In this document: positions 1-63,753 of the stretch, one piece after another | How positions within the stretch are numbered: position 1 is the first letter of the stretch | Layout: the number at the start of each line of letters is the position of its first letter | Assembly (NCBI GenBank): GCA_947629255.1 | Contig: CANRDF010000003.1 | Span: forward strand, 1 to 63,753 | Origin: an uncultured Bacilli bacterium | Lineage (GTDB): Bacteria; Bacillota_I; Bacilli_A; RF39; UBA660 | Direction: 5' to 3' | DNA length: 63,753 bases | The notes under the pieces: generated by a model | The model's input: the letters and a program-made list of their open reading frames with translations, nothing else | What the model was told of the DNA's origin: nothing | Database searches by the model: none | Program-made: the position numbers and the translations under genes

Positions 1-54
1 AAATATTTTATGTTTCAATTTAATCACCTTACAAATACATGATAGCACAAAAGA

Positions 55-807
55 CTAGCATTTGTCAAAAATCTCTTGTATATTTTTGTTGGTAATTTTT
101 GAGAGTTCTTCTAAAGTTTTTCCACTCATTTCACTCACAAACATCGCAATATCAAACACGTATTTTGGTTCGTTTTTAGTTCCCCTAAAAGGATGTGGAG
201 TTAAATAAGGGCTATCCGTTTCAAACACAATAGAATCTATGACTTCAAGTACAGTTTCTTTCAAATGACTATTTTTAAAAGTCACAACTCCATTAATTCC
301 AAGTTTATACCCCATTTTAATATATATTCTCGCCGTTTCTACACTTCCTGAAAAAGAATGAATGACACCTTTGACATTAGGATATTTCTTTAGCATTGTA
401 ATGGTATCTTCTGTTGCTTCCCGAGAATGAATAACCACAGGTAAATGATACTTTTGAGCAAGTTCCAATTGTCTTTCAAACAATTTTTTCTGTTCTTCTT
501 TCTTTTCTTTTGTATAATGATAATCTAAACCAATTTCTCCAATTGCAATGACTTTCTGATCTAATAAATGAATTTCCAAAAACTCTAAATCTTCTTCTTG
601 ATAGGTATCCACTTCTTCCGGATGAAGTCCAATACACCCATAAGCATTAGAATATCTATTGATAACACTCAAAACTTCTTCATTAGATTTCTGATTACAC
701 CCAGCAACAAAAAAGCGAGCTACTCCAACATTCTTAGCTCTTTGAATCAAAGATGAAATATCCTCGTAATACTCTCCGTATAAATGACAATGCGTATCTG
801 TAAACAT
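55..807 (-). CDS. tatD: TatD-family metal-dependent hydrolase/DNase (YabD-like)
   Basis: ORF 55..837 carries the motifs FTDTHCHL, HSREA, HSFSG and ETDSPYL. I trimmed the start to Met11 (MFTDTHCH) at 807. Confidence 0.9.
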   Translation of the reverse strand: MFTDTHCHLYGEYYEDISSLIQRAKNVGVARFFVAGCNQKSNEEVLSVINRYSNAYGCIGLHPEEVDTYQEEDLEFLEIHLLDQKVIAIGEIGLDYHYTKEKKEEQKKLFERQLELAQKYHLPVVIHSREATEDTITMLKKYPNVKGVIHSFSGSVETARIYIKMGYKLGINGVVTFKNSHLKETVLEVIDSIVFETDSPYLTPHPFRGTKNEPKYVFDIAMFVSEMSGKTLEELSKITNKNIQEIFDKC

Positions 808-808
808 A

Positions 809-1111
809 TTAAATATCCAATGCCTCAATACGATCATCTTTAATCATAGATGCATTAAAATCACTTAATTTTTTCATAAATTCCTTCTGTTCATCGTCAC
901 TATATCCTTCAAAAAAAACTTTTTCAATTTGATCTCTATTAAAAAGCAAAACCTGTTCACTATCTAAGAATCCCTCAGGATAAAGACATCCACTATAATC
1001 ATACATTTCTTTTTGATTATCATTATTAACTGCTAAATATCCCGTAACCATAACCTTTTTAGTCCCACCTTTTAAAAGTATTACACTTCCAATTGATAAT
1101 ATCTTATCCAT
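809..1111 (-). CDS. DUF4176-family protein (common accessory gene of T7SSb toxin loci)
   Basis: ORF 809..1141. 'MDKILSIGSVILLKGG..MVTG..YDYSGCLYPEG..F..IEKVFFEGYSD' follows the DUF4176 pattern. An AGGAGG RBS sits ahead of Met11 at 1111. Confidence 0.8.
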   Translation of the reverse strand: MDKILSIGSVILLKGGTKKVMVTGYLAVNNDNQKEMYDYSGCLYPEGFLDSEQVLLFNRDQIEKVFFEGYSDDEQKEFMKKLSDFNASMIKDDRIEALDI

Positions 1112-1171
1112 AAATCCTCCTTTTATCCATTTAATTGTCATTGATTTATCAAAAATTTTAAATCTGTTAAA

Positions 1172-1393
1172 TCATTTCAATCTTCCTTGATTTTCTTTAT
1201 AGGATTGAATGATTTGTGAGACTTCATCTTCGCTAATTTCTGAATAGAGTACATTCGCATCCACTAAGATACTCATAAAATATTGTTCATGAATCCATTC
1301 TCCATCTTTACTCAAATAATACATAAATGTATCATCTTCTAATTTTAAAATTCCACCTTGATTTAATTTAAAATAACGTGTCTTTTTATTCAT
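1172..1393 (-). CDS. small hypothetical protein (73 aa) in the toxin/immunity operon
   Basis: It has a GAGGAAAC RBS and starts 13 nt after the stop of the ARH gene. I recognise no family. Confidence 0.5.
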   Translation of the reverse strand: MNKKTRYFKLNQGGILKLEDDTFMYYLSKDGEWIHEQYFMSILVDANVLYSEISEDEVSQIIQSYKENQGRLK

Positions 1394-1405
1394 AGTTTCC
1401 TCTTT

Positions 1406-2542
1406 TCATAACTTTCTTTTCTCTTCTTTTTTAAAAGATTTTAAGAATTGATTTGTGAGTTCTTTAATATACTCTACTTTTTTTAATTTACGAATCCATT
1501 TATCAGGAATATTTTTCATTCCATAAATAATTCCATTCATCGACCCTGTAATAGCTCCGATAGTATCTGTATCACTTCCTAAATTAATTGATTTTAAAAC
1601 GGCTTCTTCATAACTTTGACTTTGAAGTGTACTCCAAAGAGCAGCCTCCAAAGAAGAAACAACATATCCATTCGACTGAATCTCATCTTTAGATAGAGAT
1701 ATGAAATCTGATTTTAAAATTCGATTAAAATTTCTGACTGTTTCCATAGAATAATATTTCTCATAAGGAATTTTCTTAAGATTTTGATACGCTTCAAGTG
1801 GATACTGGCCATCAAGCAAAAATTTCACATAATCGCAATAAATTTTACAAGCCAAACAACTAATTTCATGTCCATGAGTCAAAGAAGAGAATTGATTTAC
1901 AAGATTCACTTCTTCTTGAAAAGAAAAATCTTGTTTTTTTAAATAATAAGCAACAGGGAACATTCTCATTAAAGAACCATTCCCATTATCTTTAATTTTT
2001 CTTCCCCCACAAGCGGTAGCAGGAAGATGTTTTTCAAAATTTTGAAGTGCTAAACAAGTCGTGATACCAATATCAAATACTTCATCAGTAGCCGTATACT
2101 TTCCTTTACGATACCAATCATCAAATCTTTGCATCATATCTTCAAAAGAAATGGAAGGTTCGGTCAAAATGGAATCCATCGTTGCAAGCACCAAAGAAGT
2201 ATCATCACTCCAAGTTCCTTCCGGCACCAAATGAGTCCCAAAGGACAGCATATCTTGAACAGGATGTGCTTCTAAAGTATTTCGAGCTTGAAACTCAACT
2301 GGAACTCCCAACGCATCTCCAATAGCAAATCCAATCATACCTGCTTGATATTTGTTTTCCATATCTTCTTCTATAGAAGAATGATCTTTTGTAATAGGAG
2401 GAAGTCCCATTTGTTTTAAAAGTTCATTTCTTTTTTGAATTAATTTTTGTACATCCATTTTAATTTCTTCTTCTGTTTTATCACTCGTATGAATGGTAAA
2501 CTGAACATCTGGAATTTTACTCTCTCGACTCATCTTAATCAC
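1406..2542 (-). CDS. ADP-ribosylglycohydrolase (ARH/DraG-like), candidate immunity protein for the upstream ART toxin
   Basis: Motifs 'GFAIGDALGVPVEF', 'WSDDTSL' and 'GSDTDTIGAITG' are typical of the ADP-ribosylglycohydrolase family. The gene begins about 10-20 nt after the toxin stop (GTG at 2542 or ATG at 2533). Confidence 0.85.
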   Translation of the reverse strand: MIKMSRESKIPDVQFTIHTSDKTEEEIKMDVQKLIQKRNELLKQMGLPPITKDHSSIEEDMENKYQAGMIGFAIGDALGVPVEFQARNTLEAHPVQDMLSFGTHLVPEGTWSDDTSLVLATMDSILTEPSISFEDMMQRFDDWYRKGKYTATDEVFDIGITTCLALQNFEKHLPATACGGRKIKDNGNGSLMRMFPVAYYLKKQDFSFQEEVNLVNQFSSLTHGHEISCLACKIYCDYVKFLLDGQYPLEAYQNLKKIPYEKYYSMETVRNFNRILKSDFISLSKDEIQSNGYVVSSLEAALWSTLQSQSYEEAVLKSINLGSDTDTIGAITGSMNGIIYGMKNIPDKWIRKLKKVEYIKELTNQFLKSFKKEEKRKL

Positions 2543-2552
2543 TTCCTTTCAT

Positions 2553-5500
2553 TTATTCTATTATACACTGAATAATAATTTTTCTCAAACCATTTACATC
2601 TTCTGTAGGAGGAAAAACTTTTACCATTTTAAGAGTAGTATTTTTCGCCAATAAAAATTCATTTTCTGAATTATAAAATTCTGATAATTGATTAATATAA
2701 GCTCCCTGTGTTCCTTTATCCGCAATAATATCTAACACAATTGGATAACCTATATCTTTAGCAAAAGAAGTAGAATAACATGGAGATGTACTCATATATC
2801 CTAAATCTCCAAAAGTACAACCTTCTAACACAGAAAGTGTAGCATAAACTTGATTTAAATCGTTTGTATCCACACCCTCAAAAAGTTCAGCATAAGCGGA
2901 ATTCTGTTTAAGAAAAGACCCTACTGTAACACCTCTAAAAAGTTCAGTTGCAACTTCAAGTCCACCATATTTTTGAATTGCACTATCAATCGCATCAACT
3001 GTCTTTTGATTTGCAGAATTTAAATATTTTATACGTAAGGCTTGATTAATTGTATTAAATCCTCCACCTGTATAATATGCTAAAGCTTGAATCTCATCTT
3101 TATTCAACTGTTTAAGAAATTTTCCTTCAATAGTAGATAAAAAATCAATATATTTTTCCTTATCTATACTACTTCTCAAATTTTTATAAACTTCATTACT
3201 AGTCTTCCCTTTTTTAAATAATTCACAAACCACATTTCCAGCATCACCATAATACTTACCCATTTCATTACGTCCTTCAAAACTTTTTAAAGAAAAACGT
3301 TTATATTCTTGTGGGATTTCTTTATTTGATTTAGATTTATATTGCATAATTTTTGCAAAATTAAAATTATTTTTTTCTATGATTCGATCAAGAATATTTT
3401 TTAAGTTTACTTTAGGATCTGAAGAATCCTGACTAGCATTCATCGCGTCTAAAACATAATTTGGAAAATCAAAATATTTTAAAGAGCCCAAATAACCTTC
3501 TAATTCATTTATTGCATAACTTAAAAATTCAAAACCATCATCTTTAATATCACCTTTTTTTATAACTTGTTCTATTAAATACTTTTTCCAAGGTTGATCT
3601 CCATTTTTTTCATAAAACTGAATAACTTCGCACATTTCATGAAGAGTTTTATATTTACTTAAAAATTGATCATCCATTGGAGCATCTTGTGTTTTAAACC
3701 GTTGATAAATTTTTAAATCTTCCATAGATGTATTATAAAGTAAAGCATATTTTTCATTAGGCTTCATATTTTCTTTAATCAGTGGAATGGTATCATCAAT
3801 TAATTGAGAATTATTTGATGTCAAAAATTGTTTCAAAGCCGCTTGTAAATTTTGATGACTTTGATTTAATTGAGCATAAAAGGAAATAGAATCACCTTCT
3901 GCGATTTGAACTTTCAAAGGAAGCTCATCCAAAGAATATGTTCCATTCTTTTTTATTTGATCCAAAATACCTGTACTAACGTTTTCATTTTTTAAATTTT
4001 CAGAAATGGTCAAATAAAGATTATCTAATTCTTTTTGAATTTTTGGTAATCTTAAATTTTGAATTAATTGTTCAATTTGAGGTAACCTTGAAGCATTAGA
4101 AGCAATGTTCTCTACAGAAAGGTATGGAGTAATTTGATCTATTTGAATTTGATTTAATATTTGAACAAAAGCGTTCGGATCTTCCACTTGATCATATATT
4201 TGATAAATAGAATTCAAATCATTCTGACTTACACTCTCTAAATTAGAATAATTATATAACTCATAACGTCCTCCCAACTTCTGCATCATTTCATTAGAAA
4301 AGAAATAATCTGCCGAACCACCAGAAGATCTATGAAGCAAATCTAATGCTAATTCAGAATTTGCCTGATAAACCGTCACAAAATTTTGTATCACATCATT
4401 ACTACTACCACCAAAATAATGCATTCCTACTTTTGAAAGAATTTCATAATTTTGAGGAGAAAACAATTCAGTAGCAAAATTTTCTTCTAAAGAAATATCG
4501 GTTGTATTAAATAGATAGTTTTTAAAATTATTAAGATATCCATCAGGAAGTTCCTGAAATAAATTCGAAGCAGAAGAAACCAATTTTATTTTTTTCTCCA
4601 TACGATCAACAGAATCCATAGAACTTGGAACTTTGACTTTCGATTGATTTTTTGCCATTGCACTAGATGCCTCAATAATTTCTTTAGCAGTAGATTTATT
4701 ATTTTGATAAATTTCATAATATGGATGATTTTCTTCTTTTGTTTCAAAGGAAGCCCTTGTATGAAATTGTAATTCAAATTCAACCCCTTCAGGAGTAACA
4801 ATTTGAGTATTAATTCCTTGATAAGTTGTTTGACCCCAAGAATTTTTAAAATACGGAACACTACATCCTTGTTTCATCAAAGAAGTAAGAATACGATTGA
4901 CTTCACTAGCATATTGATTATCATCAATTTGAAAAGTATATCTTAAAGCATCATTCATAGTCTTTCCTACTTCAGTATAACTACAGTCTGTTGCATTTGC
5001 ATATTTCTGTATTTTCTGTATAAGTCTATCAATAGATTTAAATTTATGCTCTAATCCAACTAATTGAGTATCTGAAGATTCAAAAGTTTGAAGTAATTTA
5101 GTAATAGGAGGTTCTTTTAAAACTGCATCTTCATGCACATCCCATGCTGCTTGTGCTAATTCTTGTCCATATATTTTCTTAAACTGTTGAAGCTCTCGCT
5201 CACGAATATTAGAGAATTGATCATTAGAAACATCTTCTTCGAAAGACGCATTTTCTAGAATAGAATGTACTTCAGAAATATTCGCATGTGCTTCTTCTAC
5301 ATTTGCATTAGAAAAAACTTGAAGCAATTTTTGTAATCGTTTCTTAGAATATGACCAATCAGAAGCTAAACCAATAATCACAGATTCAGCTTTTCGTAAA
5401 GCAGAAGAAATTTTATTAGAAGAAGCATTTGTTTTATAATTTTCATACTCTCCCTTACTGATTTCTTTATAAACCAATTGGCCATTTTCTTCTGTAAGTC

Positions 5501-8495
5501 CGAAATAAACAACAGAATAGTTTCCTTCATCTAATATATAATTTCCATCATAAGAGACAGCTTCATCCACTAAATCTCTATAACGAAACTGACTAAGTTC
5601 TTCAGGTGAAACATTTATTTTAATTGCTATTTGTTTTTCCGATAAGTTTCCTGTATTCATAGCCAAATCAGAAATATTAGGAATACCTGCAAAGAAAAAA
5701 CTTTTTTTATTTCCATAAGAGCTTACATAATCCGAAGCTTTTATGTATCCAGATTCTTGAATTTTCTGTATATTACTTTCATTTGTAAAATGATACAATC
5801 CTTCTTTTAATATTTTTTGAGAAAAACTAGAAGAATTGGTAACTGGAACATATCGAAAAAAGAAGGGAGCACTTGTAAAAGAAGTCAATGTACTAGCAAC
5901 AGCTTTAGGTAAGGAAGATAAAGCATTTTTACCAAGCATCATTTTAACATTAGAGTTTTCCGTAATCGTCTGTTCCATGGAAGAAAGGTTATTCACACCA
6001 GCAAAAGCAGGTTCTAATTCTTGAACAGGTCCAAAATTTAAATAAGAAATATTATCTTTGATTTGATCAATTTTAGCATTCAATGAACTTTTAGAATTTT
6101 TAAGTAGATTCCCCAATAAAGTACTAACACCTGAAGAAGTAACATTTTTACCATTTGCATTTACAAGACTAAGCGTAACTTCTTTTAAAGGTTTACTATA
6201 TTCTTGCATAATTTCGTTAAAATTCATGGAAGCTGTTTCAGGCAATAATTCATGAAAACTATTTTCTATCTCAGTCGTTGTTACATTCCCAGCTCTCACC
6301 TGTTCTTCAATTGTCCGAATACTACTACTATTAATAGCCAAACTAGGTATATTCATGATTCCACCAGTAATCCCACCATAAATTCCAGATTGTAAAGCAT
6401 CTTTAGTAGTACTTACAAAATCAAAATCTTTTTTTAAAATGAGACTACTGGCCCCTGCATCTACATAACTTTGAATAAATTCTTCTTGAAATTCTTTTCC
6501 CATTGCTTGAGCCATAGTCTTCAAATTTACAACTTTTGTTTCACTTATAAGAGGCATTGCTCCTAATGCTTTTTCTAACAGAACTTCACTCGCACCACTT
6601 AAAGCACCATATGCCATGGATTCTCCTCTACTATAACCTTCTGTCATCGCACTATGATAAGAACCTCCAGCAGCACTTGTACCAAGGAACATCGTACCAG
6701 CAAAAGGATTGATTGCACTAAGTCCAATACTTGGAAGCATGTTTCCTATAGATTCGCTAATTTGATAATTATGTTCTGTAAATTTACCATAATCTTTTGT
6801 ATAATCAATAATATCTGATGTACTGATTTCTTCTCCTAACGAATTTCTCGTAACAAGTCCTTGATCAAATTTTGTTTTATCACTAGATAAAGCTTGAACA
6901 ATATACATGTTTTCATATTCTTGAGTACTTATTTCTCTGTTTTCTTTAAAAAAACCTTCTATCATATACCCCAAATTATTAAAAACACCTGTAATTCCTT
7001 CTCCAAGTCCCTTTCCCGTAATCTTTAAATGATTAGTAACTGCAGAAGCTCTATTTGCTTCATCTAAAGAAGTCAAAGTATTTAAAAATTCATTTGCTTG
7101 AACTTCTCCACAAAATTGATGAATTTCATTTTTATAATCTTCTAAATATTGAGTAGCAGCTTGAGCTCCAAAATTTTGATAAGCAAAAGAATAATATTTT
7201 CCCATATCTTTTAAACTATCCACACTTTGAATCTTAGCTAATTCTTTTAATAATTCACCGTTTGTAACTCCTTCTATTGTTACATCATCACCATATATTT
7301 CAATTGCCTTTTTTGTAAAAGTTAGTGGATCCACATCTTTATGCATTTCTGCATACTTAGAATAGTTAGCTACTGTATAAGACTGCACGATATTCTGGTC
7401 ATTTTGTACCACAGTAGAAACAGAGGAAACATCATCTTTAGATATATCTTTGATTTTAAAATTTTGATACTCTTTTGTTTTACTCATAACTGTATATTGA
7501 ATTCCCTTAGCTGCAGACTCTATTTGCTGTTTTTCATTACTAACTTCATATAATCTCTTTTGAGCATCTGTTATCTTTTCTATAAATGTATCAAAATTTC
7601 CATACTCTGTATCTTCAAACATGGAATCATATCTTTTATAAACATTATCTATGGAAGAATCTTTCTCTAATAATATTTGACTAATTTCATCCACAGATTT
7701 ATTCTTAAATTCTTCTCTACTCATTCCTAACCATTCAAAATAATCGTCACTTAAAGCATCAACTTCATCTTTAGACTGCATAGCAAGCCCTCTTGCCTCA
7801 CGAGCTGCACTTTCTTTCATTTCATTGATTTTGTCTAAATCAAAATCCACTCCTGTCATTTTAGAAAAAAATTGATTTAATTCATCATATTCTTTGGAAC
7901 AGGCCTCATATTTTTCATTTACTGTTTTTATATCTTTATTATACATATTTGTTAAACTACTACTTATTTTATAAACTTCTGTTGCATTTAATTCTTCTCC
8001 ATTAAAATACTTATTTAATAATACATTTTTTTGTTCCTGTTTCATCATTATTTGAGAAGCTATCATCGTTTGTAAAGTAAAACTAGAATTTCCAAAAGTA
8101 TTAGAAGAAGATACTCCAAAACGAGAATTATAAGAAATAATAGATAATTTTCCTGATAATGCCATTTTTGTAAAAGTTAATGTAGAAAATTTCCCAGTAG
8201 TATAAGTAGATAAAGAAGAATTCAAAAAGCTATAATGGTTTTGTGATAATACTTTTTCAACTGCATGAATATCATTTAAATAATCCTTCCACCATTTTTC
8301 AATTTTAGTATAAGAAGTTAAAATATTTTGAAATTGCTCATTTAATCTACTTCTCATTAAAGAAACATAAACATTAGAAGAACTTCCAATATAAGATGAA
8401 TCAAAACCATACTTTTTAATATTTTTTAAATTTTCAGAAGCACTTACAAAGTTATTATAATTATTTTCAAATGTTTTTAAATTTATTAACTTCAT
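2553..8495 (-). CDS. 1980-aa multidomain polymorphic toxin, putative T7SS substrate, with a C-terminal ADP-ribosyltransferase domain
   Basis: Single uninterrupted ORF directly downstream of essC, a yukD-like gene and WXG-like genes. It has a helical N-terminal region, Gly/Ala-rich hydrophobic segments (aa ~585-720), an RSH-like segment (aa ~1140-1265) and a C-terminal R-S-E ART signature. Confidence 0.85.
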   Translation of the reverse strand: MKLINLKTFENNYNNFVSASENLKNIKKYGFDSSYIGSSSNVYVSLMRSRLNEQFQNILTSYTKIEKWWKDYLNDIHAVEKVLSQNHYSFLNSSLSTYTTGKFSTLTFTKMALSGKLSIISYNSRFGVSSSNTFGNSSFTLQTMIASQIMMKQEQKNVLLNKYFNGEELNATEVYKISSSLTNMYNKDIKTVNEKYEACSKEYDELNQFFSKMTGVDFDLDKINEMKESAAREARGLAMQSKDEVDALSDDYFEWLGMSREEFKNKSVDEISQILLEKDSSIDNVYKRYDSMFEDTEYGNFDTFIEKITDAQKRLYEVSNEKQQIESAAKGIQYTVMSKTKEYQNFKIKDISKDDVSSVSTVVQNDQNIVQSYTVANYSKYAEMHKDVDPLTFTKKAIEIYGDDVTIEGVTNGELLKELAKIQSVDSLKDMGKYYSFAYQNFGAQAATQYLEDYKNEIHQFCGEVQANEFLNTLTSLDEANRASAVTNHLKITGKGLGEGITGVFNNLGYMIEGFFKENREISTQEYENMYIVQALSSDKTKFDQGLVTRNSLGEEISTSDIIDYTKDYGKFTEHNYQISESIGNMLPSIGLSAINPFAGTMFLGTSAAGGSYHSAMTEGYSRGESMAYGALSGASEVLLEKALGAMPLISETKVVNLKTMAQAMGKEFQEEFIQSYVDAGASSLILKKDFDFVSTTKDALQSGIYGGITGGIMNIPSLAINSSSIRTIEEQVRAGNVTTTEIENSFHELLPETASMNFNEIMQEYSKPLKEVTLSLVNANGKNVTSSGVSTLLGNLLKNSKSSLNAKIDQIKDNISYLNFGPVQELEPAFAGVNNLSSMEQTITENSNVKMMLGKNALSSLPKAVASTLTSFTSAPFFFRYVPVTNSSSFSQKILKEGLYHFTNESNIQKIQESGYIKASDYVSSYGNKKSFFFAGIPNISDLAMNTGNLSEKQIAIKINVSPEELSQFRYRDLVDEAVSYDGNYILDEGNYSVVYFGLTEENGQLVYKEISKGEYENYKTNASSNKISSALRKAESVIIGLASDWSYSKKRLQKLLQVFSNANVEEAHANISEVHSILENASFEEDVSNDQFSNIRERELQQFKKIYGQELAQAAWDVHEDAVLKEPPITKLLQTFESSDTQLVGLEHKFKSIDRLIQKIQKYANATDCSYTEVGKTMNDALRYTFQIDDNQYASEVNRILTSLMKQGCSVPYFKNSWGQTTYQGINTQIVTPEGVEFELQFHTRASFETKEENHPYYEIYQNNKSTAKEIIEASSAMAKNQSKVKVPSSMDSVDRMEKKIKLVSSASNLFQELPDGYLNNFKNYLFNTTDISLEENFATELFSPQNYEILSKVGMHYFGGSSNDVIQNFVTVYQANSELALDLLHRSSGGSADYFFSNEMMQKLGGRYELYNYSNLESVSQNDLNSIYQIYDQVEDPNAFVQILNQIQIDQITPYLSVENIASNASRLPQIEQLIQNLRLPKIQKELDNLYLTISENLKNENVSTGILDQIKKNGTYSLDELPLKVQIAEGDSISFYAQLNQSHQNLQAALKQFLTSNNSQLIDDTIPLIKENMKPNEKYALLYNTSMEDLKIYQRFKTQDAPMDDQFLSKYKTLHEMCEVIQFYEKNGDQPWKKYLIEQVIKKGDIKDDGFEFLSYAINELEGYLGSLKYFDFPNYVLDAMNASQDSSDPKVNLKNILDRIIEKNNFNFAKIMQYKSKSNKEIPQEYKRFSLKSFEGRNEMGKYYGDAGNVVCELFKKGKTSNEVYKNLRSSIDKEKYIDFLSTIEGKFLKQLNKDEIQALAYYTGGGFNTINQALRIKYLNSANQKTVDAIDSAIQKYGGLEVATELFRGVTVGSFLKQNSAYAELFEGVDTNDLNQVYATLSVLEGCTFGDLGYMSTSPCYSTSFAKDIGYPIVLDIIADKGTQGAYINQLSEFYNSENEFLLAKNTTLKMVKVFPPTEDVNGLRKIIIQCIIE
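2556..3113 (-). other. C-terminal ADP-ribosyltransferase toxin domain (C3/VIP2-like R-S-E type), aa ~1795-1980
   Basis: 'YYTGGGFNTINQALR', then 'ELFRGV' (Arg1854), 'GYMSTSP' (S-T-S at 1902-1904) and 'NSENEFLL' (E-x-E at 1944-1946). Confidence 0.8.
4701..5078 (-). other. possible RelA/SpoT-homologue (RSH / toxSAS-like) nucleotide pyrophosphokinase segment, aa ~1140-1265
   Basis: The order 'EHKFKSIDRLIQKIQK' .. 'NDALRYTFQI' .. 'YQGINTQI' .. 'VEFELQFHT' .. 'HPYYEIY' mimics the RSH synthetase motifs (R/KxKxxxSxxxK, DxxGxR, YxxxH, ExQxRT, HxxYK). This is pattern recognition only. Confidence 0.4.
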
Positions 8496-8512
8496 AACAG
8501 CTTCCTCCTTCT

Positions 8513-8905
8513 TTAAATACTTTCATCAATGCTTATTTTTAACTCTTTTCTTTCTTTTTCATATGCTGTAATAGACCTTTGCAATGAACTAATAAAAGAA
8601 TAATCAGGCTCTTCTTTACTATTCTCATTAGAAATAGATCGTTCTAATTTAGTAATTTTATTTCCTAAATCTTGATAACGACCAATTTTATCAGCAATAA
8701 AATTATAATTCTGTATTAATTCTTCTAAATCTTTATATTTTGAAAGAAGGATATGAATAGCAGATATTAAATTTTCTTTTGCATTTGTTTCCAAAATTGT
8801 TGAATTATTAAGATCTTTTAATATATCTTCTTCTTTCGTAGTAGAAAGAGATTCACTAAGAGTTTTTAAACATGCTTTTAATGTTAATACATCAACGTCA
8901 TCCAT
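8513..8905 (-). CDS. small helical protein upstream of the toxin (candidate chaperone/targeting partner)
   Basis: ORF 8513..8950 trimmed to Met16 (MDDVDVL), which has a GAAGGTGG RBS. The sequence looks all-helical. Its start overlaps the stop of the upstream gene by 8 nt, indicating operon coupling. Confidence 0.55.
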   Translation of the reverse strand: MDDVDVLTLKACLKTLSESLSTTKEEDILKDLNNSTILETNAKENLISAIHILLSKYKDLEELIQNYNFIADKIGRYQDLGNKITKLERSISNENSKEEPDYSFISSLQRSITAYEKERKELKISIDESI

Positions 8906-9200
8906 GAAAACCACCTTCAAATAAACTAGCCATTTTTTTCTCAGCAGCATTATGATTATCTATAACTCCTGACACATAGGAACATAACTCAGTCATTGCC
9001 ATTTGCAAATCAGGAATATTTTTTAACAAAGAAGAATACCTTTGTTTTACGTAAGAAGCACCTGCTCCCTCCCAATAAATATTTTCATTCAATTTTTTTT
9101 CGCAACTTTCTAAAACCGTTATAATTGCTTCCACCCTAGTTTTTAATTTTTTATACTCTAACAAAGCATTTTCAACATTTTCATATTGAAATAAGTCCAT
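8898..9200 (-). CDS. WXG100-like small helical protein (100 aa)
   Basis: It is 100 aa long with a central 'YWEGAGASY' W-x-G hairpin motif and lies in a T7SS context. Confidence 0.65.
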   Translation of the reverse strand: MDLFQYENVENALLEYKKLKTRVEAIITVLESCEKKLNENIYWEGAGASYVKQRYSSLLKNIPDLQMAMTELCSYVSGVIDNHNAAEKKMASLFEGGFHG

Positions 9201-9209
9201 TTAAGTCAC

Positions 9210-9512
9210 CTACAATTCTATTTTTTGAGATTGATATTCTGAATCAAGCTTATTATATAAAGAAACAGCATTCTGAATATAATCTGCAATTTCTTGTAGC
9301 TCTGAAGCCATAAGTTCAATACTATGAACATAAGAATCGTTTTCTACTAAAAGAGTAGAAACAAAATGAGTATAGCTTTCTCCTTGCCAAGAAGAGGCTA
9401 AAGACCGTGTAATATTAGAAAGACTTTTACAAACATCTTTCATATTATCTGATTGTTTGGAAATCATTGCACTTAACTCTAAAAGTTTTTCCTCATCTAC
9501 TTTGATATTCAT
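9210..9512 (-). CDS. WXG100-like small helical protein (100 aa)
   Basis: It is 100 aa long with a central 'SWQGESY' W-x-G motif and lies in a T7SS context. Confidence 0.7.
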   Translation of the reverse strand: MNIKVDEEKLLELSAMISKQSDNMKDVCKSLSNITRSLASSWQGESYTHFVSTLLVENDSYVHSIELMASELQEIADYIQNAVSLYNKLDSEYQSQKIEL

Positions 9513-9544
9513 ATTCGACTCTCCTATTTAAAGATATCACTAAG

Positions 9545-9805
9545 TTAAAAGAAAATCAACCTTTTCCCATTTTTTAAGCCAGACTCTTTCACTGATACTT
9601 CTGGATCATAAAAAATATTTTGTTCACAATCATATAACGCATTTTGAAGGTCTAAAGGAAACACATCATTACTTATTTCATGAATAGAACGAGCAATCAT
9701 ACAAATAACATCTACAATTTTTTTGTTTGGTGGTAAAAATACTTCAAATTCTTGATCTAACTTAATAACATAAATGGAAACAAAAATTTTATTCATTTTC
9801 TTCAC
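9545..9805 (-). CDS. esaB: EsaB/YukD-like ubiquitin-fold T7SS protein
   Basis: It is 86 aa long and overlaps the essC stop by 17 nt. Size and position match EsaB/YukD. The sequence call itself is weak. Confidence 0.55.
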   Translation of the reverse strand: MKKMNKIFVSIYVIKLDQEFEVFLPPNKKIVDVICMIARSIHEISNDVFPLDLQNALYDCEQNIFYDPEVSVKESGLKNGKRLIFF

Positions 9806-12800
9806 CTTCTAACAATTTAACTAAAGTTGGACTACCATTACGAACCACATAACCATATTCTAATGAAATTTCATCGTAACAATATTTCGGTGTCTTTGAT
9901 AGTTTCAAAACAAATTGATCTGTAATTCCATTTCCAACCCATATACCTTGATTATTCATAACATAGTCTCGATACCAAGATTCCATTTCATACTTTTTAA
10001 GAACATAGCTAGCATCGAAAAGAACAAGATTAAATTTTTCTAAATCATGGCCAATTTGTAACATATGTTCAAAGTCTTCTTTCCGTTTTTTAATAATTTC
10101 TAAGAATTCTTCTATACCATACACAACCAAAGTTAAATGAGTATATTTTTCTTTTCGAGCTTCATCTTTTTGATTAGATTCATAATCTTTCTCTAATTTT
10201 TCTAAATAGTCATACGCATATTGAAAAACATCTTGAATTTTTTTAGTATAGTAATATTTAGTATGAACCTTTTTTGCATCTAAATGAGCCTCACTATCAA
10301 GAACGAATACAGAGTGATTTGATAAATGCTCAAAAGAATCTATAAGTCCATAAGTAAAAGATTGCAGAGATTCGAACTCCTGAGCAGTAACAATTTGAAT
10401 AAGCCGGGATTGAAAATTGAAACGCGCGAGCTCAAGAGTATCTTTAGCAACTCCTACCACAAGTTGATCTAGCGTATTATATGGAACAGAAAGACTTGAA
10501 TAATAAACATTGTCAGGTAAAACAGGAATTCTTTTTGCATATGTTTTATAATACTGTTTTAATTTCAAACACAAATTAGGAACCACTTCAACAACTTTCT
10601 CTTTTTCACAAATATGGGCAGTTTGAAATTCATAAACTTCCCCTCGAATTCGAGTAATCCCTCGTCCAAATTTTTTAGAAGGATAATTTTTTTGAACATT
10701 TCCCAAAATATTTGCATATTCATCTTCATTATTAAGTTGTAAAGAATAAATAGACTTAAAGTTTTGAAATAATTTAATTCTTACACTATTAGAATTAAGA
10801 ACACTAATCAAAAAGTAAATCCCATATTTTGTCGCTTCTCTAGTAATAGAAACAAGTTCTTCTTCAAAATTTTCAAATAATTCTTTAAAGTTCTCGTAAT
10901 TATTTAGGATAACTACAATATTAGGTTCTTTTTTTTCATTCTTAGCATTGTAACTTTCAAACGTTCCTCCAAAATTCATAAATTTAGATTTACGAATTTG
11001 AATTATCTCATTTAACATTTTAAATAAATTAGTCACTTTCTCTGTATCGGATGAAAAAACAACATCTCCAACATGAGGAGCATCAAGAAACATTTTTAAG
11101 GTTTCTGCCCCAAAATCCATAATATAAAATTGAATTTCATCTGGAGTATGATGCAATATCGAAGAAGTAATAAAGGTAGTAATAAAGTTTTCTTTCCCAC
11201 TTCCACTTGCACCATATAATAAAACATTACCTTCCTTTGTCATTGGAAGAGTAAGTAATGCTTGACTTTGCGTAGACGGTGAATCATACTCTCCAATAAT
11301 TTCATCAATAATATATGGCAAACTTTTATAATGATATTTCTTTTCTAATTCTGTCGTCGTAATAAATTCTGGAATAGGAGGCAACCACAAAGGTTCTATT
11401 TGAATTTGCTCTTTCTGAGCCAAATCAGAAATATACTTTAAAACAGCTGGAAGTTCTTCTCCTTTAAAACTCGCTTTTGCAGTTGCATCTTCTTGTTCCA
11501 CTGTTTTAATAATCTTACCAACATTGTCCACAAAATCAATAGATGAATCTATTTTTGCTTTTCTTTCTTTCATCTCATAATATGGAGCTCCTGTCCAAGC
11601 AGATTGTCCCATAGCAAAGAACTCATTATATCCAACTTGTAAATAAAACCGACCAACTGTTGATAAAGAAGCAGCATCAGGCACTTTAATCATATCCATA
11701 CTATCACTACGATCTTGAACCTTTAAACATACCCGAAATTTAGAATTGCTCCATATTTGAGCATCCACAACACCACTAGGTTTTTGAGTAGCCAAAATTA
11801 AATGGACTCCTAATGATCTTCCGATTCTCGCTGTAGATATCAGTTGGGTCATAAATTCAGGTTGTTGACTTTTAAGTTCAGCAAATTCATCACTAATAAT
11901 GAAAAGATGCGGAATTGGCGTTTTTACAAGTCCTTGATGATAAAGTTTCTGATATTTATAAATATTAATAGTACTTTCATTTGTTTGTTCCCTTGCTTCG
12001 TTAAATAGCCTTTGTCTTCTTTTTAATTCACTCTCAATAGATGCTAAACTTCTTTTAATTTCGACTGTATCTAAATTCGTGATCGTACCAGCTAAATGTG
12101 GAAGTTTAATACCAAGCTCTTTATTTTCAAATGCACCAGCAAGTCCACCACCTTTATAATCGATTAATACAAAAGAAACATCATCTGGATGATAATTTAA
12201 AGCCATTGATAAAATATAGGTAATAATAAATTCAGATTTACCAGAACCAGTCATACCAGCTACTAATCCATGGGGCCCATGAGCCTTTTCATGTAAATCC
12301 AAAACAAACAAACCACCATTTTGATTAATACCAACTGGAGCCTGTAAAGTTTCATAAGAATGATTGGTCTTCCAACGATTCAAAGCATTTAATTGTTCCA
12401 CATTTCCTACATTATACATTTCCAAAAAACTTACATTATCAGGAATACTTCCCTGTTTTTTCGTAAATTCAATAGGTATATTGCAAATTGCTTGAAAAAT
12501 TGGATTCAATGAAACATTCAAAAATTCAGCTTGAAAAACTTGTTGTCGATCGGTTGCAAGTTCATTTTCAATCATACCAGATTGATTGGCATCTACATTA
12601 ATAAAAGAATTACATTCATTAGGAAGCCCCATTAATCTTTGATTAATAATAAGAAAACTAAAACCATAATTTACTTTTGATTTTAATACATTTTTGACAA
12701 AATCAAAATCTCGAATACTTTCAAAATTATCTGTAATAATCACATAATAAGGCAAAAAGTTTGTATAATCTTTATTGTTAAGTTTGCCACTATCTTGATC

Positions 12801-14351
12801 AATAAAACGATTTTCGAATTCTTCATTTAACTTAGCACAGACAGAAAAAATCTCCTCTTTTGTCTCTCCATAATACCGAAATGTTCTTTCATTATTCCAT
12901 AAATAAGGAAGTTTTTTTAAATTTTTCCATTTATAGCTCGAGTCTTTATCAGTAAGAATCACAAATTTTACATCTTCATAACTATGGAAAGCAATAAATT
13001 GTAACAATATAGTATTTAAAAAAGACGGAATTAATTCAAAATTTCCTAAAATTGCACAAACATTTTTTTGAACAAAAGACACATTGATAGGAACATTTTT
13101 TAACATTCTTGGCTCTTTCGTCATTTGAAATACTTCTTTTCTTAAATTATCATTATCTAAAGAAAAATGTTCCTCAGGAAAATTCACTTTAATTTTTGCT
13201 GGAATTTCTCCAATCCCAATATGAGCCGTTAAAAAGTCATCGTGATCTATCTTTCTCTCCCAGAGATTTCTTCGATGATGAAGTATAATATCCATACATT
13301 GTTCTAGAGAAACGCTATTAGCATTTAAAGATTGTTGTTGTTCTTCTATAATTCGATAAATTTCTTGTTTTTTCATCGCTAAATATTCCATATATTTTTC
13401 CTGACGTAATTGTTCATTTTTTAAAGTTTGCTTTTTTTGATAACGTCTAGTCAAAATAGGAATACAAAGCATACCAACTAACATAGAAGAACCAAGAACT
13501 ATACCTGGTAAAGAATTTCTAAGTGTAGTTTCACCTCGAAAAACACCGCTAAGGGAAAGAAATAATGTCACCATCGAACTCATTCCCATAGTTAACATAG
13601 ATCCCATTTGAAGTAAAAAAGGAAGTTCTTCTTTTACCCCACTAGTTGGAGGAGCATCAATAGTTATGGATACTTCTGATATCACATTTCGAAATCTTGG
13701 AGAACGATAAAAATAATCTTTTTTTTCATAAATACTTTCAATATCTAATTGATTATCAACTGATTCTTTTAAAGTAGGAATAGGAAGACTTGTAATTTGT
13801 GACTGAACAATTTTTCTCTTATCATTAGGATTATCAATTGCAAAATAAGAACCAAGTACATAAATATTTAAGCCATTTATAAAAATATGATCTCCAGATT
13901 CCAACAACTTTCCTGATGTTAATATTTGATTAACATATACAGGATTCTGAGCATTACTACATTGCATAATCCAAGAATTATTTTTTTTAGCAAATAAAAC
14001 TTTGTCTTGATAATCACTATAAACGATATCAGCATCAGAATTTCCTACGCTAAATTTATCTAAAGATTGAAATAAAAAAATTTCTAAAGTAGAATTATAC
14101 AATGGTAACGTATATAAAACAACATTTTTATTTTTATAAGATACAGAATAAAAATGAAAAAACTCTAAAATAATTTTTTCTGATTGTTGATTCAAATATA
14201 CCCAATGTCCATCTGACGCAAAAATATTCAAAATATTTTTTTTGACTTCTGATTCATCATAAGCTTGTACCCAATAATTTCCATCTATGACATTTGGTAA
14301 GGAGTAGATTTGATAGGAATTTGCTGATTCAAAAAAAATTAGTAATTTCAT
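9789..14351 (-). CDS. essC: T7SS FtsK/SpoIIIE-family ATPase EssC
   Basis: It is 1520 aa with an N-terminal FHA-like region and two TM segments (aa ~240-300). The P-loops are 'GMTGSGKSEF' and 'GASGSGKENF', and 'FIISDEFAEL' is a Walker B. Confidence 0.92.
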   Translation of the reverse strand: MKLLIFFESANSYQIYSLPNVIDGNYWVQAYDESEVKKNILNIFASDGHWVYLNQQSEKIILEFFHFYSVSYKNKNVVLYTLPLYNSTLEIFLFQSLDKFSVGNSDADIVYSDYQDKVLFAKKNNSWIMQCSNAQNPVYVNQILTSGKLLESGDHIFINGLNIYVLGSYFAIDNPNDKRKIVQSQITSLPIPTLKESVDNQLDIESIYEKKDYFYRSPRFRNVISEVSITIDAPPTSGVKEELPFLLQMGSMLTMGMSSMVTLFLSLSGVFRGETTLRNSLPGIVLGSSMLVGMLCIPILTRRYQKKQTLKNEQLRQEKYMEYLAMKKQEIYRIIEEQQQSLNANSVSLEQCMDIILHHRRNLWERKIDHDDFLTAHIGIGEIPAKIKVNFPEEHFSLDNDNLRKEVFQMTKEPRMLKNVPINVSFVQKNVCAILGNFELIPSFLNTILLQFIAFHSYEDVKFVILTDKDSSYKWKNLKKLPYLWNNERTFRYYGETKEEIFSVCAKLNEEFENRFIDQDSGKLNNKDYTNFLPYYVIITDNFESIRDFDFVKNVLKSKVNYGFSFLIINQRLMGLPNECNSFINVDANQSGMIENELATDRQQVFQAEFLNVSLNPIFQAICNIPIEFTKKQGSIPDNVSFLEMYNVGNVEQLNALNRWKTNHSYETLQAPVGINQNGGLFVLDLHEKAHGPHGLVAGMTGSGKSEFIITYILSMALNYHPDDVSFVLIDYKGGGLAGAFENKELGIKLPHLAGTITNLDTVEIKRSLASIESELKRRQRLFNEAREQTNESTINIYKYQKLYHQGLVKTPIPHLFIISDEFAELKSQQPEFMTQLISTARIGRSLGVHLILATQKPSGVVDAQIWSNSKFRVCLKVQDRSDSMDMIKVPDAASLSTVGRFYLQVGYNEFFAMGQSAWTGAPYYEMKERKAKIDSSIDFVDNVGKIIKTVEQEDATAKASFKGEELPAVLKYISDLAQKEQIQIEPLWLPPIPEFITTTELEKKYHYKSLPYIIDEIIGEYDSPSTQSQALLTLPMTKEGNVLLYGASGSGKENFITTFITSSILHHTPDEIQFYIMDFGAETLKMFLDAPHVGDVVFSSDTEKVTNLFKMLNEIIQIRKSKFMNFGGTFESYNAKNEKKEPNIVVILNNYENFKELFENFEEELVSITREATKYGIYFLISVLNSNSVRIKLFQNFKSIYSLQLNNEDEYANILGNVQKNYPSKKFGRGITRIRGEVYEFQTAHICEKEKVVEVVPNLCLKLKQYYKTYAKRIPVLPDNVYYSSLSVPYNTLDQLVVGVAKDTLELARFNFQSRLIQIVTAQEFESLQSFTYGLIDSFEHLSNHSVFVLDSEAHLDAKKVHTKYYYTKKIQDVFQYAYDYLEKLEKDYESNQKDEARKEKYTHLTLVVYGIEEFLEIIKKRKEDFEHMLQIGHDLEKFNLVLFDASYVLKKYEMESWYRDYVMNNQGIWVGNGITDQFVLKLSKTPKYCYDEISLEYGYVVRNGSPTLVKLLEGEENE

Positions 14352-14413
14352 CTAACCCACTTCCTTTATTCTTAAAAAGAATTATAGCATAAAAAAAGAA
14401 GAAAGAAAAGAAA

Positions 14414-14436
14414 AAATAACCTTTGAAAGGTTATCT
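14414..14436. repeat. target-site duplication, left copy (AAATAACCTTTGAAAGGTTATCT)
   Basis: An identical 23-mer recurs at 16104..16126, immediately outside the IS inverted repeats. The 23-mer itself contains the hairpin ATAACCTTT/AAAGGTTAT. Confidence 0.85.
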
Positions 14437-15944
14437 CAGATTGTTGACAAAAGCGGTATATTCAAAAAGAGTATATCTCTTTTTTTCATATTTTGAAAAA
14501 AAATTGTTAATTTTGAAAAAATCAGTGAAATAATGGCCTTTTTTGGATGACTTTTCCATCTCCAATTTGCCATTTTCTTTAAATTATGACATGCAAAAAT
14601 CATCGTGGAATTCTGTTCATTTTTGAGTAATCCACGAACTCTAGTAAATCGAAGACCATGTTGTTCCTTACAATCTCCAAATGTTCTTTCGATTGTTTCT
14701 TTTCGTAAAGGATAATTTTCTTTCCAAAGTTTGGTGTATCTCATTTCATTGGCTTGTTCTTTATACTCTTCCCATATATGTCGAGTGACTACTTTTTGAC
14801 AGTTTTTACTTTTGGTACATCGTTCTCTGAATGGACAATCTTTACATTTCTCTGGATCTGATTTATATTGCTTATATCCTTTTTTATCTGTTGTTGTATA
14901 CGTTAATATTTCATTATTTGGACAAATATAACAATCGTAATATTCATCATATACATATTCATTTTTTTTAAATAAGCCTTTTCCTGTCATTGGTCTTTTA
15001 TATGGCATTAAGGGAATGTGACCTGACAAAATGATTTCTCTACATATCGCTGGATTGATATATCCTGCATCTAAACAAACATTTTTTATTTGATCTTTAT
15101 ATTTCTGATTTAAAAGATGATATGCTTTAAAAAATGCTACACTGTCATGTATGTTTCCTGCTGTTGTCGTTTTTGCTAATACAAATCCATTTTTATCACA
15201 AAACGTTTGATGAGTATAAGCAAAACATTTTTCTTTTTCTCCTTTATGATAACATCCACTTTCTGGATCAGTTATACTTTCTTTAATGTGTTTTGTTTCT
15301 ATGTTTTCAATCACTTCTCCTGTTTCTTCATCAAACATGATTTCTGTCTTTTCTATATTTTTAAGTGGCTTTTTCCCATTCTTTTCTCTATCTTCATTGA
15401 TTTCTTTTAACATGGCATCTTCATATACTTTTTTTACGATTTCTACTTCTACATCTTTGTGTTTATTCTTATTTGCATTTGCTTTTTGATGTGTTCCATC
15501 TCCGAATACGGTTTCCATATCTATAAATCCATATTCCATCGCTTGATTTAAAATCTTATCAAATATTTCATTAAACACATCACTGTCTTTATATCTTCTT
15601 ATATAATTTTGACTCCATGTTGAATAATTTGGAATATCATCATATATTGATAATCCTAAAAACCATCGATAAGCTATATTTACCTTACATTCTTCACATG
15701 TTCTTCTCATGGAATTGATTCCAAATATAATATTTATAAAGATGAGCTTAAATAGTACGACTGGTGGAACACTTGGTCTTCCTCCTATACTGTATAAATC
15801 TTTTACTAGATCTTCTATAAATCTAAAATCCATACAGTGATCTAATTTCCTTACTAAATGCTCCTTGGGTACTAATTCTTCTATCGTACTTAATATTATA
15901 CAATCATTTTTATGTATTTGTTTGGTCATTGCCATTTGCTTCAA
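14436..15944 (-). CDS. DDE transposase (IS1182-like, InsH-type N-terminus)
   Basis: 'LVPKEHLVRKLD', 'GRPSVPPVVLFKL..YRWFLGL', a Cys-rich 'CKDCPFRERC' and the C-terminal 'ERTFGDCKEQHGLRFTRVRGL..NLKKMA'. The last base of the TGA stop comes from the flanking target DNA. Confidence 0.85.
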   Translation of the reverse strand: MKQMAMTKQIHKNDCIILSTIEELVPKEHLVRKLDHCMDFRFIEDLVKDLYSIGGRPSVPPVVLFKLIFINIIFGINSMRRTCEECKVNIAYRWFLGLSIYDDIPNYSTWSQNYIRRYKDSDVFNEIFDKILNQAMEYGFIDMETVFGDGTHQKANANKNKHKDVEVEIVKKVYEDAMLKEINEDREKNGKKPLKNIEKTEIMFDEETGEVIENIETKHIKESITDPESGCYHKGEKEKCFAYTHQTFCDKNGFVLAKTTTAGNIHDSVAFFKAYHLLNQKYKDQIKNVCLDAGYINPAICREIILSGHIPLMPYKRPMTGKGLFKKNEYVYDEYYDCYICPNNEILTYTTTDKKGYKQYKSDPEKCKDCPFRERCTKSKNCQKVVTRHIWEEYKEQANEMRYTKLWKENYPLRKETIERTFGDCKEQHGLRFTRVRGLLKNEQNSTMIFACHNLKKMANWRWKSHPKKAIISLIFSKLTIFFQNMKKRDILFLNIPLLSTI

Positions 15945-16103
15945 CTCCTATTCTAACCATCCTTATTATCTCATATTTGCATGAAAAAAGCGAGATTTTG
16001 CAATGACTTTTTTGGTTAAAATAGGAGTCATTTTTCTCGCCAATTTCATTATAATACTTTTTTTCATAAAAAAAAGACTATTGACCTTTTTGTCAACAGC
16101 CTG
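14437..16103 (-). mobile_element. IS1182/IS5-superfamily insertion sequence
   Basis: The terminal inverted repeats are CAGATTGTTGACAAAAG (left) and CAGGCTGTTGACAAAAAG (right, reverse complement). The element has a single transposase ORF and is flanked by a 23-bp direct repeat. Confidence 0.85.
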
Positions 16104-16126
16104 AAATAACCTTTGAAAGGTTATCT
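16104..16126. repeat. target-site duplication, right copy
   Basis: Identical to 14414..14436. It overlaps the stop codon of the tandem-WXG gene by 1 nt. Confidence 0.85.
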
Positions 16127-16788
16127 TAAGCTCCTCTATCTGCACTTTGAGCTGCCATAGCAGCAGCATTAATGTTGCTAATACAAATATCTAAATTACT
16201 ATATATTTTTGTCATATTCGTATCAGCAGTATTTGTTAAAGTATTTTTAGCAGATTCTGCTGCATCACCATCCCAAATACCTTCCCCACTATTTAACCGA
16301 TTAATAGTAGTTAATAAATTTACTTTAACTCCATCTAATTTTTCTTTGATTTGTTTCAAAGAAGTACCAATGTTACTGATAACTTCATAATCATAAGTAA
16401 CAATTTCCTTATTAATGTTTTCAGCAGCCATTTGACTTAATTGATTAAAACTCAATTCTCCAAAAGATTGAGATACATTGGTATCAAAACCCAAATTAGA
16501 AACTTCTAGCCCAGCTACACTTTTTGCTACTTCATTCATAGTTTGAGCAAAAGCATCTCCAAACTCATTAGAAAAAGCAACTAAAGCATTATGAGTTTCC
16601 ATAAAATTTTGATAGTTTTGATATGCAGCTGCTCCAGTCCAAACTTGAGGTTTAACAAGTTCTGACACTAATTCATTAAATTTTCTAACACAACTTGCAA
16701 CACTATCTTCTTCCCCACTAATAATTTTGATTAAACTATTAGACCAATTTTTTACTGAATCAGGATTGTAAACAAAAGCCATACTCAT
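16126..16788 (-). CDS. tandem (fused) WXG100-family protein, EsxA-like, 220 aa
   Basis: Two W-x-G hairpin motifs occur in one chain: 'VWTGAAAY' (aa ~49) and 'IWDGDAAE' (aa ~163). The C-terminal 'YSNLD' fits the YxxxD/E pattern. Confidence 0.75.
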   Translation of the reverse strand: MSMAFVYNPDSVKNWSNSLIKIISGEEDSVASCVRKFNELVSELVKPQVWTGAAAYQNYQNFMETHNALVAFSNEFGDAFAQTMNEVAKSVAGLEVSNLGFDTNVSQSFGELSFNQLSQMAAENINKEIVTYDYEVISNIGTSLKQIKEKLDGVKVNLLTTINRLNSGEGIWDGDAAESAKNTLTNTADTNMTKIYSNLDICISNINAAAMAAQSADRGA

Positions 16789-16891
16789 TCCTCCTTTAAC
16801 TTTGTACGCTTATACTTACATATTAACTGTAACACAAAAAACAGGAAAAGAAAAAAGAAATAAACTAATTTTACACTTTTTTACATTTAAT

Positions 16892-18445
16892 TTATTTCTT
16901 TAAAGCTTTAATTTCTTCTAATTTCTTTGGAATATCAATTCTTTGAAATAATGGACTTGGTTCAGCAACCTCGTAAACTAAATCTTCTCTAAAAGTCGAA
17001 TCTTTTTCAGTTGTTCCCAGTTGTCTTAAAATTTCTACACTTGTATCAGGTAAGAAAGGTGCAATTTCTAAAGCACTCATCCGAATAACTTCTAACAAAT
17101 GATACATTACGGTTTCAAGTCGGTTTCTATTTTCTTCTTCTTTTGCTAAAGCCCAAGGCATCGTATCATCAATATATTTATTGCATTTTCTTAACATTTC
17201 AAAAATCTCATCTAAAGCAGAACCGATTTCCAAACGTTCCATCTTTTCATCCACTCTTTGGGATAAACTTTGAGCTGATTTAAGTAAATCATCATCTAAA
17301 CTTTCTAAATCTTTTGTATATTTAACAGTTCCATCAAAATACTTCCGAACCATAGAAATTGTTCGATTGACTAAATTTCCTAAAACATTCGCTAAATCAC
17401 TATTGATACGTTCCATAATAAGTTCATAGGTAATCGTTCCATCATTTTGAAAAGGAATTTCATGTAATACATAATAACGAATCGCATCTACCCCAAAAAG
17501 TTCAACCAAATCATCCGCATACATAATATTACCTTTGCTCTTACTCATTTTATCTGTCCCAAATAAAAGCCAAGGATGACCAAAAACCTGCTTAGGAAGT
17601 TCCACACCTAAAGCCATCAAAATAATAGGCCAATAAATCGTATGAAAACGAATAATATCTTTTCCAATCAAATGTAAGTCACAAGGCCACCATTTCTTAA
17701 ACTCCTCGTTCCCACCATCCACATCATAACCAATATTGGTAATATAATTAGATAAAGCATCAATCCAAACATAAACAACATGTTTATCATTAAAAGGAAC
17801 TTTAACTCCCCAATCAAAAGTTGTACGAGAAACACACAAATCCTGTAAACCAGGCTCTAAGAAATTATGAATCATTTCATTCTTACGAGATTCTGGTTGA
17901 ATAAAAGAAGGATGACTTTCAATATAATCAATGAGTTGTTTTTGATATTTAGAAAGCTTAAAGAAATAAGCTTCCTCACTTCTTTTCTCTACTTCTCTAC
18001 CACAATCAGGACACTTTCCATCAACAAGTTGAGTCTCTGTCCAAAAAGATTCACAAGGAGTACAATAAAGTCCTTCATATTGTCCTAAATAAATATCACC
18101 TTGCTGATATAACTTTTCAAAAATCCGACCAACAACTTCCTTATGATGAGCATCTGTAGTTCTAACAAATTTATCATAACTAGTATTCATAATATCCCAA
18201 ATTCTTTTTATTTCCCGGGAAATATTATCTACGTACTCTTGAGGTTCTAGTCCCGCTTCTCTTGCTTTTAACTCAATCTTCTCTCCATGTTCATCTGTTC
18301 CAGTTTGAAAATAAACATCATATCCACGACTTCTTTTATACCTTGCAATCGCATCTGCAAGAACAATCTCATAAGTATTTCCTATATGAGGTTTAGAAGA
18401 AGCATAAGCGATAGCTGTTGTAATGTAATATTTTTCTTTTTCCAT
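16892..18445 (-). CDS. metG: methionine--tRNA ligase
   Basis: 'AYASSKPHIGN' (HIGH), 'KMSKSKGN' (KMSKS) and the CPxC..CPDC zinc knuckle. I trimmed the start to MEKEKYY (Met27), because the longer ORF runs into the T-box leader. Confidence 0.95.
   Translation of the reverse strand: MEKEKYYITTAIAYASSKPHIGNTYEIVLADAIARYKRSRGYDVYFQTGTDEHGEKIELKAREAGLEPQEYVDNISREIKRIWDIMNTSYDKFVRTTDAHHKEVVGRIFEKLYQQGDIYLGQYEGLYCTPCESFWTETQLVDGKCPDCGREVEKRSEEAYFFKLSKYQKQLIDYIESHPSFIQPESRKNEMIHNFLEPGLQDLCVSRTTFDWGVKVPFNDKHVVYVWIDALSNYITNIGYDVDGGNEEFKKWWPCDLHLIGKDIIRFHTIYWPIILMALGVELPKQVFGHPWLLFGTDKMSKSKGNIMYADDLVELFGVDAIRYYVLHEIPFQNDGTITYELIMERINSDLANVLGNLVNRTISMVRKYFDGTVKYTKDLESLDDDLLKSAQSLSQRVDEKMERLEIGSALDEIFEMLRKCNKYIDDTMPWALAKEEENRNRLETVMYHLLEVIRMSALEIAPFLPDTSVEILRQLGTTEKDSTFREDLVYEVAEPSPLFQRIDIPKKLEEIKALKK
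18210..18223. promoter_or_regulatory. perfect Noc-binding-site (NBS) palindrome ATTTCCCGGGAAAT
   Basis: Exact 14/14 match to the B. subtilis NBS consensus. It lies inside the metG CDS. Confidence 0.6.
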
Positions 18446-18680
18446 ATCTTTCACCTTTCCATCCAAAGAAAAAAGCCATGAACGAAAGGACGGAATATGA
18501 TCCGTGGTACCACCTTTCTTCATGACTTACCATGCACTCATTTACTTTAACGGGTAATCCGGTTCAACTCCAGAGCCATCTTCTATAAAAATCTTTTATT
18601 TGCTTTCACCATCCACAAACTCTCTAAAAAAAGATACTTTATATACTCTTTCCTTCGTCATTGAATACCCTAATTCTACC
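18446..18680 (-). promoter_or_regulatory. T-box leader (tRNA-sensing riboswitch) of metG
   Basis: The minus strand reads 'GAAAGGTGGTACCACGG' at 18504..18520, matching the conserved T-box sequence. AGAGAG and GGTGAAAGC Stem-I-type elements lie upstream, with a terminator/antiterminator helix downstream. The outer boundaries are approximate. Confidence 0.75.
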
Positions 18681-18686
18681 ATAAAA

Positions 18687-19214
18687 CTAAAGAATGTCAA
18701 TTTTATTTCCAATAATTTTAATAAAAAATTGAACAAAATTCTTCATATAAGATAAAAATGGTTGGTCACTTACCAAAACAACAAATCCAATCACATCACT
18801 AGAAACCAAAATAGGCGCGACAAAAAAATACCCATTAAGCTCTACATCTTCAAAAAAAGACTCCATTACCATTGATTCATAAGTCGTTCTTTCATCTAAC
18901 AACTTTGCGAATTTATCATTGAGTTCATGATTTAAAATTGCATCGATACTAGACGCCAATACTCTTTCTCTATCGGTAACAAAAATATTCAAGTTCATCT
19001 CCGTATGAGCAAGTTCACAAAGTCTTGCCACTAAATCATGAAATACAAGTAATCTCGAATGTTTTTGTAAATAAATACCTTGGTTATCAACAAATATTTC
19101 TAAATCTTCACCATCTTTAATTCCTAAAGACCTTCGTATCTCTTTTGGCAAAACAATTCGCCCAAGTTCATCAATTTTACGTATAATACCTGTTTCTTTC
19201 ACAAAAAATTCCAC
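18687..19214 (-). CDS. spoVT: AbrB/SpoVT-family regulator (stage V sporulation protein T-like)
   Basis: The N-terminal 'GIIRKIDELGRIVLPKEIRRSLGI..GEDLEIF' is a SpoVT/AbrB swapped-hairpin domain, followed by a GAF-like C-terminus. It is 175 aa and sits downstream of mfd, as in Bacillus. Confidence 0.8.
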   Translation of the reverse strand: MEFFVKETGIIRKIDELGRIVLPKEIRRSLGIKDGEDLEIFVDNQGIYLQKHSRLLVFHDLVARLCELAHTEMNLNIFVTDRERVLASSIDAILNHELNDKFAKLLDERTTYESMVMESFFEDVELNGYFFVAPILVSSDVIGFVVLVSDQPFLSYMKNFVQFFIKIIGNKIDIL

Positions 19215-19255
19215 TCCATTTCTCTACTACCTAGTTTGGAGTGGAATCATAAATT

Positions 19256-22200
19256 TTATACTTCTAAATCATCATGAATTTTCTGAATTAACGGAACAAA
19301 ATAATAAATAAAGTGCTTTTCTAAATGAAGAAGAGGCAAAGTAATCGAAATTTTCTTATTTTCATATTTTAATTGAAACTTTGGATGAATACTATAAGCC
19401 TCCAAAAACAACTTATCTCCTTTAATCTGAGAAGAAATACTCTCAGGCAAAACAACCTTTACAATTCGAATATTCTGTTCAACTTCAGTAATAGATAGTT
19501 CCATAGCAAGTTTTTCAAACCATTCTTCATACATATAAACTTGCATTTCCTCTGTAACTGTACCAAATCGGTCCTCTAAAGTCGCCTTCACTTCTTCTAA
19601 CTTCTGATAAGAATCAATCTCATTAATTAACTTATGAATCTCAATTTTAATAGACTCATCAGAAACATAACTATCTTCGATATGGGTATCAACATTGATT
19701 AAAGCTTCTTTACTTGAGTCGTCATCAGTAACTTCTTCTCCCTTTAGTCGTTTCATTTCTTCTTCAATCATCTTCATATATAAACTAATACCAACCGTAT
19801 CCACAAAACCAGCCTGTTCACTTCCCAAAATATCTCCAGCACCTCGAATTGATAGGTCACGCATAGCAATCTTATACCCACTTCCAAGTTCAGTAAAATC
19901 ACGAATAGCTTGCAGTCTTTTCACCGCGATATCATTAAGCATCTTGTTTTTATTATAAAGTAAATAAGCATAGGCAATCTTGTTACTTCTTCCGACTCTA
20001 CCTCTTAACTGATAAAGTTGACTAAGTCCAAAATGGTCAGCATCATAAATAATCAAAGTATTGGCATTTGGAATATCAATTCCCGTTTCAATAATCGTGG
20101 TCGATAGAAGAATATCAAAATCATGACGAATAAAACTTTCCATAATATCATCAAGTTCTACCTTACTCATTTGTCCATGCGCAAAACGAATACGTGCTTC
20201 AGGAACTAACTTCTTTAAAGCATACATCTTATCTTCAATGGTTTCTATCTTATTATAAAGAACGAATATTTGTCCATCTCGTGCCATCTCTTTATAAATC
20301 GCATCTTTTACTAACAAGTCACTTTCTTGAATTACATAAGTTTGAACGGGATATCGGTTCACTGGTGGAGTATCAATAATAGATAAATCACGAAGTCCTG
20401 ATAAAGACATTTTTAATGTTCTTGGGATTGGTGTTGCCGAAAGTGTAAGCACATTCACGTCATTTTTAAGTTGTTTAATCTTTTCCTTATGGGTAACCCC
20501 AAACCGTTGTTCCTCATCAATCACTAATAAACCTAATTTTTGACATTCAATTTTATCACTTAATAGACGGTGGGTTCCAAAAACAATATCAATCTTTCCA
20601 GATTTCAAGCCTTCTAAGATTTCATTTGCCTCTTTCTGGGTAGTAAACCGGTTAAATAAACGAATTTCCACTGGATAATTTTTAAATCTATCCAAAGCAG
20701 ACTCATATTGTTGTTTAGATAAAATCGTTGTTGGACACAAATAAAGAACTTGTTTGTTATTACAAACTGTTTTAAACATGGCTCGAAAAGCCACTTCTGT
20801 TTTTCCAAATCCAACATCACCACATAATAAGCGGTCCATAGGGACTTCAGAATCTAAATCTTTTAAAATATCTTGAATCGCTCTAGCCTGATCTTTCGTC
20901 TCTTCATAAACAAACTCCGAATCAAATACTTCTTCTTCTGCAAAGTCTTTATAAGCCTCACCAACCGTACTCTTTCTTTGAGCATAAAGTTTAATGAGTT
21001 CCCCAGAAATATCCTTAATCTTTTTTTGAATTGCCTGTTTTTTCTTCTGCCATGAAGTTGAACCAATCTTATTAATCTGAGGTTTCATTCCATCTTTATC
21101 ACTATACTTATAGATAGTAGAAATTTTTTCAACTGGAACATAAATCTTATCATTATCCAAGTATTCTAGTTTTAAATAGTCTTTTTTAACTCCAAACTTC
21201 TCTAAAGTCACAACTCCAGCATAAACTCCAATACCGTAAGTCCGATGAACAATATAATCTCCAGTCTTTAAAGCATCAATATCATCAATCTTTTTGCCCA
21301 TTCGAATATTATTTTTATATTTGACTTCTTGTTTCACTTCTTCAATATCATATTCGGAAATCACCACATAATTTTCCCAAAAGAAACCCTTATTAATCTT
21401 CCCAAGAACATAGTAAATTCCTGGATTTTCTTCCATCCCTTCTTTATAAGGGATAAGATTACCATCAAACAAATTTCTTATTTCTTCTACTTGATGTTTC
21501 TTAGATAAAACAAAGAGTACTAGTTTCTTATGAAGAACAGAACCCTCCACAAAATCTTTTAATTTAGAAAATTGACTATGAAAATTCTCCATTTCTCGTG
21601 AAGAAAACTTGAGTACATTCTTCTTTTGTAACTCATTCACCACCGAATTTAAGTACAACGTCGTTTGAGGATTCAAATCTTCTAAATAAAAACAATGCTT
21701 CTTTTCTCCTAAACCCTGTTCCTGATTATAAAGAAGAATTTCTTCTAATAACTTTTTATACGAAGCTTCAATCTGAGCATAATCTTGGAATATTACTATA
21801 GGATTCTCACAATAATCAAGCAAAGAAGAAACCGAATCCGTAACAATTTCATCAATCGGTTGACATATCAAAAAGTCTACACTAGAAATAGTTCGTTGAG
21901 TATCTTCATCAAAATAACGAATCTCTTCAATTTCATCACCAAAGAATTCAATACGAATCGGATGTTCTTGCCCATTCAAAAAAATATCTAAAACAAAACC
22001 TCGGACTGCATACTCTCCGGTCGTAGTAACCATGGTATCTCTATGATACCCAAAATTTTCAAAAGTCTGAATGAGTTCGTCTCTAGTCATACTTAAATTT
22101 TTCTTGAGTTCCAACTTCGCCTTTTTTTGTTCATTCAAAGAAGGTAAAAAATGCAAATACCCCATTAGATTAGTCACAATAATATGAGGTTCCTCTGTAA

Positions 22201-22486
22201 TTTTGTCTAAAGTTTCCAATCTTTTTAACTTGAGTTCTGGCGAAACAGCAAGAGCAACAGAGGTAAAAAAGTCATCCATTGGAAAAAGTAAAGCTTTATC
22301 AGTGTATGTTTCCAAAGACCGATGAATTTTATTCGCATCATACAAATTACTTGTAACCCAAATCACTGAAGAATGATTTTTCTTAAAACATTCAAGCACG
22401 TAAAAACAAGAGAGTTCACTAGTGAGTCCCTCTACCGTAAGTTCATTTTCATACGAAAATTTTGAAAATAGATTCATACACATCAT
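19256..22486 (-). CDS. mfd: transcription-repair coupling factor
   Basis: Helicase motifs 'GDVGFGKTEVA', 'DEEQRFGV', 'LSATPIPRT' and 'QLRGRVGRS', plus the CarD-like 'GDYIVHRTYGIGVY'. Confidence 0.95.
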   Translation of the reverse strand: MMCMNLFSKFSYENELTVEGLTSELSCFYVLECFKKNHSSVIWVTSNLYDANKIHRSLETYTDKALLFPMDDFFTSVALAVSPELKLKRLETLDKITEEPHIIVTNLMGYLHFLPSLNEQKKAKLELKKNLSMTRDELIQTFENFGYHRDTMVTTTGEYAVRGFVLDIFLNGQEHPIRIEFFGDEIEEIRYFDEDTQRTISSVDFLICQPIDEIVTDSVSSLLDYCENPIVIFQDYAQIEASYKKLLEEILLYNQEQGLGEKKHCFYLEDLNPQTTLYLNSVVNELQKKNVLKFSSREMENFHSQFSKLKDFVEGSVLHKKLVLFVLSKKHQVEEIRNLFDGNLIPYKEGMEENPGIYYVLGKINKGFFWENYVVISEYDIEEVKQEVKYKNNIRMGKKIDDIDALKTGDYIVHRTYGIGVYAGVVTLEKFGVKKDYLKLEYLDNDKIYVPVEKISTIYKYSDKDGMKPQINKIGSTSWQKKKQAIQKKIKDISGELIKLYAQRKSTVGEAYKDFAEEEVFDSEFVYEETKDQARAIQDILKDLDSEVPMDRLLCGDVGFGKTEVAFRAMFKTVCNNKQVLYLCPTTILSKQQYESALDRFKNYPVEIRLFNRFTTQKEANEILEGLKSGKIDIVFGTHRLLSDKIECQKLGLLVIDEEQRFGVTHKEKIKQLKNDVNVLTLSATPIPRTLKMSLSGLRDLSIIDTPPVNRYPVQTYVIQESDLLVKDAIYKEMARDGQIFVLYNKIETIEDKMYALKKLVPEARIRFAHGQMSKVELDDIMESFIRHDFDILLSTTIIETGIDIPNANTLIIYDADHFGLSQLYQLRGRVGRSNKIAYAYLLYNKNKMLNDIAVKRLQAIRDFTELGSGYKIAMRDLSIRGAGDILGSEQAGFVDTVGISLYMKMIEEEMKRLKGEEVTDDDSSKEALINVDTHIEDSYVSDESIKIEIHKLINEIDSYQKLEEVKATLEDRFGTVTEEMQVYMYEEWFEKLAMELSITEVEQNIRIVKVVLPESISSQIKGDKLFLEAYSIHPKFQLKYENKKISITLPLLHLEKHFIYYFVPLIQKIHDDLEV

Positions 22487-23037
22487 TCCTTTGTATTAAA
22501 TTTACTCATTGTTTTTTCTGCACCATCTAAAACAAAAGACTCCACAATCTCTTGATAAAGTTTATAATGTTCTTGAAAAAAATCAAGCTGTGTCTTTGAA
22601 AAATGTCCCAAAACATAATCAACTGTATTCATACTACGGTCATGAGCAATACCAATTTTAAGTCGGCAAAAGTTCTCCGTTCCTAAAGATTCAATAATAG
22701 ACTTAATCCCATTATGTCCTCCAGAAGAACCTTGGCTTTTTACTTTAAACTTTCCAAAAGGTAAATCCATATCATCATGAATAATAAGTATATCTTGAGA
22801 CTCTATTCCATAATAGTCAGCGATTTTTCTTACAGCAATTCCACTTAAGTTCATAAAAGTAGTAGGTTTCACAAACAAACATTTTTCTCCACATAAAGAT
22901 GTACTTGCTACATAAGCTTGAAACTTTTTCTCTATGGAAAAATCGAATGAAAAAGAATCAAGAACCATAAAACCTACATTATGTCTAGTATTTTCATATT
23001 CTTTTCCAATATTTCCTAACCCAACAATCATTTTCAT
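22483..23037 (-). CDS. pth: peptidyl-tRNA hydrolase
   Basis: 'IVGLGNIGKEYENTRHNVGF' and 'GSSGGHNGIKSI'. Confidence 0.95.
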   Translation of the reverse strand: MKMIVGLGNIGKEYENTRHNVGFMVLDSFSFDFSIEKKFQAYVASTSLCGEKCLFVKPTTFMNLSGIAVRKIADYYGIESQDILIIHDDMDLPFGKFKVKSQGSSGGHNGIKSIIESLGTENFCRLKIGIAHDRSMNTVDYVLGHFSKTQLDFFQEHYKLYQEIVESFVLDGAEKTMSKFNTKE

Positions 23038-23043
23038 GATGAC

Positions 23044-23757
23044 TTAACTCCTTTCAAAAATTCCTTGATAACTTGATAAACCCTGTATAACCTTAGGTGC
23101 ATAGACTTTTGTTCCAAACTTTGCATCTTTAACTAGAGTCATTAGAACAATAATAGGTTTAGACTCAATTTTAGAATGAACAAATTGAACCTCTTTTACA
23201 CCAAAACCATATTTATGAGCATACACAATAATTTCATCAAGCCTATCAGGTACATGCACTAAATAAAATTTTCCTCTTGACTTTAATAGAAAACTCGCTA
23301 TCTCTATTAAATCTTCAAGTTTGAGTAACACTTCATGTCTCGCGACTCTTTTTAAGACATTATCATTCACAATGCTACTTTCTGTCGTCTTAAAATACGG
23401 TGGATTACACAAAATGACATCAAAATTATTTCCCGGGAAATAATTTTTTAACTCCATCACATCTTTATGAAGGATTTGAATGTCTTCAGACATGTGATTT
23501 ACAAGCACCGAATCGCAAGCTAACTCATAAATTTCCTCCTGAACTTCAACTCCTATCACTTTTTTATGATACTTTTGATGAAGAACAATCGGAATTACTC
23601 CATTTCCCGTGCACAAATCCAAAATTTTATTATCACTCGCTTTAATATCAGCGAATTCAGCAAGTAAAATAGAATCTAAAGAAAATTTAAAGCCTTCTTC
23701 ATACTGATACACTTGTAAATCTGGATAATCAAACAACCAATTAAGCGACTTTTTCAT
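23044..23757 (-). CDS. SAM-dependent methyltransferase, YabB/TrmN6-like (tRNA m6A37 type)
   Basis: 'ILDLCTGNGVIP' is a SAM motif I and 'CNPPYF' is an NPPY catalytic motif. The position matches B. subtilis yabB. Confidence 0.75.
   Translation of the reverse strand: MKKSLNWLFDYPDLQVYQYEEGFKFSLDSILLAEFADIKASDNKILDLCTGNGVIPIVLHQKYHKKVIGVEVQEEIYELACDSVLVNHMSEDIQILHKDVMELKNYFPGNNFDVILCNPPYFKTTESSIVNDNVLKRVARHEVLLKLEDLIEIASFLLKSRGKFYLVHVPDRLDEIIVYAHKYGFGVKEVQFVHSKIESKPIIVLMTLVKDAKFGTKVYAPKVIQGLSSYQGIFERS
23428..23441. promoter_or_regulatory. perfect Noc-binding-site (NBS) palindrome ATTTCCCGGGAAAT
   Basis: Exact 14/14 match, inside the methyltransferase CDS. Confidence 0.6.
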
Positions 23758-24532
23758 CGTCTAAAAAAATCTCCTTTAATTCATCATTCACAAGAACTTT
23801 ATATTTTCGATTTAAAATATCTACACTCATAACCTGACCAATTCCAAACTCTGTATTCACTTTATCTCCAACACTAGGCATACCGTATCCACATCGAACA
23901 TACTCCTCATCTTCATAGGATAAACAACATAAAAGTCTTCCACACGCCCCATTAATCTTAGAAGGATTAAGAGCCAAATTCTGATTTTTAGCCATATTCA
24001 TTGTCACAGATTCCAAATGATTCAAACAAGAGGCACAGCAAAGTTTACGACCGCAAATACCAATTCCACCAATTTGTTCAGCCTTATCTCTAGCCCCAAT
24101 CTGACGAAGCTCAATACGTGTTTTATAAACATTGGCAAGTTTCCTCGCAAGTTCTCTAAAATCAACTCTCTCATCTGCATAGAAATTAAAGAGTAATTGT
24201 CTTCTATCAAATGTAAAAGAGGCATCAATAAATCGCATATCTAAACCTAACTCATCACTAAATTGTCTAGCATTTTTAAGGGCTGACTCTCCATCACGAC
24301 AATTTTTCAAATATTGCTCATAATCTTTCTTAGTTGCAATTCGAACAATATCTTTTAATCCATCTAAAGAAACACTTTTCTTTTCAGGATCCAATTTATT
24401 AATAACTCGTCCAAACTGAAGTCCTCTCTCAGTTTCAACAATCACCGTGACACGATTTGGAATTTGTAACTCATGACCATTAAAATAATAGCCTTTGCCT
24501 TTATCTTTAAAAACAACTTCATAAATATTCAT
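23741..24532 (-). CDS. ricT: PSP1-domain protein YaaT/RicT
   Basis: The Cys-rich 'CGRKLCC..CGRLLCCL' PSP1 C-terminal pattern, in the yaaT position next to holB. Confidence 0.85.
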   Translation of the reverse strand: MNIYEVVFKDKGKGYYFNGHELQIPNRVTVIVETERGLQFGRVINKLDPEKKSVSLDGLKDIVRIATKKDYEQYLKNCRDGESALKNARQFSDELGLDMRFIDASFTFDRRQLLFNFYADERVDFRELARKLANVYKTRIELRQIGARDKAEQIGGIGICGRKLCCASCLNHLESVTMNMAKNQNLALNPSKINGACGRLLCCLSYEDEEYVRCGYGMPSVGDKVNTEFGIGQVMSVDILNRKYKVLVNDELKEIFLDDEKVA

Positions 24533-24536
24533 ATTC

Positions 24537-25373
24537 TCACCGACTTTCTAACACATATCTATCTAATAACATTTGAATATTCACATTATAATTCAAATCA
24601 TCTAGAATTTTAGCCAAATACTGTAATTCCTTTAAGAAAAAATTTTCTTCTTTTTTCATCAAAAATTCCAAAGGTTGAAGTTCCGCGTCCAATGAGGTTC
24701 CAAGTAACTTAACAGAATTTAATGATGAATAAATTTGATTCATACTTTGAAACAAATAAAGAAGTTCTTTTCTATCATGAATAAGAGGCAATAAGACATC
24801 TTTATTATACATCACCGCTTCTTCTTTGACCAGTTGATATTCCTTAATATAATTGATAGCAATAGATTTCCAAACTTTTGGAATATTTTCAAAAGCTGAA
24901 GTATCATAATAATCTAAAATCACCTGACAACGACTCTTAATCGTTGAGATAATATTTTCACGATTATTTGTAATAAAGAAACCTAAAATATTATCTTCTG
25001 GTTCTTCCAAAAACTTAAGCATTGTATTGGCACTTGAAGCATTCAGTGCCTCGGCATTTAGTATAACATACATATTATATTTTGAAAATATGGGTTTTGT
25101 TTTAAAAAAATCTTTTAATTCTAATATTTGCTCTTTTTTTATCATCTGCCCATCAGGCTCGATAATCACTAAACTGGGAATACTTCGATTTTGAATCAAG
25201 CGTTCTAACTTCACATCTTCCTCTTCATCACCAGTACGATTAATATATCCTAAAAACTCTAATAAATGATTTAAACATTTCTCTTGATGATTTGTTTCAA
25301 GCAAAAAAGCATGAGAGAGTCGATTCTCATGATATTCATTAAGTAATTCTTGCATTCCTTGGCTTTCCTGCAC
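24537..25373 (-). CDS. holB: DNA polymerase III delta-prime subunit
   Basis: 'LSHAFLL', 'ANTMLKFLEEP' and 'TIKSRCQ'. The true start may be Met7. Confidence 0.85.
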   Translation of the reverse strand: MQESQGMQELLNEYHENRLSHAFLLETNHQEKCLNHLLEFLGYINRTGDEEEDVKLERLIQNRSIPSLVIIEPDGQMIKKEQILELKDFFKTKPIFSKYNMYVILNAEALNASSANTMLKFLEEPEDNILGFFITNNRENIISTIKSRCQVILDYYDTSAFENIPKVWKSIAINYIKEYQLVKEEAVMYNKDVLLPLIHDRKELLYLFQSMNQIYSSLNSVKLLGTSLDAELQPLEFLMKKEENFFLKELQYLAKILDDLNYNVNIQMLLDRYVLESR

Positions 25374-25389
25374 ACCACATCACCTAAAA

Positions 25390-25578
25390 TTATTTTACTA
25401 TAAAAAACAAAATAATTAAAGAAGAAAGCCCCGGAAGTCCTAATAAAGTTACAGTTCCTACCGTAAAAAGATTGATAGGAATGTAAATATGCAAAGAAGA
25501 AATAAAATAATTAAGACCATATAACAGCAAAAAAGCTACAACAATTTTTCGAACCAATACATAAATTTTCTTTAGCAT
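25390..25578 (-). CDS. bofA: BofA-family pro-sigma-K processing inhibitor
   Basis: 'LHIYIPINLFTVGTVTLLGLPGLSSLIILFFI' parallels B. subtilis BofA 'LGIHVPINLVTTAISGILGIPGIAALVVI'. It sits in the recR-adjacent position. Confidence 0.75.
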   Translation of the reverse strand: MLKKIYVLVRKIVVAFLLLYGLNYFISSLHIYIPINLFTVGTVTLLGLPGLSSLIILFFIVK

Positions 25579-25616
25579 ATGAATCCCTCAATAAACCATA
25601 TGCCAAAAAAGAATTT

Positions 25617-26225
25617 TTATTCTGAAATTTGTTTTCGATCTTCTATTGCCTTATCAAGAGTTGTCGTATCTAAATAGTCTATCTCTGCTCCTAAAGGAAG
25701 ACCATACGAAAGCCTTGATATCTTTACATTCTTTCCTTCAAAAATCTTCTTGATATAAAGAGTTGTTGTTTCTCCTTCCATAGAACTTTTCAAAGCAAGT
25801 ACCAATTCAGGGTTTTCTAAAGTCTCCACTCTTTTAATTAATGAGTCAAGATTAATATCATCAGCTCCAATATCATCCATCGGTGAAATAAGCCCATTCA
25901 AAACATGATAAACACCCCGATAATTCTGAGCTTTTTCAAAAGCAAAAGCACTCTTATAATCTTCAACAACACAAATCAAATTTTGATTACGACTAGAATC
26001 AGTACAAACATTACAAGTTTCCATATCCGTTAAATTTCCACAGACAGGACAAGGATGTAACGTTTTTTTAGCCTTTACTAACACATCACTTGCAATTTCA
26101 ATTTCTTCTGTAGGAAGTTTTAAAATAGATAAAGCCATTCGCTCTGCACTTTTCTCTCCTACACCAGGAAACTTTTGAAAAAAATCAATTAATTGTTCTA
26201 ATATTTCTGGATATCCACGATTCAT
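25617..26225 (-). CDS. recR: recombination protein RecR
   Basis: 'PGVGEKSAERMA' (HhH), the zinc finger 'CPVCGNLT..CNVC' and a Toprim region. Confidence 0.95.
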   Translation of the reverse strand: MNRGYPEILEQLIDFFQKFPGVGEKSAERMALSILKLPTEEIEIASDVLVKAKKTLHPCPVCGNLTDMETCNVCTDSSRNQNLICVVEDYKSAFAFEKAQNYRGVYHVLNGLISPMDDIGADDINLDSLIKRVETLENPELVLALKSSMEGETTTLYIKKIFEGKNVKISRLSYGLPLGAEIDYLDTTTLDKAIEDRKQISE

Positions 26226-26226
26226 C

Positions 26227-26523
26227 TTACATCAAACCATCTAACATGCCAGCATATTGTCCCATTTTACTCTGAAATTCTTTGTCAACCTTTGCTAAAG
26301 CATCCTTTGTAGCAAGAACAATAAAATCTTCCAACATTTCAATATCTTCAGCAGCTAAAGATTCTTTTTGAATTTGACATTTCACCATTTCTTTCTTCCC
26401 ATTTAACGTCACTTCTACAAATTCATATTTCCCGGGAAATAATTGAGCATTAATTTCATCCTTCTTTTTTTGAATGTCTCTTTGCATTTTTTGAGCTTGA
26501 GCCATTATACTTTGCATATTCAT
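26227..26523 (-). CDS. ybaB: YbaB/EbfC nucleoid-associated protein
   Basis: It is 98 aa, starts 'MQSIMAQAQKMQRDIQKKK', and sits in the conserved dnaX-ybaB-recR order. Confidence 0.9.
   Translation of the reverse strand: MNMQSIMAQAQKMQRDIQKKKDEINAQLFPGKYEFVEVTLNGKKEMVKCQIQKESLAAEDIEMLEDFIVLATKDALAKVDKEFQSKMGQYAGMLDGLM
26427..26440. promoter_or_regulatory. perfect Noc-binding-site (NBS) palindrome ATTTCCCGGGAAAT
   Basis: Exact 14/14 match, inside the ybaB CDS. Confidence 0.6.
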
Positions 26524-26538
26524 ACATTTTCCTTCTTT

Positions 26539-28143
26539 CTAAACTACCTCTATTTTATCATGACTAAATACATCTGTAATCATATTTTCTTCTTTTTCCT
26601 CATTTTTTGGTTTTTCAAGTTCTGTTTCGTCTATCAGTTGATAAGTATATTTATCTTTTAAATTTTTAACATAAATTTGTTTTTCTTTATTCCAGTCATC
26701 CATACTAAGAGCAATAAAATGAATGTTTTCAGCAAATTCTTTCTTAATTTCATCCGTAAATTCTTGTATTTTAGAATTAATAAGATTTGCCAAACTATCT
26801 AATTTCGTTCCAATAATAGCATATTCAGAAGAAGCAGCGACTAGACTAGAATCCATAATCCAAGAAACATAGTCAGATTTAATAGAAGCATTTTCTAGCC
26901 TTTTCCAAATTTCCTGATAAGTTGTCAAAATATCCTTTTTAGCTCCCACAAAACAATTATTAATTCGAACTTTCTTTAACTTTTGTAAATAATCATCTTG
27001 TTGCTGAACCTTTACTTCATCAACTACAGGAATTTCCTTCTTTGGAACATCTACTTTTACTTCTTCTTTTGCTTTTTCAGGTTCTTTAAAGATAATTGTT
27101 CTTCTTTCTGACATTTGATCTATATCGTAACTACCTAAAAGTGTTAATTTTATCAAAACATAAGGATTCATATTAATATTTGTTTTATTTAATATCTCAT
27201 TAAAATCAAAAATAATTTTTTTAATCTGTGCAAACGTTAAATTTCCTTCATATCTGTTATATTTAATAAGCATCGCGATGTGAGTAAGTTCCTTTACCAT
27301 TTTCTTAATAAAAACTTTATAATCATTAGAAGTATTCTCTAAATCATCAAAACATTGCTCCAATGCAGCAATATCTTGATTTTCTAATTTTTCAATAATA
27401 TCTTTAATAGATTTAGTTGAAATCGAGCCATAATGAGTAAGAATTTTATCTAAAGTAATTTCTTCAGAATTTGAAGATAACTGGTCAAGTAAACTAAGAG
27501 CATCCCGCATACCACCTTCAGATAAATAAGCAATTTCTTCCACAGCGTCGTCAGTAATCGAAATATTCTCTTCACTACACACAAATTGAATCTGTTTTTT
27601 CAAGTCATTCAAAGAAATCTTTTGAAAATTAAATCTTTGACAACGTGATAAAATCGTAATAGGAACATTTTCTACATTGGTTGTAGCCATAATAAAAATA
27701 GCATGTTTAGGAGGTTCCTCTAATGTAAGTAATAAGGCATTAAATGCACTTTGAGTCATCATATGAACTTCATCAATAATATAAATTTTATATTTTCCTT
27801 CAGAAGGTGCAATTTTCACATTGTTGATAAGTTCTCTTACATCGTCGACTCCATTATTAGAAGCCGCATCAATTTCAATAATATCTGGACTATCCGCAAA
27901 GCCTAAGCAACTTGCACATTGTCCACATGCTTCCCCATTAACCGGATTCAAACAATTAATGGTTTTTGCAAAAATTTTTGCCGTTGAAGTCTTTCCGGTT
28001 CCACGAGGTCCTGTAAATAAGTATGCATGCGAAATTTTATTGTGAATAATGGCATTTTGAAGCATTTTTACTGTATATTCTTGCCCAACAATCCCCGAAA
28101 AGCTACTAGGTCGATATTTTCTATATAAAACTTTATAATTCAT
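26539..28143 (-). CDS. dnaX: DNA polymerase III gamma/tau subunit
   Basis: 'GPRGTGKTS', the zinc module 'CLNP..CGQCASC', 'IIDEVHM' and 'ILSRCQRF'. Confidence 0.95.
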   Translation of the reverse strand: MNYKVLYRKYRPSSFSGIVGQEYTVKMLQNAIIHNKISHAYLFTGPRGTGKTSTAKIFAKTINCLNPVNGEACGQCASCLGFADSPDIIEIDAASNNGVDDVRELINNVKIAPSEGKYKIYIIDEVHMMTQSAFNALLLTLEEPPKHAIFIMATTNVENVPITILSRCQRFNFQKISLNDLKKQIQFVCSEENISITDDAVEEIAYLSEGGMRDALSLLDQLSSNSEEITLDKILTHYGSISTKSIKDIIEKLENQDIAALEQCFDDLENTSNDYKVFIKKMVKELTHIAMLIKYNRYEGNLTFAQIKKIIFDFNEILNKTNINMNPYVLIKLTLLGSYDIDQMSERRTIIFKEPEKAKEEVKVDVPKKEIPVVDEVKVQQQDDYLQKLKKVRINNCFVGAKKDILTTYQEIWKRLENASIKSDYVSWIMDSSLVAASSEYAIIGTKLDSLANLINSKIQEFTDEIKKEFAENIHFIALSMDDWNKEKQIYVKNLKDKYTYQLIDETELEKPKNEEKEENMITDVFSHDKIEVV

Positions 28144-28200
28144 GATGCACCACCTTTAATTGATTTCATCAATAGTATACCACGAAACCAACAAGATTTG

Positions 28201-28626
28201 CTATCTTTTTGATTTAAAAAACTCAGATAGCATTTTACTATACAATTGTACGCTTTTACTGTTATTTTTATCACTTAAACTCACATACTTGGTCTTATCA
28301 TACTCTTTTTTATAGTCTAATTTATCTAAAAGATAGTAAACATTTGCAATTCGAGCTTGTTGAATCACCGTTTTACACATAGAACAAGGTTCCAAAGTCA
28401 CATATAAATCACAATCTGCTAAATTCCAACGTTTTAGACGCTTTTCTGCCTCCAAAATAGCCTCAATTTCAGCATGTCCCGTAATTTTATGTTCTTTTTC
28501 ACGAATATTATGTGCATAACTAATAATTTTGTCATTTTGAACAATGACCGCTCCAATCGGAACATCCCCTTGTTCATAAGCTTTTTGAGCTTCTTCAATA
28601 CAAATTTCAAAATATTGTCCCATCAT
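28201..28626 (-). CDS. tadA: tRNA-specific adenosine deaminase
   Basis: The 'HAEIEA' and 'LEPCSMC' CDA zinc motifs. I trimmed the start to the MMGQYF region, behind a GGTAGGTGA RBS. Confidence 0.9.
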   Translation of the reverse strand: MMGQYFEICIEEAQKAYEQGDVPIGAVIVQNDKIISYAHNIREKEHKITGHAEIEAILEAEKRLKRWNLADCDLYVTLEPCSMCKTVIQQARIANVYYLLDKLDYKKEYDKTKYVSLSDKNNSKSVQLYSKMLSEFFKSKR

Positions 28627-28645
28627 ATCACCTACCATAAAAAAA

Positions 28646-28716
28646 GTGCACACAAACAGGGAATGACGTGGCTGCTATCTTCCGATCCTGACCAGATTAC
28701 ATTATATTTGTTGCAC
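28646..28716 (-). ncRNA. ffs: small (4.5S-type) signal recognition particle RNA
   Basis: The minus strand reads 'CUGGUCAGGAUCGGAAGAUAGCAGCC', matching the SRP RNA domain IV core (GGUCAGGNCCGGAAGGNAGCAGCC with a GGAA tetraloop). The closing helix is GUGCAACAAA/UUUGUGUGCAC, followed by a U7 run. The ends are approximate. Confidence 0.7.
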
Positions 28717-28762
28717 GTATTAATAATAACAAAAGTGCTAAAAAAATGCAATAATTTTTCTA

Positions 28763-28778
28763 TGTTCCACGTGGAACT
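28763..28778. promoter_or_regulatory. parS-like site 1
   Basis: TGTTCCACGTGGAACT (15/16). Confidence 0.7.
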
Positions 28779-28827
28779 ATCATATTTAAATATATATACA
28801 AATGTTCGTTTCATTATAAAATTTTAA

Positions 28828-28843
28828 TGTTCCACGTGGAACA
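28828..28843. promoter_or_regulatory. parS-like site 2
   Basis: TGTTCCACGTGGAACA. A perfect 24-bp palindrome spans 28824..28847. Confidence 0.85.
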
Positions 28844-28946
28844 TTAACTTTAATATTACAAAATAATTAAATTTTTCTTAGTCTTTCAATTTAGTTCACT
28901 ATTTTTGGAAGTTATAAAAAGTTTTTAAATTTTTTTTTGAATTATA

Positions 28947-28962
28947 TGTTTCACGTGAAACA
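28947..28962. promoter_or_regulatory. parS-like site 3
   Basis: TGTTTCACGTGAAACA. A perfect 24-bp palindrome spans 28943..28966. Confidence 0.85.
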
Positions 28963-29107
28963 TATACTTATAATCCAAACATTTTTGATACTTTTTTAAA
29001 TTATTAAGATATGTAGTTTCTATTATAACAAAATTTACAATTTATTACATATAATACGTATAAATTGTAATATTCCAATTATTTTAAATTAATACTGTTT
29101 ATTTCAA

Positions 29108-29123
29108 TGTTTCACGTGGAACA
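29108..29123. promoter_or_regulatory. parS-like site 4
   Basis: TGTTTCACGTGGAACA, with mixed half-sites. Confidence 0.85.
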
Positions 29124-29169
29124 TTCAGTTATTCACAATCACAAAAAGCAAGTTAAAAAAACATGCAAA

Positions 29170-29185
29170 TGTTTCACGAGAAACA
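29170..29185. promoter_or_regulatory. parS-like site 5 (degenerate core)
   Basis: TGTTTCACGAGAAACA, with CACGAG instead of CACGTG. The flanks extend the palindrome to 29166..29189. Confidence 0.6.
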
Positions 29186-29273
29186 TTTGTTATTCACTAA
29201 AAAAATACACCAATTAATAATATTTTAATAAAATATACATTAATTTGATTAAAAAATAATTCTTATTACAATA

Positions 29274-29289
29274 TGTTCCACGTGGAACA
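29274..29289. promoter_or_regulatory. parS-like site 6
   Basis: TGTTCCACGTGGAACA. Confidence 0.85.
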
Positions 29290-29438
29290 TTAGTTATAAA
29301 CATTTTTAAATTTATAAAACATAAAAATATTCTTTATTATAAATTCAATTTGCATTAATTTAAAATTATTCCTTTTAAAATTTAATATACTATAAATTTT
29401 ACTAATTTAAATATTAAAATTTATTATTAACTAATCAA

Positions 29439-29454
29439 TGTTCCACGTGGAACA
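29439..29454. promoter_or_regulatory. parS-like site 7
   Basis: TGTTCCACGTGGAACA. Confidence 0.85.
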
Positions 29455-29505
29455 TTCTGTAACGTTTTAAAGAATATAAATTAATTCCTACAAATATTCA
29501 ACTTA

Positions 29506-29521
29506 TGTTTCACGTGAAACA
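29506..29521. promoter_or_regulatory. parS-like site 8
   Basis: TGTTTCACGTGAAACA. A 22-bp palindrome spans 29503..29524. Confidence 0.85.
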
Positions 29522-29644
29522 TAAAATTGGACTAATGCTCATAACTTTTAAAATACTAAATCAATTTAATTATATATATTAAAAAATTAACTTATATCCA
29601 ATGCATAACTCAATATCAATAAAAATTTAAACCTTATCAAAAGA

Positions 29645-29660
29645 TGTTCCACGTGAAACA
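29645..29660. promoter_or_regulatory. parS-like site 9
   Basis: TGTTCCACGTGAAACA, identical to the B. subtilis consensus. The palindromic flanks span 29637..29668. Confidence 0.85.
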
Positions 29661-29758
29661 TCTTTTGAAATTTAAACTCAAAACTAATTTTTAACATATG
29701 CAGCAAATAACACTATCATTACAGATTTAATATGTTAATAATTTTTATTCATTTCTAA

Positions 29759-29774
29759 TGTTCCACGTGGAACA
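29759..29774. promoter_or_regulatory. parS-like site 10
   Basis: TGTTCCACGTGGAACA. A perfect 30-bp palindrome spans 29752..29781. Confidence 0.85.
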
Positions 29775-29848
29775 TTAGAAAATAAATGTGCATAACTAGT
29801 TTTAATGAACATTTGTTCGAACAAATAGTATAAAAAAAGAAACTAGCT

Positions 29849-32329
29849 TTATTTCTCACTAGTTTCTTCATTATTAATAGTTTCAGTATCTTCTAATACC
29901 TCAGAAATCTCTTCTTTTTCTTCATGTTCCACAATGCTTATCGTTGATACACTTTGATTATCCTTTAAGTGGATAAGTCGAACACCCTGTGTAACTCTAC
30001 CCAAAGTAGAAACTTGTTCCAAAGGTAAGCGAATCAACATACCTGTATTCGTAATAATAACAACATCTGAATTTTCCTCTACAATTTTAAACGATGCAAT
30101 AGAACCATTCTTTTCAGTAATATTAAGGGCTTTTACACCTTTGCTTCCTCTAGAAGTTTGTCGATAATCAGAAACGATTGTTTGTTTTCCATAACCCTTC
30201 TCAGTGACTATCAATATCTTATCCTCATCTTTGGCAACCTCAGCACCAATACAAGTATTATCTTCACCTAAATTAATGCCTCGAACACCACTTGCCGTTC
30301 TACCCATAACTCTTAAAGCATCCTCAGTAAACTTAACCATCCTGCCTGAACTAGAGCCCAGTAAAACTAAATCATTTCCAGTAGTCTTCCGAACACTAAT
30401 AAGTTCATCTGTTTCACGAAGTGTAATACAAATCTTACCATTTGTACGAATATTATCAAACTCAGAAATAGCTGTTTTCTTAACAATACCTTTCTTAGTC
30501 GCGAATAACAAGTATTTATAGGTATCATCCTCTGGACTAATACGAATTAACGAATTAATAGACTCATCTTTATCAATTTGAAGTAAGTTGATAACTGGTA
30601 TTCCTTTAGATTGCCTACTAAACTCTGGAATTTCATAGCCCTTTAAACGATAAACCTTACCTTTATTTGTAAAGAATAATACATAATCATGTGTGGATAA
30701 GTTAAGTAAATGTTCCACAAAATCTTCTTCATTCGTTGCCATACCCTTAACACCAACACCACCACGATTCTGTGATTTAAACGTATCACTTGTCGTTCTC
30801 TTAATATAGCCTTTATTCGTTAAAGCAATCATAATATTTTCTTCAGGAATCAAAGACTCATCTTCAATATACTCAATCGCAGTCATATCAATATGAGTAC
30901 GACGTTCATCAGCATATTTATCTTTAATTTCAAGAAGTTCAGAACGAATAATTGCCAAAACTTTTTCTTCACTTGCTAATATTGCCTTATATTCCTCAAT
31001 TTTTTGTAACAAATCAGCAAGTTCTTCTTCAATTTTCTCTTTCTCTAAACCAGTTAAACGACGAAGTCTCATTTCCAAAATTGCATTTGCTTGAATCTCA
31101 TCTAATCCAAACTTAGACATCAATCCATCTCGTGCATCATCATCCGTTCTACTACCACGAATAACCTTAATAACCTCATCAATATGATCAAGAGCAATCT
31201 TCAAACCCTCTAAAATATGAACTCTATCTTGAGCCTTCTTTAAATCAAATTGAGTTCTACGAATAATAACTTCCTTTTGAAAATCAATATATTTACTAAT
31301 GATGTCACGTAACCCCAAAGTTTTAGGGACACCCTGGTCTATCATCAATAAAATGATACCATAAGTCGTTTGAAAAGCCGTATGTTTATACAAATTATTG
31401 AGTACAACTTGAGGATTAGCATCTTTCTTCAAAGTAATCGTAATCTTAATACCATCTTTCAAATCAGAATGATAATCAGCAATTCCATCAATAATTTTAT
31501 TGTGAACCAACTCAGCAACCTTATTTTTCAGCTCTAAAGTATTCACTCCATAAGGAACTTCATCAAAAATAATCGAATATTTTCCATTTTTCTCTTCAAT
31601 ACTTGCCTTTGAACGAATCGTAATCGTTCCTCGCCCTGTTTCATAAGCCTTACGAATACCAGAATTTCCTAAAATAATCGCACCTGTTGGAAAATCAGGT
31701 CCCTTAATATGTTGCATTAATCCATCTGTATCAATATTTGGATTATCAATATATGCAACACACCCATCAATCACTTCTCCTAAATTATGAGGCGGAATAT
31801 TTGTCGCCATACCAACCGCAATACCCATTGTACCATTAACCAAAATATTCGGAAATCTACTAGGTAAAACAGTAGGTTCTTCTTCCAACTCATCAAAATT
31901 TGGAGTCATATTCACAGTATCTTTATTTAAATCACGAAGAAGTTCATTGGTAATCTTAGCCATACGTGCTTCTGTATAACGCATTGCAGCCGCGCCATCA
32001 CCATCCATATTACCAAAGTTACCATGCCCATCAACAAGAGGATAACGGAAACTAAAATCTTGAGCCATACGAACCAATGCATCATAAATAGAAGAATCGC
32101 CATGTGGGTGAAATTTACCCATAACATCACCGACAATACGTGCACATTTCTTATGTTGTTTATCAAAGGTATAGCCAGATTGATACATCGAAAACAAAAT
32201 ACGACGATGAACAGGCTTTAATCCATCTCTTAAATCAGGCAAAGCACGTGAGGTAATAACACTCATTGAATAATCAATAAATGAATCCTTTATCTCTTGA
32301 ACAATATTATTTTTTTCAATCTTATCCAT
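29849..32329 (-). CDS. gyrA: DNA gyrase subunit A
   Basis: '[26 protein letters not shown]', the active-site 'AAAMRYTE' and C-terminal beta-pinwheel repeats. Confidence 0.97.
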
Positions 32330-32340
32330 ACAAAACCTCC

Positions 32341-35356
<3,016 letters not shown>

Positions 35357-35424
35357 ATTATTGCCCCTTAAACCTCATTTATAGAAAAAGAATAGGTACA
35401 TTAATACTCCTATACCTAAATTAA

Positions 35425-35904
35425 TTATAACATATTATTTTCCATTTTAAAACGATTTTTTACATTTTTTCGTACTCTCAAAGCACTTTCCAAACGTGTA
35501 GAACGAAGAACTTGATTATCCAAAACACCATAGGAAGAAGATAGTATTAAACTCTTGTTATTTTTAAATAAAATTTCCACTCCCCCATACCCTCTTCGGT
35601 ATTCCAAAATATGATTTAAACTTATCCACACCGTATCTTGTTTTCGAATAGATGTCATTGGAAAAAAGATCATTTCATTTGACTCTTCCACAATGATAGG
35701 AGCCTTATATTTTACTCCAATAATTTCTTCTGTCCCTTTTTTTCTTCCTTCCAAACTACTTCCATAATAACGACAACTATGTTCAATAATATTAGTTGTT
35801 GAATCACGTACTAAAAAGTCCCCATGAACTTCGTACACTTGAGTAATGTTATCTTCAATAGGAATTAAAGCAAGTGTATCAATATTAATTTCATATTCTT
35901 TCAT
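35425..35904 (-). CDS. comK: ComK-family competence transcription factor
   Basis: 'IIEHSCRYYGSSLEGRKKGTEEI..YKAPIIVEESNEMIFFPMTS..VWISLNHI' aligns with B. subtilis ComK 'IVDRSCRFFGSSYAGRKAGT..HKPPIMVDPSNQIFLFPTLS..GWISHVHV'. Confidence 0.8.
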   Translation of the reverse strand: MKEYEINIDTLALIPIEDNITQVYEVHGDFLVRDSTTNIIEHSCRYYGSSLEGRKKGTEEIIGVKYKAPIIVEESNEMIFFPMTSIRKQDTVWISLNHILEYRRGYGGVEILFKNNKSLILSSSYGVLDNQVLRSTRLESALRVRKNVKNRFKMENNML

Positions 35905-35957
35905 GATAATTCCTCCTCCAAAAAAATGAAATTGACTCTAGAATAACATATAAGGAG

Positions 35958-35974
35958 GGTCGAAATTTGTCGAA
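35958..35974 (+). promoter_or_regulatory. tandem Spo0A-box pair (GGTCGAA-N3-TGTCGAA) upstream of the comK-like gene
   Basis: It reads GGTCGAAATTTGTCGAA, with two 7-mers at a 10-bp register, 54-70 nt upstream of the start codon. Confidence 0.5.
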
Positions 35975-36076
35975 AAAAGGAAGAACTAAACAAAATTTTC
36001 AAAAAATAAAAAGAAAATGCACTTTTAAACACATTTTCCTATAACTATTTATATATTATTTACTAATAAATCACTA

Positions 36077-37198
36077 TTAATAAGTTTTAACTGGCAAAAT
36101 AAGTTGTATCAAAGACTCATCAGAAACAGACTTAATCACAAGCGGTTTTACATCATTATTAAGGAGTATCAAAATATCATCTTCTTTAATTGTTTTTAAA
36201 GCCTCCATCATATACTTCGCACTGAAAGATATATCTATACTTGCCGTTGCACTTGTATCAATTTGAATCTTTTCTTCTGTCTTTCCAACTTCTGAAGCAT
36301 AAGAATTAATAATCATTTCCTTATTCTCAACTTTCATCTTAATAATATTCTTTTCTTTTCCCTGTGTTAATAAAGATGCTCTATCAACAGCCCCAAGAAA
36401 GTCATTCTTCTTTGTTTGAACAATAATTTCAAACTCAGTTGGAATTAAATTACTTGTATTTGGGAATGTTCCAGATAACAAATTCGTTTGAAACTTAATA
36501 TTCTTATATTGGAATAACACCCGATTATTAAATACATGCATATTCACATCTTCTTCATCATCCATTAAAATATGTTCAAGTTCAGTCACATTCTTTCCAG
36601 GAATTACAATGTTTACATCTCCTTCAACAGGAGTATCAATCTTAATATTTTTCTTTGCCAAACGATAAGAATCAGTTCCTAAACATTCAAGCATATCCCC
36701 ATTAATCTTAATATTTAAACCCGTTAAAATAGGTCTCAATTCTTGAGTTGAAATAGCAAAAGACGTTTGATTAATAAGTTCTTTTAGCACACTACTCTTT
36801 AAAACAATCGGGTCTTTATGAGTAATAAGTTTAATACTAGGATATTCACTTGGGTCTAAACAATTCAAATTATATTGATTAAAATCAGAATAAATTTTAA
36901 TCTTTAAACTATCCATCATTTCAAAGTTAATGACTTCACTAGGCATTTTTCTTATAATTTCCAAAATATACTTACTACTTATAATAATAGTTCCTGTACT
37001 TTCTATATTCTTAATCAGTTTACTTTCAATAAATGTTTCAATTGTAAGTTCACTATCACTTGCCATTAACGTAAGTCCGTCATTCGTTAATTCAAACTTA
37101 ATTCCATTTAATACAGGAATTACATTCTTTGCAGAGATACCTCTTGCTACATTATTTAAGTTTTCTAATAATATGTTTTTTTCAATCGCAAATTTCAT
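36077..37198 (-). CDS. dnaN: DNA polymerase III beta sliding clamp
   Basis: It is 373 aa with an N-terminal 'MKFAIEKNILLENLNNVARGIS..IPVLNGIKFE', directly downstream of dnaA. Confidence 0.95.
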   Translation of the reverse strand: MKFAIEKNILLENLNNVARGISAKNVIPVLNGIKFELTNDGLTLMASDSELTIETFIESKLIKNIESTGTIIISSKYILEIIRKMPSEVINFEMMDSLKIKIYSDFNQYNLNCLDPSEYPSIKLITHKDPIVLKSSVLKELINQTSFAISTQELRPILTGLNIKINGDMLECLGTDSYRLAKKNIKIDTPVEGDVNIVIPGKNVTELEHILMDDEEDVNMHVFNNRVLFQYKNIKFQTNLLSGTFPNTSNLIPTEFEIIVQTKKNDFLGAVDRASLLTQGKEKNIIKMKVENKEMIINSYASEVGKTEEKIQIDTSATASIDISFSAKYMMEALKTIKEDDILILLNNDVKPLVIKSVSDESLIQLILPVKTY

Positions 37199-37347
37199 TT
37201 TTTTTTCCTTCTTTCTTTTTATATTTATATATTCATATTATTAATACGGTGGATAACGTGGATAACTTTTACAACTACCCATGATACCGTACTCTTTTGT
37301 CGAATTTTGTCGTGGATAACTTTCCACATCTTTAAAGATTATTCACA
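37199..37347. other. oriC sub-region (dnaA-dnaN intergenic, incC-like): DnaA boxes plus an AT-rich unwinding candidate
   Basis: Reverse-orientation DnaA boxes are GGTGGATAA (37248..37256), CGTGGATAA (37257..37265) and CGTGGATAA (37311..37319), each 8/9. Forward 8/9 boxes are CTTTCCACA (37320..37328) and TTATTCACA (37339..37347). The tandem boxes abut an AT-rich tract at 37199..37247. Confidence 0.8.
37298..37314 (+). promoter_or_regulatory. tandem Spo0A-box pair (TGTCGAA-N3-TGTCGTG) inside oriC, overlapping a DnaA box
   Basis: It reads TGTCGAATTTTGTCGTG. The second box overlaps the DnaA box at 37311..37319. Confidence 0.5.
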
Positions 37348-38778
37348 TTACATCTTATTTTGTATCTCTTTAATCTCCCCTTCCAATGCTTTATTCGTCT
37401 TTAAATCTTGGGTAATTTTATCATAAGCGTGGATAACTGTTGAATGATCTCTTCCACCAAACTCAAACCCAATCCGATTTAAGTTTTCTTCGGTGAGAAC
37501 TCTTGATAAATACATCGCGATTTGTCTAGGATAAGCTACTTTTACGTTCCGTCTCTTCCCTTTCAAATCATTTACTGTAATATGGTAGTATTCTGCCACC
37601 GCATTTTGAATTCCCTCAATACTATTCGTCTTATAAATGTTACTATTTCCATAATCTCCCAAAGCTTCTACTGCAAAGTTAAAATCTATTTTATCAGGAA
37701 CCATCATAGAAGTATAAAACATCAGTCGATTCAAAGCACCTTCTAAGTATCGAACATCATTTTGAAAAGTATTTGCAATATACTCAATCACACTTTCCTC
37801 AATCTTTGCTGAAATACTCATGTTTTTAAGTTTTGCTTTAATAATGTTACATCGAAGTTCAAAGTCTGGTGGATAAATATCCACAGTAAGTCCCCATTGA
37901 AACCGACTGGTAAGTCTTTCTTCTAGTAATTTCAAATCATTCGGGCTTCTATCAGAACTAATAATGATCTGTTTATTTGCTTGATGTAAAGTATTAAAGG
38001 TATGGAAAAATTCTCCCTGTGTCTTTTCAGCACCAATTAACAACTGGATATCATCAATAATAAGAACATCAATGTCTCGATATTTTCTTTTAAAATCAGA
38101 GGCAACTTGAAAATTATTTCCTCCACTATTGGATATATTAATATAATCATCTTTAAACATTTCACTTGTTGTATAAAGTACCTTTTTCTTAGAATTTTTA
38201 ACAATATAGTTTCCTATCGCATGCATCAAATGTGTTTTTCCAAGTCCACTTTTCCCATAGATAAATAACGGGTTATGCACTTCTCCAGGATGCTCTGCCA
38301 CGATCATCGCGGCCATTTTCGCAAGCCGGTTGGAATCACCTACAACATAGTTATCAAAATTCAAATTTTCAATTAAGTTTGTATCCCAAGGTTCATCATT
38401 TTTAGAAGTAACTTCTTCTTTAGGAACAAAAAGTTGTTCACTTTTATCAAAGTTATCCACATTATCCACATTATCCACATTTTGTATTTGGGGTAATTCT
38501 TCTTCTTTTGGTTGAACATTTAATGCACTAAGTTCTTCTTTTAATAAGAATTCAAATTCATAGTTACGACTTGTTACCTTATAAAAAGCATTGTCAATTA
38601 AATCATAATAATTTGTACTTAATATTTTTTTATGTATTTCTAAAGGAACCTGTATATAGACTTTCGTATCCTCAATTTTCACAAGAACTAAATCGTGAAA
38701 CCAAGCATTAAAGGATGCAGAATTAACTTCTGGAATAATCTCATCTAAAACAGATTGCCATAGAGTCTTTTCATCCAT
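37348..38778 (-). CDS. dnaA: chromosomal replication initiator protein DnaA
   Basis: 'NPLFIYGKSGLGKTHL' (Walker A), 'LIIDDIQ', 'SDRSP' and the C-terminal 'YPRQIAMYL..GGRDHSTVIHA' DNA-binding domain. Confidence 0.97.
   Translation of the reverse strand: MDEKTLWQSVLDEIIPEVNSASFNAWFHDLVLVKIEDTKVYIQVPLEIHKKILSTNYYDLIDNAFYKVTSRNYEFEFLLKEELSALNVQPKEEELPQIQNVDNVDNVDNFDKSEQLFVPKEEVTSKNDEPWDTNLIENLNFDNYVVGDSNRLAKMAAMIVAEHPGEVHNPLFIYGKSGLGKTHLMHAIGNYIVKNSKKKVLYTTSEMFKDDYINISNSGGNNFQVASDFKRKYRDIDVLIIDDIQLLIGAEKTQGEFFHTFNTLHQANKQIIISSDRSPNDLKLLEERLTSRFQWGLTVDIYPPDFELRCNIIKAKLKNMSISAKIEESVIEYIANTFQNDVRYLEGALNRLMFYTSMMVPDKIDFNFAVEALGDYGNSNIYKTNSIEGIQNAVAEYYHITVNDLKGKRRNVKVAYPRQIAMYLSRVLTEENLNRIGFEFGGRDHSTVIHAYDKITQDLKTNKALEGEIKEIQNKM
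38453..38479 (+). repeat. three head-to-tail perfect DnaA boxes (TTATCCACA x3) inside the dnaA coding sequence
   Basis: TTATCCACATTATCCACATTATCCACA encodes (N-V-D)x3 of the domain II linker on the minus strand. Confidence 0.9.
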
Positions 38779-39090
38779 TTAACCACCCCGCTTCACTTCA
38801 TTCAAACTACCAATTTCATTGTACACTTTTTTTAATCACTTGAAAAGTATAAAATTTATATTAACACGTTATCCACAAGTTATCAACAGAAAAACACTAT
38901 ATAATATCGAACTTTCTAGCACTTATCCACATTATCAACATTTTTTAATTCACAGTAATGTGAACAAGTGTGTAAATGTTTATAAAAGTTATCCACACTG
39001 TGTTTATAAGTTGATAAAATAAAAGATATTAATATAAATACAGAATAAAAAAGCATAAAAAAATGTGAATAAGAATTCACATAAAAGATA
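38779..39090. other. oriC sub-region upstream of dnaA (incAB-like DnaA-box cluster and dnaA promoter)
   Basis: Perfect TTATCCACA boxes lie at 38869, 38923 and 38989. TTATCAACA (8/9) lies at 38880 and 38932, and TGTGAATAA (8/9, reverse) at 39064. An AT-rich tract spans 39001..39060. Confidence 0.85.
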
Positions 39091-39095
39091 AGTTA

Positions 39096-39314
39096 TTAAC
39101 TTTGTTGAAGTTCTTTTATTACTTCAATAGATAAACCAGTTACCTTAGATATATATGAAATATCAGATTTCTTCAACATAGCTTTTGCAATCTCCTCACT
39201 TTTGTCATCTTTTCCTTCCCCATAGGCAATCACTCGTTCTATATCCACAGATGCCCACTTTTTTGCGACCCTCTTTGCTTGTTTTAAATCTTTTTTGTTT
39301 GCTGCAAATATCAT
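39096..39314 (-). CDS. stand-alone homologue of the Rpn-nuclease C-terminal domain (72 aa)
   Basis: 'MIFAANKKDLKQAKR..ERVIAYGEGKD..EEIAKAMLKK..ISKVTGLSIEVIKELQQS' is collinear with the last ~75 aa of the upstream 281-aa protein ('MILAANAEDFRQARK..ERVIAFGEGKD..EEIAKALLKK..ISEVTGFSIENIEELKNS'). It has its own RBS. Confidence 0.65.
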   Translation of the reverse strand: MIFAANKKDLKQAKRVAKKWASVDIERVIAYGEGKDDKSEEIAKAMLKKSDISYISKVTGLSIEVIKELQQS

Positions 39315-39353
39315 AACTAAATCCTTTCTTTTTCAAATTATTAATATTATAAT

Positions 39354-40199
39354 TTAGCTGTTTTTAAGTTCTTCAATATTTTCAATAGAAAAACCTGTCA
39401 CTTCAGAAATTGTATTAAAATCTAGCTCAGTCTTTTTTAACAAAGCTTTTGCAATTTCTTCAGCCATAGCATCTTTTCCTTCACCAAAAGCAATAACTCT
39501 TTCCTTTTCCTCAGAGGTCCATCTTTTGGCTTTCCTAGCCTGTCTAAAATCTTCAGCATTCGCGGCTAATATCATCAAATCTTCATCCTCTCTAGCAATT
39601 TGCCTCATTTTCTTTAGAGATTTCTCACCAATCATTTGTAAATGTCTTAATAGCAAATCATTTTCACCATCATTGTATCCCATTTCTTTTGCTTTGTCAA
39701 CATTTAAGATATAGAGTTCGATATTACTAGGTAATTCTTTATATTCAGGACCTTCTCCCTTAAAATTATATTTCTGAAACCAACGATTTGGTAAGTTTAA
39801 GTTTTTACTTACTTTCCCTGCTATAATAATACCTATTACCTTCTTACCTTCAGTATACTTTTGCTTTTCTTGTAACTGTTCTGCATCAGTACTAGATAAA
39901 TAAGATAATTCCTTCTTTAAACTTTCTAGATTTAAAGTAGTTTGAGCTTCTATATTAATAATATAATGAGGAGTATAGATAATAATATCTCCCCTTTTCT
40001 CTTTCGTAGATAATTTTTTCTTTTGAAAAATATACTCAATTTGAATCATAATCTCTTCCAAATATTCCTCTTCATGAATATATTGAAAGAAACCTTTTAA
40101 AAAAGATAACATAACTCTTTTATCACGATACAGATGTTTAAACATGTCATCAAATAAAATCTTCTTTTTTCCATAACTCTTAGATGCCAAAGAAATCAC
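39354..40199 (-). CDS. Rpn-family (YhgA-like, PD-(D/E)XK) recombination-promoting nuclease / putative transposase
   Basis: 'FDDMFKHLY', a 'GDIIIY..IINIEAQT' PD-(D/E)XK-like core, and a C-terminal helical tail typical of the family. It uses a GTG start. Confidence 0.65.
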   Translation of the reverse strand: MISLASKSYGKKKILFDDMFKHLYRDKRVMLSFLKGFFQYIHEEEYLEEIMIQIEYIFQKKKLSTKEKRGDIIIYTPHYIINIEAQTTLNLESLKKELSYLSSTDAEQLQEKQKYTEGKKVIGIIIAGKVSKNLNLPNRWFQKYNFKGEGPEYKELPSNIELYILNVDKAKEMGYNDGENDLLLRHLQMIGEKSLKKMRQIAREDEDLMILAANAEDFRQARKAKRWTSEEKERVIAFGEGKDAMAEEIAKALLKKTELDFNTISEVTGFSIENIEELKNS

Positions 40200-40250
40200 C
40201 TCAAGTGATTATTCTTACATAGGTATGAAAGAAATTCAAGCGAAGGTTTT

Positions 40251-40267
40251 GTCGAATTTTGTCGAAG
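40251..40267 (+). promoter_or_regulatory. perfect tandem Spo0A-box pair (TGTCGAA-N3-TGTCGAA) upstream of the Rpn-like gene
   Basis: It reads TGTCGAATTTTGTCGAA, 52-68 nt upstream of the start at 40199. Confidence 0.55.
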
Positions 40268-40320
40268 CAAGAAAACTATACAGAAAAGAAAAAGAAAATG
40301 CGAATTGAATACACATTTTA

Positions 40321-41565
40321 CTATAAAATTTGTTGTAAATGATAAGGATGATCGAAACTTCCATCTTGGCTATCATTTACGATTTTAACATTTGATTTTA
40401 AATATATAGTAGGTCGTACATCAGCTTTTTGTATAATAGGGTTATAACCGATATCTCCATCAGAAATGATACCATATGCTCCATCATAAAATGTCCCATA
40501 AGGCGATAAAGTCCATTGATATTGCGGAATACCCAAATCATCTTTATAAAATAACCAATCATCCTTATAACAATCTTTGCTAAAATAAATTAATTCTTTT
40601 TCTAAACAATGATTCCTATTTATCCCTCCTACAGCATATCCATAATCGCTGGGATACATGAGACCAATCGAATGAAAGTTAGAGGTATTTTGCCCCCATT
40701 CATAAGGTTGATTATTATAAGCATAATTTTCTCTTTCCTTTTCATACCATTGATTTACAAATGAACTTTGATAATCATTCCAAATAATGCCACCTATATT
40801 CCAAATAATATTTTCATCTATCATACTTTTTGCATCATCTTTTAATTGATTATAATATTCAGTATTTAGATAAGACTGAAGAGATGATTTTGTCCAGTCA
40901 TTTTGATTATTACTATCCCAAGCACGATCCCCATCGTTATTATTTTTAATAATTTTTAATCTCTGTTCTACTACTTTACTTTCTATTTTAACATTAACTA
41001 AACCAATAATACGCCATAGTTCTTCATTAAACAACACATAATTTTTGGAATTTATTCCTGCAAAACGAAATTCAGTTTGACTAAAACCATCGTTATCAGT
41101 TGTATCTATTACTTTATCATGAGGCACTTCATAAAGTCCGTCATCACTTTTCACAATTGGTATCCCCTTACCTTGAATAAACTTACCTTTCACAAAATAT
41201 AAATTACATTTTGTTCTTGATGTAGTCACACCATGAACTTGAATTACATAATCTTCCGTTAATGTAACTTTGATATTATCATCATGACTTCCATTTACCC
41301 CACAGAAACTATTTTCTTCGTCTAACACATATTCACTCTCTTTTTTTGGCATATCCTTTTGTATCTCATTATCTACAAAAAATGCAAAATAGATATTTCC
41401 AGGGTCTTGAACTTCTCCTTTAATCACATTTTGATTTGTCCTCACTTCAAATATGGCAAATGTTCGATACAAAATCACTCCACTTACTAACAAAATACAT
41501 GTTATAGTGAATATTATAACTCCTAATCTTTTATTATCTCTTTCTTTAAATTTCTTTAATTTCAT
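40321..41565 (-). CDS. signal-anchored extracellular protein, paralogue (N-terminal ~130 aa) of 58065..59960
   Basis: 'MKLKKFKERDNKRLGVIIFTITCILLVSGVILYRTFAIFEVRTNQNVIKGEVQ' is near-identical to the N-terminus of the 631-aa protein. The C-terminal domain contains 'WRIIGLVN' and 'W..SSLQSYLNTEYYNQL'. Confidence 0.7.
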   Translation of the reverse strand: MKLKKFKERDNKRLGVIIFTITCILLVSGVILYRTFAIFEVRTNQNVIKGEVQDPGNIYFAFFVDNEIQKDMPKKESEYVLDEENSFCGVNGSHDDNIKVTLTEDYVIQVHGVTTSRTKCNLYFVKGKFIQGKGIPIVKSDDGLYEVPHDKVIDTTDNDGFSQTEFRFAGINSKNYVLFNEELWRIIGLVNVKIESKVVEQRLKIIKNNNDGDRAWDSNNQNDWTKSSLQSYLNTEYYNQLKDDAKSMIDENIIWNIGGIIWNDYQSSFVNQWYEKERENYAYNNQPYEWGQNTSNFHSIGLMYPSDYGYAVGGINRNHCLEKELIYFSKDCYKDDWLFYKDDLGIPQYQWTLSPYGTFYDGAYGIISDGDIGYNPIIQKADVRPTIYLKSNVKIVNDSQDGSFDHPYHLQQIL

Positions 41566-41655
41566 AAAAATTTCTCCTTTAAAAAGCCACGTTTTGTCAG
41601 CCTTATTTTAATTAATAATACCACATATTGTATGCTTTATGCAAGAGGTGGATAT

Positions 41656-41892
41656 ATGAAAATCAAAGCAAATGACTATAAAGCAAACGAAATAATAAAG
41701 ATGATTAGGGAATATGCTGGTCTAACTCAAAAAGAATTTGGAAAAAAAATAAATAGAACAAGAAGTGCCATTCAATACTATGAATATGGTCTAAGAAATT
41801 ATGATACTGAATTATTATTAGCAATTGCTAAAGCATATGATTTAGATATCACTATAGAAAGTAAGAAAAAATCAAATAAAAGTATTTCATAA
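41656..41892 (+). CDS. XRE-family helix-turn-helix regulator
   Basis: 'LTQKEFGKKINRTRSAIQYYEYG' is an HTH_3-type motif. It is divergent from the membrane protein gene and paralogous to 57748..57984. I set the start at MKIKAND, which has a GAGGTGG RBS. Confidence 0.8.
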   Translation: MKIKANDYKANEIIKMIREYAGLTQKEFGKKINRTRSAIQYYEYGLRNYDTELLLAIAKAYDLDITIESKKKSNKSIS

Positions 41893-41940
41893 GCAAACAT
41901 ATAGACATTTAAATAGAATTATGATAAACTTGTTGCAATA

Positions 41941-42043
41941 AAAAAGCAAGTGAATCCAGCTTTAAATGGAAATCAAAAAAGCGGTTAAACCAGCCGAAAA
42001 TGGTAATGAAAAAAGTGGTGAATCCAGCCGTTAAATGGAATTG
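41941..42043 (+). repeat. three tandem ~34-bp direct repeats (iteron-like)
   Basis: The units start at 41941, 41975 and 42009. The unit consensus is AAAAAAGYGGTGAATCCAGCCGTTAAATGGAAT. Confidence 0.75.
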
Positions 42044-42054
42044 AAAAAAGGAGA

Positions 42055-42078
42055 CTAGAGAGCACACTCTAGCTTTTT
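42055..42078 (+). terminator. rho-independent terminator candidate
   Basis: The hairpin CTAGAG-AGCACA-CTCTAG is followed by CTTTTT. Confidence 0.55.
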
Positions 42079-42136
42079 ATATTCAAATAAATGATTTTTT
42101 TTAAAAGAGGAGCAAAATAAAATTCATCACTTTTGA

Positions 42137-42166
42137 TTGACATTTCTAAAGTTTTGATATTATAAT
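42137..42166 (+). promoter_or_regulatory. sigma-A type promoter of rpmH
   Basis: TTGACA (42137..42142), an 18-nt spacer, then TATAAT (42161..42166), about 30 nt upstream of the rpmH start. Confidence 0.65.
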
Positions 42167-42194
42167 AAGGGAGCTTAACAAAAAGGAGGGATAT

Positions 42195-42320
42195 CATGGA
42201 AGTTGGAACATATCAACCAAATAAAAGAAGAAGAGCAAAAAAACATGGTTTTTTCTCACGTAAAAAATCGAACGTAATGAAAAAAAGAAGAAACAAAGGT
42301 CGCAAAGTATTATGTCATAA
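42195..42320 (+). CDS. rpmH: 50S ribosomal protein L34 (C-terminus apparently frameshifted)
   Basis: It has an AGGAGGG RBS and reads 'MEVGTYQPNKRRRAKKHGFFSRKKSNVMKKRRNKG', which is L34-like. The annotated frame ends ..GPQSIMS*. The +1 frame from 42301 gives the canonical ..G-RKVL.. ending, stopping at 42324. Confidence 0.8.
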
Positions 42321-42369
42321 TTAGTCCACATTTTTCATGTGGAATTTTTATTATACGAAGGTGAAATAA

Positions 42370-42702
42370 ATGAAGAAAAAAGAAATGATAAAAACTCATA
42401 GAGAATTTACAGAAATCATTCAAAAAGAAAAATTTGTAAAAAACAAAAATTTTGTATTATATATAAGGAAAGGAAAATATGATTATCCTCACTTTGGAAT
42501 TGCAGTTTCTAAAAAACTAGGAAATGCCGTTCATAGAAACAAACTAAAAAGACAAATGAGAGTGATTTTAACAGAATGGAAAAAAACATTGAATGAAAAC
42601 AAAGATTATATTATAATAATGAAAGAAAACACAAAAAATTTAAGTTTTCAAGAATTACAACGAAGTTTTCTTGAACTAGGGAAAGAAAGTGAGAAACTAT
42701 GA
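42370..42702 (+). CDS. rnpA: ribonuclease P protein component
   Basis: 'FGIAVSKKLGNAVHRNKLKRQMR' is the RnpA signature. It sits between rpmH and yidC. Confidence 0.92.
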   Translation: MKKKEMIKTHREFTEIIQKEKFVKNKNFVLYIRKGKYDYPHFGIAVSKKLGNAVHRNKLKRQMRVILTEWKKTLNENKDYIIIMKENTKNLSFQELQRSFLELGKESEKL

Positions 42703-43700
42703 AAAAACAAAATAAAATATTAGCAGTAATACTAGTTCTAATCATTTCTTTAACAAGTGGCTGTGGAGCCGATGATTACTTAAAAGATGAGAACAATGCC
42801 GTATTAACAAATACTCAAACAGGTCAAAGTGTAAGAAAAGATATATTATGTCAACCACAGAAAGATACAGAATTATATCATATCTATGAAACTCACAACG
42901 ACCAATTAAAAACAAAATTAGAAGATTTACCAACCTGTGAAGAATTTAACTTAGGTTCAAATCCATACAACGGTCTATGGGAAACCATTTTAGTAAGACC
43001 ACTTGCATTACTCATATTAAAAGCTGGATACTTATTCAATAACTTTGGTATAGCTGTTATGGTAATAGGCTTGCTCATAAGACTCATCATGTTACCGCTT
43101 GCCATAAAAAGTATGAAAGCAACGAGTAACATGCAAAAAGCTCAACCAGAGATTCAAAGAATTGAAAGAAAATATGCTGGAAGAACTGATTCAGAGTCCA
43201 TGATGGCAAAGAGTCAAGAACAAATGATGGTATATCAAAAATACAAAATCAATCCAGTATCAGGTTGTCTTGTTGCCTTAATCCAAATTCCATTATTCTT
43301 TGCATTTCTAGATGCGATTAACAAAGTCCCAGCAATCTTTGAGGGAAGCCTATTTGGAATGCATCTTGGTATGACACCATGGAAAGGATTATCAGAAGGA
43401 CAATACATCTACATTGTATTAATATTCTTAATCGTGGCAACAACCTATATTTCATTCAAAAATTCTATGAAATCATCACAAGATAATGAAATGATGAAAC
43501 AAATGAACTTCATGTTCATGTTTATGATAATAAGTATTTCCATCGCATCATTCTCACTTCCAACTGCAATAGCATTCTACTGGATTGTTACAAATGGATT
43601 TGCAGTATTACAAAATGCTATCATCAAAAGAGTATTAAATGAGGAAGAAAAGAAAAAGAAAAAACACATCTTTGATATCAAATGGAAAAGAAAAAAATAG
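42699..43700 (+). CDS. yidC: membrane protein insertase YidC/SpoIIIJ (lipoprotein type)
   Basis: A 'LTSGC' lipobox, 'KMQKAQPEIQRIERKY' and 'YKINPVSGCL..IQIPLFFAF'. Confidence 0.92.
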   Translation: MKKQNKILAVILVLIISLTSGCGADDYLKDENNAVLTNTQTGQSVRKDILCQPQKDTELYHIYETHNDQLKTKLEDLPTCEEFNLGSNPYNGLWETILVRPLALLILKAGYLFNNFGIAVMVIGLLIRLIMLPLAIKSMKATSNMQKAQPEIQRIERKYAGRTDSESMMAKSQEQMMVYQKYKINPVSGCLVALIQIPLFFAFLDAINKVPAIFEGSLFGMHLGMTPWKGLSEGQYIYIVLIFLIVATTYISFKNSMKSSQDNEMMKQMNFMFMFMIISISIASFSLPTAIAFYWIVTNGFAVLQNAIIKRVLNEEEKKKKKHIFDIKWKRKK

Positions 43701-43721
43701 AAAAGAAAGAAGTGAAGTAGT

Positions 43722-44321
43722 ATGTCAGTGATTACAGAAGGAAAGACCTTAATCGAGGCTGTAGAAAATGCCAAAAACGAATTACAAACCGAAAGCATTT
43801 TTTACAAAAAAGAAGAAATAAAAAAGGGTGGACTATTTAAGTCAACAGTATATCAAGTAACTGCGATTTCACATCAAGAATTATTAAAAGAGATAAAAGA
43901 TTATCTGAAAGAATTAACGAGTGCTTTAGGACTAGAAGTGCAATTTGAAACAAGTATTAGAGAAGATACATTTACAATTACCATGTTTTCTGATAACAAT
44001 GCAATATTGATTGGAAAAAATGGGCAAACCCTAAAAGCATTAGAAACACTCTGTCGTGCCAAAATAAATATGGAATGGAATGTCTACGTCAAAATCATAT
44101 TAGACGTAGAAAATTACAAAGAGAAAAGAGTTCAAGCATTAGAAAGACTTGCAATCAGGACTGCGAAAGAAGTAAGAGATACGAAAATTCCAGTCGCATT
44201 AGAGAATATGAATTCCTATGAAAGAAGAATTATTCATAACAAATTAGCAAATTTCAAAGGAATTTCTTCTGCAAGTGAAGGCGAAGAACCAAACCGACAT
44301 ATTGTAATTAAGGCAGAGTAA
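43722..44321 (+). CDS. jag: Jag/KhpB RNA-binding protein (Jag_N + KH + R3H)
   Basis: 'IGKNGQTLKALE' is KH-like and 'SYERRIIHNKL' is R3H. It sits downstream of yidC. Confidence 0.88.
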   Translation: MSVITEGKTLIEAVENAKNELQTESIFYKKEEIKKGGLFKSTVYQVTAISHQELLKEIKDYLKELTSALGLEVQFETSIREDTFTITMFSDNNAILIGKNGQTLKALETLCRAKINMEWNVYVKIILDVENYKEKRVQALERLAIRTAKEVRDTKIPVALENMNSYERRIIHNKLANFKGISSASEGEEPNRHIVIKAE

Positions 44322-44417
44322 CATCTGTCTTTTCTTTTGAATAAAAACTGTAAAGTAGCTAAAAAAAGAAAAAGAATATAATAAAAATCATGATAAAATT
44401 ATATAAGGAGGGCAAAA

Positions 44418-44672
44418 ATGTCATATAACGAACTAGAAAACAATTTTTTTATTCAAGAATTAAATTTTATAGATTTATACAAAAAAGGAGTAGACCCATT
44501 ACTTGCTTTTATGAGAGCATTTAATGTAGATGACGTAGAATATGCCAAAAAATTATTAGCGACTATGAATATGGAAGAAAAAACTTCAGCCGCATACATA
44601 GAAAAATTAAAACAAACAATAACATTTATCAAAGAAAACGTTGTGAAGGAAGAACCAAAGCTCCGAAGATAA
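44418..44672 (+). CDS. hypothetical protein (84 aa)
   Basis: It has an AGGAGGG RBS. I recognise no family. Confidence 0.45.
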   Translation: MSYNELENNFFIQELNFIDLYKKGVDPLLAFMRAFNVDDVEYAKKLLATMNMEEKTSAAYIEKLKQTITFIKENVVKEEPKLRR

Positions 44673-44755
44673 AAACATGACATTAAAGTCAAATATAGAT
44701 TTTAATTTTTTTTTTTAAATAATACGTGTTATAATACAATACGTTAAAGAAAGCA

Positions 44756-46120
44756 GTGATTTATATGGATAGAACGATTGCTAGTATATCAACCAATAAT
44801 CTAGGAACAAGTGCGATAAACATTGTAAGAATAAGTGGACCAAATGCAATTGAAATTGTAAGCAAAATCTTTTCGAACCAAAACTTTAAAGATGCACCAT
44901 CCCATACCATTCATTATGGTTGGATAAAAGAAGGAGAAGAAACGATTGACGAAGTCTTAGTTTTACTCATGCGTGCTCCAAAAACATACACCAAAGAAGA
45001 TATGGTTGAAATTGATTGTCATGGAGGGTATGCAACCACAAATAAAATCTTAGAACTTTTACTAGAAAACGGAGCTGAATTAGCTGAACCAGGAGAATTT
45101 ACCAAAAAAGCATTCTTAAATGGCCGAATTAATTTACTCGAAGCTGAAAGTGTAAGTGATTTACTAAATGCGAAAACAAGCCTTCAATCTAAAATGGCGA
45201 TGAGTGGACTTACAGGAAAAACAACTAAACTCATTCAAAACTTAAGAGAGAAAATGGTTTCCTTACTTGCAAATATCGAGGTTAATATTGACTATCCAGA
45301 GTACACTGACGAAATCCAAATTACTAAAGAAAACATTACACCTGTTTTAAAAGAAATAAATGAAACTTTAGAAAACATCATCAAAGAATCTAGAAATGGT
45401 TCTTTAATAAAAAATGGAATTAATGTAGCCATTGTGGGAAGTCCAAACGTTGGCAAAAGTTCTTTACTAAATACCTTATTAGAGGAAGAAAAAGCTATAG
45501 TTACTGATATACGTGGAACGACAAGAGACGTGGTAGAAGGATCCATCATCGTAAATGGAATTGTTCTAAATTTTTTAGACACCGCGGGTATTCGAGAAAC
45601 CGAAGACATCGTCGAAAAAATAGGGGTAGAAAAAAGTAAAAAATTAATGAAAGAAGCAGACTTAACCATTCTTGTTTTAAATGGCAACGAATCTCTATCC
45701 AAAGAAGAAAAAGAATTAATAAAAACTATAGAGGAGCAAGAAGGAATCATCTTTGTAAACAAAATTGACCTAGAAGAAAAAATAGAAACAATAGATACCA
45801 CATTACCTATCATAAAAGGAAGTACCAAAACCAATATAGGAATAGAAGGACTAAAAGAACAGATCATCGACACTTTTGGTCTAAAAGATATGAGCAACAA
45901 AGACTTAACATACTTATCCAATGCAAGACAGATTGCTTTAGCAACTGAGGCTAAAAATCTCATCACTCATGTTATCGAAGAAAACAAAAAAGATATCCCA
46001 GTAGACATGCTTGCTATCGATATCAAAAGTGCATGGGAAAATCTAGGCAAAATGATAGGTGAGTTTTACGAAGATGAACTAGTAGACAATATATTTTCAA
46101 AATTCTGTTTAGGAAAGTAG
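44756..46120 (+). CDS. mnmE: tRNA modification GTPase MnmE
   Basis: 'GSPNVGKSSLLN', 'DTAGIRET' and the C-terminal 'FCLGK'. The true start is probably the ATG at 44765. Confidence 0.95.
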   Translation: MIYMDRTIASISTNNLGTSAINIVRISGPNAIEIVSKIFSNQNFKDAPSHTIHYGWIKEGEETIDEVLVLLMRAPKTYTKEDMVEIDCHGGYATTNKILELLLENGAELAEPGEFTKKAFLNGRINLLEAESVSDLLNAKTSLQSKMAMSGLTGKTTKLIQNLREKMVSLLANIEVNIDYPEYTDEIQITKENITPVLKEINETLENIIKESRNGSLIKNGINVAIVGSPNVGKSSLLNTLLEEEKAIVTDIRGTTRDVVEGSIIVNGIVLNFLDTAGIRETEDIVEKIGVEKSKKLMKEADLTILVLNGNESLSKEEKELIKTIEEQEGIIFVNKIDLEEKIETIDTTLPIIKGSTKTNIGIEGLKEQIIDTFGLKDMSNKDLTYLSNARQIALATEAKNLITHVIEENKKDIPVDMLAIDIKSAWENLGKMIGEFYEDELVDNIFSKFCLGK

Positions 46121-47992
46121 GTGAAACAAATGAAATATGAAATAATCGTAGTCGGAGGAGGTCATGCTGGAATTGAAGCTGCCCATATTGGAGCCTTTAA
46201 AGGTCACAAAACATTACTTGTAACAGGAAATATCAAAAACATCGGTGATATGCCATGTAATCCATCCATTGGTGGTTCAGCGAAAGGAATTATCGTAAGA
46301 GAAATTGATGCTTTAGGCGGACTCATGGGAAGAGTAGCTGACATTTCTCATTTTCAAATCAAAATGCTTAACAATTCGAAAGGACCAGCCGTTCGTAGTT
46401 TACGTGCTCAAGCAGACAAAGTAACATATCCGAAAAACATGTTGAAAGAATTAGAGAGTACTCCAAATTTGACCATACAAGAAAGCATGGTAGAAGATTT
46501 AATCGTGGAAGACAACACGGTAAAAGGAATTATCTTAGAAGATGGAAGCAAAATTGAAGGTGAAAAAATCATACTTACAACCGGAACCTATTTAAAAGCC
46601 AACATTTTGGTCGGAAACACTTCAACAGAAAGTGGTCCTCATGGGGAAAGAAGAAGCAATCATTTAAGTGATAATCTAAAAAAATATGGTCTTCACATCC
46701 AACGTCTGAAAACAGGAACTCCCGTCAGAATAAAAGCAAGTTCTATTGATTTTTCAAAAATGCACGAAGAAGTAGGCGACAACACTTACTGGACGTTCTC
46801 TTGTGACAACCCTCCATGCTATGATATCAATAAACAACAAAAATGTTATCTTATTTATACCAATCCTAAAACCCATAAAATAATTTTAGATAACCTAGAC
46901 AAATCAGCCATGTACAGTGGGCTTGTAACTGGAGTAGGACCAAGATATTGTCCTAGTATTGAAGACAAACTTGTTAGATTTAAAGACAAAGAAAGACATC
47001 AACTTTTCTTAGAACCAGAAAGCATCCACTATGATGATTGGTATCTCCAAGGCTTTTCGACATCGATGCCAAAAAATATTCAAGAACAAATGGTAAGAAG
47101 CCTCGAAGGATTAGAAAATGCCGTGATTACAAAATATGCTTATGCAATTGAGTATGATGCTATTGACCCATTACAAATCATGCCATCCCTAGAGTCAAAG
47201 GTAATTAAAAATCTATATACAGCAGGCCAAATTAATGGAACGAGTGGATACGAAGAAGCAGCAGGTCAAGGAATTGTTGCCGGAATCAATGCAGCCTTAA
47301 GTCTTGAAAAAGAAGAACCTCTCATATTAAAAAGAAACGAAGCTTACATTGGTGTTTTAATTGATGATTTAGTAACCAAAGGTACCAACGAGCCATACCG
47401 AATGCTAACAAGTCGTGCTGAGTTCCGTCTTATCCTTCGCCATGACAATGCCGATTTAAGACTTCGTCCACTAGCTAAAAAATGTGGTTCTATCACCGAT
47501 ACTCAATACCAAAATTACTTAAATAAAAAGAAAGAAATTGAAGAATGTGAAATATTTTTAAAAGAGACAAAATGCAAACTAACATCAGAAGTAAAAGAAA
47601 TTTTTGCCAAAGAAAATATTCCCGTTCCAAGTATAACCGAAACATTCTATGATTTATTAAAACGTCCAGAGATTACCATAAAGTTTTTAAATAAAATTGA
47701 ACCAATTCCTTTCAAAGAAGAAATTCAAGAAGAAATGGAAATTCAAATTAAATACGATGGATACATCAAGAAAACTTATAAAGAAGTAGAAAAAATGATG
47801 AAACTAGAAGAAAAAGAAATTCCAAGTGATATTGATTATACAAAAGTAAAAAATCTAGCTTCAGAAGCTCGTCAAAAATTAGAAAAAATAAGACCAATCT
47901 CCTTAGGACAAGCAACAAGAATCAGTGGTGTAAATCCAAGTGACATAGCCATATTAAATGTTTATTTAAAGAAAGAGTATAACCATGAATAA
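46121..47992 (+). CDS. mnmG: tRNA uridine 5-carboxymethylaminomethyl modification enzyme MnmG
   Basis: 'VVGGGHAGIEAA', 'GPRYCPSIEDK' and 'GQINGTSGYEEAA'. Confidence 0.96.
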   Translation: MKQMKYEIIVVGGGHAGIEAAHIGAFKGHKTLLVTGNIKNIGDMPCNPSIGGSAKGIIVREIDALGGLMGRVADISHFQIKMLNNSKGPAVRSLRAQADKVTYPKNMLKELESTPNLTIQESMVEDLIVEDNTVKGIILEDGSKIEGEKIILTTGTYLKANILVGNTSTESGPHGERRSNHLSDNLKKYGLHIQRLKTGTPVRIKASSIDFSKMHEEVGDNTYWTFSCDNPPCYDINKQQKCYLIYTNPKTHKIILDNLDKSAMYSGLVTGVGPRYCPSIEDKLVRFKDKERHQLFLEPESIHYDDWYLQGFSTSMPKNIQEQMVRSLEGLENAVITKYAYAIEYDAIDPLQIMPSLESKVIKNLYTAGQINGTSGYEEAAGQGIVAGINAALSLEKEEPLILKRNEAYIGVLIDDLVTKGTNEPYRMLTSRAEFRLILRHDNADLRLRPLAKKCGSITDTQYQNYLNKKKEIEECEIFLKETKCKLTSEVKEIFAKENIPVPSITETFYDLLKRPEITIKFLNKIEPIPFKEEIQEEMEIQIKYDGYIKKTYKEVEKMMKLEEKEIPSDIDYTKVKNLASEARQKLEKIRPISLGQATRISGVNPSDIAILNVYLKKEYNHE

Positions 47993-48686
47993 GAATGATT
48001 TTTATGAAAAAGTAGCTGATTTAAAAATTGAACTCACAGAAGAAATGAAGATGAAATTAGAAAAATATGCTGATTTTTTATTAGAATATAATATGCATAC
48101 CAACCTAACCGCCATCAAAACGAAAGAAGAAGTCTATTTAAAACATTTTTATGACTCCATGACATTAACAAAAATAGCCAATTTAACAGAAGGAACACTT
48201 TTAGATATTGGAACAGGTGCCGGATTCCCAGGATTAGTACTTGCTATCATTTATCCGAATTTACAAGTTAGCTTATTAGATTCTAACAATAAAAAGATTA
48301 AATTTTTAGAAGAAACAGTCACATTATTAAACTTAAAAAATGTAAAAATCATTTATAGTCGAGCCGAAGATTATACTCAAAAGAATAGAGAACAATATGA
48401 CTATGTTACTTCGAGAGCTGTTGCTGAATTAAGAATTTTATTAGAGTTAAATATACCTGCATTAAAAGTAAATGGTTCCTTTTTAGTCATGAAAGGAAAT
48501 GCCGAGAAAGAAATAAAATCATCTGAAAATGCTTTAGAAAAATTAAATGTAAAAATTGAAAATCAAGAAGAATTTGAACTTCCATTAAATGGGGGACATC
48601 GAACATTATTAAAAATAAAGAAATTAAAAGAAACAAATTTAATATATCCTAGAAGTTACGATAAAATTAAAAAGAAACCGTTATAA
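47985..48686 (+). CDS. rsmG: 16S rRNA (guanine527-N7)-methyltransferase RsmG
   Basis: 'HFYDS', 'LLDIGTGAGFPGL' and 'SRAVA'. Confidence 0.93.
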   Translation: MNKNDFYEKVADLKIELTEEMKMKLEKYADFLLEYNMHTNLTAIKTKEEVYLKHFYDSMTLTKIANLTEGTLLDIGTGAGFPGLVLAIIYPNLQVSLLDSNNKKIKFLEETVTLLNLKNVKIIYSRAEDYTQKNREQYDYVTSRAVAELRILLELNIPALKVNGSFLVMKGNAEKEIKSSENALEKLNVKIENQEEFELPLNGGHRTLLKIKKLKETNLIYPRSYDKIKKKPL

Positions 48687-48908
48687 AGTTTCTTTTTTGA
48701 TAAAAATAAAGAAAAACAACACGTAAACCAAACGTGTCATTTTTCTATTTGACTTCTAAAAAGTCATGTAGATAACCATCTTATCTACATAAATAGTATG
48801 AATAAATTTAAAAAAATTATACATCAAAATATTCTTTTCCAATTTTCGACAAAGTCTCGTATAAATCGATAAATATTATGCATACTAAAATTAGAAAGGA
48901 GAAAACTT

Positions 48909-49085
48909 ATGTTAAAAGACAAAACTGCACTATTTATTTTGTTATTATTACTTATTGGGTTTCTTCCTTTAATAGGAGTACATGCCGCTTCAAGAATTAT
49001 TAACGGTGAGGATAATTTACAAGATATAAGTATAACAGAAAAGATTGTAGAAAGTAATAATGAAACACAAAAAAAAATAGTTTAG
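48909..49085 (+). CDS. small secreted peptide candidate (58 aa, not in the ORF track)
   Basis: It has an AAAGGAG RBS 8 nt upstream. 'MLKDKTALFILLLLLIGFLPLIGVHAAS' looks like a signal peptide with an AxA-type cleavage site, followed by a hydrophilic 30-aa tail. Confidence 0.4.
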   Translation: MLKDKTALFILLLLLIGFLPLIGVHAASRIINGEDNLQDISITEKIVESNNETQKKIV

Positions 49086-49297
49086 GTATATCTTGGAATG
49101 ATTGATGGTATTAAGCATAGAAAGTCTAGGGAACTTTAATAAGTTTCTTTTTTTTATAAGCTTTGTAAATATAATAAGTTTAAAATTTTAAAATTTTCTT
49201 AAATTAGATTAAAAAATTTTCACATTCAGTGTTGCTATTCCCACAAAAAATTGATACAATTAATAATAGAAAATAAGCAGTAAGGGGCTGATTTTTT

Positions 49298-50575
49298 GTG
49301 AATACAGAGGATAAAATTGTACAAATCGGAATAGAGGATATCATTCCCAATCGTTTTCAACCAAGACTTGCCTTTGACGAAGAAGGTTTAAAAGAACTAT
49401 CAGAATCTATTCGTCAACATGGAATTATCCAACCACTTGTAGTAAGAAGATTAGGAAGTAAGTTTGAAATCATTGCTGGAGAACGTCGTTTTAAGGCGGC
49501 AACTATGGCAGGATTAAAAACAGTCCCCGCAATTATTTCAAATATAGATGACAATCAAAGTGCAGAGATAGCTTTAGTAGAAAACATCCAAAGAAGAAAC
49601 TTAACACCAATTGAAGAAGCAAAATCATATAAAAATCTTTTGGACCGCGGCTATATGACTCAAGAACAACTCGCTGAAAAAATGGGAGTAAGTCAAAGTT
49701 CTATTGCTAATAAATTAAGATTATTAAATCTTGCTCCAGAAGTGCAAGATGCCTTGCTTCAAGAAAAAATTAGTGAACGTCATGCAAGAAGCTTGCTCAG
49801 TTTGCCAAAAGAAGAACAAGGAGAATGGCTACATAAAATCTTAAATAAACGACTTACTGTAAGACAATTAGATTTAGAAATTAAAAAAGCGAAAGGAGAC
49901 GTGGGAGGAGATATTCCATTAGTATCTCCATCACCAGATATAAATACTATGATAAATAACGCGACAGATATTCATACAATTAATGAGAAAAAAGATATGT
50001 CTGGCATCATCGAGCCACCAAAACAAGAAGATCCTCAAGAAGAAGTTCCCGAAGAACGAAAAGGAATTCCAAATAAATTCTTTAATTTTCTTGAAGATGA
50101 AGCAGCATCAATGAACATGGATAGTGCATTTGCAAATCCAGAAGAGCCACCAATAGAACCTCAAAATACGATTGAAGTTTTAGATGATATTGAACTTGTA
50201 ACACCTGAGATTATGCCTACTAAAGAAGAAATCCCTGCACAGCCTACCGAGAGTACCACTCCTCCGAATGAAGAGGATGATGTCATCATGCCATTCTTCT
50301 TTGAAGAAAACGAAACACCTGCCGAAAACAATGTCATCGAAGAAAAGAAAGATGAAAAAGATGCAGTTGTAGACCCAATGGCCTCTGTGATTAAATTAGA
50401 TCCTAACTATACTCAAATGGTAGAAGAAGAAGCGGGGTTAGACTTAAAAACAGCAATCAATGAAATCCGTGATGTCGTTGAAAATCTAAAACAAAAAGGT
50501 TTTGATATTTCCGTAGATGAAATAGATTTATCTGGAAATTACCAAATGACAATTAATATAAAAGAAAATGATTAG
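49298..50575 (+). CDS. noc: ParB-family protein, Noc-like (nucleoid occlusion type) with a long inserted acidic/proline-rich linker
   Basis: 'PNRFQPR', 'GIIQPLVV', 'GERRFKAA', an HTH 'SQSSIANKLRLL' and 'ISERHARSL' (compare B. subtilis Noc 'GQSTIANKLRLL', 'ITERHARAL'). It sits in the rsmG-adjacent noc position and uses a GTG start. It is 425 aa. Confidence 0.75.
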   Translation: MNTEDKIVQIGIEDIIPNRFQPRLAFDEEGLKELSESIRQHGIIQPLVVRRLGSKFEIIAGERRFKAATMAGLKTVPAIISNIDDNQSAEIALVENIQRRNLTPIEEAKSYKNLLDRGYMTQEQLAEKMGVSQSSIANKLRLLNLAPEVQDALLQEKISERHARSLLSLPKEEQGEWLHKILNKRLTVRQLDLEIKKAKGDVGGDIPLVSPSPDINTMINNATDIHTINEKKDMSGIIEPPKQEDPQEEVPEERKGIPNKFFNFLEDEAASMNMDSAFANPEEPPIEPQNTIEVLDDIELVTPEIMPTKEEIPAQPTESTTPPNEEDDVIMPFFFEENETPAENNVIEEKKDEKDAVVDPMASVIKLDPNYTQMVEEEAGLDLKTAINEIRDVVENLKQKGFDISVDEIDLSGNYQMTINIKEND

Positions 50576-50584
50576 AACAAAACT

Positions 50585-52525
50585 CTAGTCATTTTTTTCA
50601 TCTTTAGAATAGACTTGAACTTCACTTCCTCTTACATAGTAAAACATCGTATTATTTTTACTAGCCGTATTTTGTACACCTGTAATCCCATCACGAATAA
50701 GCCCTACCACATTTTGAGGTTTCTCATACCAAACAGGTTCCACATCCTGAAGATATTTTTCCATGGTATCTAACCATATATTTTTAGAATAATAACTCGC
50801 ACTTCCATCAATATCTTTTGCATCGTCATTTCCAATCCAAACAAGCATTAAAACATTCGGGTTATATCCAACACTCCAAGAATCAGTATCTGTAGTTCCT
50901 GTTTTCAAAGCATACTTACGGCTCATCTTTGAAGCAATCGACAAAGCAGTAGGTGTGGTGTAATCTGAAAAAGCTGAATTCGTCGTATTAGTCATCATTT
51001 CATTTAAAATAAATACATCATTACTATTTAAAACATAATTATGTTTTTGCTTATGCTCATATAAAACATGTCCTTCCATATCTTCCACTTTTTCTATAAA
51101 ATAAATTTCTTTCTCATCTCCACCACTAGCTAAAGTCGTATATCCATGAGCAAAATCAAGCATATTAAGTTCACTCGTCCCAAGAGCAAGTGAAGGATTT
51201 CCAACCAGGTCTTCCTCGATACCTGTGAGGTGAGCTGTATCAACCAAAACATCCGTACCCAAAAACAAATGCGTTTTCACAGCATAGATATTATCCGAAA
51301 AAGCAATTGCCGCGGCCATTGTAATTTCTTTATTAGCATAAATTTGATTATAATTACTTGGCGAATAAACAGCCTGATTAGCAAAATGAAAAGTCGTTTT
51401 TTCACTCTTAAACAAAGAAGAAGAAGTAAGCCCGTTTTCCAAAGCAGCATAATAAAGAAAAGGTTTCATTGTACTACCCACTTGTCTTTTCGACATTGTC
51501 GCCCGGTTAAACTGACTCTTAGCATAATTAAGTCCTCCCGTTAAAGCAATCACGCCTCCTGTACTTGGGTCAACCATCACACTGGCAACCTGTAATTCTT
51601 CTTGATTTCCAATATAATTCAAAATAGATTCTTCCATATTTGCTTGAGCCTGACTATCAAAAGTTGTATAAATTTTAAGTCCTCCAGAAGAAATTAAATC
51701 CTTAGGCACTTCCTTAATATGACTTAATTCATCTAAAACAGCATCTTGATAATACAATATCATCTGTGAATTATTTTGAGTCCGTTTCCCGTAAATCGGT
51801 ATCTCATTCTGAAACAAACCATCATAAACTTCTTCTGTGATATAACCATTATTCACCATCGTCTCAGCAACAATCTTTGCTCTTTCGATACAAGCTTCAT
51901 AGTCACTTACTGGATTATAATTACTAGGGTTTTTAGGAATACCAGCCAGCATAATCGCTTCTTCTAAAGTCAAATCTTTACTACTCTTATTAAAATAATA
52001 CTTACTTGCATCTTCAATTCCATAATTTCCTTCGCCAAAATTAATCGTATTCAAATATCCTTCTAAAATTGCATTCTTACTATAATGAACTTCTAATTCT
52101 ACTGTTAAAAAAGCTTCTTTAATTTTTCTTTCCCAAGTTTGGTCAAACGTTAAAAACATATTTTTCACATACTGCTGACTAATCGTCGATGCTCCGTATC
52201 TTGTGTGATCTGTCATATTTTGATAAAGAGCCTTAGCAATTCTTAAATAATCAAAGCCCTTATGTCGATAGAAATTCTTATCTTCAACAGAAATAATCGC
52301 ATTTTTAAAATCATCAGAAATATCATCCAAAGAAATCCATTCACTAGAACCAGACCCTTGATAAATTAAATTGTCTTCATTATCATATATAAATACTTTT
52401 CCCATATCCTTAAGCTCTAACTTAGGAGAGAAAAAAGCAAAAATATAAATCCCTGTCAAAACAACAAAACCAGATAAACAAAGAAAAATACTAAAACGTA
52501 AGACAAATTTAAGTTTTTTCATCAT
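50585..52525 (-). CDS. class A penicillin-binding protein (glycosyltransferase + transpeptidase)
   Basis: GT51 motifs 'EDKNFYRHKGFD', 'GASTISQQ' and 'RKIKEA', plus transpeptidase motifs 'STMKP' (SxxK) and 'KTGTT'. Confidence 0.9.
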   Translation of the reverse strand: MMKKLKFVLRFSIFLCLSGFVVLTGIYIFAFFSPKLELKDMGKVFIYDNEDNLIYQGSGSSEWISLDDISDDFKNAIISVEDKNFYRHKGFDYLRIAKALYQNMTDHTRYGASTISQQYVKNMFLTFDQTWERKIKEAFLTVELEVHYSKNAILEGYLNTINFGEGNYGIEDASKYYFNKSSKDLTLEEAIMLAGIPKNPSNYNPVSDYEACIERAKIVAETMVNNGYITEEVYDGLFQNEIPIYGKRTQNNSQMILYYQDAVLDELSHIKEVPKDLISSGGLKIYTTFDSQAQANMEESILNYIGNQEELQVASVMVDPSTGGVIALTGGLNYAKSQFNRATMSKRQVGSTMKPFLYYAALENGLTSSSLFKSEKTTFHFANQAVYSPSNYNQIYANKEITMAAAIAFSDNIYAVKTHLFLGTDVLVDTAHLTGIEEDLVGNPSLALGTSELNMLDFAHGYTTLASGGDEKEIYFIEKVEDMEGHVLYEHKQKHNYVLNSNDVFILNEMMTNTTNSAFSDYTTPTALSIASKMSRKYALKTGTTDTDSWSVGYNPNVLMLVWIGNDDAKDIDGSASYYSKNIWLDTMEKYLQDVEPVWYEKPQNVVGLIRDGITGVQNTASKNNTMFYYVRGSEVQVYSKDEKND

Positions 52526-52605
52526 GCGTCACCTAAATCTATTATGAAAAAAAATTGCAAAAATATAAGTAGAAATGTATAATAAAGCTATTAAGGAAGT
52601 GAATT

Positions 52606-53097
52606 ATGAATCATTTACGATATTTAGAAAAAGAAAAAGAAGAAGTAGAAAATATAATTCATGAGTTAAAAATTCAAAAAGGACTTCAAAAAAGAAGTAA
52701 CCTTCCTATTGAAATTGTAATCGGTGGACTCTTATTAATAATGCTAGGTGGAGCTTATGCTGTTTTCGGTTTCACCATTCTCAGCTTATATTTGGGAGCA
52801 AGAGGAATAAACCATATTAAAATCAAAAAAATAGAAAAAGAAATAGATGGATATCGATATGTCAAAATTGGTATCAATAAAGAAATAAAAAAAGAGTTAG
52901 AACAAGAGAACTCAAAATCTCGTTGCAATCCTTTAAAAATCGAAGAAAAATTAGATTTATATTATGACTGTGGAACAAACATAAAACTTTTAAATCAAAA
53001 GAAATTTTTATATGAATTAAAAGAAAAATATTTTTCTATAAATCCAGAAGAAATTGAAGAATGTGTTTACACTTTAGTAAGGAAAAAAGAAAAGTGA
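52606..53097 (+). CDS. hypothetical membrane protein (163 aa)
   Basis: It has two predicted TM helices ('IVIGGLLLIMLGGAYAVFGFTILSLYLG'). I recognise no family. Confidence 0.45.
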   Translation: MNHLRYLEKEKEEVENIIHELKIQKGLQKRSNLPIEIVIGGLLLIMLGGAYAVFGFTILSLYLGARGINHIKIKKIEKEIDGYRYVKIGINKEIKKELEQENSKSRCNPLKIEEKLDLYYDCGTNIKLLNQKKFLYELKEKYFSINPEEIEECVYTLVRKKEK

Positions 53098-53123
53098 TTT
53101 TCACGTCAAGAAAAAACTACCGA

Positions 53124-53969
53124 TTAATCCTCAGTAGTTTCATCTTTTAATGCTTCAATATCTTCTATGGATAAATTAGTCATTTCAGAAATATCAGAGA
53201 TGTCATATCCTTTTTTAAGCATCTTTTTTGCCACTTCTTTTTTACCATCTTCATAACGCTCTTCCCCAATTTGTCTTTGTAAGTCTTCTTTATCGTAGTA
53301 AAGCATTAAATCGAGGTCACTTACAAGTTGGTTGGCTTCTTCCCTTATACTACCCATCATTTTGTCTCCTTCATATAATTCATCAAGTTGTTCCTCATCT
53401 GAACATACGAATAAATAAAGTAATTTCTCTAATTCATTCGCATTTCTGATATTATTATAACCCAAATTTCTCAAATAGTCTAGATTAATATCAATGACAT
53501 ATAAATCTAGATGTCGAGGGTCATTGCTCTCTCTTTCTTTTAATTCACTAAAGTAAAGAAAACGATCCTTACCAAAATAATCAAAATCATCTAAGTTCAC
53601 TTGATAAACTGGTTTTAAATTCTTATACTCTTTGCTACTTTTAAGTTGTCTTAAATAAAGAATAATTGTATAAGAACCGTTTTTAACATCTAAAGTATCA
53701 GATTTTCCTTGGTTAATTTCGAAAGAAACAAAGTATTCATCCGATTCAAAAGCAATATCAAGTTCACTATCTACCGTATTAGCATTAACACCAGCATTTG
53801 GATGAATTAACCGAAAACCTTTTTTTAATTTTTCATAAGGAATTCCAGTTGCTAAAGAAACAATTTTTAATAAGTATTCTTGAGAAGCCTCAGAACCACT
53901 TGAAAATATTTTTTTAACAACTTTGTCACTTATAAGCTTATGTTTTTTTTCTTGAGTCGCCGTTGCCAT
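53124..53969 (-). CDS. Rpn-family (YhgA-like, PD-(D/E)XK) nuclease / putative transposase
   Basis: 'SDKVVKKIF', the 'SELDIAFES..FVSFEINQ' core and the C-terminal 'KGYDISDISEMTNLSIEDIEALK' tail. I trimmed the start to MATATQ, which has a GGAGGA RBS. Confidence 0.65.
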   Translation of the reverse strand: MATATQEKKHKLISDKVVKKIFSSGSEASQEYLLKIVSLATGIPYEKLKKGFRLIHPNAGVNANTVDSELDIAFESDEYFVSFEINQGKSDTLDVKNGSYTIILYLRQLKSSKEYKNLKPVYQVNLDDFDYFGKDRFLYFSELKERESNDPRHLDLYVIDINLDYLRNLGYNNIRNANELEKLLYLFVCSDEEQLDELYEGDKMMGSIREEANQLVSDLDLMLYYDKEDLQRQIGEERYEDGKKEVAKKMLKKGYDISDISEMTNLSIEDIEALKDETTED

Positions 53970-54034
53970 GTTATCCTCCATTTCTAAATCTTGCATTTTT
54001 AGCAAGATTAGTTCGTTATTATACACGGAAGGGT

Positions 54035-54051
54035 GTGCGAAACTTGTCGAA
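54035..54051 (+). promoter_or_regulatory. Spo0A-box pair (GTGCGAA-N3-TGTCGAA) upstream of the second Rpn-like gene
   Basis: It reads GTGCGAAACTTGTCGAA. One box is perfect and the other is a 4/7 box in the 10-bp register. It lies 66-82 nt upstream of the start at 53969. Confidence 0.4.
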
Positions 54052-54154
54052 CGGTGTCATACATGTATCATATACAACCACAAAGTTATCAAAAGTGCAT
54101 CTTGCATTTTTTGTGTTCTTTCTCTATAATGTTTCTATTAAGTGAGGTCTTACC

Positions 54155-54490
54155 ATGAATTTAATGAATATAAAACTCTATAAAGGGGAATCCTTAGTAT
54201 TGGAAAAACCAAATATAAAATATAAATTAGACGATACAGAACTCTCTTTTCATATAGATGATATGGAACATTTTCTGAACTTTGAAACTCAAGAATTCAC
54301 AAGAGAAAATGACGAATACCGTTTTTATTTAAACATCGCCAAAGAAATATGTGAAATAACTTTAAAAAATGAAGGTTACCACTTGCAACTTCTAGTAGAG
54401 TATGCTAATCTATTGAAGAATAAAAATTATTGTGAGCTCACGTATCGAATCGAAACCGATGATGAAACAATAAAATTGGTGATAAGCTAG
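54155..54490 (+). CDS. DUF1934 (YwiB-like) protein
   Basis: It is a small protein immediately upstream of argS, the conserved position of ywiB-like genes. The sequence call is weak. Confidence 0.5.
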   Translation: MNLMNIKLYKGESLVLEKPNIKYKLDDTELSFHIDDMEHFLNFETQEFTRENDEYRFYLNIAKEICEITLKNEGYHLQLLVEYANLLKNKNYCELTYRIETDDETIKLVIS

Positions 54491-54503
54491 AAAGGAAGGG
54501 CAT

Positions 54504-56204
54504 ATGATTACAAATAAAATAGAAACTTTTCTCAAAGAAGCACTACAAGATTTAGAATACGAAGCAGACTCAGTAGAAGTCATTGTATCCAATCGAAGTG
54601 ACATTAGTGATTATCAATATGATGGTTCTTTTAAACTTGCTAAAGTGTTACACAAAAGTCCTATTGAAATTGGTACGACGATTGTTGAGAAGTTGAAAGA
54701 AAAAGAAGACATAGAAAAATATTTTCAAAAAATTGAAGTCTTGCCACCCGGATTTATTAATTTTACACTAAGTAATGAATGGATCAATGAAACAATTAAT
54801 GAAATGGCGAAAAGTGAAAAATTTAATATTTCCCTTCCTAAAAAAGAAACCATTGTGATTGACTATGGAGGCCCCAATATTGCCAAACCACTTCACGTAG
54901 GACACCTAAGAAGCGCGATTGTGGGAGAATCCATCAAAAGAATGTTAAAATACATGGGTCACGATGTCATCTCTGATGTTCACTTAGGAGACTATGGTTT
55001 ACAAATAGGCGAGGTCATTTATGGAATTCAAGAAAAAAGAATTTCTCTAGAAGATATCACCTTAGAAGATTTAGAAAAAATTTATCCAGAAATAAGTGGA
55101 CGTTGTAAAGAAGATGAAGAATTAAAAGAAAAATGTGCATCCATCACCAAAGACTTACAAGATGGAAGCGAAGAATACCAACCATATTTTGAAAGAATAA
55201 AAGAGATTTCAGGGCAGGACATCTTAAGAATATATAAATACTTAGATGTATCATTCGATTTATGGCAAGGGGAGTCAGATGCCTATCCTTATATAGAACC
55301 ACTTACCAAAGAACTGGAAAGTATGAATCTTTTAACTGAAAGCGAAGGAGCCAAAGTTGTTTTTGTAAATAAAGAGTCTGATGCTAAAGAATTGCCACCA
55401 ATGATGTATCAAAAGAAAAATGGTGCTTACCTTTATGGAACAACCGACCTAGCAACGATTTATGAAAGAAGACAAAAATATCATCCAGACGACATCATAT
55501 ACTTAGCAGATTTCAGACAAAGTCTTCATTTTGAAACCGTCTTCCGTGTTTGTGAGAAACTAGGGTATACCAAAGACATGAAACTTGAGCATCTTGCCTT
55601 TGGAACCGTGAATGGAACCGATGGAAAGCCTTTTAAAACAAGAGCCGGGAATTCTCCAAAGCTAGATTCCTTATTTAAAGAGGTCAAAGAGTCATTCCTA
55701 AAATCAAATGAAAAAAATGAAAATATGACGGAGCAAGACCTAGACATCATTGTCAATGCCATTATTAAATTTGCCGATTTACAAAACAATCGTGAAAAAG
55801 ATTATATCTTTGATATCAATAAATTCTCTAGTGTTGTAGGAAAAACAGGACCTTATATTCTCTATACCTATTTAAGAATTGCAAGTATTTTAAAAAAAGA
55901 ACAATATACTATTGACGAGTTAAACAAAGAGATATATGATAGTACCGACCGTGAGGTAAGAAGAAAACTAATTGAACTCTCAAGTACCTTAAACCATGCG
56001 GTAGAATTAAGAATGCCATCTATTCTAGCAAACTATTTATATGAACTCTGTGTAAATATAAATGCATTTTATGAAAAAAATCATATAAATAATTTAGAAG
56101 ATAGGAATAAGAAAGAAAATTGGTTATTCTTATTAGATTTAGGAAATAGAATCCTAAAAGAAATGTTAGATTTATTAGGTATCAAAATACCAGAAAGGAT
56201 GTAA
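54504..56204 (+). CDS. argS: arginine--tRNA ligase
   Basis: 'PNIAKPLHVGHLRS' (HIGH region) and an anticodon-binding C-terminus ending '..PERM'. Confidence 0.95.
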   Translation: MITNKIETFLKEALQDLEYEADSVEVIVSNRSDISDYQYDGSFKLAKVLHKSPIEIGTTIVEKLKEKEDIEKYFQKIEVLPPGFINFTLSNEWINETINEMAKSEKFNISLPKKETIVIDYGGPNIAKPLHVGHLRSAIVGESIKRMLKYMGHDVISDVHLGDYGLQIGEVIYGIQEKRISLEDITLEDLEKIYPEISGRCKEDEELKEKCASITKDLQDGSEEYQPYFERIKEISGQDILRIYKYLDVSFDLWQGESDAYPYIEPLTKELESMNLLTESEGAKVVFVNKESDAKELPPMMYQKKNGAYLYGTTDLATIYERRQKYHPDDIIYLADFRQSLHFETVFRVCEKLGYTKDMKLEHLAFGTVNGTDGKPFKTRAGNSPKLDSLFKEVKESFLKSNEKNENMTEQDLDIIVNAIIKFADLQNNREKDYIFDINKFSSVVGKTGPYILYTYLRIASILKKEQYTIDELNKEIYDSTDREVRRKLIELSSTLNHAVELRMPSILANYLYELCVNINAFYEKNHINNLEDRNKKENWLFLLDLGNRILKEMLDLLGIKIPERM

Positions 56205-56207
56205 AAA

Positions 56208-56639
56208 ATGAAAAAGTTAAAAGAATATACAAAAGAAGAATTAGAAGTAATGGGATATGATGACATAGCCTACATTATTCTAGAAGAATCAAAAAAGAAA
56301 ATGAAAATTAATGATTTATTCAAAAAAGTATGTAATGCCTTAGGCTTATCAGAGGAAGATTTTGTAAATCAAATTGCCGATTTTTTTGAAATCCTAACAA
56401 CAGATAAAAAGTTTATCTTATTAGAAAATGGTTACTGGGACTTACGTACTCGCCACAGTGAGAAATTAGTCATTGAAGATGAAGAAGAAGAGTACGAAGA
56501 AGAGGAAACCGAAGAAGAAACGGAAGAAAAAGACGAGACAGAAGACGATACATACTATGACGAAGATGATGTAGATGATGACACCGATGACGATTTAAAA
56601 GACTTAGTCATAATTGATGAAGAGGATGACGGTTTATAG
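56208..56639 (+). CDS. rpoE: DNA-directed RNA polymerase delta subunit
   Basis: An N-terminal HARE-HTH-like domain ('EELEVMGYDDIAYIILEE') is followed by a long Asp/Glu-rich C-terminal tail. Confidence 0.88.
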   Translation: MKKLKEYTKEELEVMGYDDIAYIILEESKKKMKINDLFKKVCNALGLSEEDFVNQIADFFEILTTDKKFILLENGYWDLRTRHSEKLVIEDEEEEYEEEETEEETEEKDETEDDTYYDEDDVDDDTDDDLKDLVIIDEEDDGL

Positions 56640-56678
56640 CAAAAACTTTCTAAAAGAAAAAAAGAAAGGAAATTTGTT

Positions 56679-57734
56679 ATGAAAGAAAAATTAGAAACGA
56701 TTAAAGCCCGTTATGAAGAATTAGGAAATCTCCTTATGAGTCCCGAACTCATGAACGACTTTAATAAATTAAAAGAATTGTCAAAAGAACAAAGTGATTT
56801 GAAAGAAATTGTTGACAAATACAACGAATTACTTGTATGTGAGAAAAATTTGAGTGAAGCAAAAACTCTAATAAACGACCCAGAAATGCGAGAAATGGCT
56901 GAACTAGAAGTTGAAGAAAATACAAATAAAATAGAACAAATCAATCACGAATTAGAAATTTTATTAATTCCAAAAGATGAAAATGATGGCAAAAACGTTA
57001 TCATGGAAATCAGAGGAGCAGCCGGCGGAGATGAAGCAAACATATTTGCAGGAGACCTTTTAAGAATGTATACTTACTATGCTGAAAAACAAGGTTGGAA
57101 AATCGAAATCAATCATCAAATTGAAGGGGCAAGTGGTGGATTTGCTCAAGTAGAATGTACGATTAAAGGCGATAACGTATATAGTAAATTAAAATACGAA
57201 AGTGGAGCTCATCGAGTTCAAAGAGTTCCTGTGACTGAAACTCAAGGAAGAGTACATACTTCAACCGCGACTGTAGTTGTCATGCCAGAAAGAGACGATA
57301 TTGACATTGAAATTAAAGAAAGTGATTTAAAAATCGATGTCTATCATTCTAGTGGAGCAGGAGGACAATCAGTTAACACTTCAAACTCAGCTGTCAGAAT
57401 TACTCACTTACCAACCAATACTGTAGTAACATGTCAAAATGAAAGAAGTCAGTTAAAGAATAAAGAAAGAGCAATGCAGTGGTTAAAAATCAAACTTTAC
57501 GACCAACAAGAACAAGAACAAGAGCAAAAATTTGGTCGTGAACGTAAAAGCAAAGTAGGAACTGGAGACCGTTCAGAAAAAATAAGAACCTATAACTATC
57601 CTCAAAATAGAGTAACAGACCATCGTATAGGATTCTCACTTATGAGTTTAGATAGAGTCATGGAAGGTGACTTAGACCCAATCATTGAAGCGTTAACGAC
57701 TGAAGACTTAAAACGAAAATTAGCAGGCGAATAA
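56679..57734 (+). CDS. prfA: peptide chain release factor 1
   Basis: The 'PVTETQGR' (PxT-type) recognition loop and the 'SGAGGQSVN' GGQ motif. Confidence 0.96.
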   Translation: MKEKLETIKARYEELGNLLMSPELMNDFNKLKELSKEQSDLKEIVDKYNELLVCEKNLSEAKTLINDPEMREMAELEVEENTNKIEQINHELEILLIPKDENDGKNVIMEIRGAAGGDEANIFAGDLLRMYTYYAEKQGWKIEINHQIEGASGGFAQVECTIKGDNVYSKLKYESGAHRVQRVPVTETQGRVHTSTATVVVMPERDDIDIEIKESDLKIDVYHSSGAGGQSVNTSNSAVRITHLPTNTVVTCQNERSQLKNKERAMQWLKIKLYDQQEQEQEQKFGRERKSKVGTGDRSEKIRTYNYPQNRVTDHRIGFSLMSLDRVMEGDLDPIIEALTTEDLKRKLAGE

Positions 57735-57747
57735 ACCTGCTTTTCTT

Positions 57748-57984
57748 TTACTTTAAATTTGATGAAGAATTTTTTTCTTTCTCTATAATAATTTTTAAAC
57801 CACATTTTTTAGCAACATTCAGTAAAGTTTCAAATGTATAATTCGCTGTGCCATATTCATATTTTTCAATTGAACTTTTACTAACCCCAATTAAATGAGC
57901 AAGTTCTTCTTGAGTTAAATTTAAACTTTGTCTTAAAAATTTAAAAGCTTCATTAGATTTGTAATCATTAGCAATAATTTTCAT
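57748..57984 (-). CDS. XRE-family helix-turn-helix regulator (paralogue of 41656..41892)
   Basis: 'MKIIANDYKSNE..LTQEELAHLIGVSKSSIEKYEYG'. It is divergent from 58065..59960. Confidence 0.8.
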   Translation of the reverse strand: MKIIANDYKSNEAFKFLRQSLNLTQEELAHLIGVSKSSIEKYEYGTANYTFETLLNVAKKCGLKIIIEKEKNSSSNLK

Positions 57985-58064
57985 ATTCTCACCATTGACA
58001 TCGTAACATTTTATGACTATAATTAAATTATAACTCGTAAGATATTACGATTAAGGAGAATAGT

Positions 58065-59960
58065 ATGAATCTAAAGAAATTTAAAGAAAGAGATCATAAA
58101 AGAATAGGAATTGTTGTATTTACCATCGCCTGTATTTTATTAGTTTGTGGAGCAGTTCTTTATCGAACATTTGCTATTTTTGAAGTAAATACAAATCAAA
58201 ATGTGATTAATGGTCAAGTTCAGGGTATGGGAGATTTAGAATTTGCTTTTTATAAAGATAATACTTTAGTAAAAGAAGTTCCAAAAAAAGAAGAAGGTTA
58301 TTCCTTAGATACCAGCTCTAGTTATTGTATAGATTTATTAAATAATCAAAAAGTTAGCAATATCAATTGGGATAACGAAAGATGGGGACCATATTTATCT
58401 AATATCACAACGACTAAAACAAAATGTTATTTATATTTTAAGAAAATATATCAAGAAGATATTTTAAATGGAGCCATACCAGATCTTGGAAATGGAAGAC
58501 TTATCCCTGTTCAAATCAAAGAAGAACAACCAACAGGAATTACAATTCAAAATATCGGTGATGGTTCTTATGGTGGAAAAGTAGAAAAAGCAGATATAAC
58601 TGATACATGGTATAGTTACAAAGATAAACGATGGGCAAATGCAGTCATATTAAAAGATGGAGTAGAAGATAATTATAGTCCAGGCCAAGAAATAGAAGAA
58701 AAAGATATAGAAGCTTACTTTGTATGGATTCCAAGATATAGTTATAAATTACAAGAGAGCGAAGAAACATATACAGGATATATTGATATAATAACTAAAA
58801 ACACATATCCAGATGTTCAAAGTTTTTATAATTATATTAATGGAAACAAAGGAGAAACAGAAGTTTTTGATATTCAATTTGAAACTAAAAATAGTAGTGT
58901 CAAGCAAGGTTCGCAAAAAGGACAATATTTAACCCATCCAGCATTTGTATCCTTTGATAGTAATGGACTATGGGTTGGCAAATTTGAAACTGGATATAAT
59001 CAAAATAATGAAAATATAGATGTCAAGTCTAATAATAGTTGGAATGCAGATAATGCTAAAAAAAATGAAGAAAATTCTTCTAAAATCATTATAAAACCAA
59101 ATGTATATAGTTGGAGAGAAATACAAGTAGCCAATGCTTTTTATACAAGTTATAATTATCAAAGAGACTTAGAAAGTCATATGATGAAAAATACAGAATG
59201 GGGAGCAGTAGCCTATTTAACTCAAAGTATATATGGAAGATGTGAAGAAAATGGAATTTGTAAAGAAGTAAGAATCAATAATTCAAGTAGTTATGTTACA
59301 GGAATGTCAGCCGCTAATGCTCCGACGTGTGGATTTACCGCAACAAGAGAGAATTGTAATTGGTATGAAACAACTGCATTAAATATCGATAGTAAAGAGG
59401 TACAAAGCTATTATAATAAAAATAACAAGGAAGCAAGTACAACAGGAAATTATACAGGAATTTATGACATGGCTGGTGGGGCTTGGGAGTATGTAATGGG
59501 GGTTATGCACGCTCAAGATAAAGTTGCTACTCCAACAAGTGGAAGAAGTAGTACATATAATTCAGGATTTAAAGGACCATATAGTTGTTCTACTTGTGAT
59601 GGAGCATCTTCTGACACAGAAAATAAAGATGGTAAACCATGGCCTTCTTCCAAATATTATGATTTATATGATTATGATACAACAGATCGAAATTTTTATC
59701 GAGGAAAGCTAGGAGACGGAACAAAAGAGGTTGGCCCATTTTACAGTGTTGCATATCAAAAACCTAGTGGAGGTAATGGCTCCGCTAGATTAGCAGGAAG
59801 TTATAATGCAGACGTTGCTTTTTTTGTCGATAGCTACTATCCGTGGTTCAGACGTGGTGCTCTTTGTACAGACGGTACAGAGGCTGGGCTTTCAGCCTTC
59901 ATTAATAGCCACGGCCAAGCTTATATTAATACTACTTTTCGCATCGTTCTTACCCCATAA
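58065..59960 (+). CDS. signal-anchored extracellular protein with an FGE-sulfatase/SUMF1-like C-terminal domain
   Basis: The N-terminus 'MNLKKFKERDHKRIGIVVFTIACILLVCGAVLYRTFAIFEVNTNQNVINGQVQ' is paralogous to 40321..41565. 'GIYDMAGGAWEYVMG' and 'WFRRGA....FRIVL' resemble the GNVWEW and RGGSW..FR motifs of the FGE-sulfatase fold. Confidence 0.65.
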   Translation: MNLKKFKERDHKRIGIVVFTIACILLVCGAVLYRTFAIFEVNTNQNVINGQVQGMGDLEFAFYKDNTLVKEVPKKEEGYSLDTSSSYCIDLLNNQKVSNINWDNERWGPYLSNITTTKTKCYLYFKKIYQEDILNGAIPDLGNGRLIPVQIKEEQPTGITIQNIGDGSYGGKVEKADITDTWYSYKDKRWANAVILKDGVEDNYSPGQEIEEKDIEAYFVWIPRYSYKLQESEETYTGYIDIITKNTYPDVQSFYNYINGNKGETEVFDIQFETKNSSVKQGSQKGQYLTHPAFVSFDSNGLWVGKFETGYNQNNENIDVKSNNSWNADNAKKNEENSSKIIIKPNVYSWREIQVANAFYTSYNYQRDLESHMMKNTEWGAVAYLTQSIYGRCEENGICKEVRINNSSSYVTGMSAANAPTCGFTATRENCNWYETTALNIDSKEVQSYYNKNNKEASTTGNYTGIYDMAGGAWEYVMGVMHAQDKVATPTSGRSSTYNSGFKGPYSCSTCDGASSDTENKDGKPWPSSKYYDLYDYDTTDRNFYRGKLGDGTKEVGPFYSVAYQKPSGGNGSARLAGSYNADVAFFVDSYYPWFRRGALCTDGTEAGLSAFINSHGQAYINTTFRIVLTP

Positions 59961-60436
59961 TACCAAAAAAACTTGCAAAATCAACAAAGTGTGGTATAAT
60001 GTTTACAGAAAGAGAAATCTTTCATAAAATGAAAACTATGTTTCATAATATAGTTTAGGACATAAAAAAGATACATCTGATTTTTGCGTGTTAGGTGTGT
60101 CACAGTCCAGTATTCCTTTTGTGAGAAGCACCCAGTCTATGATATGTAAGGGTGCTTTCTTGTGTCATTTTTTAAAACACTTAGTCCTTGTTTTGGAAAT
60201 ACTTTTCTAAAACTAATATAAGAATTATGAAAAGTATGAGAATATTCATTATTCATTCCTTTCATGGACCATCACCTCTTTCCAAAATAAAATTCATAAT
60301 TAAATAGATAAAAACAAAAATTAAATGGACTGAGGAGAAAGACACCTAACAATCAAACGTATCTTAATATCATTATATAACAATAATAAACTGTTTGCAA
60401 GAATTTACAAATATATTTATAAGGAAAGTGATATCT

Positions 60437-61165
60437 ATGAAACCCGAATTGATTACAGATTTAGACTGGCAACTTCTAAAAGAAAAATACAAAGACAACT
60501 TAGAAGAAATAATAGACAAATTAGAGAGACATTATCCGGTTCAATATTTGATTGGCTATGTTGATTTTTATGATACTCACATCAATGTGGATGAACGAGT
60601 ATTAATACCTAGATTTGAAACAGAGTATTTAGTCGAAAAAACAATTCAAAGAATAAAATCTTTAAAATTAGAAAATCCTAAAATTTTAGAACTAGGAACA
60701 GGAAGTGGCTGTATTTCAATTGCTTTAAAAAAACACATCCCATGTGAAGTAACCGCGATAGATATTTTGAAAGATGCTTTGGATGTAGCAAAAGAAAATG
60801 CAAACTTAAATCATGTGAATATCCACTTTATTTTAGAAGATATGTTACAAACAAGTTACGAACATTTTGATATAATCATAAGTAACCCGCCTTATGTATC
60901 TAAAGAAATACCTGTTGTAGAAGAAACAAAATACGAACCCCAAAATGCTATCTTTGCTCCTCAAGAAGGAATGTTTTTCTATGAAGAAATTATTAAAAAA
61001 GTATCCAAGTTAAAAACACAACCAAAACTTATAGCTTTTGAAATCGGTTATGAACAAAAGTCAAAAATAGAAAAGTTAATAACCACTTACTTATCCACAT
61101 ATGAATGCGTGATAGAAAAAGATTTAGCAGGAAAAGACCGTTATGCTTTTTTAATCCATGAATAA
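60437..61165 (+). CDS. prmC: release factor glutamine methyltransferase
   Basis: 'ILELGTGSGCISIAL' and the 'ISNPPYV' NPPY motif. I trimmed the start to MKPELI, which has an AAGGAAAG RBS. Confidence 0.9.
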   Translation: MKPELITDLDWQLLKEKYKDNLEEIIDKLERHYPVQYLIGYVDFYDTHINVDERVLIPRFETEYLVEKTIQRIKSLKLENPKILELGTGSGCISIALKKHIPCEVTAIDILKDALDVAKENANLNHVNIHFILEDMLQTSYEHFDIIISNPPYVSKEIPVVEETKYEPQNAIFAPQEGMFFYEEIIKKVSKLKTQPKLIAFEIGYEQKSKIEKLITTYLSTYECVIEKDLAGKDRYAFLIHE

Positions 61166-61204
61166 AAATGTGAACAACCACCCTTAAATAATATAGGTGA
61201 GAAA

Positions 61205-61711
61205 ATGAAAAAAATAATTCCTATATTATTTATCCTATTTTTAGTCTATGGCTTAACAAATAAAGAAGAAGTCATAATACCAGACTACGCAATTCGCTTT
61301 CGAGTAATTGCAAACTCAAATACCTTACAAGACCAAACAACAAAGTATCTTGTGAAAAATGATTTAGAAAACAAACTAAATGACTTAATGCAAGACGTTA
61401 AAACAAAAGAAGAAGCAAGCGAGAAAATAGAAGAATCTATGCCGTGGATAAGAGAAGAAGTAAATAAATATACTTTAAAAAACACAGTTTCATATGGAAA
61501 AAATGAATTCCCAGAAAAAGAATACAAAGGAGTTGTGTATCCAAGTGGAAAATATGATTCACTAGTCATCACTTTAGGAAATGGAGAAGGCGAAAACTGG
61601 TGGTGTGTGATGTTCCCACCATTATGCTTACTAGATGCCAAAGAAAACAATACAGAAGATGTGGAATACAAATTCTTTGTTCAAGAAATCTTGAATCAAT
61701 TCCATTCATAG
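61205..61711 (+). CDS. spoIIR: stage II sporulation protein R
   Basis: A signal anchor, 'IRFRVIANSNTLQDQ' and 'NWWCVMFPPLC' match the SpoIIR family pattern. Confidence 0.85.
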   Translation: MKKIIPILFILFLVYGLTNKEEVIIPDYAIRFRVIANSNTLQDQTTKYLVKNDLENKLNDLMQDVKTKEEASEKIEESMPWIREEVNKYTLKNTVSYGKNEFPEKEYKGVVYPSGKYDSLVITLGNGEGENWWCVMFPPLCLLDAKENNTEDVEYKFFVQEILNQFHS

Positions 61712-61750
61712 AACCAAACGTCTATCATATAGTAATATTAGGAGTTACTT

Positions 61751-62290
61751 ATGATAGACTTTTTAAATGTTTTAATGATTGCCGTTGCCTTGTCAATGGA
61801 CACATTTTCCTTATCTTTAGGAATTGGAACCTATAACATATCAAGAAAGAAATGTTTCCAAATTAGTATGACTGTAGGAATCATGCATTTTATCATGCCT
61901 TATTTAGGAGATCTGATTGGTGATAAAATAGTTTCCTTCTTTGCTTTAAACAGCAATCTATTCTTAGGATGTATTCTTCTTTTTATCGCAGGCAATCTAT
62001 TATGGGAAATGCACAAAAAAGAAGACACAACCGAAATGGATTTTTCATTTTTAGGAATTTTCCTTTTTGCCTTTGGTGTTTCCATTGATGCTTTTTCAAC
62101 CGGATTAGGTTTATCAGCAATCACCAAAAGCAAGGTATCAGCAATGCTTATTTTTTCTATCGTAAGCTTTCTATTTACCATGTTAGGTTTAGCCATTGGT
62201 AAATTTGCATCTAAAAAATTAGGAAAGAAAGCCAATATTTTAGGTTTCTTTCTTCTAGTCATTTTAGGTGTCATACATATATGTAAATAA
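61751..62290 (+). CDS. mntP: manganese efflux pump MntP (DUF204)
   Basis: The duplicated 'LSMDTFSLSLG' and 'VSIDAFSTGLG' motifs, with six predicted TM helices. Confidence 0.85.
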   Translation: MIDFLNVLMIAVALSMDTFSLSLGIGTYNISRKKCFQISMTVGIMHFIMPYLGDLIGDKIVSFFALNSNLFLGCILLFIAGNLLWEMHKKEDTTEMDFSFLGIFLFAFGVSIDAFSTGLGLSAITKSKVSAMLIFSIVSFLFTMLGLAIGKFASKKLGKKANILGFFLLVILGVIHICK

Positions 62291-62363
62291 AGAGAAAATA
62301 ACTTTAAATCAATAAAAAAATTTGATATAGTTAAATTAAGAAATGTGCAAGGAGTGTTTGAAT

Positions 62364-63617
62364 ATGCAAAAAATACAAATACATGGGGGAAAAGAACTTT
62401 CAGGAACCATCAAAATTTCTGGCGCCAAAAATGCTGCTGTCGCTTTAATTCCCGCGGCAATTCTTTGCGATGAAGAAGCAAGTATTTTAAATGTCCCTGA
62501 TATTACGGATCGAGATGCCCTAATACGTATTATTGAATTATTAAATGGAAAAGTTGAAGTCCAAGAAAGTGATTTGAAAATCGATGTAAGAGATTTAAAA
62601 AATACAGTGATCCCAGAAAATCTATCAAATAAGCTAAGAGCAAGTTACTATTTTATGGGAGCTTTACTTGGAAGATTAAAACATGTTGAAATTTATTTTC
62701 CAGGGGGTTGTAATATAGGCAAAAGAAAAATAGATTTTCATTTAAAAGGTTTTGAAGCCTTAGGCGCAACCATAATTGAAGATAACGATAAATATATTAT
62801 TGAAGCCGAAGAATTAAAAGGAACCAAAATATACTTAGACTTTGCAAGTGTCGGAGCAACCATTAATATCATGCTAGCCGCTGTAAAAGCAAAAGGAACA
62901 ACAATTATTAACAATGCTGCTAAGGAACCTGAAATCGTAAATGTAGCATCTTTCCTAAATAACATGGGGGCCAAAATAACAGGTGCAGGAACAAGCAAAA
63001 TACGAATTGAAGGAGTAGAATATCTTCATAAATCAATGATTGAAGTTATACCCGACAGAATAGAAGCAGGAACATATATTATCATGGGAGCTTTGCTTGG
63101 TAAAGACCTTAGAATTGAAAACATTATCGTGGAACATCTCATGTCTTTAATCTCAAAACTACAAGAAATTGGTGTAGATATTAAATTAGAAAAAGATAAT
63201 CTAGTGATAAACCACGGTAAAAAACTAAAATCTTTAAACATCACAACATTAGTTTATCCAGGATTCCCAACAGATTTAGCTCAGCCAATTTCAGTTTTAA
63301 TGACTCAATGTAACGGGACAAGCGTTTTAGAAGAAACAATATATTCCAATCGTATGGGACAAGTGCCTTATCTAAATAACATGGGTGCTGACATTAAAGT
63401 ATCCAATCAAACTGCCTATATTAAAGGAAAAACAAAACTATATGGTAGTGAAGTAAAAGCAAGTGATCTAAGAGCAGGTGCTTCTTTAGTAATAGCAGGA
63501 CTAATTGCCGATGGAACAACTTCCATATCTGACATAGACCATATCTTAAGAGGTTATGAACATATTATTGAAAAACTTCAAAATGTAGGAGCCGACATAA
63601 AATTAATAAACGAATAA
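62364..63617 (+). CDS. murA: UDP-N-acetylglucosamine 1-carboxyvinyltransferase
   Basis: 'ISGAKNAAVALIPAA', 'GGCNIGKRKIDFH' (active-site Cys loop) and 'DLRAGASLVIAGL'. I set the start at MQKIQI, which has an AAGGAG RBS. Confidence 0.95.
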   Translation: MQKIQIHGGKELSGTIKISGAKNAAVALIPAAILCDEEASILNVPDITDRDALIRIIELLNGKVEVQESDLKIDVRDLKNTVIPENLSNKLRASYYFMGALLGRLKHVEIYFPGGCNIGKRKIDFHLKGFEALGATIIEDNDKYIIEAEELKGTKIYLDFASVGATINIMLAAVKAKGTTIINNAAKEPEIVNVASFLNNMGAKITGAGTSKIRIEGVEYLHKSMIEVIPDRIEAGTYIIMGALLGKDLRIENIIVEHLMSLISKLQEIGVDIKLEKDNLVINHGKKLKSLNITTLVYPGFPTDLAQPISVLMTQCNGTSVLEETIYSNRMGQVPYLNNMGADIKVSNQTAYIKGKTKLYGSEVKASDLRAGASLVIAGLIADGTTSISDIDHILRGYEHIIEKLQNVGADIKLINE

Positions 63618-63645
63618 AGCAAGGAACTAAAAACCTTGCTTTTTA
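63617..63645 (+). terminator. rho-independent terminator of murA
   Basis: The hairpin AAGCAAGG-N9-CCTTGCTT is followed by TTT. Confidence 0.7.
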
Positions 63646-63656
63646 ACCAATAATGT

Positions 63657-63710
63657 ATTATCAGGGATCCCTGATAATATATTTTATCAGGGAATTAATA
63701 TTATCAGGGA
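63657..63710. repeat. cluster of four TTATCAGGGA half-sites (one 22-bp perfect palindrome plus two direct copies)
   Basis: ATTATCAGGGATCCCTGATAAT spans 63657..63678. TTATCAGGGA recurs at 63684..63693 and 63701..63710. Confidence 0.7.
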
Positions 63711-63753
63711 AAACAAGGAAAATGCCAATAAAATAAAGCATTTTCCTTTTCAT

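Follow-up and report, generated by a model that had tools for sequence, protein, structure and literature searches.

A probably pared-down T7SS locus with a polymorphic toxin cassette in an uncultured lineage of gut Bacilli

Does a T7SS locus that carries essC and a giant toxin gene, and lacks EsaA, EssA and EssB, encode a complete export system or a fragment of one? Such a locus was found in a single 63.7-kb contig (63,753 bp) of a metagenome-assembled genome; this whole stretch of DNA is referred to here as the window. The source organism lives in the rabbit gut and has a small genome. A sequence-only reading of the window had described the locus as an island inserted at the metG-tatD junction and had left three options: a pared-down T7SS of the WXG100/FtsK-ATPase type, a system with its missing parts encoded elsewhere, or a satellite toxin-export module.

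metG and tatD are separated by about 16 kb in the window, and all genes between them are on the minus strand. The minus-strand order is the 220-aa double-WXG gene, an IS, essC, an 86-aa gene, two WXG-like genes and a helical protein, followed by the 1980-aa toxin, an ADP-ribosylhydrolase, a 73-aa ORF and DUF4176. All genes named in the earlier reading were found, in the order and on the strand that it gave.

18483-18667, minus strand: T-box leader of metG (RF00230, 113.6 bits)
16892-18523, minus strand: metG, flanking housekeeping gene (tRNA-synt_1g, 1e-115)
16126-16788, minus strand: 220-aa double-WXG protein (PF06013 and TIGR03930, second W-x-G)
9789-14351, minus strand: essC (TsxC), 1520-aa membrane FtsK/SpoIIIE-type ATPase (TIGR03928)
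9545-9805, minus strand: 83-86-aa ubiquitin-like protein, YukD/EsaB/TsxB-like (predicted fold, profile link, synteny)
9210-9512, minus strand: WXG100 protein, 100 aa (PF06013, 34.1 bits, cutoff 27.3)
8898-9200, minus strand: WXG-like helical protein, 100 aa (motif YWEGAGA, conserved synteny)
8513-8950, minus strand: 130-145-aa helical protein (conserved position)
2553-8495, minus strand: 1980-aa polymorphic toxin (domain matches, comparison with the relative L009)
1406-2542, minus strand: ADP-ribosylglycohydrolase (PF03747, 7.7e-66)
1172-1393, minus strand: 73-aa ORF (no credible match in family searches)
809-1141, minus strand: small DUF4176 protein (PF13780, 1.4e-28)
55-837, minus strand: tatD, flanking housekeeping gene (PF01026, 2e-76)

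The metG product is probably ∼517 aa long, because the first ∼26 codons of its ORF overlap the T-box leader. A 67-aa ORF (15966-16169) runs across one end of the IS and was rejected as spurious. Intergenic gaps in the island range from -53 to +32 nt and therefore leave no room for a missed gene.

The homologous locus sits between metG and tatD in L002 and L005, directly after tatD in L003 and L006, and after ksgA in L009, a shift of one to three genes among relatives; metG and tatD are directly adjacent in L003, L006 and L009. Given these nearby positions, and an island G+C (∼0.25-0.34) that differs little from the flanking values (0.30-0.34), the locus is best regarded as an old resident that has been locally shuffled. 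It is not a recent foreign insertion, and the earlier description as an inserted island has to be softened. In 41 non-redundant loci, each from a different species-level genome, the minimal set is EssC with an overlapping ubiquitin-like gene, usually accompanied by small WXG-like genes, and essC occupies at least five different genomic contexts.

EssC scored 994 bits against TIGR03928 T7_EssCb_Firm (cutoff 778) and matched YukB (PDB 9qks) at 2e-125, with both Walker A (GMTGSGKS) and Walker B (LFIISDEF) intact. Hydropathy analysis gave one clear transmembrane segment (residues 283-301) and one weaker segment (253-271), which we read as the usual EssC transmembrane pair. More than 120 EssC clusters, sharing 43-100% identity, are full length without exception. 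Compared with the 94%-identical relative L002, dN/dS is 0.068 for essC, 0.049 for the ubiquitin-like gene, 0.042 for the 220-aa double-WXG gene and 0.061 for metG. Strong purifying selection acts on essC, and selection on the core genes (dN/dS 0.04-0.07) is as strong as on metG.

The 86-aa gene had been labelled yukD/esaB-like, and structure prediction agrees. An AlphaFold2 model from a 125-sequence alignment reached a pLDDT of 92.2; Foldseek matched it to the ubiquitin-like domains of T7SS EccD with TM 0.72-0.74 and to ubiquitin itself with ∼0.6. PF08817 YukD is matched by 30 of the 126 family representatives (best 2.3e-7), and the protein has no C-terminal Gly-Gly. The product is thus confidently predicted to adopt a ubiquitin-like fold nearest to the T7SS EccD domains. 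Its gene adjoins essC in 41 of 41 non-redundant loci, being the sole universal essC neighbour; here it overlaps the end of essC by 17 nt, an arrangement suggesting translational coupling to EssC.

The 220-aa protein matches PF06013 WXG100 at residues 132-217 (1.2e-6) and TIGR03930 at residues 130-219 (3.6e-10), and bears a further W-x-G (VWTGAAA) at residues 51-53; its two halves align around the W-x-G motif only (hhalign, 19 columns). Kept upstream of essC in L002, L003, L006, L007 and L009, it is a candidate for the EsxA/TsxA equivalent or for a first substrate. The 100-aa WXG100 protein (PF06013, 3.2e-8; TIGR03930, 1.7e-8) is likely a Lap-type targeting partner of the toxin, and its gene is conserved before the giant toxins of L003, L006, L009 and L035. 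The WXG-like protein next to it, with weak family matches only (TIGR03930, 0.069), may be a second such partner. A third small partner may be the helical protein, which gave no family match and whose gene directly precedes that of the toxin in L003, L005, L006, L009 and L035 as well; it probably begins at the internal ATG 8905, giving 130 aa, as called in L001.

The 1980-aa toxin does not match Pfam LXG. Its residues 1-1071 share 57% identity with the L009 giant and the remainder is unrelated. Residues 1140-1272 match the exported alarmone synthetase of PDB 8VX3 (1.4e-11), a type of protein described previously (PMC12691689), and a XopAD C-terminal model (5.5e-29). The R / STS / ExE motif is visible in the C-terminus, where the matches are to PF03496 ADPrib_exo_Tox (8e-25) and to Certhrax (7.9e-5); a weak Tox-ART-HYD1 match lies at residues ∼900-932. 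The toxin therefore appears, from its sequence, to combine a conserved N-terminal delivery region with a strain-specific C-terminal part that would carry alarmone-synthetase-like and ADP-ribosyltransferase domains; its target we can only infer. The ADP-ribosylglycohydrolase gene lies directly downstream of the toxin gene and has no counterpart behind the giant of L009, whose C-terminus differs. Its best NCBIfam match is the Tri1 ADP-ribosylarginine hydrolase NF041672 (8.9e-55; 186 bits, below the cutoff of 490), and it is likely the immunity protein against the ADP-ribosyltransferase domain. More speculatively, the 73-aa ORF possibly encodes a second immunity protein. DUF4176 is a T7SS toxin chaperone family with a described function (PMC12478183), and its homologues come after the toxin cassettes in L004, L005, L009, L039 and L044. 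The whole cassette looks like part of the same operon as essC.

These parts suggest how the system might work. The helical N-terminus of the toxin would be bound by the small WXG-like partners and the toxin stabilised by the DUF4176 protein; the complex would then dock onto the ATPase domains of EssC. An EssC oligomer, its assembly aided by the ubiquitin-like protein, would move the complex across the membrane. The exported toxin would poison competitors, and the producer would be protected by the hydrolase reversing ADP-ribosylation. A satellite module is disfavoured, as the locus has an ATPase, a ubiquitin-like protein and WXG100 proteins of its own, all three universal core parts.

Are EssB, EsaA and EssA then really missing? 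We screened the annotated ORFs of at least 90 aa over the 63,753 bp together with three smaller island ORFs, leaving out nested ORFs and gyrB (32341-34296, assigned by position and size only). No screened contig ORF matched the EssB/YukC, EsaA/YueB or EssA families, and among the island proteins EssC alone has transmembrane segments, so the reported lack of the three proteins from the island was confirmed. Precomputed Pfam results for all called genes contained no YukC, EssA or EsaA within 10 kb of essC in L001, L038, L039 and L041-L045, and unannotated neighbours were negative in Pfam and NCBIfam. No conserved membrane family of EssB, EsaA or EssA size occurs in the 41 non-redundant loci with full-length essC.

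The three genes could instead be unlinked, making this an ordinary essC-effector cluster of a canonical T7SSb split over the genome. EssC is indeed T7SSb-like, and its N-terminal 210 aa align with relatives carrying a Pfam FHA annotation; in T7SSb the N-terminal FHA-type region of EssC binds EssB (PMC11217815), so its retention hints that some partner still binds. The sequence in view, moreover, spans 63.7 kb of the present genome and, in relatives, 10 kb on either side of essC. However, the T7SSb and variant systems described so far have their core genes grouped around essC (PMC11217815), and none is linked to essC in the 41 loci despite the variety of contexts. The second FHA-like module also lacks the S-x-x-H stretch, which is present in the group of ∼44% EssC identity; this would fit a partner that has changed or been lost. 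We therefore consider a split T7SSb rather unlikely.

Loss of function is a further reading to weigh, as an IS lies 85 bp upstream of essC.

14437-16103, minus strand: IS element, ∼1.67 kb, IS1182-like (DDE transposase, inverted repeats)
14436-15944, minus strand: IS transposase ORF, 499-502-aa DDE (DDE_Tnp_1_6 1e-27, DUF772 1.7e-19, DDE_Tnp_1)
16104-16126, no strand: target-site duplication, left copy; it is the 220-aa gene's terminator hairpin
14414-14436, no strand: target-site duplication, right copy, 100% identical to 16104-16126
14381-14391, minus strand: extended -10-like element (T-ATGCTATAAT) between IS and essC, read from the sequence

The IS has terminal inverted repeats of ∼17 bp (CAGGCTGTTGACAAAAG / CAGATTGTTGACAAAAG) and is flanked by a direct repeat of 22-23 bp. 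L002 has an empty site with one copy of the repeat, and both IS flanks run on as in L002 with nothing missing; the sequences differ only by a few bases and by single-base indels. The intact duplication and the empty site confirm that the IS removed nothing, as the sequence-only reading had proposed. The element is absent in L002, L003 and L009, both its junctions are spanned by independent contigs, and the higher depth of its interior, with variants, marks a multi-copy family. The insertion is recent and probably neutral, and it struck the terminator hairpin that separates the double-WXG gene from the essC promoter. The -10-like element T-ATGCTATAAT occurs at the same position in L002 and L009; we infer it only, since a generic promoter scan was not above chance in AT-rich DNA. 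A decaying or silenced remnant, rendered non-functional by the IS or by loss of partner genes, would fit the proximity of the IS and the fact that the sequencing runs found were all of DNA, but is highly improbable: every ORF is intact, dN/dS equals that of metG, the IS sits in the terminator hairpin upstream of the retained, conserved -10-like element, and the gene set is full length across many species. The toxin C-terminus and its immunity gene are both strain-specific, as is typical of polymorphic toxins in active use.

The contig encodes PBP1, a MurA-like gene, spoIIR and spoVT, so the organism appears walled and sporulating. Wall crossing is ascribed to EsaA, and in a walled organism this problem is not obviously removed. 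In the sister group of ∼44% EssC identity, essC is often closely preceded by genes for a holin-like 2-TM protein (11 loci) and a signal-less M23/LytM-like peptidase (7 loci; phi29 gp13, 3.8e-6); accessory parts may thus escape neighbour counting in the clade of the window. This pair favours a new multi-component variant over a truly minimal system. Its membrane or wall partners would be lineage-specific and non-homologous, would escape current family models and would not always be essC-linked. The differing accessory sets of published variants point the same way, as does EssH, a dedicated wall hydrolase recruited by the S. aureus T7SSb (PMC13059805). The pair is absent, however, from the island and from L002, L003, L005, L006 and L009, and EssC is the only membrane protein of the island; we rate such a variant as less likely still than a split T7SSb.

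We therefore lean towards an intact, vertically inherited, pared-down T7SS locus; its host belongs to an uncultured, low-G+C lineage of gut Bacilli whose genome is small. On this reading the locus represents a T7SS variant shared across the lineage and equipped with a polymorphic toxin cassette. This favours the first of the three original options on the strength of the recurrence of the minimal set in 41 loci and the selection on its genes.

Against this reading, the T7SSb systems studied in S. aureus and B. subtilis each need EssA, EssB and EsaA alike in order to secrete; the screened contig ORFs here match none of them, and export would proceed without all three. The published T7SSc to T7SSj each own accessory sets, drawn from a kinase, a PPM phosphatase, a DUF6382-FHA protein, an AAA+ protein, DUF5050 and a large Ig-like protein (PMC11217815), whereas none of these appears among the Pfam results of the screened loci. 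What the present locus seems to retain as dedicated machinery is only the three parts common to all T7SS, namely EssC, the ubiquitin-like protein and WXG100-type proteins, and the recurrence of this layout in 40 related species-level loci suggests that the T7SS may here be minimal by nature.

The island between metG and tatD contained every gene named for it in the sequence-only reading, in the order given there and all on the minus strand. From metG towards tatD, the features are:

16892-18523, minus strand: metG, flanking gene
16126-16788, minus strand: 220-aa protein with two WXG motifs
14437-16103, minus strand: insertion sequence (IS)
9789-14351, minus strand: essC
9545-9805, minus strand: 86-aa gene
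9210-9512, minus strand: WXG100 gene
8898-9200, minus strand: WXG-like gene
8513-8950, minus strand: helical protein
2553-8495, minus strand: 1980-aa protein
1406-2542, minus strand: ADP-ribosylglycohydrolase (PF03747)
1172-1393, minus strand: 73-aa ORF
809-1141, minus strand: DUF4176 protein (PF13780)
55-837, minus strand: tatD, flanking gene

The ORFs of the island matched none of the EsaA, EssA and EssB families in Pfam or NCBIfam, in agreement with the earlier statement that these three T7SSb membrane components are missing from it. Zero matches to EssB/YukC, EsaA/YueB or EssA were likewise obtained when the ORFs of the 63,753-bp contig were screened against Pfam and NCBIfam; the screen took in the annotated ORFs of at least 90 aa except gyrB (32341-34296), together with three smaller island ORFs. 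Among the island proteins, EssC alone has transmembrane segments. Intergenic spacing within the island ranges from -53 to +32 nt and thus leaves no unassigned coding space in which a gene could have been overlooked. A 67-aa ORF at 15966-16169 crosses the IS end and was rejected as spurious. Scanning the AT-rich island DNA for promoters and terminators gave counts equal to the shuffled expectation, so the operon structure is read from gene spacing only.

The source is an uncultured Bacilli genome with a G+C content of ~30% from rabbit gut metagenomes, and the window, a complete 63,753-bp contig, spans the replication-origin region, with dnaA, dnaN, comK, recF, gyrB and gyrA on one arm and rnpA, yidC, jag, mnmE, mnmG, rsmG and parB on the other. 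Every run in which the sequence was found is a DNA metagenome. From its gene content the organism looks walled and sporulating, since the contig encodes a class A PBP and spoIIR as well as MurA-like and spoVT-like genes. The comK homologue (35425-35904, minus strand, 5.3e-39) occupies an unusual position between dnaN and recF. Two paralogues, at 40321-41565 (minus strand; 414 aa with DUF6273) and 58065-59960 (plus strand; 631 aa, no family match), are nearly identical over the first ~55 aa, an N-terminal anchor, and differ in their extracellular parts; one of them sits in the dnaA-rnpA gap at the origin. Two PD-(D/E)XK_2 'transposase-like' (Rpn-type) genes were found at 39354-40199 and 53124-54026 (both minus strand), one of which lies between dnaA and rnpA beside the anchor paralogue, so that the origin region itself holds inserted genes. 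A small SRP RNA gene (28630-28727, minus strand; RF00169, 57.4 bits) is located between tadA and dnaX. Upstream of metG, a T-box leader (18483-18667, minus strand; RF00230, 113.6 bits) overlaps the first ~26 codons of the 543-aa metG ORF; the true start is therefore probably an internal ATG (MEKEKYY...), giving a protein of ~517 aa that matches relatives. The window metG lacks the C-terminal tRNA-binding domain found in the longer Bacillus enzyme.

Identical 23-nt copies, AGATAACCTTTCAAAGGTTATTT on the coding strand, flank the IS at 16104-16126 and 14414-14436; a hairpin followed by a T-run identifies this sequence as the terminator of the 220-aa gene. The IS is absent from L002, a species-level relative with a 94% identical EssC, in which one hairpin copy separates essC from the stop codon of the 220-aa gene. 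Beyond either end of the IS the window follows the L002 sequence, differing by a few bases and by single-base indels, with nothing missing, which indicates that the insertion deleted nothing. The duplication and the empty site together bear out the earlier claim of an intact target duplication without loss of genes. Between the IS and essC the window keeps a TGnTATAAT-like element, which is conserved in L002 and in L009, another related locus, and essC would probably retain its own promoter despite the IS. Both IS junctions are spanned by assemblies of independent runs. Within the IS (14437-16103), rabbit and other gut metagenome runs gave a several-fold higher depth and many variant positions, which points to a multi-copy family spread over several genomes in the samples. 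The element encodes a single DDE transposase of ~500 aa, has terminal inverted repeats of ~17 bp and duplicated a palindromic target, all of which it shares with IS1182-family elements; its DDE_Tnp_1_6 plus DUF772 architecture makes it a putative member of this family.

EssC passes the NCBIfam EssC equivalog TIGR03928 (994 bits against a cutoff of 778) and matches the solved B. subtilis YukB (PDB 9qks) at 2e-125. In view of the equivalog score and of the WXG and ubiquitin-like neighbours, an FtsK-like DNA translocase was rejected as its identity. Hydropathy analysis revealed a clear transmembrane segment at residues 283-301 and a weaker one at 253-271, and Walker A and B of the first ATPase domain are intact. 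Measured against L002, dN/dS came to 0.068 in essC, 0.049 in the ubiquitin-like gene and 0.042 in the gene of the 220-aa protein, with 0.061 in metG; the low value for essC and its intact Walker motifs rule out a pseudogene. Pfam FHA gave no direct match to the window EssC. Residues 1-210 align colinearly with those relatives at 44-46% identity that bear PF00498/PF16697, and the S-x-x-H stretch of the second FHA-like module is deleted in the EssC clade of the window.

The 86-aa gene shares 17 nt with the end of essC. Its product had no direct match in Pfam, PF08817 YukD included. An AlphaFold2 model based on 125 aligned homologues reached a pLDDT of 92.2 and adopts a ubiquitin-like fold (an earlier model from five close sequences, with a pLDDT of 50, was discarded). 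In Foldseek comparisons the model matched the ubiquitin-like domains of EccD from the mycobacterial T7SS with TM scores of 0.72-0.74, and ubiquitin itself with ~0.6. An exhaustive profile search yielded 904 representatives of the family at the 50% identity level. PF08817 YukD was by far the commonest Pfam family among those scanned (30/126 representatives), and sequence profiles of the family returned nothing significant against PDB sequences. The link to known families thus runs through fold comparison and transitive Pfam matches only; the 86-aa protein is a divergent YukD/EsaB-type protein. Public databases carry no annotation for this ubiquitin-like family, so loci of this kind are currently annotated as 'EssC plus hypothetical proteins'.

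PF06013 scored above its cutoff on the 9210-9512 protein and on residues 132-217 of the 220-aa protein, one half of which, despite the two WXG motifs, is recognised by Pfam. A PDB search with the 220-aa protein gave no match. A true internal duplication behind the two motifs is not supported, as hhalign of the N-terminal against the C-terminal half aligned only 19 columns around the WXG motif with a probability of 9%. In related loci, homologues form paralogue arrays and carry C-terminal extensions (225, 506, 345, 246 and 274 aa; L044 4051-7567, L004 8828-9568 and L005 17435-18259). Judged from these arrangements, the double-WXG unit may, beyond its candidate role as an EsxA equivalent, act at the N-terminus of effectors as an export domain.

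EssC relatives were drawn from species-representative genomes and assemblies; ORFs were called and clustered on 45 loci, and neighbours were counted on the 41 non-redundant loci with full-length essC. The EssC clade comprises more than 120 clusters with 43-100% identity, all full length, including one related EssC on a ~1.27-Mb contig and one (L043) from a human gut metagenome. The ubiquitin-like gene adjoins essC in 41/41 loci and is the only universally adjacent family, the next commonest being two families of 60-80-aa helical proteins (23-24 of 41 loci). Across the 41 loci, conservation near essC does not extend to any family resembling EssB, EsaA or EssA. The three families had no Pfam or NCBIfam match among the screened essC neighbours, and none appeared in the precomputed Pfam results within 10 kb of essC in related loci. 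Across the clustered loci we also found neither a conserved membrane family of ~400 aa (the size of EssB) near essC nor a conserved multi-transmembrane ORF of at least 800 aa (the size of EsaA) beside it. Accessory domains of the T7SSc-T7SSj variants were absent from the window Pfam results and from the precomputed Pfam results of related loci within 10 kb; the set checked was the Ser/Thr kinase TsxD, PPM phosphatase TsxF, DUF6382-FHA protein TsxJ, AAA+ protein TsfV, DUF5050 protein TsgL, EspG-like TsxG and large Ig-like TsxI.

The reading best supported by these data, towards which we lean, is a lineage-wide pared-down T7SS made of three universal parts and a toxin cassette. Its main rival, which we regard as unlikely, holds that the missing T7SSb parts are encoded elsewhere in the genome. 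A surviving partner is hinted at most strongly by the FHA-like N-terminus that EssC has kept. The relatives carry essC next to varied housekeeping genes (metG/tatD, rplM-rpsI, ftsY/ffh, the suf operon or murA), which argues against a systematically missed flanking block. Less likely than the main rival is the existence of lineage-specific partners that our searches do not recognise. In its favour, a sister group often has a holin-like protein and an M23-like peptidase upstream of essC; both genes are absent from the window. In this group, with ~44% EssC identity, the holin-like protein has two transmembrane segments (100-131 aa) and the signal-less M23/LytM-like peptidase (219-262 aa) matches phi29 gp13 at 3.8e-6; both lie in the rpsI-essC gap, just upstream of essC (L012 7910-8967 and L027 8817-9888; also in L014, L015, L016, L020, L030, L033, L037 and L038). 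The pair may be a wall-opening accessory or a prophage remnant.

The earlier view of an island inserted at metG-tatD holds insofar as this junction is intact in L003, L006 and L009, but not as a recent foreign insertion. The T7SS locus directly follows tatD in L003 and L006 and follows tatD-rnmV-ksgA in L009 (rnmV and ksgA being named there from gene size and Bacillus order only), while L002 and L005 have it in the same slot as the window. The G+C content of the island is close to that of its flanks. Given these neighbouring slots and the flank-like G+C, recent horizontal insertion was rejected; the locus is long established in this neighbourhood, its position having been shuffled locally.

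Residues 1-1071 of the 1980-aa protein are 57% identical to its L009 counterpart, after which similarity ends, and the N-terminal 90 aa are conserved among the corresponding giants of L003, L006 and L009. The protein is a predicted polymorphic toxin. Residues 1140-1272, within the window-specific part, match the exported alarmone synthetase SaEAS (8VX3, 1.4e-11) and also a Rel-like XopAD C-terminal model (5.5e-29). The C-terminal end is an exoenzyme-type ADP-ribosyltransferase (PF03496, 8e-25; Certhrax, 7.9e-5) with a visible R/STS/ExE motif. A weak Tox-ART-HYD1 match (8e-4 on a fragment) was noted at residues ~880-1040; this region is kept in the otherwise different giants of L003, L006, L009 and L039 and may represent, instead of a toxin, a pre-toxin or delivery domain common to them. 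The hydrolase encoded at 1406-2542 has Tri1 as its best NCBIfam model, with a score below the model cutoff; the L009 toxin gene is not followed by such a hydrolase gene, in keeping with a role as cognate immunity protein. No immunity gene for the alarmone-synthetase-like domain is evident in the island; the 73-aa ORF at 1172-1393 is the only unassigned candidate. Small helical partners upstream, a variable toxin C-terminus with an adjacent immunity gene and a DUF4176 gene are thus all present. Lap partners and Ltc/DUF4176 chaperones have been described for LXG toxins, and by analogy the three upstream helical genes and the DUF4176 gene would match this logic (PMC12478183).

We put forward more tentatively that EssC, one ubiquitin-like protein and WXG100-type proteins could form a self-sufficient, naturally minimal T7SS in walled, spore-forming gut Bacilli. 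Conceivably, it needs neither EssB, EsaA and EssA nor the accessories of published variants. With the same reserve, it might export very large multi-domain toxins and be widespread in animal and human gut metagenomes. How substrates of the Firmicutes-type T7SS cross the membrane and wall, and what accessory proteins contribute, is still debated. If true, a natural system of ATPase, ubiquitin-like and WXG proteins would define the minimal functional core and give structural and reconstitution studies a simple object. It would also carry the RefSeq-built catalogue of T7SS variants into uncultured gut lineages with small genomes, organisms predicted to give scarce coding space to large antibacterial toxins.

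The locus shares with T7SSb (S. aureus Ess, B. subtilis Yuk/Yue) an EssC-type ATPase that passes the equivalog model and has a putative FHA-type region at its N-terminus, a small ubiquitin-fold protein resembling YukD/EsaB, WXG100 proteins, and downstream toxin-immunity cassettes with small helical partners and DUF4176. T7SSb has EssB/YukC, EsaA/YueB and EssA/YueC, whereas the window locus, the screened contig ORFs and the essC neighbourhoods of 41 related loci lack them. The upstream WXG protein of T7SSb is the 100-aa EsxA, compared with the 220-aa double-WXG protein here, and the window ubiquitin-like protein, unlike that of T7SSb, is too divergent for direct recognition by Pfam YukD.

Garrett, Higginson and Palmer (2024) described eight further variants from RefSeq, T7SSc-T7SSj, which share with T7SSa and T7SSb only TsxA (WXG100), TsxB (ubiquitin-like) and TsxC (ATPase) (PMC11217815). 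Like the window locus, these variants lack EssA, EssB and EsaA, and LXG-like toxins accompanied by small WXG-like partner proteins are candidates for their substrates (PMC11217815). Closest to the locus are the simple T7SSg, in which a DUF5050 propeller accompanies an ATPase lacking FHA, and the T7SSb-like T7SSf, which combines a PPM phosphatase with a DUF6382-FHA protein and an AAA+ ATPase; elsewhere among the variants, kinases, EspG-like chaperones or large wall proteins of the Ig-like type occur (PMC11217815). None of these extra parts is present here. Each published variant has components beyond TsxA, TsxB and TsxC and none consists of these three alone, so a three-part T7SS without further components, as seen on the 63.7-kb contig and in 10-kb neighbourhoods, would be new relative to them (PMC11217815). 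The survey drew on RefSeq; the present clade is represented in our data solely by metagenome assemblies. Our literature search found nothing linking T7SS to these uncultured lineages.

In the LXG modules of Streptococcus intermedius and S. aureus, as in the cassette, a large toxin gene is immediately preceded by two or three genes for small helical proteins and immediately followed by an immunity gene, beside which lies a small DUF4176 gene; the toxin likewise has a conserved N-terminal and a variable C-terminal part (PMC10801868, PMC12478183). The window toxin differs in lacking Pfam LXG (no match with the whole protein or with residues 1-340 alone), in its unusual length of 1980 aa and in its two or three enzyme-like domains. 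In Tre1-Tri1 of Serratia, an ADP-ribosyltransferase toxin of a type VI system is paired with an immunity protein that is an ADP-ribosylarginine hydrolase. The cassette resembles this pair in that an ADP-ribosylglycohydrolase gene, with Tri1 as its best NCBIfam model, follows the ADP-ribosyltransferase domain, but its toxin is assigned to type VII, the Tri1 score is below cutoff and PF03496 places the transferase in the exoenzyme C2/C3/Certhrax type. Exported alarmone synthetase (EAS) domains fused to WXG/LXG export domains have been reported (PMC12691689), and the window domain matches the sequence of the solved SaEAS structure (8VX3); in the window toxin, the domain, with predicted activity only, is internal and is followed by ~700 residues that include a second toxin domain.

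Follow-up and report, generated by a model that had tools for sequence, protein, structure and literature searches.

The locus raises the question whether a very large protein encoded by an uncultured bacterium is a toxin directed against other bacteria, and, if so, which activities it carries, how the producer is protected and by which route the protein leaves the cell. The source is a low-GC, uncultured gut bacterium (Bacilli metagenome-assembled genomes (MAGs), several of them from rabbit gut). The window, meaning the whole stretch of 63,753 nucleotides that was analysed, contains an open reading frame for a protein of 1980 aa (positions 2553-8495 including the stop codon), which is preceded by an AAGGAGG ribosome-binding site. 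The next gene codes for an ADP-ribosylglycohydrolase (ARH; positions 1406-2542). Both genes lie within positions 1406-8495 on the minus strand, like every other feature for which coordinates are given below. A sequence-only reading had proposed that an ADP-ribosyltransferase (ART) at the C-terminus of the toxin is counteracted by the ARH, and that the toxin is delivered by a type VII secretion system (T7SS). Our analysis supports the assignment of the ART and the ARH as a toxin-immunity pair. The locus is probably a chromosomal T7SS toxin-immunity module, with a cargo composed of an exported-alarmone-synthetase (EAS) domain and the ART, and with two immunity genes. What is said here on domain identities, gene order and co-variation among loci comes directly from the results of the tools.

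For the C-terminal part of the toxin, residues 1741-1980 (positions 2556-3275) were assigned to an R-S-ExE ART domain by a Pfam match, motifs and PDB relatives. The last 201 aa matched PF03496 (ADPrib_exo_Tox) with 88.5 bits and an E-value of 4.6e-25, above the gathering score of 23.4, and the match spans profile positions 11-190 of 196. It was obtained only with the C-terminus scanned alone; in the Pfam scan of the whole 1980-aa protein the ART domain was not reported. The ordered signature that had been noticed in the last ~185 residues is present, with YYTGGGFNTINQALR at residue 1807, ELFRGV at 1851 (giving R1854), YMSTSP at 1900 (giving S1902-T1903-S1904) and ENEFLL at 1944 (giving E1944-N-E1946). 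The order of R, S-T-S and E-x-E is the one that R-S-E ARTs of PF03496 require, and the full R / S-T-S / E-x-E signature is typical of arginine-specific transferases. Among PDB chains, a phmmer search at E<=0.01 identified Certhrax, a C3-like ART, C3larvin, C2-I, ExoS/T and SpvB, and no Tre1 chain. The S-T-S and E-x-E/Q-x-E segments align with Certhrax and the C3-like ART. In related loci (numbered here with L), the ART is 53-54% identical to the toxin ART ends in L002-6, and the L009 toxin matches it at E 1.7e-70. The similarities support a predicted R-S-ExE ART of the C3/VIP2/C2/Certhrax sequence family, which agrees with the C3/VIP2-type arrangement named in the sequence-only reading.

For the ARH gene, two start codons come into question, both at the distance of about 10-20 nt from the toxin gene that had been described. 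A GTG at 2542 lies 10 nt past the toxin end at 2553. The ATG at 2533, 19 nt downstream, is the more probable start because of its better spacing to the ribosome-binding site; it gives a protein of 375 aa; for the L007 homologue, a length of 373 aa is called. The motifs by which the 378-aa protein had been placed in the ARH family (GDALGVPVEF, SDDTSL and GSDTDTIGAITG) are all present, and PF03747 was matched over the full domain with 223 bits and E 7.7e-66 (threshold 26.2; profile positions 2-286 of 287). The catalytic domain (positions 1409-2347) resembles DraG/Tri1-type ADP-ribosylarginine hydrolases and is predicted to act as an 'eraser' immunity. It contains the motifs VEF, SDDT, FDIG and DTDT, the first three of which we take, by way of the DraG sequence, to hold the E-D-D residues of DraG and Tri1. 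Searches of the PDB with the ARH matched Lmo0067 (8za7) at E 8.5e-68 and Tri1 (6dre) at E 3.2e-41. The E-D-D catalytic residue set of DraG and Tri1 has been given in the literature (PMC8120803). With the Tri1 equivalog model of NCBIfam (NF041672), the ARH scored 186 bits, below the cut-off of 490. By sequence, the ARH is related to Tri1 and is not a Tri1 orthologue.

An additional module of ~60 aa, fused to the N-terminus of the ARH, had been overlooked in the first reading (ARH residues 1-62; positions 2348-2533). In three related loci, the first ~60 aa of the ARH exist as a separate gene of 68-70 aa, and BLASTP matched the ARH N-terminus to the small proteins of L002, L006 and L009 at E 4e-10, 2e-8 and 6e-7, respectively. 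The fusion was seen also in the independent assembly L007. The ARH aligns with Tri1 from its residue 59 (residue 66 of the chain) onwards, which leaves the module outside. By analogy to the Tri1 system, the module is a candidate ART-binding or occluding element.

This ART subtype was identified in five distinct loci (window/L007, L002-5, L006, L009), where L007, an almost identical assembly of the window locus, was counted with it as one. In five of five, the ART is followed by the ARH. Family members without the ART, in L001/L020, L008, L010, L014 and L017, are also without the ARH. On the basis of these gene neighbourhoods, the co-variation of ART and ARH appears as the pattern expected of a cognate immunity gene.

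A second predicted warhead, which the first reading had not noticed either, is located inside the toxin at residues 1090-1314 (positions 4554-5228). For residues 1080-1340, Pfam RelA_SpoT was not matched in a scan at E<=10, and the kinship to RelA/SpoT-like SYNTH domains was seen via PDB entry 8vx3 (SaEAS) and via the fold only. In a phmmer search, 8vx3 was matched at E 5.7e-13. An AF2 model of the domain reached a pLDDT of 94, and Foldseek aligned it with 8vx3 at E 2e-11 and a TM-score of 0.68-0.76, followed by SAS1, RelP and Tas1 at E<=1e-4. The invariant motifs of the EAS family are kept. They include D1182 and E1241, the latter in FELQFHT (an E-x-Q-x-x-T motif), where it is invariant in the family alignment. 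D1182, the Asp of NDALRYTF, aligns with D121 of SaEAS, which is Ala in the crystallised mutant; D121A is an inactivating substitution in SaEAS. Model and motifs together show residues ~1090-1314 to be a predicted EAS domain. It also matches the C-terminal part of the NCBIfam model XopAD/skwp (NF041399) at E 5.5e-29, at profile positions 1929-2130 of 2133 only and with 100 bits against a cut-off of 2000. As judged from this alignment, the toxin is not a member of the XopAD/skwp family and has one domain in common with it. For the EAS domain, 40 small homologues were found, and homologues also occur fused to phage minor-capsid (MuF-like) and LysM domains.

A gene for a 73-aa protein (positions 1172-1393) accompanies the EAS+ART toxin in the window and in L007 and is absent from L001. 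The protein is similar to the C-terminal half of the product of a 133-aa gene located directly 3' of another EAS toxin (L010/L011), with BLASTP E-values of 1e-4 and 3e-5 and a phmmer E-value of 6e-4 in the ORF set. Co-occurrence and homology make it a candidate immunity protein for the EAS domain, an assignment based on one independent locus and modest E-values. The EAS toxin in L008 has other neighbour genes. A similarity to the 180-aa neighbour of that toxin (E ~0.04-0.1) did not turn up with jackhmmer and was not counted as support.

The arrangement of these domains was compared among toxin homologues, which were gathered by domain-wise searches and one exhaustive search. For the homologue P0003, 57% identity to the toxin was found across residues 1-1075 and no relationship beyond, with a break point at about residue 1075. 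A relative with residues 1-1075 in common has a different C-terminal half and no ARH in its locus. Elsewhere in the family, the EAS domain is C-terminal in P0081 and internal in P0115, and the ART forms the C-terminus of P0171 and lies close to that of P0140. The immunity genes of window/L007 differ from those of L001. The 1980-aa protein is a polymorphic toxin with a conserved N-terminal part, an exchangeable C-terminal toxin and a co-varying immunity gene. Residues 1-1075 are the conserved delivery part, consisting of an N-terminal helical domain and two modules designated modA and modB, and residues ~1076-1980 are the exchangeable cargo with the EAS and ART domains.

The glycine-rich module modA (residues 250-800; positions 6096-7748) was recognised as conserved by its recurrence across homologues. 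With toxin residues 1-1080 as the query, 683 representative clusters were obtained at E<=1e-3; among the best 150, the majority are due to modA. It has no Pfam match, and a classical transmembrane segment was not found in it (maximum Kyte-Doolittle value 1.24). The module modB (residues 860-1075; positions 5271-5918) is a mobile domain with a GLYHxT motif, which occurs also as standalone proteins of 215-270 aa. Its conserved residues are H902, S926-Y927, K931, N947, R973 and D977. Of these, H902, K931, R973 and D977 were considered with regard to the H / [RK] / [FY] / [DE] signature of Tox-ART-HYD1. A sub-threshold match to Tox-ART-HYD1 (PF15633) was obtained (20 bits, below the cut-off of 25; only 1-34 of the 97 profile positions covered) and recurs, equally weak, in six of eight modB members. 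In a search of the PDB, the modB profile gave noise alone (haemagglutinin coiled coils). Judged from this recurring match, modB may be an ART-like domain of the HYD1 type. The two enzymatic domains of the cargo are separated by an orphan region (residues 1315-1740; positions 3276-4553), with a homologue in P0002 only and no match in Pfam, PDB, PHROGs or PADLOC.

Two other roles for the locus were considered and rejected. A housekeeping regulation like that of DraT/DraG does not fit an ART that is carried as polymorphic-toxin cargo and an ARH that co-varies with this ART. A function in anti-phage defence was rejected since no PADLOC match was found for the ART, the ARH, the 73-aa protein, modB or the orphan region. 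The sole PADLOC match of the EAS domain is a weak one to PDC-S37 (E 2e-4, 17 bits).

It has to be considered whether the toxin acts against the animal host or eukaryotes of the gut instead of bacteria, with the ART modifying a eukaryotic target such as actin or Rho and the ARH merely guarding the producer from stray activity. The best solved relatives of the ART (Certhrax, C3larvin, C2-I, ExoS/T and SpvB) are host-directed, C2-I, VIP2, C3 and Certhrax act on eukaryotic targets, XopAD-type proteins with the same EAS-like domain serve plant pathogens as type III effectors, and the organism lives in animal guts. However, the strict co-variation of a dedicated immunity gene implies that the producer's own cytoplasm contains a target. 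The scaffold belongs to a polymorphic toxin in which cargo and immunity cassettes are swapped, no eukaryotic target is obvious for an alarmone synthetase, and ARH immunity has been strictly tied to interbacterial R-S-E ART polymorphic toxins (Zhang et al., PMC3482391). A host-directed function is therefore unlikely.

The activity of the ART-fold domain could also be a different one, mainly that of an NAD+ glycohydrolase, or it could modify nucleic acids or small molecules rather than arginines of proteins. ART-fold NAD(P) glycohydrolase toxins of type VI secretion systems (T6SS) exist according to one report (PMC13285283). Yet the domain carries the full R / S-T-S / E-x-E signature and scores far over the threshold on an exoenzyme ART family, and its obligatory DraG/Tri1-type hydrolase partner only makes sense with a reversible ADP-ribosyl adduct, which makes such an activity quite improbable.

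For the delivery of the toxin, the neighbouring genes are informative. In the direction of transcription, the first gene of the T7SS cluster codes for a 220-aa protein with two WXG100-like halves (positions 16126-16788), matching Pfam WXG100 at E 1.2e-6 on residues 132-217 and TIGR03930 at E 3.6e-10. A 218-aa gene is found in the matching position beside essC in L001 and L007, with a faint WXG100 match recorded for L007 only. The T7SS motor is an EssC-type FtsK/SpoIIIE ATPase of 1520 aa (positions 9789-14351; PF01580, E 1.7e-47 with two matched stretches), for which 36 related loci were found in MAGs of uncultured Bacilli/Firmicutes, the best 94% identical. An 86-aa protein (positions 9545-9805) without a Pfam match is putatively assigned to EsaB/YukD by its position. 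A gene for 83-87 aa is present directly after essC in L001, L002-5 and L007, and one for 84 aa directly before essC in L009. In the window, the 86-aa protein is followed by an EsxA-like WXG100 protein of 100 aa (positions 9210-9512; PF06013, E 3.2e-8; TIGR03930, E 1.7e-8). A 100-aa helical protein with a W-E-G motif (positions 8898-9200), with no significant Pfam match and a 98-100-aa gene in its position in L001 and L007, is a candidate partner for co-secretion or targeting. A ~130-aa helical protein encoded immediately before the toxin (positions 8513-8905), called as 130 aa in L001 and L007 and without a Pfam match, is by its position a candidate targeting factor. Pfam gave no match to YukD, Lap or FHA for the small proteins encoded upstream or for EssC residues 1-317. 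Downstream of the 73-aa gene, a DUF4176 protein is encoded (positions 809-1141; PF13780, E 1.4e-28). This chaperone family is associated with T7SS toxins, and its role beside LXG toxins has been described (PMC13492133).

The N-terminal helical domain of the toxin (residues 1-250; positions 7746-8495) is presumed to be the T7SS-targeting module. An HMM built from 20 N-termini of the family identified toxins of 400-2856 aa downstream of essC in L014-L017, L020 and L046, and also the L009 toxin, located upstream of essC. Membership in the LXG family was rejected, since PF04740 was matched neither by residues 1-300 at E<=10 nor by the 20 family N-termini at E<=0.1, and a profile of these N-termini found no solved LXG structure in the PDB. 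A more distant LXG relationship may exist. An AlphaFold model of residues 1-1080, built on a 4-sequence alignment, reached a pLDDT of only 39, and the targeting role of the N-terminus therefore rests on gene context.

EssC, WXG100 and DUF4176 genes flank the toxin-ARH pair, and matching synteny was identified in L001, L007, L009, L010, L012 and the EssC-anchored loci, so that the layout recurs in relatives from uncultured gut Bacilli. By this conserved context, the T7SS link of the sequence-only reading is upheld. EssB, EsaA and EssA genes were found neither in the window nor in the syntenic loci, and the secretion apparatus is thus incomplete by T7SSb standards. The window locus contains an IS element, which is absent from the syntenic L007; no phage genes were found near the toxin locus. 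That the toxin is no T7SS substrate, being released by a phage, a mobile element or lysis beside an EssC gene that is there by coincidence, as the missing LXG match, the MuF-like and LysM fusions of EAS homologues, the IS element and the incomplete T7SS gene set might indicate, is highly improbable, because toxins of the family adjoin essC in many independent genomes, mostly with WXG100-like genes or DUF4176, the common N-terminal domain is found at the start of toxins beside essC that differ widely in size and cargo, the IS is missing from L007 and phage genes were not found nearby.

For a T7SS toxin-immunity module with EAS and ART cargo, the following mechanism is proposed. EssC would export the toxin along with the DUF4176 chaperone and the small WXG100-like proteins encoded upstream. 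Once inside a rival bacterium, the ART would transfer ADP-ribose from NAD+ onto arginines of essential proteins, and the alarmone synthetase would flood the rival with (p)ppGpp or (p)ppApp. Protection of the producer would come from the products of the next two genes: the DraG/Tri1-type ADP-ribosyl(arginine) hydrolase would strip the modification, the ~60-aa module fused to its N-terminus would probably bind the ART and block it, and the 73-aa protein probably neutralises the alarmone synthetase. A more far-reaching proposal, which we regard as possible and put forward tentatively, combines a bipartite, modular ART immunity (a separate ~60-aa element, here fused) with a multi-warhead effector and an unusually minimal T7SS. 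The ART-binding or occluding element would then represent a natural 'split versus fused' version of the dual-mode immunity of Tri1. The warheads would be the alarmone synthetase and the ART, perhaps joined by a HYD1-like, ART-like domain of the conserved part as a third. Each of them would have an immunity gene of its own, and the secretion system would function without EssB, EsaA and EssA, using a targeting domain without an LXG Pfam match.

The combination of an ART-RSE toxin with ARH immunity in a T7SS is not new, since it was predicted in 2012 (PMC3482391), and the locus falls, with good support and largely as expected, into an established class of systems for warfare among bacteria. As the principle itself has been on record since 2012 and 2018, the gain is incremental. 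However, a tested T7SS example of an ART was not found in the literature. A table of characterised LXG toxins from 2026, which covers Lactobacillales only, has no ART in it, and ART-bearing LXG toxins are abundant in gut metagenomes. The window locus and its relatives in human-gut 'Clostridium sp. CAG:417' offer a clean pair for tests, in which binding-based and enzymatic immunity would be separable, because the small module is fused in some loci and separate elsewhere. If confirmed, EAS and ART on one polypeptide, each apparently with its own immunity gene, would show how T7SS toxins stack mechanisms.

Among known systems, the T7SSb LXG toxins (TelA-D, YeeF and others), which have Lap and DUF4176 partners, show the same gene order of small helical proteins, toxin, immunity and DUF4176, and a helical N-terminus with a variable C-terminus like the window toxin. 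In contrast to them, the window toxin and 19 family N-termini have no PF04740 match, the small upstream proteins have no Lap-family Pfam match, and EssB, EsaA and EssA genes are missing near the toxin. The closest solved relative of the ARH is Lmo0067 of Listeria monocytogenes (332 aa), which aligns from ARH residue 69 and leaves the ~60-aa module uncovered. Judged by its locus-tag number, lmo0067 lies inside lmo0061-lmo0075, beside lmo0066. This region has been described as a T7SS hypervariable region, with lmo0066 called an EsaD homologue (PMC5417603).

For the EAS domain, SaEAS has fold and motifs in common with toxin residues 1090-1314. EAS domains are already established among T7SS-linked toxins, with AaEAS being toxic and producing (p)ppGpp (Ahmad et al., mBio 2025, PMC12691689), and such toxins with a small downstream immunity ORF have been reported in the same work. 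However, the SYNTH domain of AaEAS is C-terminal, whereas that of the window toxin is internal and followed by ~665 more residues ending in the ART.

Tre1/Tri1 of Serratia proteamaculans likewise combines an R-S-E ART toxin with an adjacent DraG-like ARH, by which Tre1 is neutralised, and Tri1, like the window ARH, has an extra N-terminal segment before the hydrolase domain. This extension of Tri1 occludes Tre1 and provides a dual-mode immunity (PMC8120803). The delivery context differs, being a T6SS for Tre1 and a T7SS locus in a Gram-positive for the window pair, and the module of the window ARH is a separate gene in relatives and lies outside the Tri1 alignment. The analogy drawn in the sequence-only reading holds for the ARH in so far as Tri1 was matched in the PDB; it does not extend to family membership, since the ARH stays under the Tri1 cut-off and the ART groups with C3/C2/Certhrax by sequence. 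The comparison supports a system which would work like Tre1/Tri1 and stands outside those families.

The class predicted by Zhang, Aravind et al. (2012), Tox-ART-RSE with Imm-ADP-RGHD in T7SS toxins of Firmicutes, corresponds exactly to the window system (PMC3482391). It was described in a computational catalogue of T7SS (WXG/LXG) toxins, whereas the N-terminus of the window toxin has no LXG Pfam match. Compared to this class, the window toxin adds an alarmone-synthetase domain, and the ARH is fused to a small module.

The toxin gene is located at positions 2553-8495 on the minus strand, which carries every gene of interest in the window, and codes for a protein of 1980 aa. It is directly followed by the gene for an ADP-ribosylglycohydrolase (ARH; 1406-2542, minus strand), coding for 378 aa from a GTG start or for 375 aa from an alternative ATG at 2533 with a better-spaced ribosome-binding site. 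The spacing between the two genes was measured as 10-19 nt, in agreement with the 10-20 nt of the sequence-only reading, which had proposed a T7SS-linked ADP-ribosyltransferase (ART) toxin with an ARH as enzymatic immunity protein. The ART motifs named there are present at aa 1807, 1851, 1900 and 1944 of the toxin, and all three ARH motifs were found. In profile searches, the last 201 aa of the toxin were identified as Pfam ADPrib_exo_Tox (88.5 bits, E 4.6e-25) and the ARH as PF03747 (223 bits). The toxin C-terminus also matched the solved structures of Certhrax, a C3-like ART, C3larvin, C2-I, ExoS/T and SpvB. The ART domain went unreported when all 1980 aa were submitted to Pfam at once and emerged only from a scan restricted to the last 201 aa; negative domain scans of long proteins with a biased composition should be read with caution. 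Among solved structures, the ARH is most closely related to Lmo0067 of Listeria (E 8.5e-68) and to Tri1 of Serratia (E 3.2e-41); at 186 bits it stays below the 490 that NCBIfam sets as cut-off for a Tri1 equivalog. Arginine is the probable acceptor of the ART, as suggested by the E-x-E motif and by a partner of the DraG/Tri1 type.

The nearest ART domains, which are 53-54% identical, form the C-terminal ends of larger toxins on human-gut 'Clostridium sp. CAG:417'-like contigs and in one related MAG. Two short deposited proteins, P0045 (303 aa, seen on many contigs from human gut) and P0046 (227 aa), represent only the C-terminal parts of far larger toxins whose genes are broken by scaffold N-runs (L002 4393-6912; L006 2733-6684). 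The ART subtype of the window was identified in five distinct loci, namely the window with its near-identical counterpart L007, L002-5, L006 and L009, and in all five the ARH gene follows the ART gene. Toxins that share the scaffold and lack the ART also lack the ARH (L001/L020, L008, L010, L014 and L017); at L012, which codes for a distant ART, the neighbour is only a 60-aa gene. Thus, the ARH co-varies with the ART, as expected of a cognate immunity gene. The ART and ARH observation is confirmed and its interpretation as toxin and immunity protein is supported.

At L002-5, L006 and L009, a gene coding for 68-70 aa lies between the ART and ARH genes, and its product shows homology to the window ARH over the latter's first ~60 aa (BLASTP E 4e-10 to 6e-7). 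The fused form recurs in the assemblies of both the window and L007, which are independent, so the fusion is real and not an assembly artefact. For Tri1, protection was shown to be twofold, with an N-terminal extension occluding Tre1 and the hydrolase domain reversing the modification (PMC8120803). By analogy, the fused module of the ARH is proposed to bind and block the ART. No similarity of the ~60-aa module to the Tri1 extension was detected in the sequence match to the Tri1 structure.

A second predicted warhead was identified at aa 1102-1297 of the toxin, where the XopAD/skwp effector model aligns through its C-terminal end (E 5.5e-29). The AlphaFold model of this domain (pLDDT 94) is best matched by 8vx3, an exported small alarmone synthetase (EAS) encoded by Streptomyces albidoflavus (E 2e-11, TM 0.68-0.76; sequence match E 5.7e-13), followed by SAS1/RelQ, RelP and the T6SS toxin Tas1. 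Its homologues include 40 small proteins, some with a signal peptide and LysM and one fused to a phage minor-capsid domain, and the motifs LVGLE..K, DA.RYTF, N.W..Y.GIN and FELQFHT are invariant among them. D1182 aligns with the SaEAS position bearing the inactivating D121A exchange. The EAS family was defined by Ahmad et al. 2025, who described a T7SS-linked member that makes (p)ppGpp and is toxic (PMC12691689). In other toxins of this family, the EAS is C-terminal (P0081) or internal (P0115) and the ART C-terminal (P0171) or near the C-terminus (P0140); among the 194 proteins collected, both occur together only in the window toxin and its 89%-identical relative P0002.

Both the window and L007 combine the EAS and ART cargo with a 73-aa gene, which L001 lacks. 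Over its C-terminal half, a 133-aa protein encoded directly downstream of the EAS toxin P0115 is homologous to the 73-aa gene product (BLASTP E 1e-4 and 3e-5; phmmer E 6e-4). The 73-aa gene is a candidate second immunity gene, directed against the EAS; this assignment is tentative, because the EAS toxin of L008 has different neighbours. There (L008 7044-8046), two genes come after that of the EAS-ending P0081, the first of 180 aa and the second of 158 aa; the second matches HD_4 weakly (E 7e-4) and possibly codes for a small alarmone hydrolase that may act as enzymatic immunity.

The remainder of the toxin is modular. P0003, encoded in MAG GCA_947626215.1, shares aa 1-1075 with the window toxin at 57% identity and is unrelated to it from there on; at its locus, L001, the upstream genes are those of the window and a 52-aa gene replaces the ARH and 73-aa genes. 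Soon after the end of this homology (aa ~1100-1250; L001 10001-16117), P0003 carries an acidic 22-aa unit (EDTLDLEEEGLPIRDSDQxTNL) repeated in tandem about seven times. When aa 1-1080 of the window toxin were searched exhaustively, 683 representative clusters were recovered (E<=1e-3); the region falls into an N-terminal helical domain, a glycine-rich modA (aa ~250-800) and modB (aa 860-1075; 5271-5918, minus strand). In several genomes, toxins that are encoded downstream of essC and range from 400 to 2856 aa begin with this N-terminal domain, an arrangement that supports a role as a putative targeting module; no LXG Pfam match was obtained for this domain or for 19 relatives. The mobile modB also occurs as a standalone protein of 215-270 aa and within many giant proteins. 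It has a conserved GLYHxT motif, SYG..K.FF.G.P, N947, R973 and D977; the databases gave no signal for it other than a Tox-ART-HYD1 match that recurs below threshold. Between EAS and ART lies an orphan region of 426 aa (aa 1315-1740; 3276-4553, minus strand). Its sole homologue is in P0002, and Pfam, PDB, PHROGs and PADLOC yielded nothing for it.

In the order of transcription, the genes of the locus code for a 220-aa protein composed of two WXG100-like halves, an IS-type DDE transposase (DDE_Tnp_1_6 / DUF772; 14436-15944, minus strand), EssC (1520 aa), an 86-aa protein, a WXG100 protein, a 100-aa protein containing a W-E-G motif, a helical protein of ~130 aa, the toxin, the ARH, the 73-aa protein and DUF4176; tatD comes next. 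The T7SS and toxin locus is flanked by metG and tatD and lies ~20-35 kb from dnaA. Genes of the chromosomal origin region, which also lies in the window (29849-47992), are gyrA, gyrB, recF, dnaN and dnaA (minus strand) together with mnmE and mnmG (plus strand), and the GC skew flips sign near 42 kb. L007, whose toxin is 89% identical, is otherwise syntenic with the window locus and lacks the IS, so the insertion upstream of essC is probably recent, and it may affect essC expression. The same T7SS genes, coding for the double-WXG protein, EssC, an 83-86-aa protein, WXG100 and two small helical proteins, are present in the window (8513-16788), L001 and L007. No EssB, EsaA or EssA-like genes were identified in the 63.7-kb window or the syntenic loci, and the first 317 aa of EssC gave no FHA match in Pfam; the cluster looks minimal. 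EssC has relatives, at best 94% identical, in MAGs of uncultured Bacilli and Firmicutes, and rabbit gut is the source of many of these.

T7SS toxins with Tox-ART-RSE domains and ADP-ribosylglycohydrolase immunity proteins, in Firmicutes among others, were catalogued by Zhang et al. 2012, where the ARH was already read as the reverser of the modification (PMC3482391). An ART-type LXG toxin was reported to be abundant in gut metagenomes (Whitney et al. 2017), Tre1/Tri1 provides the experimental precedent for an ART toxin with ARH immunity (PMC8120803), and polymorphic toxins with several toxin domains have been recorded. A 2026 table of characterised Lactobacillales LXG toxins contains no ART entry (PMC13492133). 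Since the concept is established, the locus is not a new kind of system. Modest follow-up is deserved by its variant features: a cargo that joins EAS and ART and apparently has two immunity genes, the small module fused to the ARH here and split in relatives, and the N-terminal domain without an LXG Pfam match on an apparently minimal T7SS.

Follow-up and report, generated by a model that had tools for sequence, protein, structure and literature searches.

A ten-site parS array next to gyrA as the proposed origin-proximal centromere of an uncultured Bacilli bacterium

Is a cluster of parS sites, packed into about 1 kb of DNA next to gyrA, the centromere of the chromosome, and which ParB-family protein would read it? 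The cluster occurs on a contig from an uncultured Bacilli bacterium (CANRDF010000003.1), of which a stretch of 63,753 bp, referred to as the window, was analysed. The bacterium and its relatives belong to the Bacilli, whose model member, Bacillus subtilis, scatters its parS sites. The original prediction had described the cluster as a plasmid-style centromere, and several of its claims are taken up below.

Ten parS sites in 1 kb of non-coding DNA

When the window was searched for TGTTNCACGTGNAACA with up to two mismatches, exactly 10 matches were obtained, eight of them exact and two with a single mismatch (Table 1). This is the number that had been predicted, as is the assignment of sites 1 and 5 as the imperfect copies. 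All ten are located within 28763-29774 and none occurs elsewhere in the window; a threshold of three mismatches adds only scattered three-mismatch matches. Dinucleotide-preserving shuffles contain 0.15 matches on average and never more than 2. The palindrome had been taken for the parS motif of B. subtilis, and it indeed equals the optimal TGTTCCACGTGAAACA of that species (PMC8299390). All ten sites are of the parS type (G1/A6), not of the type bound by Noc (NBS, Noc-binding site).

The 1012 bp are ORF-free and very AT-rich, as had been noted before. No ORF in this region exceeds 39 aa, and neither an Rfam family nor a tRNA was detected there, with only sub-threshold chance matches. The GC content of the array is ~21%, that of the spacers alone is 14.7%, a value lower than that of any other intergenic region in the window with a length of 100 bp or more. 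DnaA boxes within the array are restricted to two one-mismatch copies, which corresponds to the background level. A simple terminator scan marks some of the parS sites as a hairpin followed by a T-run.

The sites are irregularly arranged, with start-to-start spacings of 65, 119, 161, 62, 104, 165, 67, 139, and 114 bp. Tandem Repeats Finder (TRF) reports no tandem repeat in the array, the spacers are mutually dissimilar, and the only repeat families are the parS sites themselves. A periodicity over three sites (345/331/320 bp) is apparent only and is not borne out by the sequence. The spacings show no significant helical phasing at 10.5 bp (Rayleigh p 0.53) or 11 bp (p 0.73); the marginal value at 10.0 bp (p ~0.01, uncorrected) is treated as absence of phasing. 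Neither helical phasing nor a regular spacing is thus present as a sign of a defined higher-order complex, which counts against the centromere reading.

Boundaries of the array and distance to the replication origin

The array takes up all of the space from the gyrA terminator to the SRP RNA promoter, both of which were assigned by reading the sequence. On the origin side, where gyrB-gyrA transcription runs toward the array, the terminator-like hairpin of gyrA carries the stop codon in its 12-nt loop and precedes seven consecutive T on the minus strand. On the other side, the array is bordered by the promoter-like element of the small SRP RNA gene, with tadA following directly. These flanks, as well as a nearby dnaA, had been predicted correctly; the distance to dnaA is 7.6-9 kb, that to the oriC region 8-10 kb. 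Of six perfect TTATCCACA DnaA boxes at 38453-38989, three (38453-38471) are part of the 5′ end of dnaA and the other three are located upstream of this gene. The GC skew has its minimum at ~42 kb in the window. The gene order dnaA-dnaN-comK-recF-gyrB-gyrA shows that the genomic context of the array is chromosomal.

Table 1. Features of the window that are relevant to the parS array and to the ParB-family protein.
Feature	Position	Strand	Remarks
perfect NBS	18210..18223	.	ATTTCCCGGGAAAT; inside metG
perfect NBS	23428..23441	.	inside methyltransferase gene
perfect NBS	26427..26440	.	inside ybaB
tadA	28201-28623		directly after SRP RNA gene
small SRP RNA gene (ffs)	28630..28727	-	RF00169, 57.4 bits
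SRP RNA promoter-like element (inferred)	28723..28751	-	-35-like TTGCAT 28746-28751, 17-nt spacer, -10-like TATTAT 28723-28728
parS array	28763..29774	.	10 sites; 1012 bp, non-coding
parS site 1	28763..28778	.	TGTTCCACGTGGAACT; 1 terminal mismatch; 11 bp from -35-like hexamer of SRP RNA
parS site 2	28828..28843	.	exact, aTGTTCCACGTGGAACAt
parS site 3	28947..28962	.	exact, aTGTTTCACGTGAAACAt
parS site 4	29108..29123	.	exact, aTGTTTCACGTGGAACAt
parS site 5	29170..29185	.	TGTTTCACGAGAAACA; 1 core mismatch
parS site 6	29274..29289	.	exact
parS site 7	29439..29454	.	exact
parS site 8	29506..29521	.	exact
parS site 9	29645..29660	.	exact
parS site 10	29759..29774	.	exact; ~55 bp from gyrA terminator
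gyrA intrinsic-terminator-like hairpin (inferred)	29830..29866	-	stems GAAACTAG/CTAGTTTC
gyrA	29849..32329	-	origin-side flank
oriC region	37199..39241	.	dnaA (37348-38778), DnaA-box clusters, dnaA-dnaN spacer
ParB-family gene, Noc-type	49298..50575	+	only ParB-family gene in window; canonical noc slot after rsmG

Conservation of the locus in related species

The window was compared to 79 other species-level genomes of uncultured gut Bacilli, with GyrA sequences that are 66-98% identical. In these species, 326 of 334 parS sites are located inside the interval from gyrA to dnaX. This interval represents 94 kb of 1.35 Mb, so that the density is 3.5 parS per kb inside as compared to 0.006 per kb outside, where only 8 sites occur in 1.26 Mb. 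Among the 48 intervals that are complete, 44 have at least two sites and 39 have at least three (median 4, maximum 12). Arrays are found at the same position in about 70 related species.

A comparison of the tadA-gyrA region among relatives had been proposed along with the original prediction, and it separates the sites from their surroundings. While the parS sites persist, the spacers cannot be aligned between species even at 98% or 94% GyrA identity. The bases that flank the 16-mer, which are outside the search pattern, are A in 97-99% and T in 91-97% of the cases, against a background of ~45% and ~40%, respectively. Each parS in this clade is thus an 18-bp palindrome, ATGTTYCACGTGRAACAT. 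The alignments show a pattern of purifying selection on the parS sites only, with the position conserved throughout the clade. Because the sites are kept at a conserved position while the spacers have become unalignable, we regard the region as a selected, fast-evolving centromere locus. The predicted dedicated cluster of parS in non-coding DNA close to oriC is therefore supported, and it is also selected for and retained in position.

The number of sites is only loosely constrained. Species with GyrA identities of at least 85% can have as few as 3 or as many as 11 or more, and ten copies as such may thus be unnecessary. In some relatives the arrays are tandem satellites with units of 26, 28, 37-39, or 66 bp (e.g. 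a regular unit of 39 bp in L046 and of 66 bp in L013). Some species thus have irregular arrays at this locus and others perfect satellites of 26-66 bp, and this architecture turns over even where the species are nearly identical. With one fixed locus that carries 0 to 12 or more parS sites, the clade represents a natural experiment.

Such satellites, and the fact that the sites are perfect palindromes, might indicate a selfish or structural repeat, e.g. a REP- or MITE-like palindrome or a hairpin satellite, or else the relic of a plasmid or phage partition site. However, the sites are restricted to one locus: none is present in the window's remaining 27 intergenic regions, and the DNA of the relatives outside the interval contains only the 8 sites mentioned above. 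Its position is stable down to 66% GyrA identity, no mobility gene adjoins the array, and BLAST comparison to 72,556 plasmids and 50,697 phages revealed no similarity. We consider this explanation highly improbable. REP-like scatter had been named as the outcome that would overturn the centromere assignment, and the exclusion of a CRISPR, an IS, or a coding feature, which had been part of that assignment, can be extended to REP-like elements and plasmid or phage remnants.

The repetitive nature of the locus also raises the question of an assembly artefact, a collapsed or chimeric repeat, as 32 of 80 contigs from relatives terminate inside or just past the array. Arrays of this type interrupt assemblies from short reads precisely at the centromere, which matters for the completeness of metagenome-assembled genomes and for locating origins in metagenomes. 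For the window, however, an independent assembly (an ENA contig) contains the identical array, its unique spacers imply that the array cannot stem from repeat collapse, and the interval has been assembled through to dnaX in 48 species. The probability of an artefact is negligible.

In half of the relatives compared (22 of 44 species), the final parS ends 26-43 bp from the 5′ end of the SRP RNA, beside a TTTACA, TTGACT, or TTGCAT hexamer. This adjacency to the -35 hexamer, together with the hairpins and T-runs flagged by the terminator scan, would fit a set of operators bound by a transcription factor or a silencer, perhaps by ParB in the role of a repressor. Such an array would control the adjacent promoter of the SRP RNA or tadA or insulate it from gyrA read-through, and it would have no role in segregation. 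For such a purpose one or two sites would suffice, but the arrays of the relatives, with as many as 12 sites, reach as far as 3 kb from the promoter and are also found between tadA and dnaX. In addition, gyrA has its own terminator, and the sites match the universal parS consensus. Should the promoter-proximal site have a regulatory side-effect, this would not conflict with a centromere role. We therefore judge an operator function in place of a centromere to be very unlikely.

A Noc-type protein and Noc-binding sites

A Spo0J-type ParB (R173/G201, Caulobacter numbering) or a ParA was not found in the 63.7-kb window, which covers 29 kb on the left side of the array and 34 kb on its right, when 40 ORFs were analysed with Pfam. 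Likewise, tblastn searches with B. subtilis Soj and Spo0J revealed neither of them in the window and in 80 loci; no Spo0J-type ParB or ParA is encoded within 10 kb of gyrA in the 80 related loci, nor beside the orthologues of the Noc-type protein described below, as judged from neighbourhoods on contigs of 98 and 112 kb. That soj and spo0J are missing from their canonical position had been recognized originally. What had been overlooked is the ParB-family gene directly after rsmG, the only one in the window, which is of the Noc type according to its specificity residues and best matches.

In an alignment, the four specificity positions of this protein are Q-K-N-R, as compared to Q173, K179, K184, and R201 for Noc. 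It thus matches Noc at three of four positions, since the two residues that switch specificity are present together with one permissive Lys. On a Caulobacter ParB scaffold, Gln173 and Arg201 specify NBS while parS-specific variants invariably have Arg173, and the two types of site differ at two positions per half-site (PMC7383237). We predict that the protein reads NBS rather than parS; with these residues and with Noc-type proteins as best matches, it is not the expected reader of the array.

The protein is nevertheless an atypical Noc. It scores 285 bits against the Noc model NCBIfam TIGR04285, below the cut-off of 315, and 182 bits against the generic ParB model. It has an acidic linker of ~200 aa which includes an FF-containing motif (KFFNFLEDE). 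While Noc from B. subtilis and Geobacillus begin with MKHSFSRFFGLGEKE and MKHPFSRLFSFGEKE, respectively, the N-terminal amphipathic membrane-targeting helix is absent here: the start codon, with a ribosome-binding site in place, is only 4 residues before the conserved IPNRFQPR. All 11 orthologues that were inspected are without the membrane helix and have Q-K-N-R, and their own genus carries pure parS arrays. One orthologue (P0096) has a 17-residue N-terminal extension which does not resemble the Noc helix and looks like a mis-called start.

Perfect NBS (TATTTCCCGGGAAATA) occur three times in the window as compared to 0.25 expected, each within a gene. The copy inside ybaB is 83 bp from the start of that gene, and the same offset is found in four related loci (L004, L005, L006, and L041). 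In many relatives NBS are interleaved with parS in the array and are concentrated there, not scattered around the chromosome; besides such mixed arrays, there are pure parS and NBS-only ones. Counting gave 280 pure parS and 102 pure NBS, with no hybrid among 386 sites, and the flank signatures of the two types differ as well. These two discrete site classes point to a parS-specific reader which is distinct from the Noc-type protein.

One may ask if Spo0J has been lost and the Noc-type protein alone binds both NBS and the parS array, acting as the centromere protein. No other ParB-family gene was seen in the 64 kb around oriC, either here or in the relatives, and lacking the membrane helix and having a long novel linker, the protein is not a textbook Noc. 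The two types of site are physically interleaved in many relatives, and mutational scans contain dual-specificity variants (PMC7383237). However, such a protein would have to read parS without the Arg173 that is invariable in parS-specific variants, and all 11 inspected orthologues keep Q-K-N-R despite the pure parS arrays in the own genus. The differing flank signatures and the complete absence of hybrid sites also speak against a common reader. A single reader is thus improbable, although slightly less so than an operator.

Proposed function of the array

We consider it likely that the block serves this chromosome as its centromere close to the origin, a ten-site array for a Spo0J-type ParB, which would presumably be encoded outside the window. 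Each parS would catalyse closure of the ParB-CTP clamp, which then slides onto the flanking DNA. Ten sites within 1 kb would multiply the loading flux from one point and could result in a single robust ParB nucleoprotein complex. As ParB recruits SMC-ScpAB, the array would also provide a single entry point for SMC, so that collisions between condensins loaded at distant sites are avoided. Clustering of strong parS sites has been found to limit Smc collisions (bioRxiv 10.1101/2020.12.04.411900). A single parS is enough in several model species, which counts against the need for an array (PMC7333895). The array itself may evolve in a satellite-like manner, with sites that arise through local duplication and are maintained by selection, and with spacers that decay freely.

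A more far-reaching proposal concerns the clade as a whole. Its centromere in the gap between gyrA and ffs might be rapidly evolving, satellite-like, and served by two ParB-family CTP clamps, a Spo0J-type protein at parS and a re-purposed Noc paralogue at NBS, with Noc having been drawn into segregation or anchoring of the origin and soj-spo0J having left the origin region. The genus of the window would then represent a pure-parS state. We regard this as a speculative scenario, possible but rather unlikely. In its stronger version, Spo0J would be wholly absent and the Noc-type protein would be the centromere protein. If the co-clustering of NBS and parS in the relatives is functional, it would imply a centromere role for Noc which is shown by no model organism.

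Comparison to known centromeres

The system of B. subtilis shares the 16-bp palindrome, the origin-proximal location, and the class Bacilli with the array, and its sites are presumably equivalent in function, i.e. loading sites for ParB-CTP and entry points for SMC. B. subtilis has ~10 parS sites, the main ones distributed over ~60 kb (at -68, -63, -49, and -9 kb) and others far away, and such scattering is described as typical of Bacilli (bioRxiv 10.1101/2020.12.04.411900). In the window, by contrast, all ten sites are within 1 kb of non-coding DNA, and there is no soj-spo0J operon nearby.

According to the original prediction, parS sites on chromosomes are few and dispersed. This does not hold in general. 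Myxococcus xanthus has 22 parS sites in ~3 kb, plus two flanking ones, and its ParB binds the 3.1-kb fragment in EMSA (PMC3899335). In both cases consensus sites are clustered near the origin, at ~7 per kb in Myxococcus and 10 per kb in the window. However, the Myxococcus cluster is ~4 kb upstream of its own parAB within an essential ParABS system, while no parAB is near the array in the window. This genome also differs in having 30% GC, in placing the array in the gap between gyrA and ffs, and in the very rapid turnover between species.

Iterated plasmid centromeres, such as sopC of the F plasmid with its 12 repeats of 43 bp, share the accumulation of many ParB sites in a short non-coding stretch, and relatives with regular units of 26-66 bp come close to this organization. 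The term plasmid-style is not appropriate for the array in the window, which is irregular (62-165 bp spacing), has no repeat unit, follows the chromosomal consensus, and has neither an adjacent parAB nor a plasmid homologue.

With respect to the Noc/NBS system of Bacillota, the paralogue in the slot after rsmG and the three perfect NBS in the window are shared. The differences are that the protein lacks the membrane helix and falls below the Noc cut-off, and that NBS of the relatives are found inside the centromere array.

Dense chromosomal parS arrays thus have precedent, and the array in the window belongs to a known kind, although its density is unusual. Nothing relevant was obtained when the literature was searched broadly for surveys of parS density. 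In metagenomes, parS doublets and triplets upstream of parA-parB are common, with the same motif and a close spacing of 36-66 bp, which is a further exception to the predicted dispersal. Of 120 sampled metagenome parS loci, 106 have at most three sites per 1.5 kb, and in 52 the distance to parA is below 600 bp. The density in the window is reached or surpassed in a single sampled locus (L145), which has 15 sites in ~1 kb at a position about 1 kb upstream of dnaA.

The parS array and its setting

The window contains ten matches to TGTTNCACGTGNAACA with up to two mismatches. All of them lie in the array that separates gyrA from the SRP RNA gene (ffs), and no further match of this quality was found across the rest of the 63,753-bp window. 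In dinucleotide-preserving shuffles, the mean was 0.15 matches and the maximum was two. Eight of the ten sites are exact, while site 1 has T for A at its end and CACGAG forms the core of site 5; the pattern search agrees in every detail with the site count and the two imperfect copies of the original prediction. When three mismatches were allowed, the extra matches all had three mismatches and were scattered.

The array spans 1012 bp, and no intergenic region in the window is larger than the one that holds it. The GC content of its spacers is only 14.7%, compared to 21-37% for the other intergenic regions of at least 100 bp, and the spacings from start to start are 65, 119, 161, 62, 104, 165, 67, 139 and 114 bp. 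No repeats were detected in the array by Tandem Repeats Finder, and repeat families are formed only by the sites themselves with a few AT-rich flanking bases; thus, the array is not the result of a recent tandem amplification. As the spacers are unique and an identical array is found in an independent assembly, an assembly artefact is practically excluded. The longest ORF in the array has 39 aa. Searches of the array region gave nothing significant in Rfam except the flanking SRP RNA, and no tRNA.

The gene order on the minus strand is dnaA, dnaN, comK, recF, gyrB, gyrA, array, SRP RNA, tadA, dnaX, ybaB, recR. Perfect DnaA boxes are clustered within dnaA and just upstream of it, and the cumulative GC skew turns at about 42 kb, which places the array on the leftward replichore at a distance of 8-10 kb from oriC. 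Across oriC follow rnpA, yidC, jag, mnmE, mnmG, rsmG and then the gene for a 425-aa ParB-family protein.

Coordinates of features in the window, in L001, and in the related (L013, L018, L042) and metagenomic (L145) loci. NBS, Noc-binding site.
Feature	Position	Remarks
parS sites 1 to 10	starts 28763, 28828, 28947, 29108, 29170, 29274, 29439, 29506, 29645, 29759	
Intergenic region with array	28654-29848	1195 bp
SRP RNA promoter-like element	28746-28751	-35-like TTGCAT, 11 bp from site 1; far-side edge of array
gyrA terminator-like hairpin	29830-29866	overlaps gyrA stop codon; origin-side edge of array; read from sequence
NBS	18210-18223	inside metG
NBS	23428-23441	inside methyltransferase gene
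NBS	26427-26440	inside ybaB
dnaA	37348-38778	
comK homologue	35425-35904	between dnaN and recF
PD-(D/E)XK 'transposase'-family gene	39354-40199	
PD-(D/E)XK 'transposase'-family gene	53124-54026	
DUF6273 gene	40321-41565	
58-aa ORF	48909-49085	
Noc-type ParB-family gene	49298-50575	
Type VII secretion-like cluster	809-16788	
IS with DDE transposase	14436-15944	
Sporulation genes (spoVT-like, spoIIR, bofA)	18687-19214, 61205-61711; L001:12051-12239	
Tandem unit, 66 bp	L013:12500-12694	one NBS and one parS
Repeats, 71 bp	L018:12587-12815	NBS only
Interleaved NBS and parS	L042:13180-14830	also in L032, L022, L025, L028, L034, L043, L047
Dense parS array	L145:1044-2030	

Conservation in related species

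A scan with the GyrA protein, using one genome per GTDB species, identified 80 loci with 66-98% identity, 79 of which are covered by the comparative statistics (L081 was left out). Nearly all are MAGs of uncultured Bacilli from the gut of rabbit, chicken, ruminants and humans; among cultured organisms, Traorella is the nearest relative. In the comparison that the original prediction had proposed for the gyrA-tadA region, parS is concentrated downstream of gyrA: 326 of 334 sites (at most one mismatch; 79 loci) occur between the gyrA stop and dnaX. This interval accounts for 94 kb of 1.35 Mb and has 3.5 parS per kb, compared to 0.006 per kb outside. The SRP RNA-tadA unit is present in every case; the sites are placed on its gyrA side and, in some lineages, on its dnaX side as well. 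Among the 48 fully assembled intervals, 44 have at least two and 39 at least three parS (median 4, maximum 12).

The original prediction had named a palindrome scattered throughout intergenic regions as the sign of a generic REP-like element. In the window and its relatives, parS is confined to a single locus but for 8 sites in the relatives, and no plasmid or phage similarity to the array was found, so that a REP-like or plasmid-derived element is very improbable.

Just outside the searched 16-mer, A occurs in 97-99% and T in 91-97% of the cases (background 40-45%), and the functional unit is thus an 18-bp palindrome, ATGTTYCACGTGRAACAT. Spacers are unalignable even to a species with 98% identical GyrA; the sites persist. 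The copy number varies from 3 to at least 11 among species with GyrA at least 85% identical, and some relatives have arrays that are perfect satellites with a unit of 26, 28, 37-39 or 66 bp. Conservation of sites and position at variable copy number shows strong purifying selection on both, with rapid birth and death of copies. The sites are canonical parS, far above chance, non-coding and origin-proximal, and are selected for sequence and place. Short-read metagenome assemblies are systematically broken at the arrays: 32 of 79 contigs end in or just past the array, 30 of these at most 1.2 kb from the gyrA stop.

In 22 of 44 related species the 5′ end of the SRP RNA is found 26-43 bp past the last parS, with parS directly upstream of the -35 hexamer. 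In the window, site 1 and the promoter-like element together occupy 28723-28778. ParB bound there may alter ffs transcription, or the promoter may set the edge of the array. Conservation of this promoter-proximal parS would suit a purely regulatory operator array, but such a function fails to explain arrays with as many as 12 sites across 3 kb and we consider it quite improbable.

A Noc-type protein and no Spo0J-type ParB in the window

As originally predicted, a soj/spo0J pair is absent: Pfam and tblastn revealed no ParA/Soj in the window, nor does it encode a Spo0J-type ParB, the expected reader of parS. The order rsmG-noc-PBP1A without soj/spo0J is also found in relatives. The picture has changed in that the window holds a ParB-family gene, predicted from residues and matches to be Noc-type, though not a textbook Noc.

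The best matches of its product among solved structures are the nucleoid occlusion proteins 7NG0/7NFU (197 bits), and B. subtilis Spo0J reaches 166 bits. The NCBIfam models score 285 bits for Noc and 182 bits for generic ParB, the former being below its cut-off of 315 due to a divergent C-terminal third. The C-terminal domain (TAINEIRD...YQMTINI) appears similar to that of B. subtilis Noc. At the four specificity positions defined by Jalal et al., where Noc has Q/K/K/R (PMC7383237), alignments show Q-K-N-R in the window protein and in 11 of 11 orthologues inspected, the characterised orthologues all being from the window's own pure-parS genus.

The ORF has a ribosome-binding site and starts four residues ahead of the conserved IPNRFQPR block, and the protein thus lacks the N-terminal membrane-targeting helix (MKHSFSRFFGLGEKE...) of Noc from B. 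subtilis and Geobacillus. Its acidic linker of about 200 aa carries conserved motifs, of which IPNKFFNFLEDEAA is similar to the SFSRFFGLGEKE helix at the N-terminus of B. subtilis Noc, as though this helix had moved into the linker. The 611 bp that separate rsmG from the Noc-type gene contain a short ORF whose N-terminus is signal-peptide-like.

Three perfect Noc-binding sites, ATTTCCCGGGAAAT, occur in the window (0.25 expected), which is consistent with a live Noc system. All three share their replichore with the array. An NBS 83 bp from the ybaB start occurs at the same offset in the related loci L004, L005, L006 and L041.

Noc-binding sites within parS arrays

In 26 of 48 complete intervals, the parS array includes perfect NBS (TATTTCCCGGGAAATA). 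The interval holds 0.87 NBS per kb, compared to 0.031 per kb outside, a 28-fold difference. The NBS is usually 22-70 bp to the gyrA side of a parS, most often 27-28 bp. In the window's own genus (GyrA identity of 85% or more), the arrays consist of parS only.

Across all loci there are 280 pure parS and 102 pure NBS, and not one site or half-site mixes the two signatures. The two discrete classes, which also differ in their flank preferences, fit two distinct readers. That a single, dual-specific Noc-type protein reads the array is unlikely in view of this separation and of the Q/R specificity residues of the Noc-type protein. Hybrids would be rare regardless of the number of readers, as the route passes through non-functional intermediates. 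We see the most valuable lead in the arrays that combine parS with NBS, taken together with the atypical Noc paralogue.

Dense parS arrays in other organisms

The original prediction overstated the uniqueness of the array. In Myxococcus xanthus, a fragment of about 3 kb located some 4 kb upstream of parA carries 22 parS and is bound by ParB (PMC3899335). Up to 20-23 origin-near parS have been reviewed for Streptomyces and Listeria (PMC7333895), and 1-10 parS, mostly clustered, are present in 12 gut bacteria investigated by Hi-C (PMC10197239). Scattered parS have been described as a peculiarity of Bacilli (bioRxiv 10.1101/2020.12.04.411900).

A metagenome scan for pairs of exact parS at a distance of 36-66 bp returned at least 120 loci. 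Among the matches listed, 106 of 120 contain three parS or fewer per 1.5 kb. Most are doublets and triplets, which are common across metagenomes of 26-74% GC; a parA homologue lies no more than 600 bp away in 52, and 6 share the gyrA/tadA context of the window's clade. The density of the window is reached or exceeded, among these matches, in one unrelated contig (L145, 35% GC), where a non-coding stretch of about 1 kb, situated some 1 kb upstream of dnaA, holds 15 perfect parS, WTGTTTCACGTGAAACAW. This is an independent case of a dense origin-proximal array. Together with the Myxococcus precedent, the scan indicates that dense non-coding parS arrays are rare but recurrent.

Possible function of the array

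The existence of the array is confirmed, and the original interpretation holds in its core, a dedicated chromosomal parS centromere; ParB binding and SMC loading at the array are what we infer from established ParB biology. Each parS would catalyse closure of a ParB-CTP clamp, which would then slide to adjacent DNA. More parS lead to faster loading and a more force-stable condensate (PMC8299390), and ten sites would be expected to raise both loading rate and stability against force. SMC-ScpAB is recruited to parS by ParB (PMC7333895), and confining loading to one place would avoid Smc-Smc collisions (bioRxiv 10.1101/2020.12.04.411900). The gyrA terminator and the strong SRP RNA promoter at the array edges may, speculatively, bound the free-sliding zone. 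From the variation in copy number, a dosage-like benefit seems more plausible than a fixed architecture.

Other genes of the region

The slot between dnaN and recF, which in Bacillus holds yaaA/remB-type genes, is occupied by a comK homologue, and comK homologues (28-38% identity) are found there in the related metagenome contigs L093 and L140. Two PD-(D/E)XK 'transposase'-family genes lie on either side of the origin region. The first of these and a DUF6273 gene separate dnaA from rpmH/rnpA, and both are absent from this position in the relative L204. A type VII secretion-like cluster codes for WXG100 proteins, DUF4176, an ADP-ribosylglycohydrolase and proteins of 1980 and 1520 aa; an IS has inserted into it. 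Sporulation genes are also present, and the lineage may thus form endospores.

Follow-up and report, generated by a model that had tools for sequence, protein, structure and literature searches.

The gene at positions 49298-50575 (+) of the window, by which we mean the whole 63,753-nucleotide stretch of DNA analysed here, encodes a 425-residue, GTG-initiated protein of the Noc-lineage ParB fold, probably the Noc orthologue of a spore-forming lineage of uncultured gut Bacilli (rabbit-gut metagenome). We consider it likely that this long-linker Noc is a CTP-dependent, ParB-fold DNA clamp that loads at the 16-bp Noc-binding site (NBS) TATTTCCCGGGAAATA and not at parS, which a separate Spo0J would read. 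In it, the short basic linker between the DNA-binding domain (DBD) and the C-terminal domain (CTD) is replaced by a long, acidic one that is predicted to be disordered. The effector function would then reside in this linker and not in the N-terminus, and might consist of membrane tethering or of docking on a partner in division or chromosome organisation.

A sequence-only reading of the same DNA had described the gene as the only ParB-family gene present, occupying the rsmG-adjacent noc slot but followed by a convergent PBP and not by soj-spo0J. Both points were borne out. When ORFs of 80 aa or longer from all six frames were searched with HMMs, this was the only ParB-family gene to emerge, and no ParA/Soj homologue was detected in the window. 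The conserved upstream neighbour of noc, rsmG (GidB), lies at 47985-48686 (+), and the next gene downstream (50585-52525, -) runs convergently and encodes a class-A PBP that has both a Transgly and a Transpeptidase domain. To this description should be added the 612-bp spacer that separates rsmG from long-linker noc and contains a 58-aa ORF (48909-49085). The presence of a terminator-like hairpin 3' of rsmG (48719-48737) suggests that long-linker noc is transcribed separately; a promoter-like TTGCTA-17-TACAAT with an extended -10 TG was picked up as a pattern match in a consensus scan at 49232-49260 (+), about 38 bp 5' of the start codon, and an AAGGGG ribosome-binding site can be read directly at 49282-49287 (+).

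The folded portions of the protein resemble those of Noc from B. subtilis, Geobacillus thermoleovorans and Staphylococcus aureus (TIGR04285; 7NFU, 7NG0, 7OL9, 6Y93), with which it shares 46-52% identity over aa 5-196. The N-terminal CTP-binding domain (NTD; aa 6-98, 49313-49591, +; Pfam ParB_N, E = 2.6e-34) retains the CTP motifs GERRFKA (aa 61-67) and ENIQR (aa 95-99), corresponding to the GERR and ENxQR of Noc. R64 and N96, equivalent to R89 and N121 of B. subtilis Noc, do not vary in either of the family alignments (A1 and A2), which is consistent with a CTP-gated clamp. It is followed by a helix-turn-helix DBD (aa 101-199, 49598-49894, +; Pfam HTH_ParB, E = 3.8e-33) that Foldseek superimposes on the Noc DBD-NBS complex 6Y93 with an rmsd of 1.3-1.7 Å. 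The C-terminal segment, proposed earlier to resemble the Noc/Spo0J dimerisation end, indeed aligns with the Noc model TIGR04285 over model positions 207-254 (E = 1.4e-4), and AlphaFold2 builds it as a ParB-type, dimerisation-type domain of three helices and a beta-hairpin (aa 358-425, 50369-50572, +; pLDDT ~70-79). Structure prediction, which had been suggested as a check, thus gave a fold for the NTD and the DBD, disorder for the linker and a ParB-type CTD, the last being net acidic, in which it differs from Noc.

DNA specificity in this superfamily is determined at four positions, 173, 179, 184 and 201, which read QKKR in Noc and RxxG in ParB (Jalal 2020, PMC7383237), with at least one K or R at position 179 or 184 as a permissive requirement. 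Alignment and scoring of these positions in long-linker Noc gave QKNR (Q133, K139, N144 and R161), in agreement with the earlier count of three Noc-like residues out of four (Q, K and R), with N144 replacing the Lys at 184. The strings cited with it, SQSSIANKLRLLNL and 'SERHARSL', as well as the C-terminal KGFDISVDEIDLSGNYQMTINI, are all found in the protein, while the 'SAGHGRTL' quoted for Spo0J reads 'SMGHGRTL' in PDB chain 6SDK, a trivial difference. The QKNR signature is also carried by an accepted short Noc, that of Holdemania (336 bits vs a cut-off of 315), and QK[NSTA]R occurs in approximately 139 of 150 family representatives. Across 80 loci, every gene in the noc slot is Q-K-x-R and every gene in the spo0J slot is R-x-x-G/A/S.

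The possibility that the protein is an ordinary partition ParB/Spo0J reading the parS array is scarcely credible and is contradicted by our tests. Its homologue P0040 is named 'ParB/RepB/Spo0J family partition protein' by NCBI, its TIGR04285 score of 285.1 bits falls below the curated cut-off of 315, and its gene lies 20 kb from a large parS array. Against this, however, the Noc-model minus ParB-model margin over NTD and DBD is +88 bits, equal to that of B. subtilis Noc (+90), with Spo0J at +22 to +34. The best PDB sequence matches are Noc (197 bits vs 166-174 for Spo0J) and the top Foldseek match is Noc 7NFU. In a neighbour-joining (NJ) tree the family forms a clade with 97/100 support and the split of family plus Noc from all ParB has 85/100, so that the phylogenetic check proposed in the earlier reading places the protein on the Noc side. 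Spo0J/ParB (TIGR00180; 6SDK, 1VZ0, 6T1F) shares the three-domain clamp and the CTP motifs, with 38-48% identity over NTD and DBD, but for parS specificity has an invariable R173 together with G201, or a small polar C, S or T at 201, in place of Q173 and R201, carries the ParA-stimulating peptide LG[RK]GL and is encoded after parA, whereas long-linker Noc has neither the motif nor an adjacent parA. Moreover, a genuine Spo0J is present in many relatives in addition to the long-linker gene. Cumulatively, the QKNR signature, the invariant R64 and N96, the PDB and Foldseek matches, the position in the NJ tree and the AlphaFold2 model support the original description, in which the protein is a CTPase clamp of divergent, Noc-like type whose linker is disordered.

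Gene order leads to the same side of the Noc/ParB division. The order rsmG - long gene - soj - spo0J - mscS was observed in at least nine GTDB MAGs, in 46 metagenome loci and in one species represented by a 1.5-Mb contig; the window departs from the textbook order in that soj-spo0J is not adjacent in this sub-clade, leaving the rsmG adjacency as the only part of rsmG-noc-soj-spo0J retained. Gut "Bacilli/Tenericutes" MAGs contain a very large, uncharacterised family to which the protein belongs; over 150 of its clusters at 50% identity outscore canonical Noc, and it is abundant in gut metagenomes of human, ruminant, rabbit and chicken. In every member the N-terminal membrane helix is missing and the linker is acidic; literature searches found no account of a Noc that lacks the helix or has a long linker. 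The sister group in the NJ tree consists of short Noc-likes of Erysipelotrichales (Holdemania filiformis, Solobacterium; 257-270 aa), which share QKNR and keep the noc-soj-spo0J order. That of Holdemania, like the family, is devoid of the canonical N-terminal helix, but these proteins have a short Lys/Arg-rich linker with neither the acidic insertion nor the [KR]FF motif described below.

Canonical Nocs begin with an amphipathic membrane-targeting helix, MKxxFS[RK][FL]FG, which is absent here. The earlier claim that an in-frame TGA just before the GTG start precludes an N-terminal extension proved correct: the codon, read directly at 49289-49291 (+), lies three codons upstream of the start and thereby caps the N-terminus. 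The same holds throughout the family, with a stop codon 5-15 codons upstream in all family loci and only 14-20 residues ahead of PNRFQPR. In some relatives, one T fewer opens the frame and gives rise to mis-called N-terminal extensions such as 'GKGLIF'. Long-linker Noc begins MNTEDKIVQIG, without the LG[RK]GL ParA-interaction motif of Spo0J, and, unlike Noc, has neither helix alpha1 nor alpha2, starting where the G. thermoleovorans N-delta-26 construct starts. B. subtilis Noc requires the N-terminal amphipathic helix for its function, and extreme conservation of the helix was reported for every homologue examined (PMC4331003).

What the protein has in place of the short linker is a disordered, acidic, Pro-rich stretch of 157 residues (aa 201-357, 49898-50368, +; assigned from composition and AlphaFold2 pLDDT values mostly <50) with 17% E, 13% P, 9% D and a net charge of -31, vs a basic linker of approximately 11 residues in Noc (DNSEKPPKPKR in Peribacillus Noc). 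An acidic insertion of about 170 residues had been noticed before and is real, but the limits given for it (aa ~225-395) have to be shifted, as residues 360-399 belong to the helical CTD. Across the family, linkers range from 59 to 716 aa (median 182 aa) and are always net negative (median charge -24). A Pfam scan of the whole protein found no domain within the linker, and an NCBIfam scan of the linker alone matched no family. Short motifs within the linker are nonetheless strongly conserved in family alignments. Foremost among them is an amphipathic [KR]FF helix, RKGIPNKFFNFLEDE, which in this protein spans aa 257-274 (IPNKFFNFLEDEAASMNM; 50066-50119, +) and represents a candidate effector or membrane-binding motif. 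K260, F261 and F262 are invariant, AlphaFold2 predicts an isolated helix at 260-271, and [KR]FF is found in 80 of 141 family linkers vs 2.2% of shuffled linkers, an approximately 25-fold enrichment. Other conserved motifs of the linker, IEVLDD and IMPFFFE, are acidic-aromatic, and a further linker motif reads DPMxSVIKLDPNY.

The idea that the [KR]FF motif is a homologue of the lost Noc helix was dropped. When the linker was scanned with a PSSM built from 24 canonical Noc N-terminal helices, the KFF motif was the best match, but with p = 0.19 here and p <= 0.05 in 26 of 141 family members; because of this p value and the modest family-wide signal, we claim no homology. The layout of the motif RKGIPNKFFNFLEDE is the same as that of the membrane-targeting residues 1-12 of B. 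subtilis SepF, where a KxKNFF amphipathic helix precedes a Glu-rich stretch. SepF is an unrelated protein and has its helix at the very N-terminus; the likeness is an analogy and not homology, and the residue identities compared are those in PMC13507996. It is conceivable, if somewhat unlikely, that the nucleoid-occlusion effector has moved from a CTP-gated N-terminal helix to the DBD-CTD linker, where [KR]FF, IEVLDD and IMPFFFE would contact the membrane or the divisome directly. The acidic residues that flank the [KR]FF motif are unfavourable for binding to anionic membranes, although SepF, with its Glu-rich stretch, sets a precedent for such an arrangement.

In keeping with a Noc-type specificity, the window contains three perfect 16-bp NBS, all located inside genes near the origin, the same palindrome and the same kind of location as in canonical Noc systems. 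The first lies in metG (18209-18224) and is conserved in relatives; the second, in a methyltransferase gene (23427-23442), occupies a closely similar position in three relatives (L084, L085 and L086); and the third, in ybaB (26426-26441, spanning codons L-F-P-G-K-Y with rare CCC and GGG), is at an identical position in all four sequences. By chance, only about 0.5 matches with three or fewer mismatches would be expected in the window. Each of the three sites falls in a different codon frame, with rare codons being used (CCC 4%, CCG 9%, GGG 11%), and the only three CCCGGG hexamers in 63.7 kb all fall within them. The relatives L084, L085 and L086 have 5, 3 and 7 perfect NBS per 20 kb, respectively (15 in 61 kb), and there too every CCCGGG is part of an NBS. 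In the 10-kb flanks of noc at 22 family loci we found one perfect NBS and one near-match, counts that are uninformative because the window's own noc flank is also empty; the decisive counts came from the ybaB-centred loci. Taken with the QKNR signature, this conservation points to long-linker Noc as the protein that would bind these sites.

Ten canonical parS sites form an array between tadA and gyrA (28763-29774); the arrays of relatives have 8, 6 and 9 sites, and perfect NBS and parS arrays co-exist across the clade. On comparative grounds, the most likely reader of the array is a distinct, canonical Spo0J/ParB whose gene lies beyond the window. Sister genomes encode a canonical Spo0J, with RRALGRGLEELF and R...G signatures, either directly after the long noc gene or next to ftsH, and tilS-ftsH-soj-spo0J loci exist among relatives. 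In one of them, L161, soj is preceded, 6-7 kb upstream, by metG (its product 68% identical to the window's MetG) and tatD, and our window ends at tatD, just short of the position of the soj-spo0J locus in L161. Since the Spo0J tree mirrors the Noc tree and the ftsH-linked soj-spo0J loci form the clade expected for the window's sub-lineage, soj-spo0J appears to have moved next to ftsH in this sub-clade by rearrangement, and in the genome studied here it is probably situated 6-8 kb beyond the left edge of the window. The Spo0J genes that lack an upstream noc did not come out together as one clade; only the ftsH-linked subset is monophyletic, and other contexts exist. Searches with the genes at the two ends of the window reached only contigs of 5-7 kb, and no Spo0J of this organism came to light in them. 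The best 120 database Spo0J matches were all of the adjacent-to-noc type, with none within 66% identity of the ftsH-linked type.

These data also bear on whether a sole ParB-family protein could act as a dual-specificity clamp on NBS and parS, combining partition with occlusion. Such variants occur in the ParB mutational library, the 63.7-kb origin-region window holds no other ParB or ParA, and both kinds of site persist side by side across the clade. Nevertheless, we regard this as highly improbable, because parS-specific variants in the library invariably have R173 and dual-specificity variants mostly T or S at 201, vs Q173 and R201 here, residues that are not shifted in the clade without an adjacent Spo0J. 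Furthermore, the canonical Spo0J of sister genomes, the ftsH-linked clade and the end of the window just before the L161 position of soj-spo0J all argue against a genome with a single ParB-type protein.

A further reading accepts a Noc by descent that is loaded at NBS but takes no part in nucleoid occlusion, serving instead as a chromosome organiser, a KorB-like silencer or a sporulation factor whose linker recruits non-division partners. B. subtilis Noc no longer inhibits division once the helix is lost (PMC4331003), clamps of the ParB fold have been put to other uses, gene silencing among them, the organism encodes the sporulation genes SpoIIR, SpoVT and BofA, and NBS flank the parS array in L086. 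We judge this unlikely, although less so than dual specificity: the rsmG-noc position is conserved, the NBS lie inside genes, as in B. subtilis, and the amphipathic, Phe-rich linker helix could replace the lost N-terminal one. Our preferred reading remains that of an NBS-loading Noc with its effector in the linker, in which loss of the membrane-binding tip and gain of the acidic linker probably amount to chromosome-division coupling of an unstudied kind.

In the current model of Noc, the N-terminal amphipathic helix is released by CTP-driven clamp closure. This model is challenged by a very large clade that keeps the NBS code letter for letter without the helix and offers a natural experiment in the re-wiring of a ParB-fold clamp to its effector. 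Family proteins now named 'partition protein' call for a corrected annotation, and the occurrence of perfect NBS and dense parS arrays at one origin makes these genomes well suited to asking how one chromosome accommodates two paralogous clamps. If the effector did move into the linker, it would imply a mechanistically distinct, possibly CTP-ungated mode of Noc action in a very large group of uncultured gut Firmicutes.

The ParB-fold gene at 49298-50575 (+) begins with GTG behind a ribosome-binding site (AAGGGG, 49282-49287, +) and encodes a protein of 425 aa. A longer N-terminus is ruled out by an in-frame TGA shortly before the start (49289-49291, +), and the sequence-only reading was therefore right that no N-terminal extension is present. 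The neighbours it had named were also confirmed, with rsmG (GidB; 47985-48686) upstream and a convergent class-A PBP gene (50585-52525, -) next downstream. The 612-bp spacer between rsmG and the gene contains one 58-aa ORF (48909-49085, +) with a signal-peptide-like N-terminus (MLKDKTALFILLLLLIGFLPLIGVHAAS…), which the ENA contig annotates as a gene and for which Pfam gives no match. When all six-frame ORFs were searched with a profile, no second ParB-fold gene emerged in the 63.7-kb window, in agreement with the earlier claim of a sole ParB-family gene, and a Soj query found no ParA there. Pfam assigns ParB_N to aa 6-98 and HTH_ParB to aa 101-199. All peptide strings quoted earlier were found in the translation; the bounds proposed for the acidic insertion (about 225-395) overran the C-terminal domain, and the linker was reassigned to aa 201-357 (157 residues; Glu 17%, Pro 13%, Asp 9%; net charge -31).

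Public annotation describes proteins of this type as 'ParB/RepB/Spo0J family partition protein'. Specificity positions 173, 179, 184 and 201 read RTAG in ParB and QKKR in Noc; Q173 of Noc recognises A at position 1 of the Noc-binding site (NBS) and R201 recognises C at position 6, lysine at 179 or 184 is permissive, and R173 was retained in all parS-specific variants (Jalal et al. 2020, PMC7383237). Scoring of these positions in the 425-aa protein gave QKNR (Q133, K139, N144, R161), of which Q, K and R are Noc-like, as had been proposed. The same combination occurs in the short Nocs of Paenibacillus, Holdemania and Solobacterium, and among 80 origin-region loci that we collected, all genes in the noc slot carried Q-K-x-R and all genes in the spo0J slot R-x-x-G/A/S. 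A PDB sequence search placed Noc on top (7NG0, 7NFU; 197 bits vs. 166-174 for Spo0J), and the top Foldseek match of the AlphaFold2 model was Geobacillus thermoleovorans Noc, with the helix-turn-helix DNA-binding domain superposing on the Noc-NBS complex 6Y93 at 1.3-1.7 A. The best NCBIfam match was the curated Noc model TIGR04285 (285 bits, below its cut-off of 315), and the last 48 residues of the 425-aa protein aligned with positions 207-254 of that model, in keeping with the resemblance of the C-terminal segment to the Noc/Spo0J dimerisation end noted earlier. Over the N-terminal CTP-binding domain (NTD) plus DNA-binding domain, the Noc-model score exceeded the ParB-model score by 88 bits, compared with margins of 90 bits in B. 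subtilis Noc, 22 bits in the Spo0J of that species and 34 bits in a Spo0J belonging to the long-linker protein's own lineage. In a neighbour-joining tree of 121 such NTD-plus-DNA-binding-domain sequences, the protein and its long-linker relatives formed a family with 97/100 support, with a short Noc-like protein of Erysipelotrichales as sister, and this family grouped with canonical Noc against all ParB/Spo0J at 85/100; placement within Spo0J/ParB, which would have spoken against the original proposal, was thus not obtained. R64 and N96, equivalent to the CTP-binding R89 and N121 of B. subtilis Noc, are both invariant. The assignment of the protein as a Noc by descent and by DNA code is solid. 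A role as partition ParB was considered and rejected, as the protein has no ParA motif, no R173/G201 and no parA partner.

The best 120 database matches were 67-93% identical and 379-435 aa long, and exhaustive searching of 1.84 billion representatives with HMMER yielded at least 150 clusters (at 50% identity), all outscoring canonical Noc. In these 150 clusters, nearly all members measured 340-980 aa, with few shorter, and 111 carried QKNR. The GTDB matches listed were gut MAGs (hosts including rabbit, deer and human) that carry the label uncultured Bacilli or Tenericutes, and the window's own sequence was present in rabbit-gut runs. Only 14-29 residues (mostly 16) precede PNRFQPR in all 150 clusters, and at every family locus a stop codon 5-15 codons upstream closes the frame. 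Canonical Nocs of the same data set carry MKxxFS[RK][FL]FG[LF]G[ED]K, an N-terminal helix (K2, F5, R7, F8, F9) that is needed for membrane binding and function and is present in all homologues examined by Adams et al. 2015 (PMC4331003). The long-linker Noc, by contrast, lacks this defining membrane helix, falls below the curated HMM cut-off, and starts where the crystallised N-delta-26 construct of G. thermoleovorans Noc starts. The short Noc of Holdemania filiformis (locus L028, 9980-10765) is also without the canonical MKxxFSRFFG helix and is accepted by the curated Noc model despite this, so the helix may have been lost before the long-linker family arose. The short Noc of Solobacterium (locus L025, 9938-10759) has a different N-terminus (MRQSGKSILDIF…). 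The literature searched, in which a survey of the ParB-CTPase fold from 2025 was included, does not describe a long-linker Noc without the helix.

Perfect 16-bp NBS sites (TATTTCCCGGGAAATA) occur in the window at 18209 inside metG, 23427 inside a methyltransferase gene and 26426 inside ybaB; there are no imperfect copies with up to three mismatches, and every CCCGGG in the window falls within one of the three. The sites lie in three different codon phases and rely on codons seldom used in this genome of 31% GC (CCC 4%, CCG 9%, GGG 11%), a pattern indicating that the DNA word itself is under selection. Three relatives found via YbaB homologues (L084, L085 and L086, 20 kb each, one of the Candidatus Ventrenecus stercoripullorum type) contain 5, 3 and 7 perfect NBS sites per 20 kb, respectively, with CCCGGG always within an NBS and the ybaB site at the identical position in window and relatives. 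Given this conservation, the lineage keeps an NBS reader, and the long-linker Noc, whose residues fit, is the sole candidate observed.

A stretch of 1.0 kb (28763-29774) between tadA and gyrA holds ten canonical parS sites, irregularly spaced by 62-165 bp in a 1.2-kb AT-rich non-coding gap; many of the palindromes extend to 18 bp (ATGTTCCACGTGGAACAT). For a chromosomal centromere, such an array is unusually dense. Arrays occupy the same place in the relatives (8 sites at 6526-7709 in L084, 6 at 6911-7718 in L085 and 9 at 6258-7710 in L086), so some parS reader must exist. In L086, perfect NBS sites lie 31 bp ahead of the first parS site (6227-6242) and 30 bp ahead of the last (7665-7680), so that the origin carries interleaved loading sites for Noc and ParB.

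In the neighbour-joining tree, the long-linker family divides into two reciprocally monophyletic clades, A and B. The A-clade order, rsmG - long gene - soj - spo0J - mscS, was seen in at least nine GTDB MAGs, in 46 metagenome loci and in an abundant species represented by a contig of 1.5 Mb, and the Spo0J of this clade is canonical (RRALGRGLEELF, SRSHITN, ISMGHAR). The window belongs to the B clade, where noc is not followed by soj-spo0J. When metagenomes were scanned with the family Spo0J, eight loci showed the order tilS - ftsH - soj - spo0J - mscS - abgT, three of which have tatD 6-7 kb upstream of soj, two of these with metG as well. MetG of one ftsH-linked locus (L161) is 68% identical to that of the window, whereas MetG proteins from the genus-level clade to which the window belongs match it at 74-79%. 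The ftsH-linked Spo0J proteins carry R...G signatures and form a clade (38/50) that is sister to the one with all A-type Spo0J, which also includes a few from other contexts; the Spo0J tree broadly mirrors the Noc tree. The window runs 54 bp past tatD; a single contig (L083) reaches beyond that point, by 250 bp from a membrane protein placed as in L161. The most economical reading, which we infer from gene order and phylogeny and consider quite probable, is that an ancestral rearrangement shifted soj-spo0J across oriC to the other side, that the organism's ParB would sit roughly 6-8 kb past the window's left edge, and that this separate ParB, not the long-linker Noc, would read the parS array. 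In the same lineage, soj-spo0J was also found with neither noc nor ftsH upstream (L135, L137, L138, L158, L159, L162); the partition genes have at least a third genomic context.

The window also holds two PDDEXK_2 (Rpn-like 'transposase') family ORFs (39354-40199 and 53124-54026) and a 72-aa fragment (39096-39314), all on the minus strand and with a similar C-terminal tail (…AKAMLKK…ISxxTGLSIExIxxL…); one ORF lies between dnaA and rpmH, the other just downstream of the noc-following PBP, near the synteny break with the noc-soj-spo0J arrangement. An island of about 16 kb (838-16891) separates tatD from metG, which are adjacent in L084. It encodes an ADP-ribosylglycohydrolase (1406-2542), a 1980-aa ORF without a Pfam match (2553-8495), an EssC-like FtsK/SpoIIIE ATPase (9789-14351), a DDE transposase (14436-15944) and a WXG100-domain protein (16126-16788), and resembles an island for type VII secretion or toxins. 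Judging from the genes for SpoIIR (61205-61711, +), a SpoVT-like regulator (18687-19214, -), a BofA-position ORF (25390-25578, -) and a ComK-family protein (35425-35904, -; between dnaN and recF, kept in relatives), this 'Tenericutes/Bacilli'-labelled gut lineage looks like a walled spore-former.

In the AlphaFold2 model of the long-linker Noc, built on a 24-sequence alignment, the NTD plus DNA-binding domain is folded (pLDDT 70-89), the C-terminal domain comprises three helices and a beta-hairpin, and aa 203-358 are largely disordered (pLDDT < 50), consistent with the disordered linker suggested from the sequence, with two short helices at 215-221 and 260-271. Among 141 full-length family representatives, linker length ranged from 59 to 716 aa (median 182) and net charge was negative in all (median -24). 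Close homologues share the nearly invariant segments IPNKFFNFLEDEAAxMxM (aa 257-274), IEVLDD (291-297), IMPFFFE (330-336), NNxIEE (345-349) and DPMxSVIKLDPNY (359-371). The x[KR]FFxxLE[DE]E motif is still present at 42% identity, and [KR]FF occurs in 80 of the 141 linkers vs. 2.2% of shuffled ones. Its likeness to the lost Noc helix (SRFFGLGEKE vs. NKFFNFLEDE) may serve as a lead only, as a PSSM test was weak (p = 0.19 for the long-linker Noc; p <= 0.05 in 26 of 141 family members). The acidic flank of the motif argues against anionic-lipid binding. The membrane-targeting fragment of B. subtilis SepF, however, precedes a Glu-rich stretch, and by analogy offers a counter-example to this objection. 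That fragment includes M1, K4, K6, K8, F10, F11 and S12 (PMC13507996). As a rough estimate, docking of the [KR]FF motif to a protein partner or to the protein's own NTD falls slightly short of an even chance, membrane binding is only a little less likely, and other roles account for the remainder. The interest of the long-linker Noc lies in its effector mechanism.
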